Assembly (NCBI GenBank): GCA_004431415.1
Contig: QPMI01000130.1
Coordinates: forward strand, 29,930 to 93,929
DNA from: Cyanophora paradoxa CCMP329
Taxonomy: Eukaryota; Plantae; Glaucophyta
Direction: 5' to 3'
Length of the DNA stretch: 64,000 nt
The translations under genes were made by a program, and so were the position numbers. Shown here one piece after another: positions 1 to 64,000 of this stretch (position 1 is the stretch's first letter; every line of letters begins with the position of its first letter). The notes beneath the pieces were generated by a model that ran no database searches, had not been told where the DNA came from, and saw only the letters and a list, made by a program, of their open reading frames with translations.

Positions 1-95
1 CTCTAGCTAGCTAGCTAGCTATCAGATGCCTATGGTCTCGCTAGCTAGCTAGCTACAGCTACATCGCGCCTCGTTGACCAACTCTTAGCTAGCTC
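1..95. repeat. (TAGC)n palindromic microsatellite patch
   Basis: Interrupted runs of ctagctagctagct at the window start. Confidence 0.8.
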
Positions 96-819
96 GCAGC
101 GCCATCCGCGCAGCGCCATCGCCCACTTGTCCCAGCCGCCGGCGCCGCTCCATGTGCTCCACCACATCCGCGGCGCCTCGTTGCGCGTGCCGCGGTGCCG
201 CCAGGCGCCTGCACGCGCGAAGTCAAGGCAAGGCGCGGCGCCTAAAGCTCAGCGCGGGACGGGAAGCTATAGGATGGACCGGCCTGGCGCGCTTGCTAGC
301 AAGCATTGCTAGCTAACGTGGCGCAGCCTGGGGCGCGCGCGTACCTGGTGCCAGAGGGACCGCGGAACGCGGAACGCAGGGAGACCACCGAGGGCTCCTG
401 CACGGAGTAGTCAGATCACTTAGCAAATCCGATGGCAGGACGGTTTCTTGGGCACTTGTTCGAACCTGCCATCGCGTCTCGGTCCAGAGCGTCGGAATTC
501 GCGTCTCGGTGCTCGGAAGGGTTGCTGTCCGCCCTCAAGAGCTAGTTAGCCAGCGTGGCACCAAGTGGACGGCGGGAGACCGACCGCGGCGGGTGTCCGT
601 TGAAGCCGATGAACGGAAGCCGATGAACAAGGACCTGCGCGTGAAGAGGACAAGAATGCGCTACGAGTCGCGGTTCAATGCTGTTGCTCGGGCGGCGGCC
701 AGCGAGGCCTGCGGGACGAAGACGTTGACGAAGGCTTTTTGGATGTGTACCCTGTCCAATTGCGTACTGTCGACATTCGAGGAATGGGAAATGTCGACAT
801 TCGAGGAGATAATGAGGAT

Positions 820-1150
820 AATGTCAAAACCGGGGCCCCGGCTCATCTCACCAGAATTTCGCCAGAATCTTCGTGATTCTCGAGATTGTGCGCGAATTTC
901 GGGGGAAATGTCAAAACCGGAAACCGGCGTGGCCCGAATTCTCGCCAGAATCTCACCAGAATTTCGCCAGAATATCCGTGATTCTCGAGATTGTGCGAGA
1001 ATTTCGGGGGAAATGTCAAAACTGGAAACCGGCGTGGCCCCGAATTCTCGCCGGAATCTCACCAGAATTCGAATTTCGCCAGCAGCAGAATATTCGTGAT
1101 TCTCGAGATTGTGCGCGAACTTCGGAATTCGGGGGAAAATGTCAAAATCG
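820..1150. repeat. Imperfect ~105-118 bp tandem repeat (3 copies), possibly the subterminal array of a DNA transposon
   Basis: CGTGATTCTCGAGATTGTGCG recurs at ~872, ~977 and ~1095, followed (with a short insertion in copy 3) by GGGGGAAATGTCAAAA; internal CCAGAAT sub-repeats. Confidence 0.7.
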
Positions 1151-1318
1151 GCAAACGCTTTGGCCCGTCCCCGAGTTCCAATTCTCTCCCAAAATTTTAT
1201 CGCCGGCCTCGCCGAGTCGCTCGTCGCGATTTTTCGCTCTCGCTCTTCTGTATTTTCTGTACATGTATTTCTGTAGTGTATGTGCTCGAGTGTGGTTTTC
1301 AAGAAGGACAGGGATGCA

Positions 1319-2500
1319 AGGCGGGGCGCGCCGCGGCGGGGCGGGGCGGGCAGGGGCCGGCGCGGGGCGCGATCCGGCCTGTGCGCGGGCGTCAGCGCGG
1401 CTCGCGGCGGGCGGGGAGGCGGCGGGGGCGGCGCGGACCTGGCCTCAGCCCCGTCGGCGAGGCGGGGCGCGCCGCGGCGGGGCGGGGCGGGCAAGGGCCG
1501 GCGCGGGGCGCGATCCGGCCTGCGCGCGGGCGTCAGCGCGGCTCGCGGCGGGCGGGGAGGCGGCGGGGGCGGCGCGGACCTGGCCTCAGCCCCGTCGGCG
1601 AGGCGGGGCGCGCCGCGGCGGGGCGGGGCGGGCAGGGGCCGGCGCGGGGCGCGATCCGGCCTGCGCGCGGGCGTCAGCGCGGCTCGCGGCGGGCGGGGAG
1701 GCGGCGGGGGCGGCGCGGACCTGGCCTCAGCCCCGTCGGCGAGGCGGGGCGCGCCGCGGCGGGGCGGGGCGGGCAGGGGCCGGCGCGGGGCGCGATCCGG
1801 CCTGCGCGCGGGCGTCAGCGCGGCTCGCGGCGGGCGGGGAGGCGGCGGGGGCGGCGCGGACCTGGCCTCAGCCCCGTCGGCGAGGCGGGGCGCGCAGCGG
1901 CAGGGCGGGGCGGGCAGGGCCGGCGCGGGGCGCGATCCGGCCTGTGCGCGGGCGTCAGCGCGGCTCGCGGCGGGCGGGGAGGCGGCGGGGGCGGCGCGGA
2001 CCTGGCCTCAGCCCCGTCGGCGAGGCGGGGCGCGCCGCGGCGGGGCGGGGCGGGCAGGGGCCGGCGCGGGGCGCGATCCGGCCTGTGCGCATGCGTCAGC
2101 GCGGCTCGCGGGGAGGCGGCGGGGCGGCGCGGACCTGGCCCGGCGGCCGGCGCCTCAGCCCCGTCGGCGAGGCGCGCGGGGCGCGCCGCGGCGGGGCGGG
2201 GCGGGCAGGGGCCGGCGCGGGGCGCGATCCGGCCTGTGCGCATGCGTCAGCGCGGCTCGCGGGGAGGCGGCGGGGCGGCGCGGACCTGGCCGGCGCCTCA
2301 GCCCAGTCGGCGAGGCGCGCGGGGCGCGCCGCGGCGGGGCGGGGCGGGCAGGGGCCGGCGCGGGGCGCGATCCGGCCTGTGCGGGGGCGTCAGCGCGGCT
2401 CGCGGCGGGCGGGGAGGCGGCGAGGGCGGCGCGGACCTGGCCTTAGCCCCGTCGGCGCGCGCGAGGCGGGGCGCGCAGCGGCAGGGCGGGGCGGGCGGGG
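1319..2500. repeat. 141-bp GC-rich minisatellite, ~8 copies
   Basis: Unit starts at 1321, 1462, 1603, 1744 and 1885 (period 141); later copies carry small indels. Confidence 0.95.
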
Positions 2501-3484
2501 CATGATGTGCCTAGATAGCGCGCTATACAGCTGCAGCTGTAGGCCATCGGCTCCAGTGAGCAACTACCGCAGTATCACGAGCGCGCGCGGCTAGGCTAGG
2601 ACGAAAGCACTTCTCCGAAGCTTTTGCATGTCTTCTGACGGGCTAGCTTGCGCGGAGCGACACGTTGTAGGGCGATCGTACTCGCGCCACTGCTGCCGGT
2701 GCGCGAGGGCACAGACAACGTTGAAACTGCTTCCAGAACATAGCTGTCGCTACGCCTCGCCTCCTACGTCTCCGCTTCTATGTCCGACGGCGCCTGCTAT
2801 CTGGAGCTGATTTCGGCGGGGGATAGCTCATTTCGGCATTCGCCGAAATCGTACCCGAAATGATTCTCGCTGTGTGTGCCTCCGACCTCGGCGATGCGCA
2901 GCTGCTCTCCCTCGCCGAACTGCGCCTTCAGGACGCCGCCCGACGGGACCCTGGTGCGGCTAAAGTTGATACGCTTCTCGCCAAGGCGTGCTAGCCACGC
3001 TTCGAGGTCTTCCTCTGGCCCGATGAAGGGCATGCTGCGGCGGCAACGGCTAGCTAGCGTATCCCCAACGGTGCTCTCCCCCGGTCATGCAAACCCAGTT
3101 CCTGGGATTTGAACCCTTGCTGTTAGGGTGGAAAACGTCTAATTTCCAGTTTCCCCACCATACGTTTTTTCCCCGGGCGCCGGACTGTTACGAGCCCGCC
3201 GCGGGTGCCGCCGGTGCCGCCATGTTCAAAAATTTGCCGCCGAGTTTGAATTGACGTATACCGGGGGGGGGGGGGGGGGGGTTGCACACGTTAGTCCCTG
3301 ATACCCGGGCCCCATATATATATATACTGCCGCAGAAGTGTGCGCACGTACGCGTGAAAAGTAGAACCTCGGGTTGTTTCCCTCGCTCCGCTCGGGTCGA
3401 CCTGAGGCTGATCATGACGTCGACCGTGGCCGTACCCTTGAAATGTCCCGACCTCCCAAATGTCCCGCATGCGCAGGTCTACCA

Positions 3485-4168
3485 TCACTAGTACTACGCC
3501 CACTGACGACCTCACTCTCAACCTATCACCTACGGCCGCTCGCCGGGCCCTCGCGCCCGCCGCCGACCCGCCGTCGCCTGCGCGACCTGCGCCTCCGATC
3601 CACACCTCTCTCGCTACCGCCGACACGCTCGCCTCCCGCCGCCACCGCTGCTCTTGCCCCCCCTGCCCTCTCTCGCCCGTTGCCCCAGTCGCCCTTCCCC
3701 ACGGCCCCACCCCCCACCCCCTCCGCCCTCACCGTTCTGCTGATCTCCCGCTACCCCAGGGAGGGGACGGTGGTGCGAGCTGCCAGGTGGAAGGTCGTCG
3801 GTCGGCCGCTGAACCCACCGGCGCCTGCCCCGGCCACGCGCCAGGCCGGGACGGTCGGACCGCCGCGGAGGGGGCTCGTCATTGCCCGCGGCGGGGGGGA
3901 GGCGGTCGGCGGGCGGCTGGAAGCCCGGCGGAACGCGCCACTGGAGCCTCCCTCCTCCCGACCGCGGCTGCCCGACCCGGTCCTCCCCTGTCCTGTCCCA
4001 CCGCCCAACGTCGCCCCATGCCGTGCCCTCCTCCCTGCCCCCGTCCCCCTTACCCCCGACCAACCTTCCCGGATGCCCTGAGCCCGGCGGCTCCACCAGG
4101 CTTGCTCTCGGACGAGCGAGCCCCCGACCCGACCCGCCGTGCCGACGACACGGCGGGCCGTACTCTAG
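3485..4168 (+). mobile_element. Putative non-autonomous Helitron
   Basis: Perfect 9-bp stem CCCGCCGTG (4133-4141)/CACGGCGGG (4149-4157), followed after 7 nt by CTAG (4165-4168). Candidate 5' end A|TCACTAG at 3485 is tentative, and the base after CTAG is C, not the expected T. Confidence 0.4.
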
Positions 4169-5099
4169 CGTGTACAGAGAGGTTTAGATTATAGTGCGCC
4201 TTCTCGGAGGCCCTAGCTTACTAGGCATAGCGCTAGCTACAGCTGCAGCTCACTTCGCTGCCCACCTCTGGTTTCTATTCTCGTCCCTGGGTAGTCACTC
4301 CCTTTCCCGCGTAGGATCTTTCCTGTGCTGCAGCTCTAGACTTAGTCCCCGGGGTAGCATCGCCAGTTACTTCGAATTCCACATCCGAGCTCCACCCGGT
4401 CCGATGTCCGAAAGGCTTAGTCCCGTAGGCTCATCTCTCGACTTGACACAGATGGACACCTCAGTTACATCTCTAGCCATTTGTCTCGGTGTGTGCGAAT
4501 TCATTTATTCGCGCAGGTCTACAGGCCTGCGAGTTTGGTGCCAACTTGGCAATCCGATGATCGTGTTGCAGTACCCGTGCTTCGAGCCGGCAAGCTAGTC
4601 GACAGGCTCTCGGCTAGCCCTGCGCATGCATGCTGGGCGACGTCGACAGGCTCCGACAGCGCAGCATGGCGCCGGCCCGCGGCCATATACGCATGGCCTG
4701 GGCCCCCCGAGCTGCCTTGCGACTGCTCGCATCCTTGCTACTGCATACTTGCTGCTGCTTGAAGCACATCACTCGGCTGCTCCGGTGCGACTGCTCGCTG
4801 TTGCTGCTCCGGTGCCGCCGACGGTAATGACTGTCCCGCGCCCGCTCGAGCTCGGCGATTGCAATCCCAGTCAAACATGCCACCGTGGCATGCGCACACT
4901 CTTCAAGCTTGCGAGACAAGGTGCGCTCGCGCGCCGCCCGACAATCCGGTCCCGCGCCGGCCGCGGCCGCGGCCGCTGACTTGGCCGCTCGGGTGCAGAT
5001 CTCGCCATGTCGTCGAACAGCTCCTTTTGCGCTTCTTCTTCTTCTTCTTCTCAGCCGCATAGTGCACAACTAGATTCGATGTGTGCCGCACTCCGCAGC

Positions 5100-5690
5100 A
5101 GACGGCGAGTCGCGGCGCGGCTCGACGGGCGGGGCGGAGGCGCAGCGGGTGCACGTGGCGGCGCGGCGCGCCGGGTGGGGCAGAGGCGCAGCGGGTGGCG
5201 GCGTGGCGCGCCGGCGGGGTGGAGGCGCGGCGGACGGCGGCGCGGCTCGCCGGGCGGCCGGGGAGCTCGGCGGGCGGCGGCGCAGCTCGCCGCACGGGGC
5301 AGCGGCGCGGCGGGCGGCAGCGCGGCTCGTCGGCGGGCAGACGCGCGGTGAGTGGCGGCGCGGCTTGCCGGGCCGCCCGGGCGGGGCGGAGGCGCGGCGG
5401 GCGGCGGCGCGGCTCGCCAGGCGGGGCGGAGGCGCGGCGGGCGGGGCGCGGCGCGCGGGGCGGGCGCAGGCGCGGCGGGCGGCGGCGCGGCGCGCCCCGG
5501 CGGGGCGGAGGCGCGGCGGGCGGGGCGGAGGCGCGGCGGGCGGCGGCGCGGCTCGCCGGGCGGGGCGCAGGCGCGGTGGGCGGCGGCGTGGCTCGCCGGG
5601 CGGGCGGAGGCGCGGCGGGCGGCGGCGTGGCGCCTGGGGCGTGGCGGGGGCGCGGCGGGCGGCGGCGCGGCTCGCCAGGCGGAGCGGATT
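5100..5690. repeat. Degenerate GC-rich tandem repeat (~40-bp unit)
   Basis: Repeated GGCGCGGCGGGCGGCGGCGCGGCTCGCC(G/A)GGCGGGGCGGA variants. Confidence 0.8.
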
Positions 5691-6552
5691 CGGGAGGCAC
5701 GTCAACGCCTAGCAAGCAATAGCTGCAGCGTGCAGATGCTGTCGTTGTTGTACATCCCGAGACGCCGTGACGACCAAGGGGCGGGGGCGAGTCTTAGTAA
5801 CCTAACTGATTGACCTGCAAGCCTTCTTCCGGCCCCAAGAGCTCAGCTCCTCGATATCAGTATCAGCGGCTGCAGGCTCTACAGAGTGTAGATCTCTTTC
5901 TTCCCCTCGTTAGAGGTCCTTCCCCTCCAACAGGGGCAGTGCAGCTGCAGTGTCCCTGTTCCGTTCATTCACCAGGGGCCCGGGGCGGGCACGTGCACGC
6001 TGTGACGTGGCAGGGCATGCCTGGGCGGGACCACTGCGATAGTTTGCTAAGCTGCAAGTTGAAACCTGAAACAGTTTTGAAACAGCGAGCTCGAGGCCAT
6101 GAGGTAGGGCTACCGCTCTTCGGCGTACGCGAAAAAAAATCAGTGTAGGGGCGTCACACGGTCAGCCAGACAGGACGGCGCATGCGCATGGCTCCTGCAG
6201 CTGGCCATGGCCGGGTAGGGCGAGGGGGGCCCCCAAGGTAGCCTCCGGCCCACCCCGAGGCGCACGGCCGCCCCACGGGGCTTGTACGATTCGCCCCGCG
6301 GCCGGGGATCACAAGAGGAAAAGGATGGGGCGATGGGGAGAGAAGTGAAGGGGCGCTGGCGGGGTGGGCTGGGCGCGCGGCTGGGCTGGCGGTGCCGTGG
6401 GGGGGCGACGGGCGGAGGTCGGGGCGCGCGTTGAGCAGGCCGCACAGCACGCCCTCCTGCGCGACCCGCCAGCGGTCGGGGCCGGCGGAGAGCGGGCGCA
6501 GGAGGGGGAGGCCGCACGTCGCCCGGGTCGCACGAGGTGCAGCGCTTGCGGT

Positions 6553-7018
6553 TCAGCGCTGGAAAATGGCTGCTGGGAAGTGCCTGCGCTGCTGGCCTCT
6601 GCGACTGCTTGGAGCGGGAAGGAGAGGCGGGTCTGTTTGCTGCATTCTCGCGGCGCGCAGGTACTCCTCCGTACGCGTGTGCGCCAGCAGGAGCTCCTCA
6701 TCGCTGGCGCGGCGGTGGCACTCAACGAACCCCCGCCCGCGGTGCAGGTCGGCTCGCGCCCGCAGCAGCGCCACCACTTCGCGCAGATTCTGGCACGAGG
6801 TGGCTAAGTCGGTAAAGCGCACGTTGTACCGCTCGCTCAACCACCGGCATGCTAGCTAGCGCTGCAGAGCTGAGCGCGGGGGCATCGCCCGGGCTGCAGC
6901 TGAAGGCTGCGACGTCGGCTGTCTCTCTCTTCGAGTCCACTTCGACCAGCCCATTGGCGGCCCGCCTGGCGCGCTTCGCGGGCGGCGGCGCGGCGCGTTC
7001 GGGGTCCTCGGCCGCCAT
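6553..7018 (-). pseudogene. Possible histone deacetylase-family N-terminal fragment
   Basis: FVECHRRASDEELLLAHTRTEEYL resembles the R-A-S/T-x-E-E-L-x-x-x-H-T-x-x-Y motif of Zn-dependent HDACs; upstream NLS-like PPAKRARR. No catalytic GHHA or DxDxH motifs seen downstream. Confidence 0.35.
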
Positions 7019-7282
7019 CCGACGTGGCGCTCGTATGTGCTGTCCGCAAATCAACTACGTAAGACTTGCAGATCGTGCACACTGCGAGCGGCGCGCCAAG
7101 AGCTTCGGCGCACCTGGTCAACAAGCCTGCTCGCGCGGCTCCACGGACTAGGCCTGGGGGTTTATGGCCGAAAGATAGCAGCTGCAGAGGCGCTGTTCGA
7201 CTTGCGTGCTTGCCAAAGAAGTTGACAATAGCCGGGCTCTGATGGCCCGGGGGTTGCGAACGAAGTGACGGGCGAATGCCTC

Positions 7283-9328
7283 ATGAAGGTGCCTCGAGTT
7301 CAGGCTCAAGCCTTTCCTAGCGGTGCGCGCGAGCTCACGGCGTGCTCTCGCAGCGCGCAGCCCACTTGGCGGAAGAGTTCTGGTGCACAACGCTTACGGT
7401 CGTGGCCTCGTACGCCTCACGCGCGGCCGTACGTGGCCTCTATCTCGCACGCAGGTCTCGGATTTCGCAGGGGACTGCACTCTACGCGTCGAAAGCAGCG
7501 ATGAGCGGCGCGGAGCCCATATGGATGTTCGGGAGCTGCTACACACCGGAAGGCCCGCTGTCCACTGCGCGAGAGACCACTTCCTGCTGAAGCGCGCGCA
7601 GGCCCGCGCCGGGAGGTGGAGGATGACTCGGCGGGGGAGGAAGCGCAGCGGACGCCCCCACGCGGAGAAGCGGGGCGGGTCAATGCCACGGACGAGGAGC
7701 GCGCATATGAAGCGTTCCTGCGCGACTTCAGCATCCTCCCGTGGATGACGTATAGAAAGGTGCGGCGGCGGAGCTTGCGCGCGCCGCCGCGCGGCCCTCG
7801 TCTGACGGCGGCGGCATTCGGCGGGGGGCAGGGGTTCACAGGGATCGGCGGGGGGTCGCTAACGTCAGACGTGGGGTGGGGCTGCATGCTGCGCTCGGCC
7901 CAGATGATGCTCGCCACCGCACTCCTCCGCCTCCGCCTCGGCCGCGGTCCGCCCCCGCCGGTCCCCGCCCGCCCCGGCCGCCGAGCGCGGCGCCAGACTT
8001 CGACGTCGACGCCGACCCAGCGGCCTGCGCGCGCTTCGCCGAGGTGTGCCGCTGCGCCCGCGCGCGGCGCGGCGCGGTGCCGACGGGGCGCGGGGGGCAG
8101 GTGGTGCGGGAGTTCGCGGACTGCGACTGCGAGCGGGCGCCGCTCTCGCTGCACGCGATGGTCGCCACGGGCGCCGCCGGCGGCCTCAAGCGCGCCGGCG
8201 AGTGGTACGGGCCGTCCAGCGCCTGCCTGGTCCTCCGGTGCGCGCCGCGCCGCGGGGCGGGGCGGGGGCCGGAGTGCGGGGCGGGGCGCGGCGGGTGCCG
8301 AGGTGGACGTGCGGGCAGGGAGCTGGTGGAGCGGGCGCGCCCCGGCGGCCTCCGCGTCCTCCTCTCCGACGACGGCTGCATCTACCGCGACCAGGCGCCC
8401 CGCCCCGCCCCCCGCGCCCCCGCCCCGCCGCCCCGCGACGCCCCTCGCAGCTCCTCCCCTCCGCCGCCGCCTCTTCCTCCTCGGGGCCGGCCGCCTTCGA
8501 CCCCGTCCTCATCCTCGTCCCCGCCCGCCTCGGTGCCGCCCCCGCCGCGGCGCCGCCGCCGGGCCGGCTGACTCGGGGCAGGGCTCGAGGGCCTGAACCC
8601 CGTCTACGTGCCGGCGCTGCAGGCCCTCTACCGGCGCGCCTTGGGAGGCCCCTCGGCGCGCCCCTCGCCTGACGCCGCCGCGCAGCGTGCCCGAGTTCGT
8701 GGGGGTGCTTGGCGGCCGGCCCCGCTCCTCCCTCTACTTCGTCGCCTGCCAGGGTGCGGCCGGCCGCGGGGCGGCGGGGGCGGGCGGGGCAGGCCCTCAG
8801 GCGGGGGCGGCAGGGGGGAGGCGCTGTACCTCGACCCCCACACCACCCGCCCCGCCGTCCCCTGCCCCCACACCCCGCACCCGCCCCGCGCCCCGCCTTC
8901 CCCACGAGGCCCGCCCCGCCCGCCCCCGCCCCCCGCCGCCCCCGACGCCCCCGCAGAGCTACCGCTGCCGCACGCCGCGCCGCATGCCGCTCGCCGAGGC
9001 GCGCCGCCGTTCCCCGGGCGGGCCGCGCGGGGCGGGGCCGGGGCGACGGGGCGGGGGCGCAGCTGGACCCGTCGCTGGCGCTCGGCTTCCTCTGCTGCTC
9101 GCCCCGCGAGTTCGACGCCCTCTGCGCCCGCCTCCGCCAGGCCCGCCCCCTGCCTCCGCCCCGCCCCGCCCCACCGGGCCGGCGCGAGGCGGGGCGCAGC
9201 TGGCGGGGGCGCACGGGTGGTGAGCGTGGCAGAGGCGACGCCGGGGTACAAGCGGGGGCGGGCGCCGGGCGGGCGCCGGGGACTTCTGGGACGAGCGCGC
9301 CCTCGCCGAGGACGGCGACGACTTCTAG
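7283..9328 (+). CDS. ATG4: Autophagy cysteine protease (peptidase C54), multi-exon
   Basis: Exons give PIWMFGSCY, WMTYRK|GF, SDVGWGCMLRSAQMMLA (catalytic Cys), GEWYGPS, LILVPARLG, GVLGGRPRSSLYF, LYLDPH (Asp/His) and LDPSLALGF; acidic tail EDGDDF*. Confidence 0.95.
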
Positions 9329-9356
9329 GCCCGCCCCCGGGGCCCCCTCCACGCCC

Positions 9357-9393
<37 letters not shown>
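9357..9393. repeat. Poly(C) tract (~37 nt)
   Basis: Uninterrupted C run between the convergent ATG4 and SDR 3' ends. Confidence 0.9.
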
Positions 9394-9396
<3 letters not shown>

Positions 9397-9399
9397 CCC

Positions 9400-11211
9400 G
9401 GCCCCCGCAGCCGCCGCCTCGCACACCCGCGTGCACTTTGTGCGTGTGCGTCGCGCGGCCGGCCGCGTCTGTACAGTCATCATCGAGGTCGAGGGGCGTG
9501 GGCGGGGCCCGTCAAGGGCGGGGGCGGGGGCGGGGCGGGGCGGGGCCGGCGAGGAAGTCGCGCTGGTACTCGCCAACGCCCGTCGCGTCGCAGATCGCGT
9601 CGTGCAGCCGCCTGCGCCCCCGCCCCCTCGCCCCCGCCCTCGCCGGCCCCGCGGGGCGGCGAGGGAACGCGCCCGAGGCCGAGGGAGACGCGCAGGAAGG
9701 TGCCCAGCGGCGCGATCGCCACCGCCGCGGGGAGGCACAGCGTGGTGCCGCCCTGTGGGGCGTGAGGGGTGCGGGGCGGGGCCGCGGCGGGGCGGGGGCG
9801 GGGCGGACGGCGGGAAGAGAGCGGGCGACGGCGCGGGCGATGTCGGGCGCCTCGGAGACGGGCAGCGCGAAGAAGCGCTGCCTGATCCCCTGCCCCCGCG
9901 TCGGCCCCCGAGGCGCGCCCCGCCCCGCCACGCACGCGCACCGGGAAGAGGGCTGTGCGCACGAAGAAGGGACAGACGGTGGTGCACTCGACGCCTGCGG
10001 GCCGCTCGCACGCGGGGCGGGGCGGGGCGGGGCGGCGGGTGCGGGCCGTGGGCGCCGGCGGCGCGGAGCTCGAGGCGGAGGGCCTCCATGAGGCCCACCG
10101 CCGCGAACTTGGACGCGCAGTAGTCCACCATCCCTGCCCCCAGGCCCCCGTCAGCCGTCAGCCCTTCAGATCGGCCCCCAGCGCGAGAATCCCCCATGCC
10201 CCCCCCGCTGCCCCGCTCGCCCCCGGCCCCGGGGCGGCACCAGGGACCCCGATGAGGCCAGCTGCGGAGGCGATGGAGACGATGTGGCCTGACGCTCGGC
10301 GGAGCATCTCCGGCAGGCAGCACTTGACTGTCCAGAAGTGCGCCGTCGCATTCACGGCCATCGTCCTGCGCCCCGCCCCTCGCGCCCCGCGGCGCCGGCC
10401 GGTGGGCAACCGCGGCGCACCGCTCGATCGACTCGTCGGGCGTGTCGAGAAGGGACGCGTGGCTCGCCACCCTGTGCCGGCGCGCCGCGGCCAGCTCGCA
10501 TCAGCCACTGCGGATCGGCAAGGTCTGGGGGGGGGGGCGCGCGCGCGCGTATGCGCAAGCGCACCCCGCGTTGTTCACCAGGATCGTAACGCCCTCGCCG
10601 TGGAAGCCCTGCCGCATGCGCATTCGAAGCAGCTCGCTGCAACAGCTGCTGAGCGGCGCACGAAGCAAGCGACAAATCACCTGCACGATTTTCTCGTGTG
10701 CCCGCCGCACCTGCGCGCATGCCCCGGACCCGCTCAACCCGGCCCGCCGACGCGCGCGTACGGCAGCTGTGCGGACGCGGCGCACGGCGGCGCGGTTTGT
10801 GACGTCGCAAACGTACGCGTTGATGAGCGCCTTGGGATACTTCGCTCGCATCTGGGACCCGCCGCGCGCTGTCAAGCGATGTAGACGTCGCGAGCCGCTA
10901 CGTACGCATCACAAGTGCACCTCAGTCACGCTGTCTGTCAGCTCGGGCTCAGAGATGTCGGTTATCGCGACGGATGCACCACGCGACGCCATCTGCCGCA
11001 GCGCAAGGTCAGCGCCCCTCGAGCTCACCTCCTCAGCGATCGCTCGGCCGATGCCGCGCGCTGCACCCGTGACCCATACGCGCTGACCTTGATAGTAGTT
11101 GCGCTGCTTTTCGCGTTGCGCGGCCCTGTACCTCGCCAGGCCGGCGACAGCGAGCGTTGCGGCGGCGCCGGCGCCTGCCAATGTCCATGGAGAGCGCAGG
11201 ATCCCGTCCAT
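9400..11211 (-). CDS. Short-chain dehydrogenase/reductase (RDH10/17beta-HSD11-like) with N-terminal membrane anchor
   Basis: VWVTGAARGIG, CDVT, ILVNNAG, GHIVSIASAAG, YCASK and TTVCPFFV motifs across exons; 3' end approximate. Confidence 0.92.
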
Positions 11212-11569
11212 GGCGAGCGCAGGTCTAGGGTCTCACTCGCTATCCAGTGCGAAGCGGGAGCCGTCCGCCGAGTTTCCGGGGTTACGAGCCCGTACCCCCA
11301 CAACGCGTCAGAGTCGGTCAGATCTAGACGCCGTCAGTCTCACCGGTCTCGCCGCCCTCGAAACTCGAAAGCGAGCCAAACGTGAAGCTCGCCAGCAGCG
11401 AGCTTACGTAATCGCGTGCTCCAGGCGGAACTAGCGATCGAAAGCGAGCGAGGAGCGCTTGCGCCTGACCTTGTTGTCTACACCGGTACGAGCGCGCTGC
11501 AGCGAGCGGGACCCTGCGCATGCGCGCGGTAGCAACCATGCAGACCCTAGGCCTGGCCCCCGCGTGAAG

Positions 11570-12665
11570 ATGTCCGAGGAGGAGCTGGCGCCGGCGGACA
11601 ATCGCGAGTACGCTCGCAAGGAATATTGGGAAGGCGCGTCGTGATCGCCGTGAACGCGAGCCGCATGCGCAGCGCGGTGACTGCTAACGCTGATCCGAGC
11701 CGCATATATACGCAGCGCGGTACCAGAAGCAGATGATCGGAGAGGACGCGGGCGCGCAGCTCTATGAGTGGTTCGGGAGTCTCAAGTTTGATGACTTCAG
11801 GGAGATAGTCGAAAAGCACCTCCGCCCGTACGGCGCTGCCGCTCGCATCCTCCACCTGGGGTAAGCTTGAGCGGCGGCGCCGCCCCCCGCCGTGCGGCGG
11901 CGGGGCGCACCTGCGTTCGATCGCGGCGGCGGGTTTGCGAAGGTGCGGGAATAGCGCGCTTGGAGACCAGCTCTACGAGGCCGGCTACAAGAGCGTCGTG
12001 AACCTGGACTTCAGCGAGGCGCCCTCGGGCCTCTTCCGTGAACTCGCCTGCTCGGCCCGGCCCTCACGCACCGGGGCCCGCAGGTGTGCATCGAGCGCAT
12101 GGCGCGGCTCTACGCGCACCGCCCCGAGATGACCTGGGGTGCGCATGCACGATCGCGCTCGCCCCCCTGCCTTTACATCGCCGTCAGCCCGAGCGCCGCG
12201 CGCAAACGCAGTGGTAGGCGATGTGCTCGACCTGCGGGGCTTCGCGGACGGCTCCTTTGACTTCGCCATCGAGAAGGGTGCGCCCCGCCCCGCCCCGCGC
12301 GGCGGCCCCGCCGCCTCGGCCCTAGCTTCGCGCGGTCGCTCGAGCCCCCGGGCGCCGCAGGGACTATGGACGCGCTGATCACGGAGGAGGGCGAGAAGTG
12401 GAGTCCCTCGGAGCACGTCGCGGCGACGGCGCAGCGGATGGCGTCCGAGGCAGCCCGCGTCCTGCGTCCCGGCGGCGCCTACATGATGATCACCTTCTCC
12501 CAGGCCCGCCGCCGCGCCCTGGCGCTGCCCAGTAGCCTCGAGCTCCCCTGACACCTCCCGCAGCCCCACTTTCGAAAGCGCTTTCTGGAGCCGTCCTTCG
12601 CGAAGGTCGAGACGGTCAAGCTCGGCAGCGGCTTCCACTACTACATCTACATCTGCACGAAGTAG
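11570..12665 (+). CDS. EEF1A lysine methyltransferase 4-like (class I SAM methyltransferase), 7 exons
   Basis: Spliced EYWEARY, YEWF, ILHLGCGNS, NLDFSEVCI, FDFAIEKGTMDAL, RVLRPGG...ITFSQPHFRKRFL and FHYYIYICTK*. Confidence 0.92.
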
Positions 12666-13006
12666 CCCTAGTAGCTATAGCGAGCTCGAGTGCGCGCGCG
12701 CGTGCATGTCATGATCAACAACGTTAGCAGCTACAGCTAATTAAACTATAACAGCCATGTCTGGTGCTGTTCAAGTGATCTGAATGGTGGTGGAGAAAAC
12801 GTTTACTGTGCGATCAAATTCAGCCGAGCTCGAGTGTGCATACGTAAATCGTACTACGGTAATTTAAGTGTACAGCCTGGCTTCGAGCAACCTTCGTTCG
12901 CAGAAGACAAGAAGGAGCGACGTCGACCCGCGACCGAAACGTGGCAAACAGGCAGCAAAGAGAGCTTCAAATTGAGCACAGGAATCGGCAGGAGAGAAAT
13001 AAGCTC

Positions 13007-13782
13007 ATGGCACAGCCGTCAGAGTCGCCGCCGCCCGTGCCAATCCCAGCGGGTCACGTGGAGCTCCGCTTCTTGATACCGGACTCGAGCAAGACCATCC
13101 ACCACATCTTGCCAAAAAGCAGCACTGTCCAGGCCGTCAAGGTGCGCGGGCGGTCACTGTCGCCCTCAAGCGCCCACGCCGCGCCTGCTGAACGTATACA
13201 CGGGACGCAGACGAAGATTGTTGGCGAGGTATGCCCCGCGCCGCCCCCGCGCGGGCCCGGGGTCGAACCTGTTTCGCATGCCCGCGCTGATCCCTGCCCA
13301 CAGTGGCCCGACACGCTCAGCCCCTTGCCCTCGAGGAGTCCCGATGTTTGTGCGTGCATGCGCGATCCTCGGCGATGCCGCGCGCCCGTCGTCGCGATGC
13401 ACCGCTCCAAGAGCTAACCCCGGAACAGTGAAGCTGATCCACGCGGGCAAGCTGCTAGACGCTGGTGCGCTGCCCGATTGCGCGGTTTACTCGCCCTCTT
13501 TGACGATGCCTGGCGCAGCGCGCACCCTCGAAGAATGCGGTGTGAAGGAGGTGTGCCCCCCTCTTCGCGCGCCGCGCTCGCGGCTCACCGAGTATCCTCT
13601 TCGCCCCCCCAGGGAGAGCGAGTATCAGTGCGCCCCTCTTCGCCCGCCGCGCTTGCGGCTCACCAGGGCCCCAGATGCATCTCGTGGTGAAGCCGTCGGC
13701 ACAAGGAGCGCCTCCGAAAGCTGCTCCCGGGGCGCCGCCGAAAGCCGCAGCCAACTCACGGTGCTCCTGCATCGTGTCTTAG
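13007..13782 (+). CDS. Membrane-anchored ubiquitin-fold protein (MUB/UBL3-like)
   Basis: VELRFL...STVQAVK|TKIVGE|WP...LKLIHAGKLLD...TLEEC...MHLVV; C-terminal CSCIVS* (CaaX with an upstream Cys). Confidence 0.9.
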
Positions 13783-14027
13783 AAACACGAGGGCCGCCGT
13801 CCTTCCCCTTCTCCTTCCAGACCCTTTCCCCGCTGCTTCTTTCGTTTCCTCTCCTTTCTCGGTCCTTTTCCGCCCAGTTAGCCCCCGCCCCGGCCCTTCG
13901 TTCCCGGCCCGCCCCGCCCTTCCCGTCCTGGCACCCGCGTTCCTCCTCTGTTCGCCTCGGCGGCCTCGGCAGCGCGCCAGGCCGTCCGTGTAACAAAAGC
14001 GACCGCGGCGACAAGAGAGAGGGCTTT

Positions 14028-15941
14028 TCAGGAGCGCTCGAGGGAGTAGGCGTCGCCGGGCGGGCCCCGGGCCTTGTCCAGCACCTGCCGGCCCCCGACC
14101 CCTTCAGCGGGGCGCGGCGCGGGGGGCGGGGCGGCGGGGGCGGGCCTTGCGGAGGGCGGCCCAGTCGTCGGGGGTGAGCTGGAGGCGGAGGGCGGCGGCG
14201 TTGGCGTCGGCGTGCGCGCTGCTGCGGATGCCGACGATGGGGTAGCAGACGCCCTCGCCGGAGCCGCCGGCGTCGAGGACGTAGCGGAGGGCGACGGCCG
14301 GCACGGAGCTCCCGTGCCGCTCCGCCACCGCCTTCATCGCCATCAGCAGCTCCTGCGCCCCGCGGCCGCTCGCCCCCCGCCGCGCCCCCCGCGCCGCCCC
14401 CAGCCGGGCGGCGCGGCGCGGCGCGGCGCGGGGCGGGCCTGGAACCAGGGCCAGCCGCCGGCGCTCTGGAGGATGGAGAAGTACATCCTCAGCGATGCCG
14501 TGTCGAGGAGGCGCCGGTCGGGGGCCGGCAGGCCGATCCAGCGCTCCGAGAGGAGCCCGCCGGCCACCGGCCTGGCCCCCCGCGGTCAGCGCCGGCCTGC
14601 GCGGGGGGGCGGGGGGGGGGGCCACCCGTAGCAGAGGAGGCGGATGGCCTTCTCGCGGGCGTAGGGGATGAGGGCCCCCTCGGGGCGCCGGTCCAGGATG
14701 CTGCGCCCCGGCGCCCCCCTCAGCGCCGCCCCCGGCCCCGTCTCGCCGAGCGCGCGCCGGCGTCGGCCTCGCGGGCACCTGTACTGGACCTGTGGGGGCG
14801 TTGGGGGCGGGCGGGGCGGGGGCGGGGCGGGCGGGGGCACCTGGTTGGCGACGACGGGCACGCCGGCCTCGACGATCTCCTGCGCCGCGCTCGCGCCCGG
14901 GGCGCGCGGGGGGGCGGGGGGCCGGGCGGCGCGCCCGCAGGTGCTTCGTGTCCATGTTCGTAGTTGCAACGGCCTTCAGCACGCCCCTCGCCCGGTAGCC
15001 CTCGAGCTGGCGGGGGCGTGAGCCAGGCGGGCGGGGGCGTCCAGGCCGCGGCGGCGCGCCATCCTCGCGACTTCGACCATGCCAGGTACCGAGTAGTCCC
15101 ACCTGGCGGAGGCGGCTCGGGGCGGCGGGGCGGGGGCGCGGGGGCGGGGCGGGGCGGGCCAGTGGAGCTGGACCATGTCGAGGGCCTCGAGCCCGAGGGC
15201 GGCGAGGCTGCGCCGCAGCGTCCGCTCCACCACCGCCGCCGTCGGCTGCTCCCGGAAGATGTTCGGCACGAGCTTCGTGAAGACCTGCACCCGCCCCGCC
15301 GCCTCCGCCCCCCGCTCCTTCCGGTACCTGCGCAGCCGCCGCGCTCGGCCCCGAGTGCGCAGGCCGAGAGCACTAACGGACGCAGCGCGTTCAGGGGCTA
15401 GCTAGCGCTGTGAGCCGTGAGCAGCCCGACCGGGGCGCCGGCGGCGCGGGCACGCGGGCCGGGCCGCGATGAGCGCTAGCGTAGATTTCAAGCTCGGGCC
15501 CGCGGGGCGCCGCACCGTCGGAGGAACTCGCCGATGACACTCTCGCTCGGACCGTAAATGTCTGCCGTATCGAACGTCGTATATCCTAGATCAGCGAGCT
15601 GCATCATGTCCTGCGCGTACGTCCGCGTCGGCGTAAGTGCTGCTGCGCGTGTACTAGCGCATTCAACGTGTAGTCAATCTCGCCATGTCCTGCACGTCCA
15701 GTGGCCCCGAGGACGCGCGCCCTAGGCCTGCGCCGGCGAACCTTAATAATTTTCTCAGGGTCAATCGGGCCGTGGCCGCCAGCCAGCTGCCAGCAGCCGC
15801 ATATTATCGAAGCGTGCGAAAGGCCTGCGCAAAGGGATTTACGAAGCGTATGACACAAAGTTTTACGGATGCACGTGCTCGCTGCGGCCGGGCTTGGTAC
15901 GAACCCAGCGGGCTTTCCGCGCTGCGAGGAATCAAAGCCAT
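14028..15941 (-). CDS. Aldo/keto reductase family protein
   Basis: GCWQLAGGHG, TTFDTADIYG, FTK, LDMVQLHWWDY, NQVQYSILDRRP, LLCYG..AGGLLS, VALRYVL and PIVG. Confidence 0.92.
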
Positions 15942-16315
15942 GCTCTCTTTCTCTCACGCGCGCTGCGCGCGCACAGCGGCTCGGTGAAACCGGGTGAATG
16001 CCGTGGGGGGTAGGCGAATCTGGTGCCGCAGGGGTATAACTGCCGGCTCCAGCTCTCGGGGTCTAGCCTAGTAGACGAACTGCCACGGTTAGATGGCGGG
16101 ACGGGGTGTTTACTCCGTCTCTCCGGCGGCGAGCGTACAGTTTGCGCAGCCGAGGATCATACTTCCCCGGTTCGAATTCGCGGCTGTACGCAGTACGCCC
16201 GGCCTAAGCTGACGGACTAGCAGCGTCTGGAGCCCGGCCGTGGCCGACAGTCTCGCGCAGCTGACGATGAGCCTGAAAGCCAGTACAGACCGACCTTTTC
16301 CCTTCCTTCCACGTA

Positions 16316-19300
16316 ATGGCGACGAAGTGCGTTTCTTTCTTTCCTTCTTTCCGCTTCTTTCCGGGCGCTTCCCGCTAGACCGCTAGTTCAACTGCCGCCC
16401 ACCGCCGGCCTCCCTCGGCGGCCGGCGTACGTAGCTAAGCTCCGCCGAGCGCCGACGGCCGACGGATGAGCTCGCCGCGTCGGTCTCGCATAAGTGTCAC
16501 GCTGACCCGCCGCTTGTGTAGTTCGAGCGCATCTTGAACGACCTCATCTGGCGAGCCCCCTGAGCCCAGCCCACGCCGCGCCGCTGACGCCATGCGCAGG
16601 AAACAGAAGGCATGCGGGGTGGGCGCTGCCGCCGGGGTGCGCGCCGGCTGAGCGGGGGGCGCAGATTGTGGTGTCGCTGGAGTCACTGCACGAGGACGTG
16701 CAGCGGCGGCTGGAGCAGCAGCCGTTGAAGGTCGTCGGGGTGTCGGCGGGCGGGCCCACGCCGGAGGCCTCCCCGCAGAAGAGCGCCCGGAGCGCCCGGA
16801 GCGCCCGGAGCGCGTGGGATGAGGAGGAGGGGCACCAGCGGCGCCTCTCCACGCACGCCCACGAGCTGCTCCTCGAGCAGAACCGCGCCATCCAGGACAG
16901 CATGAACGGCCTCAAGGAGGAGCAGCTCGCCCAGATCGACGCCCTCGTCATGATGTGCGCCCGCCCGCACGGCCCCGCGGCGCGGCGCGGCGCGGCGGGG
17001 CCGAGGGGCGGGGGCGGCAGGTACAAGCGGGAGCGGGATGCGGTGCGGGGCAGCCGCCTCTCGGTCACGCAGCCTGTCGAGCTGCCGCACGGTCCGGTGC
17101 GCAGCGCCCCGGCGGCCCCGTGCGGCGCCGGGCGAGGGGCGGCAGGGAGGGGAGGCGGGGCCCGGGCTGGGGGCGGTGCGGGAGGCGGAGGCGACGCCGC
17201 GGCTGCCCGACGCCGGCGGCCTGGGCTCGCCGCGCCTCACGAGCGCCCTCAAGCGCGCCGAGGAGTTCAGGGCCCTCGCCGCCGCCGCCCGCACGGGCCT
17301 CCAGCCGGCGCGCCCGCCCCGGGGCCTGCGCGGGGCGGGCGGGGCTGACGGGCGGGCAGCACGTGGAGCGCGACGAGGCGGTCCGGCGGTGCATCCGGCG
17401 CGCCGAGGCGGAGATCTCCGAGCTCCTCGAGCAGGCGCGCCCCCCCGGCGTCGATCCCGTCCTCTCCTTTCCCTTCCTTTCCCCTCCTTTTCTGAGGGCG
17501 GGGCAGGTCATCGAGGGCAAGAAGCAGCGCCGCGCCCTCGCCCAGAAGTGCGTCGCCCGCCCCGCCCGCCTCGCCTGTCCCGAGCGCCCCGCGCAGGCTC
17601 GAGGAGAAGGGCAGGGCGGAGCGGCGCGCGGAGGAGGAGGAGCTGCGGCGGGCGCGCGAGGAGGCGGAGGAGGAGGCGCGGCGGGCGCGCGAGGAGGCGG
17701 CGGAGGCGGGGGAGGAGGCGGCGGGGCTGCGGGGGGAGCTGGACGCGGCTCGGCAGGAGGCGGACGGGGCGCGCGAGGAGCGGGACGAGCTGCAGGCCGC
17801 CCTCCACGCCGCCCGCAACCAGGCCCGCCCGCCCCGCCCGCGCGCCCGACCGCCCCCGAGCCCCGCCCACGCGCGCCCCGCGCCCCTTCAGATCCGGAGC
17901 CTCTCGACGCGGCTGCCGGTGCTGCAGGAGGAGAACGAGAACCACTCCCTCGAGCGCGCCGCCGCCGCCGACCAGCGTCCGCCGCCCCGGCCCCGCCCCG
18001 CGCCGCGCCGGCGACGCCGACGGCGGAGGCAGAGAAGCGGCTGGCAGGCCGCCTGCGGGCGCTCGAGGAGGAGAACCGTTCCCTGCAGGCCCAGGCGCGC
18101 CCCGCCGGCCCCCGCGCGCCCTCGCCGGCGGCGCGCGTGAGGCGGGCCCAGGTGTCGGCCCTCTCGCAGCAGAGCCAGAGCCTCCTCGAGCAGAACAAGC
18201 GCCTCCTCTCGCACGTGCGCCCGCCGGCCCGGGCGGGGGCGGGGGCGGGGCGGGGCGGGCGGGGCGTGAGGGCGGGGGCGGCAGGGCCAGACGCTGGCGG
18301 AGCAGAACCAGCTGCTGGGGCTGGAGGCGAAGACGCTGCGGGTTCTGCTGGCGGAGCGGGAGGAGGGGGAGGAGGAGGGCGGGGCGGCCTCGGCCCTCGG
18401 GGGCGAGGCCGCCGCCAGCCCCGCCGAGGACGACCTCCCCGACGCCGTCCGCCCCGCCCCACACGCCCCCCCCCCGCCCCGCCCACACCCCGATGCGCCC
18501 GCCAGTCGGGCGCCTCGAGCGCGTCGGCGAGCCCGCAGCGGCGGGGCGGGCGGGCGCTGCCGCGGGCGGCGGCGGCGGAGACGCAGACGAGCGCGGCGAC
18601 GCTCGCCGGCATGCGCGACTCGGTCAACCGCTCGCAGGCGCGCTGCCGGCCGGGGGCACGCGGGGCGGCGTGGGCGAGGGGGCGGGGGCGCAGGTCTTCG
18701 CGGAGACGCGGCGCCTGCTCGAGGAGGAGGCCGCCGCCAAGCGCTCCGCCGCCGCCGCCGCCGAGCACTACCGGCCCGCCCCCGCCCGCCCGCCCCCGCC
18801 CGCCCCGCCGGGGAGAGGGCGAGCGGGGCGGGGGCGCAGGTGCGAGGCGGAGGCGCTGCGGGAGGCGGCGCGGACGGCGGAGGCCAAGGCGGAGGCGGCG
18901 CGCACGCAGCTCGCCAAGGCCTCCCGCGACCTCGCCGCCGCCCGCGCCGTCCGCCCCGCCCCGCCCCGCCCCGCGCGCCCCGGGGCGGGTGCGGGGGCCG
19001 ACGGGGCGGGCAGCGGGAGGAGGGCCTGCGGGAGCAGCTGCTCGAGGCGAACGCGGCGCTGGCGGACGAGCTCGCCAAGGGGCGCCGGGGCGGGGAGGCG
19101 GCGGAGCGGGAGGCCGGGGAGCGGGCGGCTGGGCGGCGGCAGTACGCGGAGGAGGTGGCGGCGGTGCGGGGGGCGCTGCGGGAGGTGACGGTGCAGCTCG
19201 AGTGGTGCGAGGGCGAGCTCGCGCGCGTCAAGGCCGACGCCCAGCGCCTCCGCACCGAGCGCGACCTCTACCGCGCCCAGGCCCGCCCCGCCCCCCCGCC

Positions 19301-20423
19301 CCGCCCCGCCCCGCCCCGCCCTCGCGCCGACACGGGGCAGGCCGACTCGCACCGGCGCGAGCTCGAGACGTACCGGGTGGACCTCCGCAAGGCGCGCCCC
19401 GGGGCGGGCGGGGGCGGCGGGGCGCCCCTCTGAGGCGCCGCCCCGCGCGCAGGTCAAGGCCCAGGTCCACGACATCCTCACCGCTCGCACCGCCGCCGCC
19501 GCCGCCTCCTCCGCCCCGCCCTCCCCCGCCGCCCCGCCCCCGCCCCGCCCCCGCTGCCGGCTGGACCGCCCCGGGCTCCCCAGCCCCTCCGGCCCCGCCC
19601 GCTCCCCGCCCGCCCGCGCCCCCGCGCCTCCGCCGCTTCCGCCGCCGCGCCAGAGCCGCCGCGCGGGGCGTACCCGCCCCGCCCCCGCCGCCGGCGTCGG
19701 GCGGGGAGCTGATCACGGCCGTCTCGAACCTGCCGCCGCGCTCGGCGCTGCCCTCGGCCGCGTACGGCGCGGCGGCGGCGGCCTCGCCGGGGCGGGGGGC
19801 GGCGGGAGTGGGCGCGGGCGGCCCTCGGGCTCGGGCTCCGAGGCGGCCGTGTCGCCCACTTCCCTCCCCCTCGCGGCCTCCGCCCGCGGCCCCACGCCCG
19901 CCCCTCCTCCGCCCAGCCGCGCCCCTCCGCCGGCCCCGCCTCGGTGCCCCCGCCGCCCGCCCCGAGCGCCCCTCGCGGCGGCGGCGGCGCTGAGTGATGG
20001 CGGCAGCGGGGCGCGGCGCCGCAGAGCCCCGGGGAGCGACACCCCATCTACGGCCTGCGGGAGGAGCGGGAGGGCGGGGCCCCGGGGCGGCGCTCCGACC
20101 CCCGCACCCCTACGCCTCGCCGGCGCCCCACGTCCAGGCGGCCGCGCCCCCGGCGCCGGGCGTCGCCGCCGGCTCGGCGGCGGCGACGGCGGCTGCGATC
20201 GCGGTCCGTGGGGGCGGGGCGCGGGGCGGGCGGGGGTGACGGGCGGGCGGGCAGGCGCTGCAGGCGGTGGACCGGGAGCGGGAGGCGCGGGAGCGGGCCC
20301 CCGTCTGGGAGCGCCTCTACAGCGACCGCGCCAAGCACGCCGCCCCCCGCGGCCCCCGCCCCTTCTAGCCTCGCCCCTCCCCAGCCGCCCTCCCCCGCAC
20401 GGCTGCAGCCCTCCGCGCGGTGA
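16316..20423 (+). CDS. Long coiled-coil protein of unknown function, many exons
   Basis: Spliced E/R/A/Q heptad-rich exons (e.g. LAGRLRALEEENRSLQAQ|VSALSQQSQSLLEQNKRLL), low-complexity tail with VWERLY; consistent intron signals; ends approximate. Confidence 0.7.
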
Positions 20424-21959
20424 AGGCGCCCCTTGAGCGCACACGTGCACCGACCTCTTCCTGCGCCGGCCTGTGCGCACGATGAATATTGTTCAGGATC
20501 GGACGGGCTGGGGACTTGAGATGCGGCAGAGCTCCAGAATACCCTCGATCTCGGCTGCTCCGAAATTAAATGCACTTCTCATAGTCTGGCCAGCTAGCGC
20601 TCAGTTTCGTGATCGCTGCCAGGCTGGCCCAGTGGTTTTCACTAATCATGAGAATCTGTTTCAAAAATGTTCTATCCCATCGCATGTGCACTCGTGCGCC
20701 CGGGGCCCGGGGCCTGACGATTATCATAGTATCGGACCCTCCGAGGCTTCCCACGACGCACAATTGCAAGCCTTGAAGCGATTCCATGCCATGATGATCA
20801 TGACCGTCGGACTCATGATCATGAACGCGATCAGTGTTCGCTGACTCAGGCTGAGTCATCGGCCGCGATGTCACTGAGTCACTGAGTCATCATGGCATCG
20901 GATCCGATGATCATCGATATCGGATGTCACTGAGTCAAGTTAGGTTCAACGGTTGGCGTTGAATTTAATTTCTCGCCTTGCACGAGTACTGCGGCACCGT
21001 GGCCCAGTGGCGCATGCGCAGTAACTGAGTACAACTGGCCCACTGGCCCAGTGGGGCCAGTGGCAGAGACTTCGAAGCCTTTAAAGCTCCGGGACCCTCA
21101 AGTCTGAGGCCTGACCCCGAGGGGCGGGAGGGGTACTTGCCAAGTTGGTCACATTCGCCTCAGAGTCTAATAGTCTATTTCCTTATTCAATGATTCTATG
21201 GTACCGGTACGTACTACGGTATCAAGTATCGAGAAAAAGACTCTGCGATCTTCAGATAAAACAGCTCTAGCAGACCTACAGCTATAGCTATAGCTAAATT
21301 GCTAGACTCTAAAGAGCTTCACCGTGAATAAAATAATCTACCAAATAAAAAACCAAAGTGTGAATTACAAATAATCGGACGGCCCCGGGCCGCCGGGCAA
21401 AGCCATGAATACATGCAAACGTTAACCGTTGAACCCTATAGCTATCTAATCAACGCTGTGCTTGATGAAGCAAGCTCACGGAGTCACGCGCAAACTGGCA
21501 GGGCGCACTGCGGCAACAACTGAATGTTTACGCATATACTATGTTATACATGGGCGAATCGAAAAAGATAACACCAAGATTCATATAAGCTCTTGAGGCT
21601 CGCTTCAGAAAGAAACTGGTTTGACGAAAGCGTTGTCTCGGTTTCGATGTCGACGATAGCGACTGTTGATAAAACGAGGGTACTATGCATTGCAATTACA
21701 AAAAAGTTGGGCGCGAGCGGGGGCAGCGAATTCGAATGGGATGAAGGGGCGCCAGTCGCGCTGTGCAAGATGCGCAACGAGAGCTGCAGGGGAGCCGCTC
21801 CTCGCGCCCCCGCCTATCTACGGTAGTAATCTCAGACTAGGGGCTCGCAGCTGAAAAAGAAACAACCGTCCCGATCGAAAAAAAGGGGGGCGCAAGGGGC
21901 GCTGGGGCGGGGCGGAAGGGGTGGCGGGGGAGGGGGGGGAAGGGGGGGGATGGGGGGAT

Positions 21960-23158
21960 CAGAGGGCGGGGGCGGGGCGGCGAAGAGGGCGTCGTGCGGG
22001 CCCCGACGAAGAGATCCCGGAAGATCGGCAGCCGCGGGCCCGCCCCTCCGCGGCCGCCGCGTCGGCCCCTGTGGGCGGGCCTCGGCGGGGGCGGCGGCCT
22101 CGGCGGGGCCGGGGGCGGGGCCGGCGCGGGAGGCGGCCTCCGCGGCCGCGGCCGCGGCGGCGCCGACGGCCCCCGGCGAGTTCCTCCCCCGCTCCGCTGA
22201 GGTCACAGCCCCGTGCGAGAAGCGGCAGCGCGTCCCGTAGGCGCAGGTTCCTGCACGGCGGCCTCGTCGGCGCGGGGCCGCCCGGGGGCGGGGGCCCGCT
22301 CACCGTAGGTCCAGAACTGAATGCAGGGCGAGCTCTTGTACTTGGGGTGCCTGCGAGTGGCGCTCAGCGGGGCGGGGCGGCGGGAGCGGGGGCGGGGCGC
22401 TCGGACCGGGGCAGGGGCCGCATCTCGGCGAGGCCGTGGGCGAACTGGCACTTGGAGCCGTAGCGGCACGCCCCCTTCTCCTCGAAGTTCTTGCACAGCT
22501 CCGTCTGCGCGCCCCGCCCTCAGACCCCCGCCCCCACGCCCCGCCCCGCCCCGCCCCCGCTCGCACGCGCCTTGTAAAGGTGCGTCCTCCCCGCGCGGGG
22601 GTCGTGGGCGCCGGGGGAGGGCGGGAGCGCGGCGCCGGCGGCGGCGGCGATCGGGGAGCTCTGGGGCGGGGAGGAGCAGAGGGAGGGGGGCGAGGAGGCG
22701 GCGGAGGGGGGCGAGAAGAGGGGCGCGGCGGCGTCGGCGGACTCGCACGAGGAGAGAGAGCACGTGGGCGAGGCGGCACGCGGGCCGTCGCCCGCCCGCC
22801 CCCCCGCCCCGCGCCCCGCCCCGCCCTGCGACACCTCCAAGGGCAGGGGGGCGGGGAGGGTGCTCGCGGGGCGGGCGGGGCCGAGGCCGGCCTTGGCGGC
22901 GAGCTCGACGATCTGCTGCTGGAGGGCTGCCTGCTGGAGCTGCAGCACGAGCTGCTGCTGCGCCGACGCGTACGAGGCCGCCAGCGCCCTCAGGTCGCTG
23001 CCGGGCGCCCATGGCCGGTCCATGGCGCCGGCAGCCGGGTGCGGGATCCGCGCAGACTGCCCCTGCAGGTAGTTGAGCTGGTAAGCCACGGCGGCGAGCT
23101 CCGGGTTGCGCTGGAACTCGGCGAGCCCGGCCGTGAGGCTGCTCAGCGCGCTCTGCAT
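21960..23158 (-). CDS. Tandem CCCH zinc-finger protein (TIS11/ZFP36-like), paralog 1
   Basis: LYK|[24 protein letters not shown] and [16 protein letters not shown]|[13 protein letters not shown]; [10 protein letters not shown] at ~22007-22038 in a shifted frame; both ends uncertain. Confidence 0.9.
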
Positions 23159-24151
23159 CTCCGCGCTCGCGCGGCGCTCGAGGCACCCGTTGCTCGCGCG
23201 CACTGTGAGAAATGCGTCTGTGCACGTGAGATCGGGCAGACTTCGACAAGGTTTACTTCGGCAAATTCTTACCGTCACCACCGCGCGTCTGCCAAGGCTG
23301 ATGCGAATCTCGGCGAGCTCGCCAGCTGCAGCAGATCCAGTGACCGCGGCCGTCGGACGTGTCTGACCTGACTCGGCGAGGCTTTGAGGGCGGTGCCACT
23401 GGGCCACCGTGGCAGCTGCAGCCTGCAGGTCGATCCGATAATAAGCTGGCCGACGTACAAGCTCGAGGGTAGTAGTAGTCGTGATCGATGATACGTACAG
23501 TTGCACCGTGGCACGTTAAACGTATATTTCAAGTTTCGGTAAAGTAGTACTCGCCGAGTCGCACAGCGCGCAGCTTCGAATTCAAGGGTGTATGCGTACG
23601 TATACGTATACGTACTACGGTATCGATTTCGATCCGATGATCGCGATATCGATATCGCGTTATCGATACACGTATATATATACGCGTACGCCCGGCTAAT
23701 GCGACTTAACTGCGAGTACGTGTATATATATATATATAACGCGTGCAGCTAATATACTATGATTCGCATTTGCGAATACGTATACGTGTACTAGTACTGC
23801 TGGTATACGTACTAGCTATATAGATCTAGACTGCGAATACTGTATTAATACGGATCCGGATACGTATATGTGAACGTAATTCAACGTATACGTAAACGTT
23901 TACGCATAAACGTAAACGTACTACGGTACCCGGTATACGTACGCGTGTGCGGACTAGCTGCGCAATACTAGTCGACGTCCGATTTGCAATCACCGCAGTG
24001 ACGTCGACGTCCGACGGTCGACTCATGAGTCATGATCAGCCTGGCAGTCCGAGGTAGGGCTGGGCACAGTCCGACTTTTCCCCCACCGGGTCGGTGGGCC
24101 CGCTGACTGTTACCCACCGGTGGCGGTCGGTGGAGGTGGGGGTACGTGCTA

Positions 24152-24946
24152 CAGTGCGTGAAAATTGACAGGAAATTTAAATACGCTAAATTCTGCACAT
24201 TTGTTTTTTGGTGAATTACGTATATACTGGCCACAGTCTCTAGACACCGGCCAGCACTGCGGGGGCTGCCCAGGGGGCATAAAGACAAAAAAGCAAAATA
24301 ACTAAGACAAGACCACGAAGAAAGATAAGACAAAGAGCCAGAATCGACAATAAAAAAGGAAAGACACAGAGCTCGAGACAGATCGATAGCGAGAAGAGAC
24401 GATAAATCGAGCAGATCTAGGGACAGAGGATAACTGACACGAATTCGAAGAAGAGCCAGAGCTAGACAGCTTCAAGGCGCTACGTATATACGCGCCTACT
24501 CTGTTCCCAACTGTCTAAAGCAAGTGCTTTGGGGCGAGTTCAAGCCAGTTGTGGGGGAGGCCGGGGTGGTTGATGCATATGCTCAGAATTCGAAGGGGTA
24601 CGTACATGGGATATCGCGATCGATGGCGTATGTATACCGCCCCACAACTACCGCCCCATACAAGTACCCCGATACAGTACCCCCCACAACTACCGCCCCA
24701 TACAAGCCTAGGCCTCAAGTTTTTTAAAACGCGGTAATTTGGTACCGCGGTACTACGGTATTTTGACCACCCCCGGGCCGGAGTTTTTAACGCGGTAATT
24801 TATGCCGCGGTAATTTAGTGCCACACGGTAGATTGTGGGTGCGTAGCGCCTTCAGCTTGCAATTAATATTGAAGCTGTACACAATGCACTACTACACATG
24901 TGCAGAATTTAGCGTATTTCTTGTCAATTTTCACGTGCACGCACTG
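24152..24946. mobile_element. Non-autonomous Tc1/mariner-like element (~795 bp)
   Basis: Imperfect ~45-bp TIRs: TA|CAGTGCGTGAAAATTGACAGG...AAATACGCTAAATTCTGCACA versus the reverse complement at ~24899-24946; right flank is CA rather than TA. Confidence 0.7.
24635..24830. mobile_element. Truncated MITE nested in the Tc1-like element
   Basis: Right end TAATTTAGTGCCACACGGTA matches the right end of the 53.2-kb MITE (TAATTTAGTGTTACACGGTA) and it shares that element's internal core; the left TIR is missing. Confidence 0.55.
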
Positions 24947-26355
24947 CATGTCTACGCACGGTACTACGGTAGCACGTACTCCCCCCGACCGCCGCGCCAC
25001 CGGTGGGTAACAGTCAGCAATATTTTCCGCAAAACGGTACCGGTAAATTATCAAGGAATCGAAATGATCGGATTGGCAATCTCAATTACGATAGTATCTA
25101 TAAGTTATGATCATGAATCATGATTAGGGTTGACCGTCGGACCGTCATGATCACCAGTGATCATGACTACACTGAGTGGCCCAGTGGCAGTGACTCACCA
25201 CAGCTCGGTTTTTTTACCGGTCGACCCGACAGGGCCGACACGGCCGAATATCCGGTTTCGTTAAATTCCCCTCGGGTATTCAGAATTCCCCGGCGCAAGC
25301 TATCATCGTATAGCTAGTGCATTCTACCCGGTAGCTTGACGGCTACAACGTCCTGCAGCGCGACTAGCCGGCGTGCATCGGGTGAAAAGTTATCGCGATC
25401 GCCGGCTACCCTTGCCCATATCCGGGCCGTGTTGGGTCGATTAGGAAACAAAACGAGCTGTGCACGTGGTGGCACCGCCGGCCGAGCGCGCCGCGCGGGC
25501 CGCGCGCAGGGTTCCGGCCGAAAACTTTTTCGAAAAATGAAACAAAATTTTTTGTAAAATGTTTTGCAAAATGTTTTGCAAACTTTTTTGGTCTCGGCTG
25601 GACGCTCAAAAAAGTTTGCACGAGAAAATATTCGGGGGGCCCTTTTCTCGTGCAGAACACGTCGTAATAAACTTCCTATACGTATCTCTTGCATATGCGA
25701 TAGGGGCACTCTGCACGTCGATAAGGTTCAGACCTCACTGTACCCCTGGCGAGCCCTAGGAAATTCATGAGTGTGCCTTCGCCCAAATGGGCTCGAAATA
25801 AAACTTCTGACCACTTCCCATGCTACAAGAATGTTAAGAGGACCTTAAGAGCACGTTTAGAGCGCGTTTGCGCGCCTCTGGAACGTGCCTTCTCGTTTGT
25901 ATGGCAAAAGTTTTTGGGAAATCTTTCAAAAATGTTTAAAATAGTTTTAAATTTTTTTGGGGGTCTCCTGGGCCCACAAAAAATTTTGGAACTCTGGCCG
26001 CGCGGCGAGCTGCAGGCTGCAGCTGTGCGCATGCACGTGCGCATGCATGCGCATGCGCACGGTTGACGTCGACCGTCACGCGCGCCGCGGCGCGTGTCCG
26101 ACGGTCGGACCGTCGAGTCCCTGAGATGCCATCATATTTAAGAACTAGCCTAGTAGTAGTACTTTAAGAACGGCCCGGCGGAAACTCCGCGACTCCGCGA
26201 CTCCGCCATAGGCGGGTCAGCCGCTAGTACCCTTCTCCATACAAAAATCCCGTTAAAGAGTATCAAATATTCGTCAAAGTGCACTGGCAGGTCTGACGAA
26301 TATAGACAAAATAAAGACGCTGTCGAAGATTCCTACGTACTGTATACGTTTACAG

Positions 26356-26561
26356 TACCGTAGAGCAGGAAAATACTGGGCTCCAGTACTAGTATTTCCC
26401 TGCTGCTAAGCTGCCCCATACAGTACCCCCTAAAATTATCGCCCCATACAAGCCTGACAAGATTTTGGTCCACTAATTTCGGGCTCCAGTATTTTGCCGA
26501 AGGGAGGGCCAAGTTCTCTAGTCCACTAATTTCCGGCCCACTATTTTCCTGCTCTACGGTA
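26356..26561. mobile_element. MITE (Tc1/mariner-pogo type, TA target duplication)
   Basis: TACCGTAGAGCAGGAAAATACTGGGC versus the reverse complement of GCCCACTATTTTCCTGCTCTACGGTA: 25/26 match including the TA. Confidence 0.85.
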
Positions 26562-26968
26562 GTAGACTCGCCGTCGGACTCCCTCATCGTCCACGATTCG
26601 TCCATCGTCCTTCGCATCGTCCATCGTCCATCGTCCATCGTCGATCGTACGCGTCCGGATCCATTCGTTGACACATGGAAAAACAACAAAAATCCTCCGA
26701 AAATTAAACGAAAAAAACACGGACAGTCTTCGATTCGAGATATCCCCAGTGATTCCCCACTCCCGAGTCCTGCAAACTTTGAAAGCTTCAAGGCCAAAAC
26801 AAGCTTAAGACTCTGATATATCGATCATGAGACATGTACATATATAACGCGTGCAAACTTTAAGTCTTATCGAATTCAATCAAGCGGAGATGGCATGGAG
26901 GCAGCAGCCTCCACATGTACATGCGGCAGCGAGCCTGCAGCAGATGTACTGGTAGATGCGGTGCAGGC

Positions 26969-28512
26969 CTAGGGCCAGATGCTGCGGGCACGATGGTGGC
27001 TCTCGTCCTGCCCCTCCCCAAGGGGCGCCCCCTCGAACGAGATGCGCCCGTAGAGCTCCCGGCAGTGCTCGTCACACGCCAGCAGCCTGCCGCAGTGCGC
27101 CGGCACGCGCCCATGATCAGCAAAGGCATCCATCGCGAGCTCGAGCTCGGACGTCGACGCCTCCCTTCAGCTTTCGCACGCACTCCGGTACAAGCAGCGC
27201 TTGCGGCTCCGGGGGGAGGGCCAGCCTCGAGAGCCCGCAGTAGCTGCGCGACGCCGATGTCGCCTCAGGACGGCACTGGGGGAGAGCACAAGCATGCGCG
27301 AGGGAGGGGGGGGAGGGGGGAGGGAGGGAAAAGGTGGGGGGTGGGGGGGGGGTGGGGGGGGTGGGGGTGGGGGGGGTGGGGGGGTGGGGGGGGGTGGGGG
27401 GGGGGGCGCGAACGGGGTGTGGACCTGCACCGAAGAAGAGGGGAATGAGGGTGCGGGGGCGCGGGGGCAGGGGGAAGGCGGGGGCGGACGTGGACGGCGG
27501 GGCCGGCGAGGTGCTGGACGACCGCCTGCATGCCCGCCGCGTGCACTGCCAGCAGCGCGCGCCGCCCCGCCCCCCGCACCCGCTCCTCCACCAGCCGCCG
27601 CGCCGCCGCCCCGCAACGCCTGCCGCCCACCACTCAGAGGGGCCCCACGGGCGCCCAGGGGCCCGCGCCCAGAGGGGCGCCCAGCGGCCCGGTGCGCTGG
27701 CCGTGCGGAACTGGAAGCAGGCCTCCTTCGCCTCGGGGTACACGGCCCGGAAGGCGCTCCTGGGTCGCGGAAAGGAGCAGGTCGCGCGGGCTCGGCGGTC
27801 CGGCGGCGCGCGGCGCGCGCACTCATACTCGAAGTCGAGCTGAGGGAAGCGGCGGAGGGCCTCCTCCCGCGGCGCTGCCCGAGGCGTGAGGCGCGAGACA
27901 GGAGGCACGCGGGGCCGGGCCGGCGCGCTCTCGTCGAGCCAGATGCGGGGCTGGTCCGAGCCCGTGCGCTTTCTCTCCTCGGCATAGTGGGGGTCGTGCT
28001 CGGGCAGCCACTCGCTCAAGCCCCGCTCGATCTGCGCGAGCGTGGGCGGGACCGATGGCCGAGATCGCTGCGTCCGCACGGGCCTTGATCTTGATGTTCA
28101 GAGCAGCGCTGTCGACCGCGACCATCAGCGCGCGGATGCGCAATGAAATGGCGCGGCCGGGCGGGGCGGACGCGAGGGGCGCCACGGTTTGGATGACGCG
28201 ATAGAAAGGTGAAGAATAGATCTCTTGGATGCCACTGTCTTTCAGGCGTTTGGCTAGCTCCAAAGCCTGGAGCTCGCCACGGGCGCTCTGCGGGGCAGGT
28301 GCAGTGAGCGGCAGCAAGAAACGCGCGACGAAACCGAACCAAAGGCGGGTCCAAGGCGCGCGCGGGCTTCGAGCTCATCCACGCTCCTCCATCCACCTGG
28401 TGCAATGCGCATGCGCACCTGAGCAATGCACATTCATGCACAGCACAATGCGTACCTGATCAATACGCTCTCCGTGGCGGACGATGTGCACGACGAGGCC
28501 TTCTCCAGGCAT
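26969..28512 (-). CDS. Histidine phosphatase / phosphoglycerate mutase-like protein
   Basis: VHIVRHGERID, LSARGELQA-like segment, IYSSPFYRVIQT, IERGLSEW, LLAVHAA and YCGLSRL; 3' exons uncertain. Confidence 0.85.
27301..27407. repeat. G-run tract (GnT/GnA), C-rich on the coding strand, probably intronic
   Basis: About 100 nt composed almost entirely of G runs. Confidence 0.85.
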
Positions 28513-28718
28513 CTCAACGTCGACGTCGTCCTCTGGTGCAAGCCAGCGCTCGGCAATGACAAGCCGGAGTTTGCCAAGTAATATTCAATGATTAGCGCTC
28601 GCTCACGGCGGCCGACGCGGCCGTGGATAGATACAGTGCCCGGCTCTTGGCCTTCTGCTAGTTTCTACGACGACGACGACGAACGTCGATGCCGGGGTAC
28701 AGAAGCATCGAGCGCAAG

Positions 28719-29174
28719 ATGGTACGTCCGCGCCCTCGCCGTCGTGCTCTGGGCTGCGCCGAAGGCGCCACGGGACGTGTAGCTCGCTTTCTGTCCGTAT
28801 GAGACCGGTCTTTGACTAGCGCTCGTGCTCAGGCGGGCGAAGGCGTTCCTTTCTCGAGCCCGGTGTCGATGGCGCTCTATCCGACACTGGCGACGCTTTT
28901 CATGGGAGTCGGGCTGCTTCTGCTCGCCTCCTTCTTCGTGTGCGTTCGAGCCGCGCATCTGGAGCTCTCCGACGCTGACCGACAGCACACAGGTACGAGG
29001 TCACCAGCAACAAGTACACCCGGAAGATCGAGCGGGAAGGCGCCATCGCCGCGGGCGCTTCCGTGTTCCTGGGTGCGCCCCGATGGGCAGTGTGTTCTCG
29101 TCCTCGCTCACCCTCGCCGGCGCTCAGGCTTCGGCATCGTCTTCTTGTTGAACTCCCAGAATGTGTTCGTATAG
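28719..29174 (+). CDS. TMEM258: Oligosaccharyltransferase small subunit (TMEM258/OST5 family)
   Basis: M|AGEGVPFSSPVSMALYPTLATLFMGVGLLLLASFFV|YEVTSNKYTRKIEREGAIAAGASVFL|GFGIVFLLNSQNVFV*; the first coding exon is the ATG alone. Confidence 0.9.
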
Positions 29175-29785
29175 CCTTCTGCGCTCCCTCGTCCCCGTAG
29201 TTAGGCAGGTGTAGTCAAACAGGGCCATTCCATCCTCGCCGCCTGCCCGGCAATCGGGCAGCGGCACCACGGGGCCGCAGGGCGTCATTGGTCCATCTTT
29301 TTGATCCGCAGACTGTGTACCGCCTGTGTGGTACCTGCTGCAGCACGCTCCGCGACCGCGGCAGGTCGCGCGCCGGAGACCGGAGATCTGGATTCCCAAT
29401 TAGAAGCAAAGAGAGACTACTTTCTCTCGTCACTGATTTTCTTTTGCTTTCTTTTATATGCATGCCGTACTGTGCGTGAGGAAGGCCTTCAATTCTGCAG
29501 CAGCGCCGCCACCTCGGATCAAATGTGGTTCTCGAAGCGGGCGAGGCCTAGCTATAGGTGGCGTGGCGGATTGCCGCCGCCCTAAGTTCATCGATCCGGG
29601 TCCCTGCTAGGCTTCCTACCCGTAACTGCCGCGAGATTCAATTGCAACGATTTACCCCTAACCGCCGCCGCGGGAAAGCGAGGGTCTAGGTAGGTGCACG
29701 TGCACGTGCAGCCTAGGCCTTGTGTACCGTTTACGAAGTTGTAGGCTTGAGAAGCGGTAGCCGGCGCGCTGGAGCGGCCGCGGCC

Positions 29786-31721
29786 ATGGCATCGAACTCG
29801 TCGCTCTCGCGCGAGCTACTGGTCGCCGCGCGAACGGCGGACCGCGTGTTGCTGTTGAGCGCCCTCGAGCGAGGCGTGGCGCTCGACGCGACCGACGAGG
29901 AGGGCAGGTATGCAGTTACTCATCCGCGCCCCCCGCCGTGCGCTCATCCGCCCCGACGCCAGAACTGCGCTGCATCTCGCGGCGCTTGCGGGCTCGCAGG
30001 ACGGCGTCTCCTTACTCCTGTCGAAGAAGGCGCCGGTCGACGCCCTGGACGACGAGCTGCGAACGCCTCTCTTCCTCGCAGCCTCGCGCGGCAACGTCGA
30101 CTGCGCGCGCCTTCTCCTCGACGCCGGTGCCTCGCCGAACGCCGCCACCCGCGGCGGCGCCGTGCCCCTCCACGCCGCCGCCGCCCTCGGCAGCGCCGGC
30201 ACGCCCGTCGCATCGTGCGCGCCCGCCCGCCCGCGCCGGCGCCGCGGCCGCCGCCGACGGGGCCTGCACGCAGCGTTCTCCTCGGCAAGTCGGCGAACCC
30301 GCTGCTGGCGGACGGGGAAAAGCGGCTGCCGCTCCATGTCGCCTGCCAGGCGGGCGCCTCCGACCTCGTCCGGTGCGTGCCGCCCCGCGCGCCGGGGGCC
30401 GGCCGCACGCGCCGCCCGGCGAGGCCGGCGCAGGCTGCTCTCGGACCCGTCGCTGGTGAGCGCGGCGGACGGGGCGGGGCGGACGCCGCTGCACTGCGCG
30501 GCGGCGGCCGGCTGCACGGAGGCCGTCGCGATGCTTCTCGCGCGCGGCGCCGACCCGCGCGCCCGCGACGCCGCCACCCTCACCCCGCTCCTCGCCGTGC
30601 GCCCCGCCCCGGCCCCGCCCCGCCGCCCCCGACGGGCGCCGCGGGGGCGCAGGCGGCGGAGAAGGGCCACGCGGGGGCCTGCCGGGCCCTCCTCGAGGCA
30701 GGCGCCGACCCCCGCGCCCGCACCGGCGAGCGCGCCGGCAGCCGCCCGTGCGTGCGCCCCGCCCCCGCCCCGGCGCGGGAGGGCGAGGCGGGGCGGGCAG
30801 GGCGCTGCTGCTGGCTGCGGCGGCGGGCTCGCTGGCGGCGGTGCGGGCGCTGCTCGACGCCGGCGCCGCCCCCGACGACACCGACGCCCTCCGCCGCTCC
30901 GTCCGCCCCGCCCGCCCGCCCCGGCGCGGCGCGGGCGGGGTGAGGGCCGGGGCGGGGGGCAGGCGCTGCACGCGGCGTGCGAGGGCGGGAGCGTGGAGGT
31001 CGTCCAGTTCCTCGTCGAGGCCCGCGCCGCCGACCCCCGCCTCCCCTGCCTCCAGGCCCGCCGCCCCCGCAGCCCCGCCGCGCCCCCGCGCGGGGCTGAG
31101 GGGCGGGGGCAGAAGCGGGTGGCGCTGCACTACGCGGCGGGCGGGGGCGGGGTGGGCGTGCTGGGGTACCTGCTCGCCGCCGGCGTCGACGTGCACGCCC
31201 GCGACAAGGACCAGCGCACAGCCCTCCACCACGCGGGTATCCCCCGCCCCCCGCCCCGCCGCGCCCCGCCCCTCACCCGAGGGCCCCTCTCCAGCCGACT
31301 GCGGGCACCGCGAGGCCGCCGCGTGCGCCCCTCCGCCCGCGGCTCTCGAGCCCGCGGCCGACAGGGCTGCAGGCTGCTGATCGAGAAGGGCGTCGACGTG
31401 AACGCGCCGGACGAGCAGCGGGCGACGCCGCTGCACCTCGCGGCGGCGTCGGGCCACGCGGGGGTGGCGCAGCTGCTGGTGGAGCGGGGGGCCCGCATCG
31501 GGGCCTTCGACGCGCTGCTGTGCAGCCCGCTCCACATGGCCGCCAAGCACGGCCACCTCGACCTCGCCAAGCGCGCCCCGCCCCGCCCCGCCCGCCCCCC
31601 CGCCCCGCCCCGCCCCGGCCCGAGCGCCCAGCAGGCTGCTCTGCTCGGCGGGGGCGAACGTAAACGCGTGCGGGGCTCCTCCGAGGGCCGCGCCAGCGCG
31701 CGGGGCGGCGGGGAGGAGGGC

Positions 31722-31752
<31 letters not shown>

Positions 31753-34700
31753 TCTCGGGGTGGGCGCTGGAGTACCCCCCGCTCTACCTCGCGGTCGTCC
31801 ACAACCGCGCCGCCGTCGCCAGGCGCCCCGCCGCCCCCGCCGCCCCCGCCCGCGCCCCCGCCGCCGCCGCCGCTGACGTCGCGCCAGGTTCCTCATCTCC
31901 CGCGGCGCCGACGCCGGCTTCGTCGACCCCCAGGCCCGCCCCGCCGCGCGCCCCACGCCGCCCCTCCGAGCCCGCCCCGCCCCAGGGCCAGCCCCTCGTC
32001 CACCTCGCCGCCAAGGCCGGCCACTCCGGTCCCCGCCCCGCCCCGCCCGCCCCGCCCCGCCCCGCGCCCCTCACCCTCGCGCCCCGCAGACGTGCTTCGG
32101 TGCGCGCCGAATCGCCGCCTGCGGGGTGCGGGGCGCGGGCCTCAGCGGGGCGGGCGGGAGCAGGGCGCTGGTGGAGTGCGGGCGGACCTGGCGACCCTCA
32201 ACGCCGCCAACCACACCCCGCTCCAGGTCCCCCGCCCCGCCCCGACCCTCCGCCCGGCCCCCGACGCCGCCGCCGCCCCGGCAGGCCGCGCTCCTCGCCG
32301 AGAAGCACGACTGCGCCGCGTGCGCCCGCCCCGCCCCGGCGCGCGGGCGGGCGGGCGGTGGTGAGGCGGGCGGGGCAGGCTGCTGCTGGCGGGGAAGGCG
32401 CCGGTGCGGAACTACTCGCCCGAGTGGCGCGAGGCGCCCGTCTTCCTCGCCCTCTCAGCGCGCGCCCCCGACCTCTTCCGCGTCCGCCCGCCCCGGCCCC
32501 GCCCCGGCCCGGCGCGGGCGGGGCGAGCGGGCGGGGCCGGGGCAGACGGTGGTGGAGCGGGGCGGGCGGACGCGCTGTCGGCGGAGGAGCAGGCGCTGCT
32601 GATCTACGGGGCGCTGGAGGCGGGGCCCAAGTTCGAGGCGGCGGCGTGCGGGCTCATCGGGCGGTGCGGGGAGGCCCTCGCCCTCTCCGGCCAGCTCTTC
32701 CTCCACCAGGCACCCCCGCCCCGCCCCGCCCCGCCCTGCCCCCGCGGGGCGGCTGAGGCGGGGGCAGGGGGCGCGCTTCGGGTGCCCGCGGGCGCTGGAG
32801 GCGCTCCTCGGGGCCGGCCACTGCGACCTCGACGCCCTCGACGCCGACGGCAAGCGCGCCGCCGAGGCCCGCCCGCCCCGCCCCGCCCCGCCTCGCCCCG
32901 CCCTGCCCCGCCCCGCGCTGACAGGGCGGCCGGCAGGTGGCGGCGGAGGCCGGGCACGAGCGGTGCCGGCGGCTGCTGAGCGAGGCGCAGCGCGCCGCGC
33001 GGCTCTACCGCGGCCGCTACCGCCTCGTCGGGCACCCGACGCCGGCCCCGCCCCGCCCCGCCGCCCCGGCCCCCGGCGGGCCGGCCTCGGAGAGGAAGGA
33101 GGGGCGGGGCGGCCCTCTTTGAAGCGCGCGAGCGACGCGGCGCGCGCCGCCGCGCGCCTCGCCGCCGCCGCCGCCCTCGCCCAGCAGACCGGCAGCCCGC
33201 GCCGCGTGCGCCCCGCCCCCGCACCCGGCCCCGCCCCCGCCCCGCCGCTGAGGGGCGGCAGGCCCCGCCGGACTCGCACCGGAGCGGGGCGAGCGGGGCG
33301 AGCACGCCGGCGAGCCCGGCGCTGCGGAGCGTCTCCCTGGGCCCGCCCTCGGCCGCCTCCACAGCCCGCACGGGCGCCGAGGGACCCGCCACAGGTCCGC
33401 CCCGCGCCCCCCCCCCGTCGCCCTGCCGGCGCCGAGCGGGCGGGGCGGGGCAGGGCGGGTGGCGGAGGTGGCGATTGGGGCGACAGACGTGCAGCGGGGG
33501 GCGCGGGTGACGCTGCGGCTCTTCTCGCGGCGGTCGGACTGGGAGGTGGAGAGCCTGGCGCTGGGCCTGCTGCGCGGCGAGCACGCCGCCGCCCTCCTCG
33601 ACGCCTTCGAGGACCGCGACGCGTCCGCCCGCCCCGGCCCCGGCCCCGGCCCCCGCCCCGGCCGCCTCGGACGGGGCGGGGCCGGGGGCAGGTTCCCCGG
33701 GAGCCCGTACGCGCTGGTGACGGAGGCGCCCGACGAGTGGCTCCCCGACTTCGCCGCCCGCCGCCGTCCGCCCCCGCCCGCCCCCCGCCGCGCCGCCGCC
33801 CGGGCGCGAGGGGCGGGCGTTTGCAGGGGGCGACGTGGCGCGCGGGGAGGCGGTGGCGATCGCCCTCGCCCTCGTCTCCACCCTCACCCGCCTCCGCCAG
33901 CAGGGCCCGCCCCGCCCTCGCGCCCCGCCCCGCCCGCCCCGCTCACGCCCCGCAGGCTTCGTCCACGGAGCGCTCTCCGCCGGCCAGTTCGGGCGGGCGC
34001 CCTGCGGCGTCTGGAAGATCTACCGCGTCTGCACGCCGGCGCCCCTCCGCAAGCGCGGCGAGGTCCCCGCCCGCCCCGCCCCCGCCCCTGCCCCGCCCTC
34101 CCTCCCCGGCCCTCACTCTCCGCGGCAGCGCATGCCCGTGGAGCTGCCGCCGCTGCTGCCCGACGAGCGCCCCGCGGGGCCGGCGGGGGCCCCCGCTTTG
34201 CCCCTCCCCGTCGCCTGCTCCGCCTTCGTCCCCGCCGCGGGCCCCGCCACGCCCCTCAACCTCTCCGCCGCCTCCCTCCCCTTCTCCCCGGCCGCCCTCC
34301 TCGCCGCCGGGCCCGCGCCGCCTGTCGCGTGCCCGCCGCTGCTGCCCGAGGCGGCGCGCGTGGCGGCGGCCGGCGGGGCGAGGCCCTGCGCGCCGACTTC
34401 CCCATGGACGTCTTCCGCGCCGGCCACATCCTCGCTGAGGCCCGCCCCGCCCCGCCCGCCCGCCCGCCCGGGCCGGGCTGAGGCGGCGTGCGGGGCGCGC
34501 AGGTGCTGACGGGGCGGGCGCTGCTGCCGCGCGCCGCCGCCCCGCCGGCCGCCTCGCCGCCCCCGCGGCACGCGCGGCGGCCCTCCGCCGACCGGGACGC
34601 CCCCGAGGGCGCCGCCTCGCCGGCCTCGTCCGCCGCCTCCTCGCCCCGCCTCTCCGCCTCGGCCCCGCCGCGCGCCCCGCACGGGCCGCCCGCGGCGCCG

Positions 34701-36629
34701 CCGCCGCACTTCGCGGCTCCGCTGAGCGCGGGGGACGTGCACGCGGCGTACGCGGCGCTGGCCTCGCCCGAGGCGCTGCGGCTGGCGGAGGCGGAGGGCG
34801 GGGCCCTCGACGACGACCAGCGCGCCTTCCTCGAGGCCCTCCTCGCCAAGGCGCCCCGCCCCCGCCCCGCCCCCGCCCTCGTTCCGCCTCTGACGGGGGC
34901 GCAGGAGCCGGCCGCCCGCCCCGCCCCGGACCGCCTCCTCGTGCGCCCCGCCCCCGCCCCCGCCCCCACCCCCGCGCCGGGGCCGGCGCCGGGGGCGACG
35001 GGGGCGCCGCAGGCGCACTCGTTCTTCGCGGGACGGAGGGCGACGAGGCGGCCCCGCGCGGCGGCCCCAGCGGCGCCGGCACCCCGCCCCCTCTCCCGCC
35101 GCGACTCCCTCGGCGCGCCCCCTGCCCCCGCCGCGGACGCGCCCTGACGCGGGGCGGCAGGCTCGGCGGGGCGGCGGGGCGGCGGGGGCCGGGGCGGGCG
35201 GTGCGGGCGGCGGAGGTGGCGGGGGCGCTGGGGCGGAGCGGGGGGATGCTGGAGCGCGTGCGGGCGCTGGAGGCGGAGCGGGCGGACTGGGAGCGGGAGC
35301 GCGCCGCCCTCACCGCTGAGGTCGCCAACCTCGAGCGCCAGGTGCCCCCGCCCCGCCCCCGAGGCCCGCCGCGGCGGACGGGGCGCCTGGACAGGTTCGG
35401 GAGCGGGAGCGTGCGCGGGGGGCGGCGGAGGAGGCGGCGCGGGCGTGGGAGGACCAGCTCGGCCTTCTCCGCGGCGAGATGCTCGCCCGCGAGGCCCGCC
35501 CCCTCGCCCCCGCCCCCCGCCGCCCCCCGCCACTCTTTCGGCGCGCGAGGCGGGCGGGGGGCGCAGGCGGCGCTGGACGCGGCGCGGGAGGAGGTGCACC
35601 TCCTCAAGGCCCGCCTCATGAACTCCGAGAACGACGGCCCGCCCCGCCCCGCCGCCCCCTCGTCTCCGGGCGCCGCGGCTGACGGGCGGGGGCAGTGGCG
35701 CACCTGACGCAGCAGCTGCGGACAGCACAGCAGCAGGCGAAGGCCTCCCCGCTCGCCGCCCTCCTCCCCTCCGGCATCATCGACTCCCTCCTCGGTGCCC
35801 CCGCCCCCGCCCCGCCGCCCCCGCCCCCTCTGAGGCGGGGCAGGGGCGACGGGGGCGGGCGGGTGCCTGCCGGGGGCGGGGCCGGTGGAGGGGCGGGCCC
35901 CGGGGCGGCGGCGGCCAACGCCTTCCTCTCCCTCGCCCTCTGCGGCTCCCCGCCCGGCCGCCCGCCCCCGCCGTCCCCGCCTCCCCGCCGGCACCCCCGG
36001 CCCGCCCACGGCCACGTCCACACCAGCCCCCCGCCCCAGCGCACCCCGCCCCCGGACCCGCGCCGGCGCCCGCGCCGGGACCCCAGGGGTACGGGGCGGG
36101 CCGGGCCGCAGGGGTACGGGGCGGGGCCGGGGCCGCAGGGTACGGGGCGGGGCCTGCGGGGGCCCGGGGTCGTCGCGGGGGATGGCGATGGAGATGGGCC
36201 TCGGGGGCTCCAACTCGGCCCGCGCCCGCCCCGCCTACGCCCTCGCCCAGCCCACCCCGCCCATCGTCCGCCCCGCCCCACGCCCCCCTCGAGAGGCCCC
36301 TCTGACCCCAGCGCAGGCGGCGGCGCCCGTCCCGCGTTCCGACTCGTTCCGCGGGGGCCAGGGGGCCCCGGGGGCCCGCCTTCCCCGCCCCGCACAACGC
36401 CGCCCCGAGCCGCGTCCCCGCGCCAGCCCCGCCGCACGGGCACTACGCGCCGCCGCCGCCGCCGCACGTGACGGGCGGGGCGTACGGCCCCGTGCACGGC
36501 GGGGCGGCCATGGGGCCGCCGATGGCCCCCGGGATCGGGGTGGCGGGCGTGCCGCAGATCCCCGTGCCGCGGTACGAGGGGGCGCCCGGCTGGATGGCCC
36601 CCCAGCAGGTCTACGGCCACCCCCGCTAG
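29786..36629 (+). CDS. Ankyrin-repeat protein with pseudokinase domain, coiled coil and Pro/Gly/Tyr-rich tail
   Basis: Many (T/A)PLH-x-AA ankyrin repeats at 29.8-33.0 kb; kinase-fold remnants at 33.5-35.0 kb (GFVHGAL, MDVFRAGHILAEVLTG, RP...LLAHSFF); coiled coil at 35.2-35.75 kb. Confidence 0.8.
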
Positions 36630-37359
36630 CCCGGCCCCCTGCGGGGCCCCCTCAGGACCCCGGGCCCTCCTCTCGCCCCGAGGCTTGAGATACGTATACA
36701 GTAGTGTTGCAACTGGGATTATGCACGAGTAGCGGCACGTGTGCGTCGACAGGCCTAGGATCTTTGCAATTGAGCGAGCTCTCCGAGGCTCAGTCCAAGT
36801 CTGCATGCGGCGCACCGAGGCTCATGATCACTGCATCATGACTCATGATCATGATCAGTGATCCAGAGTCAAATTGAAGTTTGCACGAGTCTGTTAGAAT
36901 TAACTAGTAACATTAAAAATCGCCTGGTCCCGATGCCCACACCCTGCAGCACTGCGGCATGCAGTCTGCAACCGTTAGCGATATCGATGAATCTCGCCAA
37001 GTGTCGCGGCGCGATGTCGTCATAGTACGAGTTGTTTATTGCACTTGAATCGCTCGATGCCCGCCAGCGGCCCGTTACGCCCGACCCCCAAGCGGTGCTC
37101 CTCAGTCGGGGCAAAATTCAAGGCTTCTGCATTACGCAAAACGGCCCACAGCTTTCCAACTGCCACTGCCTACGCCAACCGGACAGACGCCCGCCCTAGG
37201 GACTGCGGCCAGGAACGCTAAAGAAACTGAGAAAGGCAAGGTATTATGCGGGAGGCGGGCCGGCGCGCCGTCGCGCCGGCGCCAACTGTTCAAGAAATAA
37301 TTACAACCACGGGTCCGCCGCCGGGCGGCGGAGGTGGTGCCGGAGAGGCCGGGGGGCGC

Positions 37360-38811
37360 TTAGGCGCGCTTGGGGACCTTGGACTCCCAGCCCTGGGAGA
37401 CGGCCCACGAGGGCTGCTTGTTCGGCTGCACCGCCACCGACTTGGCGACGTTGAGCCAGGCGAGCGGGTTGCCGGCCGACTGGGAGCCGCTGGCCGAGAA
37501 GGCGCGGCGGGGGGCGACCGAGGAGAAGACGGAGAAGGGCTGCTTGGCGCGGTAGTCGGCGCCGTAGCGGGGGGTCTTCATGAGGAAGGGGGTCTCGCCG
37601 GTGGCGCGGCCGGCGAGGACGCGCTGGCGCTGGAACGGCACGGTGTGCTCGCCGAAGTTGGCCTTGTACTCGTCCGACTCGACGAGGGCGTCGATGAAGC
37701 CGTGCACGCCCTTGTTGGCGATGACGATCGACCACGCGATCTTCTCCGCCTGGCTGTACACGTCGCGCCCGAGGATGCGCTGCACCGCGATCTCGACGAA
37801 GCTGCCGCCGCGCCTCAGCAAAGGAATGGAAAGGAAAGGGGAGACGGGCGGGCGGGCGGACCGGTAGTTGGAGTTGGTGTCGAAGTTGGTGGCGAGGAAG
37901 GCCGGAGAGGTGGCGAGGCCCTTGACGAACTCCTTGACGGTGATCCGCCCGTCGCGCACGCGCGTCTCCAGCTCGACCTGGCGGTCCGCAGCCAGGTGGT
38001 GCACGTTCATGATCTGCCGCCGCGCGCCGCCCCCCGTCAGCCACGCCCGACCGGCCGGCGCGGCGAGCGCGGACGGCCTGTACCTGGTTGTACGCGGCCC
38101 AGATCATGGCGTCGCGCTCAGCGACGGTCGGCTGCTCGGCGGTGTTGAAGCGGGTCGGGGCATCGGTGGTGATGCGCTCGAAGCCGGCTGCGCGGCGCCC
38201 GGTGAGCGGCGAGCCCTCGGCGAGACGTGCGATTCAAACAGGCTCACCGACGCGCGAGTTCTGGCAGGTGGGGGCGTACTTGAGGAGGGGGATGGACGCG
38301 CCAGTGGTGGCCACGCCGATGACCTTCGCCGGCTTGCCCTCGGTGGTGAGCGACGCGAGCTCGAAGTCAATCGAGTTCTTCTGCGCGACCCTGCCGCACC
38401 GCCGGACGTCAGGATCCCGACTTGGAGCGGCGCCGAGGGGTGGACTCACGAGACGAAGCGGCGGACAACGCTGGTCGACTTGCCAGCGCGGCCGGTGGCC
38501 TTGATGTCCTTAGCCGAGCCGGTGGTCTTCGAGAACTTCAGCTTGGCGCTGATCTCGAACGACGCCTGCTGGGCCGCCGGGGCAGCCTGAACGCTCTTGC
38601 CCAGGTGCTCGCTGCGCCGGCCAATCGTCAGAAAAACTGCCAAAGCAAACAGGTGGACGCGATGGAAGGCTGGCGAGGCTCGCCAAGACGAAACCGACTC
38701 GCGCTAGGAATTCAGGCCGGCGGAGGCGGGAAAGGCAGCTACGCACCGGGCATTAATGTCAACGGACTGGCGGAGGCCCGCGGGCGTGAGGGCGACGGCG
38801 AACGCGTTCAT
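37360..38811 (-). CDS. cpcG: Phycobilisome rod-core linker polypeptide, nuclear-encoded with plastid transit peptide
   Basis: SIPLLKYAPTCQNSRVAGFE, IWAAYNQI, ITVKEFVKGLATS, TNSNYRFVE...RILGRDVY...EKIAWSIVIA, FGEHTVPFQRQRVL and TPRYG; N-terminus MNAFAVA. Confidence 0.95.
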
Positions 38812-39361
38812 GGCGGCGAACTGTGCTTCGAACTCGGATTCCTTCTCTGATCACCCGGCGCGCCTCTACCCCCCCGGCCCCTGAGTTCAAATTCAGAGTT
38901 CAAACTGCAAGTTGGCTCGTCCTCGCGCATCGAAGCTTTACGTCCTCGAAGCTTTACGACTGATTACATCTCTCTCGCCGCTCTCGCCGCCCAAGCTCCG
39001 CATGCCGGCGCCGGCCGCCCGGGCGCTCCCGTGCGCCGGCCCGCCGCGGCCGCCGGGCTGGCCGCAGCCGCGGCCGGGCGCAGCTGCACTGCGGCAGCTT
39101 AAGCTACGCTATAGCTATAGGCTGGCCGGCCGCGGCGCGCGCGCGCCATATGGCGGGCCGCCCGGCGCCCAATTGCATGCTTCGCATGCATTTCGAGTGT
39201 CCGACGATACAACTGGTTAATTTGACGGTGCGGTATGTACAGGTAACTCAAGATAAAGGGGCATGGACGCGCCGGCCAGCGCCGGCGTCTGCGACTAGAT
39301 ATCGATCCAGACGTGGGCCGCAGGTGCGCCCTGCCCCATGGAAAAGCTCGAGCGCTCGAGC

Positions 39362-42300
39362 TCACGAGGCGGAGAGGGCGAGGGCCTGGCCGTCGGCGCC
39401 GGGGAGGGGGTACGAGTCCGCGGCGAACTTGCGCCAGCCGCCATCCACCCGCAGTTCCGTCATGTTCTGTTTTTGCGGGTGAGGGGGGGCCGGGGGCCAG
39501 GGGGTACCAGGGGTACAGAATAAGGCACCTTGACGGGGTTACGGAGGGCGTGCAGGCGGCGCCGCGCGGGGTCGCCGGCGTGCTCGACGACGTAGACCCT
39601 GGCGGGCGGGGCTGAGGGGGGGTACGCGGGTTGGGGGCGGAGGGGCTGCGCACCAGTACTTGTCGCCGCGGACGAGGGCGGGGTGGAGCTGGGAGAAGGC
39701 GAGGGCCACGCCGCGGGGGCCCCAGGCGCCGCGCAGGGCCTGCACCTCGATGCGGCGCTCCAAATCGCCGCATTCCCGCGACTCAAGGTCGCAGGCCGGG
39801 GTGCCGGCGGCAGCGAGGCGGCGCGGCTCACGCTTGCAGGCCAGCTCGTACTCCAGCGCGAGCTCCAGGGCCGCCTCCTTCAGCGCCAGGCGCTCCGAGG
39901 GGTCTAGCGCCCCCTCCCCCTCCTCCTCGTCGGCCTCGGCCTCGAGGTCGGTGACGCGGCGCACGGCGAAGCCCGTCGGCGAGTCCGAGAGCCGCCCACG
40001 CGCCGCCTTCAGCGGGGGCGCACCCTCCTCCGCCTCCTCCTCCGCCGGCTCCTTCTTCACGTTCGCCGCCCCCGCCGCGTTCTCCTTGCCCGCCCCCGCC
40101 CCGCCCGCCCCGCCCGAGCCGCCAGCGCCGGCGCCGCCGGAGCCGCGGCGCTTGCGCTTGCGGACGGTGGCGAGGTCGGGCGCGTCGGGCATGTAGTCGG
40201 CGTCCATCGCGTCCGCTGCCGCCGGCCGGCGCGTCAGCGGCCACGCAGGCGGCGCACGCTGGGCCCGCGGGCTGCCCCGCACCCAGGTTGGACTCGGCGG
40301 CCTCGGTCTCGCGGAGGGACTGCGGGGCGCGTGTGAGCGGGGCGGGGTCGCGGGGCAGCGGGGCAGCGGCGCCTGCTCGGCGTCGTCGAGGAGGGCGGCG
40401 ACCCAGGCGCGCTCCGCCTCGGGCAGCACCCACTTCCGCTGCCGCGCGTGCACCGCCCGCTTGATCGGCGCCTGCGCGGGCGCCGGGTTCGGCGTGGCCC
40501 CTGCGGGCGGGGCGGGGAGGGCGGGGCACCATGGTGAAGAGGACGGTGAGCTTGCTCTCGAGGGTGTCGTGCTCGGCGGCGTCCTCGAAGGAGTGGTTCA
40601 CGCACGCGCACACCTCCCGCGCCATCTGCCCCCGCGTCAGCCCCCGCAGCACCGCCGCGGCGCGGGGCCGGCGCGCCTGGCTCATGAGTTCCTCGGGGTC
40701 CTCGGTGACGATGGCGCGCCCCTGCGCGGCGTGAGGGCGGGGGCGGGACGTCGGGGGCGGGGGGGCGGGGGGTGGCGCCTTGCTGGAGAGCTTGGCCCTC
40801 CACCAGACCGTGCCGCCCTCCTCGTCGAAGAAGACCACGCAGTCGGGGTCCGCCACCTGCCCGCCGGCCCCGCCCCGCTCGCGTCCCAGGCGCGGGAGAG
40901 ATGGGGAAGGTCGGGGTTCGGCGCACGTCGACGTCGCCGTCGGCCCCCGCGTAGCGCCACTCGACGGCGAGGGAGGATGATGCGGCGGAACTCCCTTTTT
41001 CGCCCGGGGTCGCCGGCCCGGCCTTCTTATTCGAATTCGGGGCTTCAAGCTAGCGATCGCGAGCTAGGCCGCGAGCTAGGACGAGAGGATGTCCTCGCTC
41101 GATCGCGAGGTCCGTGGCGGGAGGTCAGTGGCCCGGAGCACCCGCTCCAGGTTGCCGTTCCCCCGCGCCCGCTCGAAGACCCCGGGGAATTCGTTCTTGA
41201 GGAGCTGGCAGACGAGCTCCTTGAGCCTGCCGCCGCCGTCGGCGTGGTGCGCATCGCGGAGCGGGCGGCGGCTCGCGCACTCGCGGGTGAGCTTGGAGCC
41301 CGGGCGGACGCGGGCGAGTGGGTTGAGCGACTCGGCCTCCAGGATGGGCCGCACCGCCCCCGAGAGGAGGCGCAGGCCGAGGGCCGCGAAGAGCGCCTTG
41401 AACTCCCCCAGCGTCCCGTCGGGCGGGTACCACCTGCCGCCCGACCCGTCGGCCTCGCGGGGCTGGGGCGGGCACCGGCGCCGGCTTCGGCCGCCGGGGC
41501 GAAGCGGGCGCACGCGAACTGGAGCTGGTCGGCGAAGAGCAGCTCGATGTGGCCCTGGTCCGGCACCACCACACACTCACGCTCCTGCGTGCCATCAGCC
41601 GCCGCGGGGGGCGCGGGGGGGCGTCGGGGCGCGCCTCGGCGGAGACGAAGGCCTTGCCGGTGTAGAGGGGGGCGGAGGCGACCCAGTCCTCCCACCAGTC
41701 CGGCCGCTCCTCGCCCCGGGCGATCTCGGCGAGGCGGCGGTAGCACTGGGCGAGGCCGCGCTCGAGGGTCTTGCGGGCGTCGGGGCCCTCGGGGACAGGC
41801 CGCCTGGCGAGGGCCGTCCAGCGGTCGGCGTAGAACTCGTCGTCGAGGTGCTCCCGCACGCCGAGCACGTCCACAAAGAACGGCTTCAGCTCCGCCCCGT
41901 AGTGCTCGCTCAGCGAAGGCACCTCCCGCCCCGCCGTCTCCTCCACCCGCGGCCACATCACCTGCTTCCAGATCAGAAGCACGCCGCGGGGCGCGGCGGT
42001 GCTGGCCGGGGCGGGGCGGGGCGGGCCTCGGAGGACTTGAGCCAGCGATGCCGGCCGGCCGGCACGTAGATGACGCGCTTCGACGCGAAGAAGGCTTGCA
42101 CGTGCTCGGCTCCGTACGTCCCCACGCGACGCAGCAGGAAGGCGTAGATCTTGCGCACGCTCTGCGCGGCCGGTCGCCTTCGAGAGGGAGGCGGGGCGGG
42201 GCGGGGCGGGAGGGGCGGCGCACGACATAATCGGCGGTGGAGAGGACGCCCTCCTCGGAGAGCTGCTGCAGGCGCCGCTTGATGTCGTTGAAGAGGGACT

Positions 42301-45300
42301 GCCGCCGCGCCCCGGCCCCTCAGGCCGCGTCGGCTGCGGGGCAGGGCCGGCCGGGACGGGACCTTGCTCTCGGAGGTGCGGAAGCCGAGGGCGGGGGCGA
42401 GGGCGGGCGGCACGTCGACGGCGACGCAGGGGCGCTCGTCACCGAGCAGCTCGTCGATCTCCGGGTCCTCCGAGAGGTACACCTGCCCCGGCTTCTGCAG
42501 GCCCGTCGTCGCTGCCCCGCCGTCAGGTTGGCGCCCCCGCGCCCCCGCGAGGGTGCCAGCGGACGCGGACCGGGGAACCAGTGGAGGCGCTGCATGTTGG
42601 ACCAGAGGTCGCTGGTGGTCGTTTCGACTCCCGCGTAGTCCCTGCTCTGGGGCGTGTAGCTCCACTCGATCCTCGCGTTCTGCACGTCCTTGACGGAGCC
42701 GGGGAGGGCCTGCGCGACGCTGAGGGGCTGCCGCGCACAGCGCGCGGCGCTGCCCGCCGGCCGCACCACAATCCACTGAAGGAAGGCCGTGACGCGGGCG
42801 TTGTGGTCGGCCGTGACCGCCGTCCCGGCTGCCTTCTCTTCGGCCAGCCAGCTGCGCGCCGTGAGCCGGACGCTGCGACGCCCAGGAAGGGTCGGAGGGC
42901 GGCAGAGCGGCAGGGCAGGACCTGGGGATGCGGGGCTGGCTGATGAGAATGGACTTCCTCTTTGCGCGCTGGATGCTGGCGATGCAGGAGGAGAGGGCGC
43001 GCTCGACGGGGGCGGGGAGCTCGAAGGGGTTCAACGCCGCCGCGCTCGAGGGGAAGCGGGGCACGCGCGGCACGCCCAAAACCTTCTCGAAAAAGTCGCG
43101 CCAGGAGCGCGCCTCCTCCGCCGACTGCACGTAGCCGCTCGAGAGGACGCTCAGGTCGCGCCGGTCGGCGCCCGTCGGAAGGACGAGAGGCCAGTTCGCC
43201 ACGAAGCCTTCGTCGCTCGCCGCCGCGGCGGCGCCGACGGCGTTCGCGGAGGACGATGTAGGAGGAGCTGGCCGCGGTCCCGCGCAGGCCGCTCTCGAAG
43301 AGGAGCGGCAGCCGCGCGCGGAGCACGGAGCGCGCGTTCTCCGTGATGCACTCGGAGCGCGCCGCCCACTTCTCCCGGCTGCGCCCGCTGCCGGTCAGGC
43401 GGGGCGGGGCGGGGGGCGGGCGCGGGGCGCGCATGAAGGAGGTGATCTGGAGGAGGGTCGGCCCGGCGAGAGTACGCTGGCCCCCGAGGCGGACAGCGAG
43501 CTCATCGATGTACGCGGCGAAGCTGAACGAGACGAGCCCGAGCACGTCCTGCGCCCCCGGGCCCAAGCGCAGCGTCGGCCCTGGTATGCGTAGGCGTCCC
43601 CGGGGCGGGCTGGCGCGGACCTCGAGCCAGCGGCGGAGAACGTCGTCCTTGGCGCGGGCGTCGAGGATGGCTCGGTGCGGGTGGGCCACTGGGAGCACGC
43701 CCCGCAGCGCCTCGCACGCCTCCACCGACTGCAGCAGCGCAAGCGCGTGGCTCCCGCCGTCCGCCGGCCGCAGGCACAGGAACGGCGCCGCGTCGCCGGC
43801 AGGGGCCTCCGCGAGCGGCACGAGGCCCAGCGGGCGCAGCTTGCCGGCGAGGCCGGCGGGGTTGGGCCAGCGCCGCGACTCGGGCATGAGGAGCTGCGCG
43901 GGGGCCTGGTGGGCGGGCCGTCGGGCGAGCGGGACTCGGGGCGCACGTCGTAGAGCTGGAGGAAGAAAGCCGGCTGCTGGGCCCCGATCCAGGCGCCGTC
44001 CCTCAGCATCTCCATGTACTCCCCCTCCCCGAAGTCCCTCACGCCGAGGGCGCGCAGCGCCTGCGGGCGGGCGCAGCGTGAGCGCGCAGTCGACGCAGGG
44101 CGCGGGGCGGGGCCGGGCCTCGAGAGCGGCGTGGCGGCCCTCCGTGACGACCTGCTTGGCGACCAGCGGGCGGGCGGCCAGCTTGGGCGGCACGCCGTAC
44201 TTCCGAAACAGGTCGTACAGCTGCAATCGTGCTCAAGGATTGCCCAGACAGGGCGGGCGGCTGCTGGGGGCTGGGGCGGACCGCTGGGGGGCCGATGAGG
44301 ACCTGGGCGGGCCTGCGGAAGTGGCCGTCCTCGCAGATGACGCACTGCGCGCCCTTGAGCTCGCGCAGAATGTGCTCCCGCACTGCGCCGGCGTGAGGGG
44401 CGGGCGGTTCCGCGTCCCCGGGAGGGGCCGGCACACCCCCCGCGAACATCGAGGTTGATTGAAGGGGCACGCTGGCGTAGGCGCCGAAGCGGTGCCGCTC
44501 GTCCTGCAGGAGCTGCATGAAGCCGCGGACGAAGACGCCGGGGAGCTCGGAGATGAGCCAGGCGTTCCAGGCGTTGCCGCGCGGCTCGTGGATCGTCTCG
44601 CGGCTCGCAGAGAGGAGCCAGTCAGCGTTGATCGCGAACGGCATACCGCTCGGCACCTGCGCGGCGGGCGTGGGCGCAGGCGGGGGCGGGGCGGGGCGGG
44701 TGTCGGCCCGAGGGGCGCGCACGTCGGTGGGGAGGTACGCGAAGACGCAGCCGGCGAGGGGCACGTCGGGGTCCGCGACAAGCGGGATGGCGATGCGGAA
44801 GGGCCGTCGCGTGACCCCCTCCCGCTGTGGCGCGTCAGCGGCGAAGGAGAGTGCGGCGTGACCCGGCACCTTCGGCTCAGAGATGTGCGCTGGCACGTCC
44901 CGCATCCTGCGGCGGGGCTCGGGCCAGGGCGGCGGAGGGGGGCGGGGCGCCGCACTCGTCGTAAATGAAGACGCGCACGGGGCGGGCGAGGGGCGGGGCG
45001 CTGAGGAGCTCGGCGACGGAGCGGCCGCGGCGGGAGCTGAGGGCCAGCATCCCCGGCGTCGAGCGGTCGACCGAGATGCAGCAGGCCGAGGCACCCTGGA
45101 TGTCCACCACGATGCGCTCCAGCTGCCGGCGCCGTCATGATCAGGGAGGGCCCCGACCGGGGCGCGGCCCGCAAGGCGCGAGCCGGGGCCCGCACCTTCG
45201 TGAGCCCGACGAAGAGGCTCGCGTGCAGCTCCTGCAGGCCCGCCGCCACCGTCACGTACTGCGCCAGCGTCGGTGGTGTTGGCGCAGGAGAACGGAGAAG

Positions 45301-46341
45301 GCTGGGCAGGGGCGCGCCTTGCCGCGCTTGAGGGGCAGGAGGATGACGGTCTGGCCGGGGTGCGCCTTTACGACGTCGGGGGCGTCGCCCTCCTTCCACG
45401 TGGGCACCACGTAGCCGAAGCCAAGCTCCGCGTCCGGCTCCTCGTCCAGGAAGAACTGGTACCCGTTCGAGTAGATCTCCGGCGCCCGGCTGACGACGAA
45501 CACGCTCTTGAAGCCCATCCCTGCGACCCGGTCGGACGGTGGGGTGGGGGGCAGCGCAGCGGGCAGCGCTCGGACCCTTCTCGCCGATGAAGCCGTCCTC
45601 CTTGCGGTGCTTCTTGGTCGACTCGCCGACGGTGCAGATCGCCTGGACGTTCTTCTCGTCGAACCCCGTCTCGTTGTTGATGATGGCGACTGTAACCGCG
45701 ATTATGAAACGCAAGGAGAGTCCGGGCGGGTGGTCATGAGTAAGGGGCGAGCGCACGGACACCCTCCGGGCACTTCGCCGGGTCGCGCCACAGCTTGAAG
45801 ATCAGCGAAGGGGTGGAGCCAGGCGGGTAGGAGTTGTCTTCTCCGTTCTGTATCACTTCGTGAACGAAGTGCGCGCTCTGGTTGTGAACAGGCGCGCGTG
45901 AGCGTCGAGGGCCGGCGCTCGATTCCGAGGGGGCGACCGTGCACTCACGCCGGAGTACAGATCCTTGGAGATCGTCGTAAGCATGTTTTGCGTCATCTTC
46001 GCCAAGCGCTCGGACGCGAAGAACTCGGACGCGATGTTCGCAACGACCTGGCGCTTCGCGGCGGCAATGTCGGCCGAGCTCCCTGCATTCGCAGGGCCGG
46101 CGCCTCGCCCCGTTGTCTGCGATCACGAAGCGTTTAGAATGTGCGTGTTTCAAGTAGCGCGGAGGCGCCCGCGCGCCTGCGTTCCCCCGACAACGGCAGT
46201 CTGCGGTCGAGGCGAATGCTCAGTTCGCGCGGAATCGCTGCCGTCGAGAACGCGAATCGCTTCGTCACCGAGTCTACGCACCGCTTCTGGCGTCAGCTGC
46301 GCATCGGGCTGCGGGCTGGCCCGTCTTGCAATTGGCGCCAT
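39362..46341 (-). CDS. Sacsin/NO VEIN-like GHKL ATPase with C-terminal DUF3883 (NOV_C)-like domain
   Basis: DLYS..HFVHEVIQNGEDN, NNETGF..NVQAICTVGESTK..IGEKGMGFKSVF, VFAYLPT, PFAINADWLLSASRE; C-terminal CDLES..RRIEVQA...GDKYW-VYVVE...NP. Confidence 0.85.
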
Positions 46342-46581
46342 ACTTTTTTTGAATGCACTAGCTGGGGTACGCGACCAATTCATGATCAACTGATCACATG
46401 CATGCATATGTACAGCGCCGCGTTCTAACTGAAATCGATATCACAGTCGTGTAATTATATAAAGCGCGCGTGTGCCACGGTGCAATGCAGCGCGCAGCTC
46501 CAGCTCGAGCTCAAGCTCGAGCGCTAGCTTCTTCATTGATGAGTCGGTGCGCGTCGATGGGACGGCGTGCACGTGGGCGGG

Positions 46582-48008
46582 CTACGGGTGCGGGGAGAAG
46601 AGGGCGTAGAGGGCGAGGGAGGCGGCGGTGGCGGCGTTGAGCGACTCGACGCCGGCCTCGGGCATCGGCAGCGTCAGCCGCAGCGCGCACCGCTCCGCCG
46701 CCCCCGCCGGCAGGCCCCGCCCCTCGTTCCCCACCAGCAGCACCGGCCCCGCCTTGCCGGCCGAGGCGGCGAGGGCGGCGCGGACGGCGGCGGGGGGCTC
46801 GCCGCCGCGCACCACGAGGGCCACCGTCGGGCGCCCCAGCGCGAAGAGCTCCTCCAGCTCTGCCGCCGGGCCCGGGGCTCAGAGGGGACGAGCAAGGGCT
46901 CGGGGGCGGGGCGGGGTGGGGCGGGGTGGCGGGGCACCGCCGCGGTAGAAGCGGACGCAGGCGAGGGTGCCGGCGGAGGCCTGGGCGCACTTGGGGGAGA
47001 AGGGGTCCGCCACGCCCCCCGCCAGCAGCACGCTCCGCACCGCGAACGCCGCCGCCGTCCGCACCACCGTCCCCACGTTCCCGGGGTCCTGGCCCCGCCC
47101 GTCGGCGCGGCCGGCGAGGGGTGGGCGGGGGAGGAAGGGAGGGGCACCTGGAGGTCGACGAGGGCGATGGCGGGGGCGGCGGGGTCGCTCTCGGTGAAGG
47201 GCGGCGCCGGGGGCGTCTCGAAGAGCGCCAGCACGCCCTGCGGCGTCACCGCCGACGAGAGCTTCCTGCCCCCGCGTCGGACGGCGCCGGCGGGCCGGGG
47301 CCGGCGGGCGGGCGGGCGGGCGGGGCACTTCATGACGGGCTCGGAGACGAGGACGAGGTCGGCCCCGCGGGGCAGCGGCAGCTGCGCCAGCGCCTCCTCC
47401 CCCGGCCCCTCCACCGCGTACACCCGCCGCAGCGGCATCCCCGCCTCCAGCAGGCTCCCCACCGCCCGCACCCTGCCCCGCCGCCCCGCCCTCAGCCGCC
47501 AGCCCGCCCGCCCCGCGCGCCGCGGACGAGAGAGGCGCACCCCTCCACCGCAAACGCTCCCTGCGCCTTCCGCTCTGCGGGCCGCGGCGCGGTCAGGGCC
47601 ACCGCGCGGTCGCGCCGGCGCCTGCCTGCGGGCCTTTTGCGCTGCCGAGCTTCGCGACCTGCACGATCTCCTCGTTCCGAACCGACGTGATCACGCGCGG
47701 GCTTGCCGCCCTCCCCGAGAAGGAGCGCTCGGGCTCAGACCGCCCCGGGCCGCCGAAGGTTGCATCGCGCCTTGCGCCAGCTCGCGGCCTCGGCCTCTCC
47801 TCGGCGCTAGCTGCCACGTGCCTCCAACGCGCTGGATGCGATGCGCGCGTCCGCGGCCCCTCGATCGGCTGCCAGGCTTTCGAGGGCGGCTGCGGAAGCG
47901 ATCAGCGGCGGACCTCAGCGATCGGCGGGGCGGTCGCACCCGCAGCCAGCTGATCCATCCCAGCGATACAGGCCGCGCGGAGAAGGGGGCCGCGAAGCTG
48001 GGGCGCAT
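46582..48008 (-). CDS. TrmH/SpoU family RNA 2'-O-methyltransferase, probably organellar
   Basis: VITSVRNEEIV, TPQGVLA, DLQ|DPGNVGTVVRTAAAF, DPFSPKCAQASAG, LLVGNEGRGL and LPMPEAGVESLNAATAA; N-terminal extension MRPSFAAPF. Confidence 0.92.
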
Positions 48009-48325
48009 TCCTCGTTTTCGCTGAGTGGGGAGGGTATAGGAATTTGCAGCGCAGTGCCGCAGTCCACGCGACGGTCCAGAACTAGACGCCAAGCCGCAGC
48101 TGCCTCACGTCGCTAGAAAGTTGCTCTCTGCTCTAGAAAGTCAGCCCGGTGCTTGTTCCCACAGCGGGGCGGAGCTTGCGGAACTCTTTCGGTTCGCGTC
48201 GGTAAGGGTTGGTGGGGCGCACGCGGGAGGGACTGCGCATGCGGCCTGGTAGTCGATCCTTCCATTCCTTGTAGTTTCCTGGAGTCAGCTAAGCTACATG
48301 AGCGGCTGAGCTCAGTAACGCCCCA

Positions 48326-51300
48326 ATGCCTGCGAAAGGTCCGGCCCGCCCCTGTGCGCGCGGCGCATCGCCTTATCTCGTCGCAGGCATATCGGCGCTG
48401 GCAGAAGAACCGGACGAGAAGCGCCGCAGCAGCAGGCTCTCCAGCCGGGCGAAGGCGCGCCCCGGGAGCGATGCAGACGACGACGAGGAGGAAGCGGCCT
48501 CGGCGCAGTCGGCGCGCAGCGGGATCAGCCGGCTCAACCGATCCTTCCGTAACCGGAGCTTCAGGAACAACGGGAGCATGCGGCGGCAGAGGCTCGTCGG
48601 CCTCGGGGAGCTCGCGCTGGGCCGCGACAGCCCCGCCAACACGGAGCGCGCCGCCGCCGCCGCCGCCGCCGCCCCGCACGCGCAACGCATCCCCAGCCTG
48701 ACCGGCGGGAGCCCCGAGCCGGGCGGCCTGGGCGCGCTGGGCGGCACCCCGGGGGCGCCGCAGGGCGCGCGCACCTCGACGAACGCCAACAACCGGCGCG
48801 GCTCGGTCGCGGCGGCGCTCGCGGGGTGGCGCTGCTCGCGCCGGGCCCGGCGCGAGCGCGGGTGGCGCCGGCGGAAGGGACGCCGGCGGGGACGGAGGCG
48901 GACACGGACGACCTGGAGGGCGGGGCGGGGGCGGGGCGGGCCCGGGGAGAAGGCCCCGATGAGCTCGCGCCTGGGCGGCCTGCTCGCCTCCTTCTCGGAC
49001 CCCGCGCTCGAGCGGCGCTTCCGCAGCTGGTGCGCCGCGCGGCACCGGCGGCGGGCGGCGCTCTTCGTCGCATCGGCCCTCGCCACCGCCCTCCTCGCCC
49101 TCGTCCTCTGCTCCGCCCTCGCCGGCCGCGCCCTCGCCGGCCCATGCTCCCCTACGGCCTCGCCCTCGTCGCAGTGCGCCCCCGGCCCCGCCGCCCCGCC
49201 CCGCGCGCCCCGCCGCCCTCACGCGGGACCGCCGCGCAGTTCCTGGCGGTCTTCACGGCGGCGTACGGGGCGGCGCTGCTGGCGCCCCGGCTGCGCTGGC
49301 TGCGGGCGCGGTGGCAGGCGCTGGGACGGGGCTGCTGGTGGGCGTGCTGGCGTGGCTCGCGGCGGGCCTCCCCTACACCCTCGACCCGCTCCTCTACGCC
49401 GCCCTCGCCGTCCTCCTCCCCCAGGCCGGCGCCGCGCTGCTCGGCCTCCGCGCCGCCACCGCCCTCGGCCTCGCGGCGGCGGCGTGCGCGGCGCTGGTGG
49501 TCGAGGCGGCGGCGATCCCGCGCCTGCGGGAGATGCCCCAGTCCTGGAGGCCGTCTTCGTCCTCTTCGCCGCCTGCTTCTTTGCCGGCCAGGCCGCCGCT
49601 GGGCCGAGGGCGGCCAGCGCCGCGAGTTCGGGCGCGGGGCGCGCCTGCGGGAGCGGGTGGCGGCGGCGCGGGCGGAGCTGCAGTCGCTGCGGGCGCTGCA
49701 GCGGGAGGCGGAGCGGGGGGCGGGGGCGGAGGCGGGGAGGCGGGGCCGGCGACGGGGACGGAGCCTCCCTCGCCGGGCTCCCGCAAGCCCTCCAACGTCG
49801 TCGTCACCCCTATGGAGGCCCGCCCCCGCCCCGCCCCGCCCCGCCCCGCACCCCTCTAGCCTCCCAGCGCCGCGCCGGCACCCCGGCCGCCCCGCTCGCC
49901 GCAGCTAGCGCGCCGCTCGGGTGGCGCCGGGGGCGGGCCGGGAGCGGGGAGGAGCGGGGGGTGAGGCGGGGCGGGGGCGCAGGTGGTGATGCGGCGGATC
50001 AACGACATGCGGGAGGAGGCGCTGGCGGAGGGGGCGGACGCGGTGGCCGACGGCCTCGAGGCGATCGCGGAGCTCATCGCGGGCACCGGCTCGAACCTCT
50101 TCGCGCCGAGCGTCCTCGCCGTCGCCGACGGGGCCCCGCGCCCCTCGTCCAGGACGACCACATCACCCGCTGGCTCCAGTCCGAGGCCCGCCCCCGCCCC
50201 GCCACCGGCCCCGCCACCGGCCCGCCCCGCCCGCCCCCGCCCCGCTGACCCCGCGCCCAGCTGGCCGCCCCCGCGCCGGCCCCCGAGCGCCTCTCGCGGG
50301 CGCCGCTGCCGCCGCTGCAGAGCCTGGCGCACCCGCGGAGCCCCGGGGGGCGCAGAGCGGGCCGGGGCGGTGGACGGGGCGCAGGCGGGGCCGCCGGCGG
50401 TGCAGGCGGCGCCGCTGGGCGCGTCGCTCTCGGGGGCGCCGGAGCTGCAGCGGCTGCTGGCGGGGGCCTTCCGCTGGGACTTCGACACGATGGCGCTGGA
50501 CGCGGCGGCCGGCGGGCACGGCCTGCGCGTGCTCGCCTCGCACGCGCTGCGCGAGACGGGCCTCGCCCAGCGCCTCGGCCTCCCCGCCGCGCCCCTCGAG
50601 CGCTTCCTCGAGTACGTCGAGCTCGACTACCAGGCCCGCCCCGCCCCGCCCCGCCCCGCTCCGCCGCCTGACGGCCTCGCCCGCGGGGGCGCGCAGCCGA
50701 ACAGCTACCACAACGCGACGCACGCGTGCGACGTGCTGCAGGCGGCGCTCGCCTTCCTCGCCGTCTCCGACGAGCTCCGCGCCGCACTCTCCGACCGCGA
50801 CCTCCTCGGCCCGCCCCCGCCCCGCCCCCGCCCCCGCCCCGCCACGCCTGACGGGCGGGGCAGCGGCGATCGTGGCGGCGGTGACGCACGACATGGGGCA
50901 CGAGGGCCGCAACAACAACTTTGAGATCGCCACCGCCTCGGAGCGCGCCCTCGTCTACAACGACCGCTCCGTCCTCGGTCCGCCCCGCCCCGCCCCGCCC
51001 CGCCCCGCCCCGCCCCGCCCCGCCTCATGCTGGGCGGGGGCCAGAGAACTACCACGCGTCGCGGTGCTTCCAGCTGCTGCGCCTCCCCGAGTGCGACTTC
51101 ACCGCCGCGCTCCCCGCGGGGGAGCGGCGGGCCCTCCGCCGCGCCGTCGTCGGCGCCGTCCTCGCCACCGACGTGCGCCGCCCCACCGCGAGGTCACCCT
51201 CGCAGGCGGCTCACGGGTGCGACGGGTGCGCTCAGATCTCGCACCACTTCGACAACCTGGGGGCCTTCCGCGCGCGCTCCGTGCTCCCCGAGTTCGGCGC

Positions 51301-52549
51301 CTCCGACGACGACCGCCAGATCCTCGTCCGCCCCCGCCGCCCCCGCCCCGCCCCGCCCCCCCGCCCTCACCCCGCCCCCGCCCCCCCGCAGCTCAACATG
51401 CTCCTCAAGTGCGCCGACCTCGGCAACGCAGGTGCCGCCGCCCCTGCGCGCCGGGGCCCCGCCGGGCGGGCCGGGGCGTGACGGGTGGGGGCCTGCAGCG
51501 CGGCCGCTGCGGACGTACATGGCGTGGGCCGGCTGGGTCATGGACGAGTTCTGGGAGCAGGGTGCGCCGCCCCCGCCCTCCCCCCGCGCCGGGCGGGGCG
51601 GGGGCGTGAGCGGGGCGGGGCAGGGGACGAGGAGCGGCGGCGCGGGCTGCCGCTGAGCCCCTGGATGGACCGCGAGAAGCCCGAGGTCGGCAAGTGCCAG
51701 AGGTGCCGCCCGCGCCCCGCCCGCCCCGCCCCCTCGCCCCGCGCGCCGCTGAGGCGGGCCCCGCAGCGGCTTCATCGACTTCCTCGTGGAGCCCCTCTAC
51801 AGGTCGGTCCTCTTAGCTCCGCCCCGCCCCGCGCGGCGGCGAGCGGGGCGCAGCTCCTGGGCCGCCTGCTTCCCTGCTTTCCAGCCGCACCTCGCCCTCG
51901 TCCGCGCCAACCGCGCCCACTGGCGCAAGGCCCGCGCCCCGCCCCCGCCCCCGCCGGCCCGCCGCCCCGCCGAGCGCCGGCGCAGGTGGAGGAGGGCGAG
52001 CTCGCGCCGGCGGGGCCCGCCCCGAGGCCCGCTCGCCGCCCGCCGCGCCGGCAGCGGCGGGGGCGGAGTCGGTGCGGGGGCGTCGGGGCCGACGGGGACG
52101 CGGGGCCCGCGGCGGGCGTCGGTGCTGCCGGCGCTGCTGCTGCAGGGCGGCGTCCGCCCCGCCGCCCCGCCCTCCCTCGAGGACCTCTCCGCGCCCCGCA
52201 GCCGCCCCCCGCCGAGGCCGCACGCCGCGGCGCCCCGCCCCCGCCCCCGCGTGGGGCAGCGACCCGGCGCCCCGCCCTTCCATCTCCCGCTCCGCCTCCT
52301 CCCGCCTGCCGCCCCTCCTCGCCACCGACCCCCCGCTCCTCGCCCCGCCCCCGCCCCCGCCCCGCCCCCGCCCCCGCCCCGCCCCGCCCCGCCCCCGCCC
52401 CCGCCCCCGCCTCCGCCTCCGGCGCCCCGCCGGCGCTCGAGAGCGTTAGCCCCCTCTCGCCCCCTGGGCCCCTCGGGACGGAGTCCGAGCCCCCCGCTGC
52501 GGCGGACTCCGCAGCTGCGAGGGGGGGATTCGAGCGCGATGGCGAGTAG
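48326..52549 (+). CDS. Membrane-bound class I cyclic nucleotide phosphodiesterase
   Basis: NSYHNATHACDV, HDMGHEGRNNNF, YNDRSVLENYH, LATD, KCADLGN, EFWEQGDEE, QSGFIDFLVEPLY; hydrophobic multi-TM block at 49.0-49.6 kb with apparent frameshifts. Confidence 0.93.
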
Positions 52550-53175
52550 GCCTCGCGTGCATCTCCGCCATCGTCCCAACCTCAGCGCCTGGGCTTCCGA
52601 CGCGGCGACGCGGCTCCCGGTTTCGAGTTCAACGGTTCTGGGTCCGGAGCTCGGCGGCTTTGAATTCGATAGGCTTCGAATTCCCGGCCCGGAGAACTAG
52701 TCCTGTATACGAAGTTGATCATGAGACTTCAATGTCCGTTCATCAAGCTGAAGTGTTACTTGGGATTGTCACGATCAAAATCGCCGCGCCGCGCGCACAT
52801 GCGCACGCACTTCCGGATCCGAAGTTCTAAGTTTTCAACTTTAAATTTGGCAACCTTTAAATTCAAGTTTTCACCCGATCGCGAACGGACCATGGCCATC
52901 ATGATGACGTAGCACTGACGTAAGAGCCATCACGTGCCCCTGGCCTAGCAGAGGCTAGCACAACTCTATCCTCCAACTTCGAATTCAACTTGTCGCCGCG
53001 TTTTTTTGCAACCGACAAGGCTTGTCCAATGGCATTTCATCCGGCCCGGGATCTCAGGCTTTCTCAGCCTCGCGAGTCGCGACCGTCGGACTCGCGAGCC
53101 TCGAGCTCTGTGTAGGAAGACAAAAAAAGGCCTGGGGCCGGGGCCCGGTGGCACCGCCGGCGCGGTACGTATACG

Positions 53176-53446
53176 TACCGTGTAACACATAAATACTGGA
53201 CTCACTTAGTTAACAGAGTCCCAAATTAACAGACCGAGATTTTGACATAGTCTGTTCATTTGGGACTCTGCTAATTCGCTGCAGTCAGTCGTCCCATACA
53301 ATCTACCCCCCAACATTACCACCCCAAACAAGCCCAAATTGTTTAGTCTCTTAATTTGGGACTCTGTTATTTCGCCTAAGGGAGGACCAGATTTTATAAC
53401 CTGTTCACGGTTAATTAACGGGCTGTTAATTTAGTGTTACACGGTA
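53176..53446. mobile_element. MITE (CCGT termini, TA target duplication)
   Basis: TACCGTGTAACAC ... GTGTTACACGGTA (13-bp perfect inverted match including TA); internal CAGAGTCCCAAAT/ATTTGGGACTCTG inverted repeats. Confidence 0.8.
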
Positions 53447-54060
53447 TACCCGGTACGGCGGTGCGGCGGGCGGACGGTGCGGGCCCGGGCGCCGGCCGTG
53501 CGGCGGCCCCGGCCGCGGTGCCTGACTCAGTGATTTCGATGAATTTTCAGTCAATTTGTCAACGCCAAGCCGCATGCGGCCGCATGCAAGCTGTACTACG
53601 GTAGCTTGTAGCTTTGGAATTCTCGGCTTTGAGCCTTACGTGAATGGGTACACAGTACGTCTAGCTACATGCATATGCATGCAAATGCACATGTACACTA
53701 CTACGTATACTAGTCTACTACTAGAGAGACTATAGCTACTAGCTAGTACTAGTGACACCACGACGTGACCACGTCGATCGCACTATACTATAGCTAGCTA
53801 TAGCAGCCCTAGCTATAGCAGCCAAGCCAAGCTCGAGCTCCAGCGCAGCTCGAGCTCGAGCTCAGCGGCTTGTCTGGAGCTCCAAGCCGATCGCAAGCTT
53901 TGAATTTTTTTTAAGTTTGACATGCAGACATATGCATGATACTATGATACAGCTACTAGTACTAGCTAATAGCCCGGTACAGACCGTATACGTATACAGT
54001 ATGCCGCAGCATTGCCGCTTCGGGACGACCGAAACGGTACCGGTACTACGGCCCGGCGGT

Positions 54061-54288
54061 ACTGTAGATCCACAAAGTTAGGCGTCGCTTTTCATAGACG
54101 TCCGATCGACGTTTGCCCACCCGTCGTGATAGACGTTCACAAAGATAGACGAGCTGCGCGTCGCTCCATACAAGCGTTACTATGGCGTACCCCCTTCAGG
54201 GACAGTTAAGACGGGGATTAACTTAAACGAATGGGTGAACTCGTCTATCCGCGCCTAACTTTGTCGACGCACTTTGTGGATAAACAGT
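54061..54288. mobile_element. MITE-like element
   Basis: ACTGTAGATCCACAAAGT versus the reverse complement of ACTTTGTGGATAAACAGT (16/18); subterminal ACAAAGTTAGGCG/CGCCTAACTTTGT inverted pair. Confidence 0.65.
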
Positions 54289-55271
54289 GGATTCACATGC
54301 AGTAGCACGAAATTGAAAAGCTCGCAAGCTTGTCTGATCAGTGAATTCGAACGTTCCGGACCTCCGGTCCGTCGCCCGAAATTACTAAAAGTTAGTGGAC
54401 TCCGGGAGCCCGAAATTATCATAGTATAACTAACTTAGTAAGAATCTGCATGCTTACCGTAGTACATTTTTAAAAGCACAACCGAATTCGAATTTCGAAG
54501 TGTCACAGTGACTGTGACAGTGTTAAACGTAACCTTAAAACGTTAACGTTAACGTTAACGTTTCTTTATAATTAATTACTCTCTAACTTAGTAGAGTCTA
54601 CCGGGTAGCCTAGTCGATCTATGGCGGTTACAGTTTTTAACTGACGCATTTAAATTTTGCACTGGCATGCCTCAAAATGCATGGATGGGATGACGGCAGG
54701 TGGCTCTCGAACTTACTTCCTCCACGGACGCTCCGTCATGGGCTCGACTCGAGCTCGCGGCTAGCTTCGAGGCTTGTGCTTCCCCTGGCTTGCTACCGCC
54801 GCTACCGCGGTAGCTGCGCGCGTCGCGCGCTGCAGCTGCGCATGCAGATCTAGAAGGGAGCAGCTAGGAGGGAGCTTCGCAGCTGTCGGAGCCTGCAGCA
54901 GTAGCATCCCATCCGCATGCGCAGCTGCTGAACGCGTGGATGTGCACGTGCTAGCGCTTCTTTACTGCACCGGCCTGCAGCTGGAGCTGTTTCCCCGTTG
55001 TCACCGACGTCGCCAAAGCTCCATCCGACGGGCTTGTGCCGCTGTGAATCCTACAAACCACACGACACAAGCGCGGCGACAGTCGTCTCCATCAGTCGTG
55101 CACGCGTCGCAAGCACGCAGAGCGCAAGGCGGTGCCGCTGGCCCGGAGGTCGTCGGCGGGCGTTACGTGCGTCGTCGGAGGACCTGCGATGTGCGCGCGC
55201 TGCACAGCTGGATCGAGAATCGCCCGCTGACCTGCGTGACCCAAACAGAGCTCGAAGCAAGGTCGGAGAAG

Positions 55272-56765
55272 ATGCTGATGGCCTTTCCTCGCCCCAAGGA
55301 GGCAGGCCCGTGGGGAGGCGAGAGCAACTGCTTCGACTCGGTCCCGATGTCTTGCCGGAGCTCCGGCGCCAGCGCGGCCTCTGACCGCGACATGCTCGTG
55401 GTCCGCGCCCCCGGCCCCGCCGGCCGCGCTGCGCCCCGGCGAGCCCCGGCGCAGGCGCGGATGGCGGCGGAGGAGGCGCTTCGGATGAGCTACCTCTCGG
55501 GCTCGCCCGTGGACCCCGTGCTGGACGCGTACGCGGCCCAGGCGGCCGCTGCGGCGGCGGCCGCCGCCGTGCGCGCCGTCAAGAGCGGGGCCGCGGGGCG
55601 CGGCCTCGCGGGCGCCTCGTGCGCCTCGTCGGAGACGTCCTCGGTGGTGTCGCCGCCGGAGCGCTGCTCGTCGCCGACCTCGTCGGCCGGCAGCGACGAG
55701 CGCCTCGCCCCGGGGCCCGCCGGCGCCGCGCGCGAGGCCGCCGTCGTCTCCCCGACCGCCGGCGTCGACCCCCTCGGGCCCTCCCCCACCAACAAGCACG
55801 CCGAGCTCTACAAGGTCACAGCCCCCCGCCCCCGCGCCCCGCTGCGGCGGCGGCGCTGACGGGGCGGCGGCAGACGGAGATGTGCCGCTCGTGGAACGAG
55901 TCGGGGACGTGCCGGTACGGGATGAAGTGCCAGTTCGCGCACGGCGCGGACGAGCTGCGGCCCGTGCAGCGCCACCCGCGCTACAAGTCCCAGCACTGCA
56001 TCTCCTTCCACACCATCGGCACCTGCGCCTACGGCAAGCGCTGCCGCTTCTCCCACGAGCCCGGCCCCGCCGCCGCCGCCGCCGTCGCCGCCGCGGCCGC
56101 CGCGGCCGCCGCGGGGAGCGCGCCGGACGCCGCCAAGGGCCCCTCGCCCCCGATCTCCCCCACGGCCCTCCCCGCCGTCCCCGCCGCCCCGGCCCCGCAC
56201 CCGCGCCGGCTCCCGCCTTGGCACCGGCCCCGGTCCCGGCCCCGGCCGGTGTGTCGGGCCCGACGGCGACGGCGCAGGCGAAGCTGGCGGCCGCGGCGGC
56301 GGCAGCCGCCGCCGCGGCCGCGCAGTGGGAGCGGCAGGCGCGTGAGGTGCAGCAGCTGCAGGCGCAGCAGGCGGCGTACGAGCAGGCGATGGCGCGCGCG
56401 CACCGCCACATCCTCATCCACCAGCAGGCCATCGCCTCGGGCCAGCCCCTCGACCCCGCCCAGCACGCCGCCGCCGCCGCCGCCCTCGCCGCCGCTGCCA
56501 AGGCCGCCGCTGCCGCCGCCGCCGCCGCCGCCGCCAACGCCGGCGTGCCGGTGCCGGCGCCGCCGCCGGCCGGGGCCGGGGTGCCGTCGCCGCTGGGGCG
56601 GGCTCGCCGGCGAAGGGCCTCTCGCCGCGGAGCACGGGGGAGGGGCCGGGGGAGGCGGGGCCCGGCGGGGAGCGGTCGCCGGGGAGCGGGAGCGAGGACG
56701 AGGACGGCTCGGGGCGGCGCCTCCCCATCTTCGCCCGCCTCGAGCAGCTCTCCGTCCGCCCCTGA
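55272..56765 (+). CDS. Tandem CCCH zinc-finger protein (TIS11/ZFP36-like), paralog 2
   Basis: LYK|[61 protein letters not shown]; C-terminal [17 protein letters not shown] reached after apparent frameshifts. Confidence 0.93.
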
Positions 56766-57826
56766 GCGCCCCCGCCGGCCCCGGGGCCCCGCCCGCTGCC
56801 CGGGGCCGAGACCCCCTCGGCTTCGATTTTCGATACCCCTGCATACCGTACCGTACCTGCCTCGGACCGTTTCGGACGACCCGGACTCTCCATGCATTTC
56901 AAGCGATCAATTCAAGCGCGAAGGATACAATACGTGGCACACTAGTATATGTTGTGGTTTGATTCGCTCCCTCTAGGTTAGTCCTCCTAAATGTTTTTTA
57001 TCTTTTTTCCGGCGTTTTTGCGCACTATACAGCCCTCTCGGTTTTATGACGAGAGTGACGATCCTATGAAGCTTATTTCAGTTCTTCCTTTGTGGTATTC
57101 ATAGTCGTGACCATGATGCTAGGCAGCCGTTGGCGGACATCACTCGGTCTTCGGTCTTTTATAATTAGCTAGCCGCATTCCTTTTTATCTCGATCGGGCC
57201 TTATCTTTGCGGTGGAGCTCTAGTAGAGCTCCTTTGGTTGTTAGGCACTGTGCGTATACTATCATAGTATAGGGTCCGATGGTCGTAGTATGCCTGGTTA
57301 TATGTCCTTGACTTATTCTAAAGTATGAATAATGGTATCAAATTGTCAGTGTCGTGCACGGTGCTCGAGTCGCGCAGCGACTCTCGCCGCCGTGACTGCT
57401 TCCGAAGTTCCAGGCTCCAGCTGATTCCGAATTTCCGAGTTCCAATTCGAAGGGTGAAAACTTGAAACATCGTCACGGCGCCCTCAGGGCCACTGGGCCC
57501 GGCCATGGGGTCCCGCGGTCCAACGGTTTAGATCTTCGAGTGCCGCATGCGCAGTGCGCGTGCGCCGCGACCGTCGGACGCTTCCGAAGTTCCGAATTCG
57601 ATCGCGAGGTCCCGAGCCTCGAAGCCTTTGAAGGCTTGCGCTTCAACTTGGCAACTCGCGCTTCGAGGCCCCGAGGCCTCTGCTGATCATGAGAGTCCCC
57701 GGGGGGACCCGCCCCGACGCCGCGACAGTCTGACGGCGTCTGATGGCTCGCGCTCTCCGAGTTTCCTTTCGTCTCAGAGTCTCCGCATGCGTGCATCGGT
57801 GTCAACACTCAACAGCGTGACACGCC

Positions 57827-57865
<39 letters not shown>

Positions 57866-58093
57866 CCTGGAGCGGGGCCCTGAAGGAGGATGCGGCCCCC
57901 CGGTGCCCCTGTTCCTCCCGTCGCTCCCGCGTGCCCAAGAGCGAGCAGCGTTTCCGAGGGCAGCTTCTAGAGGGCCCCCAATCGCGTCACGGGGCACGGC
58001 CGGCCGGCACCCGGCGCGTGGCGGGGCGGGGCGGAGGCGGGGGCCGGGGCGGGGCCGGGGAGGGGCGCTGGCGCCGGGGCGGGTGCGGGGCGG

Positions 58094-59410
58094 CTAGAGG
58101 GCTGCGGCGCCCGGGTGCTGGGCCTCGAAGGCGTCGATGAGCTCCTGCAGCTCGCCCTTCACCCGCGCCGCGTCCTGCCCGCCCCCGCCGTCAGCCGCGC
58201 CGCCCAGCACCGCCCCCTCGCCGAGAGGGGCGAGGTGGTGGAGAGGGCCAAGGAGCGAGGGGGGCGGTGGAGGTGTGGGGGGACGGGGGCGACGGGGGCG
58301 GGGGCGGGGCCGGCGGGAGCGCACGGCGTCGAGGACGCGGTCGATGAAAAGGGTCCCCGACACGTGGTCGAACCTGCCCCCGCCACGCCCCCGCTCGCCC
58401 CCCGGCGCGGCGCGGGCAGGCGGGCGGGCGGGCGGGCGGGCGGGGCGGACTCGTGCTGGAAGATGCGGGCGCGCCAGCCGGAGAGGTTCATGGTGAAGGG
58501 CTTGCCGGTCACGTCCTGCGCCTCGATGCGCACCCCGACGTGCCGCTGCGCGCCCGCGCCGCCTCGTCACTGGGGCGGGGCGGGCGGGCGGGGCGGGGCG
58601 GGCGGGGCGGGCGGGGCGGGGCGGGGCGGGGCGGGGCGGGGCGGGGCGGACGACGACGTCGAAGTTGATGCCGGGGAAGGAGAGGCAGCCCTCGGGCTCG
58701 ACGTCCTTCTTCTTCGACGTGCTCGTCAGCACCGGGTTGCAGAGCACGACCTCCGGGCCCCTGCGCCCCGCCGCCGCCCCGCCCCGCTCGCCCCGCCGGC
58801 CCGCACGCCCCCGGGTTCCGCCCCGCGCACTTCTTGGGGTCCCCCTCGGGGTTGAAGACGAGCAGGCGGAGGTTCACGCCGACCTGCGCCGCCGGCTCGG
58901 GGGCGGCGCGGCGGCGAGCAGCGAGCGGGGCACCTGCGGGGCGGCGAGGCCGACGCCGTCGGTCCTGTACATCGCCTCGAACATGCGCTCGACGAGCTTC
59001 GCGAGATTCGCGTCGAAGACCCGGATCTCCTCGTTCTTCGCGCGCAGCCGCGGGTCCGGATACTTCACGATTTCCAGCGGGGCCTCCAGCAGCCGCGAGT
59101 CAATGGAACCGTCTGCCGCCGCGAGATCGACGATCGGCGCGCGCGGGCACAGGCGGGGCGCGCCGGTCCACGCACCCTCCTTCACCGGCGGGAAGCTCAC
59201 GGCGGACATCACCACCGGCGCCGCGGCGCTCGCGGACCACCTCACGCTGCATCCAAAGCGAGCCTGGCGCCCCAGGAACTCCGAGCGGAGCGCGGCGCCA
59301 GCCCGACGGGGCGCGCTGGCTCTGCAGGCCGCCACGGCGCGGGCCGCCGCCGCGGCGCGGGGGGATGCCGCAGCCAGCCCGAGGGGCGCAGAGACAGCGA
59401 AACAAGCCAT
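58094..59410 (-). CDS. def: Peptide deformylase (PDF1B-type), plastid-targeted
   Basis: [24 protein letters not shown] and QHEFDHVSG; Ala/Arg/Ser-rich transit peptide MACFAVSAP. Confidence 0.96.
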
Positions 59411-59611
59411 CTCGGGCGTCGGGTGAAGACCTCGAAGCGTCGGAAGCGAGTTTGTGGGGGTACCGGAGGCGAGCTTCGCGGCGGGTTTCGAGCTCCTGCC
59501 CCGGTGCTGGTCACGCACGTCATTGATCAGCCCTCTGCAGCGGCGGGGAGGCTCGCCCGCGGAGTCTGCGATGTCTGCCGCTGTGCACGCGTTCTAGGTC
59601 GACGGCCTGCA

Positions 59612-62600
59612 ATGGGGTCAGCCCTAAGCAACAACTCTCAGCGCGGGCGCGTCGTGACGAAGGGACCTGCAACGTCTACGCCCGGCGAGTCTCGTGGCGC
59701 TGGCCGGACCTCACGCAGCTCCGATGGGAACGCGTCGGAAGGGAAGCAGTCCCTGGGAGCATCTCTCTCCGAAAAAGCGGCATCTAAGAGCCACGACTAC
59801 GTGGACTTGCAGCAGAGGCTTTCGCACCTGCGACTCCAGCGCTCGGATGGCACCTCGCCGGCCGGCAGCGCCAATGCCTCTCCAGCCGCAACGCAGACTC
59901 TAACGCAGGCGAACGGCCTGCAAGTGCCCCCGCCCAAGGTGGAAACCCTCAGCATACCCGCGCCACCGCCGGCCGAACCCCCTGCGACGCTGCAACCTGC
60001 CGCACTCGACCCCAGGCTCGCGCCGCCAGAAGTGCGCCACCTCCCGCGCCGCGCTCCCCACGCCTTGGACCGAAGCGCGTGCGCCAGCCTCCAGAGCACT
60101 TCGGCGAAGAGGAGGAGGAGGAGGAGGCGGCGCACGATGACGGCTACTACACGTGCGCCCTCCTTCCGCTTCCTTATCCCCCGCGCTGCGGTGACGGGGC
60201 CGCGCCGGGCGCGGCGGGCGGCAGGGAGGAGGAAAGGAGGAGGAGGCGGGGGCAGAGCGCGCAGCGGGTGGAGGCGCCGCCGCAGCCGATCCGGTGGCAG
60301 CGGGGCGAGATGCTCGGCGCCGGCGCCTTCGGGAAGGTCTTCCTCGGCCTCAACGTCGACACCGGCGAGCTCATCGCCATCAAGCAGGCCCGCCCCGCCC
60401 CGCCCCGCCCTCCCCCGTGCTCCGCCCCGCGGCGAGCCGCCGGCGCAGGTCTCCTACGCCGGCATCAACAAGCAGAAGGCGGAGGAGGTGCGCGGGGCCG
60501 GCCGCGCAGGAGGCGCCGGGGCCGGCGGGGCCGGCTGGGGGCTGACAGGGGCGGCGGGGGCAGCACGTGGCGGCGCTGGAGGTGGAGATCGCGCTGCTGA
60601 AGCAGCTGCAGCACGAGAACATCGTCCGCTACGTCGGCTCCGAGACAGACCCCGAGCACCAGGAGATACGGTCCGCCCGCCCCGCCCTGCCCCGCCCCCT
60701 CCACGCCCCCGCCCCTCGCCTCACGCACCACCCCGCAGCATCTTCCTGGAGTACGTTCCGGGCGGCTCCATCGCCTCCCTCATCTCCAAGGCCCGCCCGC
60801 CCCGCCGCCGCCCCGCCGCCTGCGCGCCGGCTCGGGGGGCGAGGCGGGGCGGGGCGCAGTTCGGGCACCTGACGGAGTCGGTGATCCGGGTCTACACGCG
60901 GCAGCTGCTCCTCGGCCTCGACTACCTCCACTCCCACCAGATCATGCACCGCGGTCCGCCGGCCCCGCCGCCCCCGGCCCGCCCGGCTGCTGGCCGTGAC
61001 CCCGGGCGGGGGCCTCGCGGGGGCAGACATCAAGGGGGCGAACATCCTGGTGGACAACACGGGGACGATCAAGCTGGCGGACTTCGGGGCGTCGAAGAAG
61101 CTCGCGGAGATCATGACGATCTCGGACGGGCACAAGTCGCTGCGCGGCACGCCCTACTGGATGGCCCCCGAGGTCATCAAGCAGACCGGCCACGGCCGCC
61201 AGGCCGACATCTGGTCCGTCGGCTGCACCGTCCTCGAGATGGCCACCGGCGCGCCCCGCCCCGCCCCGCGCCGCGCCGGCGGCCGCTGAGGGCTCGGGCG
61301 CAGGGAAGCCGCCGTGGTCGCAGTTCCAGTCGCAGGTGTCGGCGCTCTTCCACATCGCGTCGGCCAAGGGCCCGCCCCCCATCCCCGAGCACCTCTCCGC
61401 CGACGCCCACGACTTCCTCATGCTCTGCTTCCGCCGGCCCGCCCCGCCCCCGCCCCCGCCGGCCCCGCCGGCCCCGCCACGCGCGCCCCGCTGACGGCGC
61501 GGCGCAGGAGCCCGAAGGAGCGCCCGAACGCCTCGCGCCTGCTCACGCACCCCTTCGTCGCGAACGTGCCCGGGGCGGCCCGCGCGCGCCCCGGCCCCCG
61601 CCCCAAGCTACGACCGGGCGGCCTACGGGGGCCCCCTCTACGAGGCGGAGACGATCCTCGAGGACGAGGCGGCCGAGGCCGAGGCCGAGGCCGCCGCCGC
61701 CGCCGCCGCCGCCGCCGCCCAGCCCCCGCCCGCCCCGCCGGCACCGGCGCACCCTCCCCGGCCTCCGGCGGCCCTGGCCCGCGGTCGCGGGGCGGCCCCG
61801 GGGCGCCCGGGCGGGGGCGCGCGGGGAGCGTGCGGAGAGCGTGCCAGTGCCGGGGCGGCAGGGGGCGAGATCCTCGGCTTCCTCGCCGACAAGGTCCAGC
61901 GCGACTACGACGTCCGCCCCGCCCCCGCGCCCGCCCCGCCCCCGCCCGCCCGCGCTCACGCCCCCGCAGTCCCTCACCGACGGCCGCTTCCGGGACGGGT
62001 ACGCGTCGATCCTGCGGCAGCACGCGGCGGAGCGCGGGGAGGGGCCACCGGCCCCGGGCAGCGGCCGCCGCCAGCTGAGCGCCCCCCGGGCCCGGCCCCA
62101 GCGGCGGCTCCCCGCACCCGCCCCGCGGCAACGGCTACGGCTACGGGGCGCCCCCGCCGCGCGGCGGCCAGCTGCCGCCGCTGCGGGCGGCGCCCCCGCG
62201 CCCTCGAGCGGCATGGGCGAGTCGCCTTCGGGGCGGGCGGGGCGGGCGGGGCCCGGCCCCGGCCCCGGGGCGGGCGGGGGCGGGCGGCTGGCGGTGGCGC
62301 TGCCGGAGGAGGGGGACTGGGAGAGGGAGGCGCGGCGGCGGCAGTACGTGGCCGAGCTCGACGCCGAGCTGCAGCGCATGCGCGACGCCCGCCGCCAGCA
62401 GCAGCAGCAGCAGCTCCAGCAGGGCCCGCCCCAGCCGCAGGGCCCCGCCGGCGGGGACTGGGGCGGGGCGCGGGGGAGGGCGGGGGAGCCCGTACGGCGG
62501 GGCAGCCCCTTCAGCGCCGGCGGCAGCGGCCGCAGCGGCCACAGCGGCCGCAGCGGCGGGTCGCGCGCGGGCGGAGGCTGGGCGCCCCCGGGGCGGCGGG

Positions 62601-62697
62601 GGAGGGGGCGGCGTGGGGCCGGGAGGGCCCCGAGGCGCCGTGGCGGAACGCGCCGGGGCGGCCCCGCGAGGTCGACCCCCAGTACGGCGCCTACTAG
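59612..62697 (+). CDS. MAP kinase kinase kinase, STE11/MEKK family (NPK1/ANP-like)
   Basis: [72 protein letters not shown] and [20 protein letters not shown]. Confidence 0.96.
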
Positions 62698-62979
62698 CAG
62701 GGGCCCGCAGGCCCCGCAGCAGCTCCCGTCCCCCGCCCCCGCCCGCCTCCTGGCCTCCCCGCGCAGCGAAGCGCTCGCCCCCCGCCCCCGTCCCCGTCCC
62801 TTCCCCGTCCCGTTCCTGCAGCAACTCGCTATCTCTCCTGCAACCCGCTTTGTATGTGTCTGTGAAGAAGGAAGTGCACGTGATTAGAAAGCACGCGGTG
62901 GGCGCTGAGCGGCTCTGTATCACGTCGAGAGCTGGAGCACAGAGCGGGCAGCGGAGAGAGGTCGGGGCGGGGCGGGGGG

Positions 62980-64000
62980 CTACTGGGAGGCGAGCCAGGC
63001 GTTGAGGGCGGCGAGGCGCTTGTCGAGGGGCACGGCGGCGGGGACGTCGAGGCCCTCCGCCTCCGCCAGCTTCACCAGCTTCAGCGCCGCCCCCACGTCC
63101 GGGCCCTGCCCGCCCCGTCCCGCCCCGCCCTCAGCACGCGCCCCGGCAGAGCCGGCGCGGGGGCGGGTGCGGGGGCGGCCTCGCCTGGAGCTGGCCGGTG
63201 AGGGCGAGGCGGAGGGGCATGAAGAGCTTCTTGCCCTTGCGGCCCGTCTCGGCCTGGAGGCCCTTCACGAACTCCTTCCACTTGGCCGTGTCCAGCTGCT
63301 GCTCGGCCCCCAGCGCCCCCGCCTCGTACTGCGCCACCACCCTGCCCCCGCCCCGCCTCGGCGCGGGGAGGGGCGGGGGGGCGGGGGCGGGCGCGCGTCC
63401 TGGCGAATTCGACGAAGGCGTCCTCGAGGAGAGCGGCGCGCCCGTCGGCGCCCGGCGTCTCCCCGCGCATCGTCGCCTCCAGCGGGTACGAGACCGCCGA
63501 CTCCAGCGCCCCGTTCGCGTCCGTCACCTGCCGCCCCGCCCCGCCCCCTCAGCCCCCGCCCCGCCGGGCGCCCGGGACCCAGGGGCCCGGGGGCCGCGCG
63601 GGCCTTCTCGAGGGAGTCCTTGAAGAGGGCGACGGCGGCCGACAGGAACGGGCTCGCCTGCGCGCCGCCGCGGCTGTCGGAGGGGGCCGGGCGGGATGGG
63701 GCGGGGCGGGGCGGGGCGGACGGCGGGGTCCATGGAGTCGGCGCCGCGGACGATGCCGGCCTTGCCCCACTCCTCTGCCATCGTCTTCGCCACCTGCGCC
63801 CGCCCCCCGCCACCGCCCCGCGTCGGCCGCCGCAGCGAGGGGGGGTCGGGGGGCGGGGCGGCGGGGCGGGGCGGGGCGGGCCTGGTCGGCGGGGAGGGAC
63901 TTGACGTGCTGGCCGTTGACCCAGCGCAGCTTCGCCTGGTCGAAGATCGCCGCGCTCTTCGTGATCCGGTCCAGCGAGAACGCTGCCCCCGGCCCCGCCC
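62980..64000 (-). CDS. gltX: Glutamyl-tRNA synthetase, organellar/bacterial type (3' part; continues beyond the window)
   Basis: FSLDRITKSAAIFDQAKLRWVNGQH and [23 protein letters not shown]. Confidence 0.93.

Follow-up and report, generated by a model that had tools for sequence, protein, structure and literature searches.

Genes and introns of the window

The material analysed was a single stretch of 64 kb from contig tig00000507 of Cyanophora paradoxa (the window), and all intron counts given here are local rather than genome-wide. The genome of this alga has a G+C content of 67.6%, 9.2 introns per gene and a mean intron length of 86 bp, and its published gene models were produced with STAR plus BRAKER1/Augustus under guidance by RNA-seq (PMC6704402). 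Two genomic frames of the window were exactly identical over their exons to EukProt proteins, both of Cyanophora paradoxa: a MAP3K (tig00000507_g1789.t1, P0121) and a sacsin-like protein (tig00000507_g1784.t1, P0122). Positions 39359-41100 encode the C-terminal part of the latter. Mapping these published proteins back to the window fixed 47 junctions. Introns of 18 genes were identified with a parser that gave T and C at position +2 equal scores, and after curation by hand 170 were kept. About 60 parser calls that fell within low-complexity sequence or where the frame was shifted were excluded as unsafe, and GC donors following a base other than G may be undercounted. The 129 introns inside conserved domains or published models are referred to as the conserved tier. 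Queries for homology searches were database proteins, single exons or genomic frames without splicing.

The gene-poor start of the window showed by eye GC-rich tandem arrays at 1320-2490 (unit of about 120 bp) and 5330-5690. The gene at 7283-9328 (plus strand), which from its motifs we take to be ATG4-like, had GC donors in 5 of its 11 curated introns. It is followed by a short-chain dehydrogenase-like gene (9470-10850, minus strand; GC donors in 2 of 7 introns), the methyltransferase gene discussed below, a ubiquitin-fold (MUB-like) gene (13007-13782, plus strand; 0 of 6, introns of lower GC content) and an aldo-keto reductase-like gene (14030-15690, minus strand; 5 of 9). Introns 13551-13612 and 13628-13674 of the ubiquitin-fold gene appeared by eye to be copies of each other, which suggests a local duplication around a 15-nt exon. 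A coiled-coil gene at 16269-20370 (plus strand), its introns placed by frame continuity only, had GC donors in 10 of 17 introns and an ankyrin-repeat gene at 29787-36630 (plus strand) in 11 of 29; when the ankyrin protein of Cyanophora itself was sought in the databases, bacterial relatives only were returned. The initial annotation had pointed to additional GC introns in the ATG4, ankyrin and coiled-coil genes. Two TIS11-type genes for tandem CCCH zinc fingers lie at 22000-23170 (minus strand) and 55260-56766 (plus strand); both have an intron in a matching position ahead of the first finger, with a GC donor in one gene and a GT donor in the other.

A nuclear phycobilisome rod-core linker gene (CpcG; 37360-38812, minus strand), recognised by a match to PF00427, contains introns and encodes an N-terminal extension that is likely to be a transit peptide; a nuclear gene of this kind points to a glaucophyte. 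All of its placeable introns begin with GT (GC donors in 0 of 3 curated introns) and have a GC content below the average. The sacsin/NO VEIN-like model g1784 (39359-46341, minus strand) had GC donors in 9 of 33 curated introns. This model includes two long, atypical GT introns at 43254-43125 and 41141-41023 (minus strand) where the parser found coding sequence instead, interrupted by a frameshift at about 43254; a stop at about 41060 was noticed by eye. These anomalies suggest an assembly indel and the fusion of a sacsin-like gene with a NO VEIN C-terminal-like gene. Further GC donors were found in one of five introns of a SpoU methylase gene (46560-47800, minus strand), in none of five of a peptide deformylase gene (58095-59391, minus strand) and in three of four curated introns of the 3' part of a glutamyl-tRNA synthetase gene (62981-64000, minus strand), which has one ambiguous donor in addition. 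The intron concerned, 63405-63335 (minus strand), allows two readings one residue apart, one with a GA donor that follows exonic CAG and starts at 63399, the other with a GC donor that follows exonic C and starts at 63396. It is thus a possible GA-AG intron.

Frequency of GC-AG introns and support for their junctions

Among the 170 curated introns 60 (35%; CI 29-43%) were of the GC-AG type and 110 had GT donors. The GC share was 32% in the conserved tier (41/129) and 28% in the published models g1789 and g1784 (13 of 47 introns). This is a 35-fold excess over the usual level for the curated introns as a whole, and against a background of 1% the count in the conserved tier has a probability of about 1e-49. 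Frequent GC-AG introns in this window are confirmed as a real observation. It had been proposed that GC-AG introns are nearly as common as GT-AG introns; for the whole window this does not hold, since parity is rejected (p = 1.5e-4) and GC donors are about half as frequent as GT donors, not equal to them.

The initial annotation had counted 10 GC donors among 23 introns in stretches of a methyltransferase gene, a MAP3K gene and a PDE gene, and our recount was identical. All ten introns lie on the plus strand, begin with GC, finish with CAG and follow an exonic G as claimed, and a single acceptor had to be shifted by 1 nt. In the methyltransferase gene these are intron 1 (11634-11715, AAG/GCGCGT), the retention of which leads to a stop and for which no in-frame GT-AG alternative lies in range, intron 3 (12019-12083, GAG/GCGCCC), where the closest in-frame GT would remove seven codons, and intron 6 (12504-12563, CAG/GCCCGC), where retention again leads to a stop and there is no GT alternative. 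The PDE gene has GC-AG introns at 50634-50696 (CAG/GCCCGC) and 50809-50863 (TCG/GCCCGC) in its catalytic region and at 51930-51985 (AAG/GCCCGC) after it. The second of these was corrected to end at 50863 rather than 50864 because the frame with the latter runs into a stop; the exon that follows matches positions 36-71 of PF00233. The kinase domain of the MAP3K gene contains four, at 60388-60448 (CAG/GCCCGC), 60791-60859 (AAG/GCCCGC), 61249-61303 (CCG/GCGCGC) and 61437-61507 (CCG/GCCCGC). All four are used by the published model g1789, and across each of them the kinase alignment is gapless to MEKK2 or ASK1: the first junction to both, the second to MEKK2, and the fourth to ASK1 with a one-residue gap to MEKK2. 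The second intron, with 69 nt, is in frame, and its gapless junction means that there is no 23-residue insert in the kinase.

Could these introns be retained, or spliced from GT donors nearby? Retention of the ten introns would cause a frame shift, a stop or the insertion of 21-23 low-complexity residues inside a catalytic domain, and removal at the GC-AG boundaries restores the protein. In-frame GT-AG alternatives closer than or at 6 nt do not exist for any of the GC introns, and 30 of the 60 have none even when the range is widened to 36 nt at the donor and 30 nt at the acceptor. At none of the 13 GC junctions of the published models does a GT-AG alternative give the same protein. Both possibilities were rejected on these grounds. 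The broader suspicion would be that the junctions are wrong or the assembly is systematically in error, the true donors being GT. It is not without basis, as the assembly has indels in GC-rich stretches, the parser permitted GC donors and curation was done by hand. We nevertheless find an artefact of this kind very hard to credit. Quite apart from the lack of GT-AG alternatives, the junctions are gapless against solved kinases and, at the GC junction at 45317 of the sacsin-like gene, against a distant homologue. Sequencing errors, moreover, would be independent of the exonic bases at -1 and -2, contrary to the context rules described below. Finally, the RNA-seq-guided published models share the GC junctions, which is indirect support for GC splicing.

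Context and composition of the donors

GC donors are strongly dependent on the end of the preceding exon. G at -1 was found in 58 of 60 GC donors vs 67 of 110 GT donors (p = 5e-8), and exonic AG in 44 of 60 vs 26 of 110 (p = 5e-10), a rule that also holds in the published models alone (p = 6e-4 for AG). Expressed as GC share, this amounts to 63% after AG (44/70), compared with 25% where another NG precedes the donor and 4% (2/45) where the last exonic base is not G. Only after exonic AG, then, where they form the majority, are GC donors as common as had been proposed for all introns. That donors after a base other than G are nearly always GT had been recognised correctly, and the exception noted at the time is real (31571-31634 in the ankyrin gene, with A at -1) but not the sole one: a second lies at 43432-43379 in g1784 (minus strand, T at -1). 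On the intron side, +5G was present in 42 of 43 GT donors without -1G vs 45 of 67 with it (p = 6e-5), so the GT donors show the normal two-class trade-off between -1G and +5G. GC donors mostly have both, -1G and +5G occurring together in 51 of 60 vs 45 of 110 GT donors. They thereby follow the rule known for human GC donors, which have a consensus G at -1 and +5; the trade-off seen in the GT donors is the two-class U5/U6 pattern described in the same work (PMC11732430).

Pairing was scored against the canonical 11-mer U1 arm, which is not the Cyanophora sequence. Exonic pairing of the U1/U5 type extended over 2.28 of 3 positions in GC donors and 1.49 in GT donors (p = 3e-10), and intronic pairing to the U1 arm did not differ (1.36 vs 1.56, p = 0.12). 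A strong match at +3, +4 and +6, which is typical of the GC-AG class without defining it, was not found: per-position pairing was 0.26, 0.03 and 0.07, and equally poor in GT donors. Since the weak intronic match is alike in both classes, it is a trait of all donors and not of GC donors. Human GC-AG donors also keep A at +3 and +4 and T at +6, which the Cyanophora donors of both classes lack. The statement that GC donors are without a strong U1 match elsewhere in the site is accordingly true for +3, +4 and +6, but it overlooks the gain on the exon side and the equal intronic weakness of GT donors. With the canonical U1 arm the predicted duplex has about -3.3 to -3.5 kcal/mol in both classes, whereas a GC donor with the human-type consensus gives -9.3. 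Pairing to a canonical arm is thus very weak, and some other factor must compensate for it.

The introns are short, with a median of approximately 60 nt, and their bodies contain only 6% A and 8% T (about 87% G+C). The 5' halves have 60% C, the 3' halves 42% C and 42% G. From the least to the most GC-rich introns the GC share rises from 18% to 45% (p = 0.003 among donors with -1G). The neutral expectation, taken from the C/(C+T) ratio that follows G within intron bodies, is 0.925, far above the overall GC share of 0.35. The observed share is lower than expected in every context, and thus a preference for T at +2 persists, slight after AG and pronounced after a base other than G. Acceptors have C at -3 (CAG) in 99% and G at -4 in 80% of cases, without a pyrimidine tract. 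Every intron has an A between -35 and -9, with a peak at -11 to -20 in words like CTGAC, CTCAC or CCGAC, as expected of a U2-type branch point near the acceptor; CTVA occurs in 36 of 60 GC and 52 of 110 GT introns. Intron hairpins were rejected, as the introns do not fold better than their base shuffles (mean z of +0.28) and GC and GT introns do not differ, although this is a weak test.

Assignment of the GC introns to the U12 class was rejected, as no GC donor has A at +3 and T at +4 followed by CCT (the extended RTATCCT donor). The GT intron 31237-31294 (plus strand) has a donor reading GTATCCCC, which is near the U12-type GTATCCTT, and a branch region that is not clearly U12-like. For Cyanophora 77 minor introns have been reported (PMC10639083).

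The donors mostly read GYSCGC and not GTRAGT (105/170 vs 2/170), as the initial annotation had observed. The reason for this may be sought in the recognition machinery. A co-evolved U1 5' arm, a U6 ACAGA box with its m6A, or U1C, LUC7, PRP8 or SNRNP27 could match GYSCGC and read +2 as any pyrimidine. Such a change might account for the 35-fold excess of GC donors and for the very weak predicted pairing to canonical U1, and it draws its best argument from positions +4 and +6, where C is found in 90% and 79% of donors. The frequency of +4C given +5G is 126/140 vs 67% expected (p = 2e-10), and +6C exceeds its context-matched background (p = 2e-5). In the least GC-rich introns +4C still reaches 19/24 vs a background of 43%, therefore drift alone is no explanation. 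This excess of +4C and +6C is the single feature that could signal a changed contact of U1 or U6. The architecture of -1G and +5G, however, is the canonical one, and +2 is not free, with GC in 2 of 45 donors after non-G and below the neutral 92% everywhere. A recognition system altered in this way is therefore rather unlikely, and we regard it as quite doubtful that changes in snRNAs or proteins, such as an altered U1 5' arm or an altered U6 ACAGA box or methylation of that box, match the +4C/+6C donor and make GYSCGC a co-evolved code. An Rfam scan of the stretches 16100-37300 and 41200-64000 of the window revealed no snRNA. Of the rewired code that tolerates either pyrimidine at +2, as first proposed, there remains that C at +2 is far above 1% and depends on -1G; GC donors nevertheless compensate for it with -1G and +5G and with their exonic pairing.

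Origin of the GC donors and comparison with other lineages

The explanation that we favour, and consider likely, is that strong GC pressure acts on introns whose U2-type splicing is ordinary apart from a relaxed stringency at +2. GC-biased mutation or conversion, reflected in intron bodies of about 87% G+C, would often change T at +2 to C. Such a GC donor would be accepted by the spliceosome provided that both flanks anchor the site: on the exon side by -1G, mostly as AG, through U1 and U5 loop 1, and on the intron side by +5G through C4 of U1 and then the U6 ACAGA box. Short length, the CAG acceptor and a branch A located 11-20 nt before it may favour intron definition and lessen the demands on the donor. 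T at +2 would still be under selection, weak after exonic AG and strong after non-G. The counts, the context rules, the GC gradient and the branch and acceptor signals were observed directly, whereas canonical snRNAs and a simple relaxation of proofreading at +2 are what we infer from them.

GC donors might also have been delivered in bulk by transposons of the introner type. In Micromonas pusilla 79% of the GC donors lie in D-IE1 introns (PMC4815162), and in the window the repeats at the junctions are longer in GC introns (3.05 vs 1.75 nt). The latter is explained by the fact that AG exon ends match AG intron ends. There is no near-identical intron family in the window; the most similar pairs do not exceed 86% identity, are made up of low-complexity C/G runs and mix GT and GC introns. 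Nor are GC introns clustered by gene beyond the effect of exon context (p = 0.24). An introner origin was rejected on this window-level test of pairwise identity and is highly improbable.

Relaxed U2-type splicing also agrees with what is known from other GC-rich algae, in which frequent GC donors have been found before, and Cyanophora follows the usual rules for introns that start with GC. One parallel is the haptophyte Emiliania huxleyi, with a genome of 65% GC, GC donors as a major class and a canonical AG acceptor; its share of GC donors, checked by RT-PCR and attributed to GC content, is higher (56-61% vs approximately 35%), and unlike Cyanophora it has about 4% GA donors (PMC4028052). 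Micromonas pusilla CCMP1545 is, like Cyanophora, an archaeplastid alga with frequent GC donors (25.6%), which were missed by GT-only gene prediction. There, however, they make up 43.5% in introner introns and 9.7% in regular introns, whereas no introner families were seen in the Cyanophora window (PMC4815162). In the pelagophytes Aureococcus anophagefferens and Pelagomonas calceolata 14-17% of introns are GC-AG vs 0.32% in a low-GC relative; the link to high genome GC is shared with Cyanophora, but the pelagophyte genomes are intron-poor and their GC-AG share is lower (bioRxiv 10.1101/2024.10.30.620910). Human GC-AG introns of the U2 type resemble those of Cyanophora in having G at -1 and +5, which in the human case has been read as cooperative contacts to U5 loop 1 and the U6 ACAGA box, but comprise only 0.87% of donors (PMC11732430).

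We found no earlier report of GC-AG introns or other peculiarities of splice donors for Cyanophora or the glaucophytes in a search confined largely to open literature, which did not extend to the genome paper of 2012. GC donors are not mentioned in the text and accessible supplements of the more recent genome paper (PMC6704402). In practical terms, gene finders restricted to GT would misplace about one third of the junctions in the model glaucophyte genome. Cyanophora represents a further independent lineage, after haptophytes, pelagophytes and Micromonas, in which extreme GC content goes together with common GC donors, apparently without introners. It would offer thousands of natural sites at which to measure the part of -1G/-2A and +5G in making C at +2 acceptable, and the unexplained preference for +4C would allow a direct test of the U6 m6A/+4 model of donor recognition. 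Should a co-evolved code prove true, the glaucophyte would be a natural test case for how positions +2 and +4 are read.
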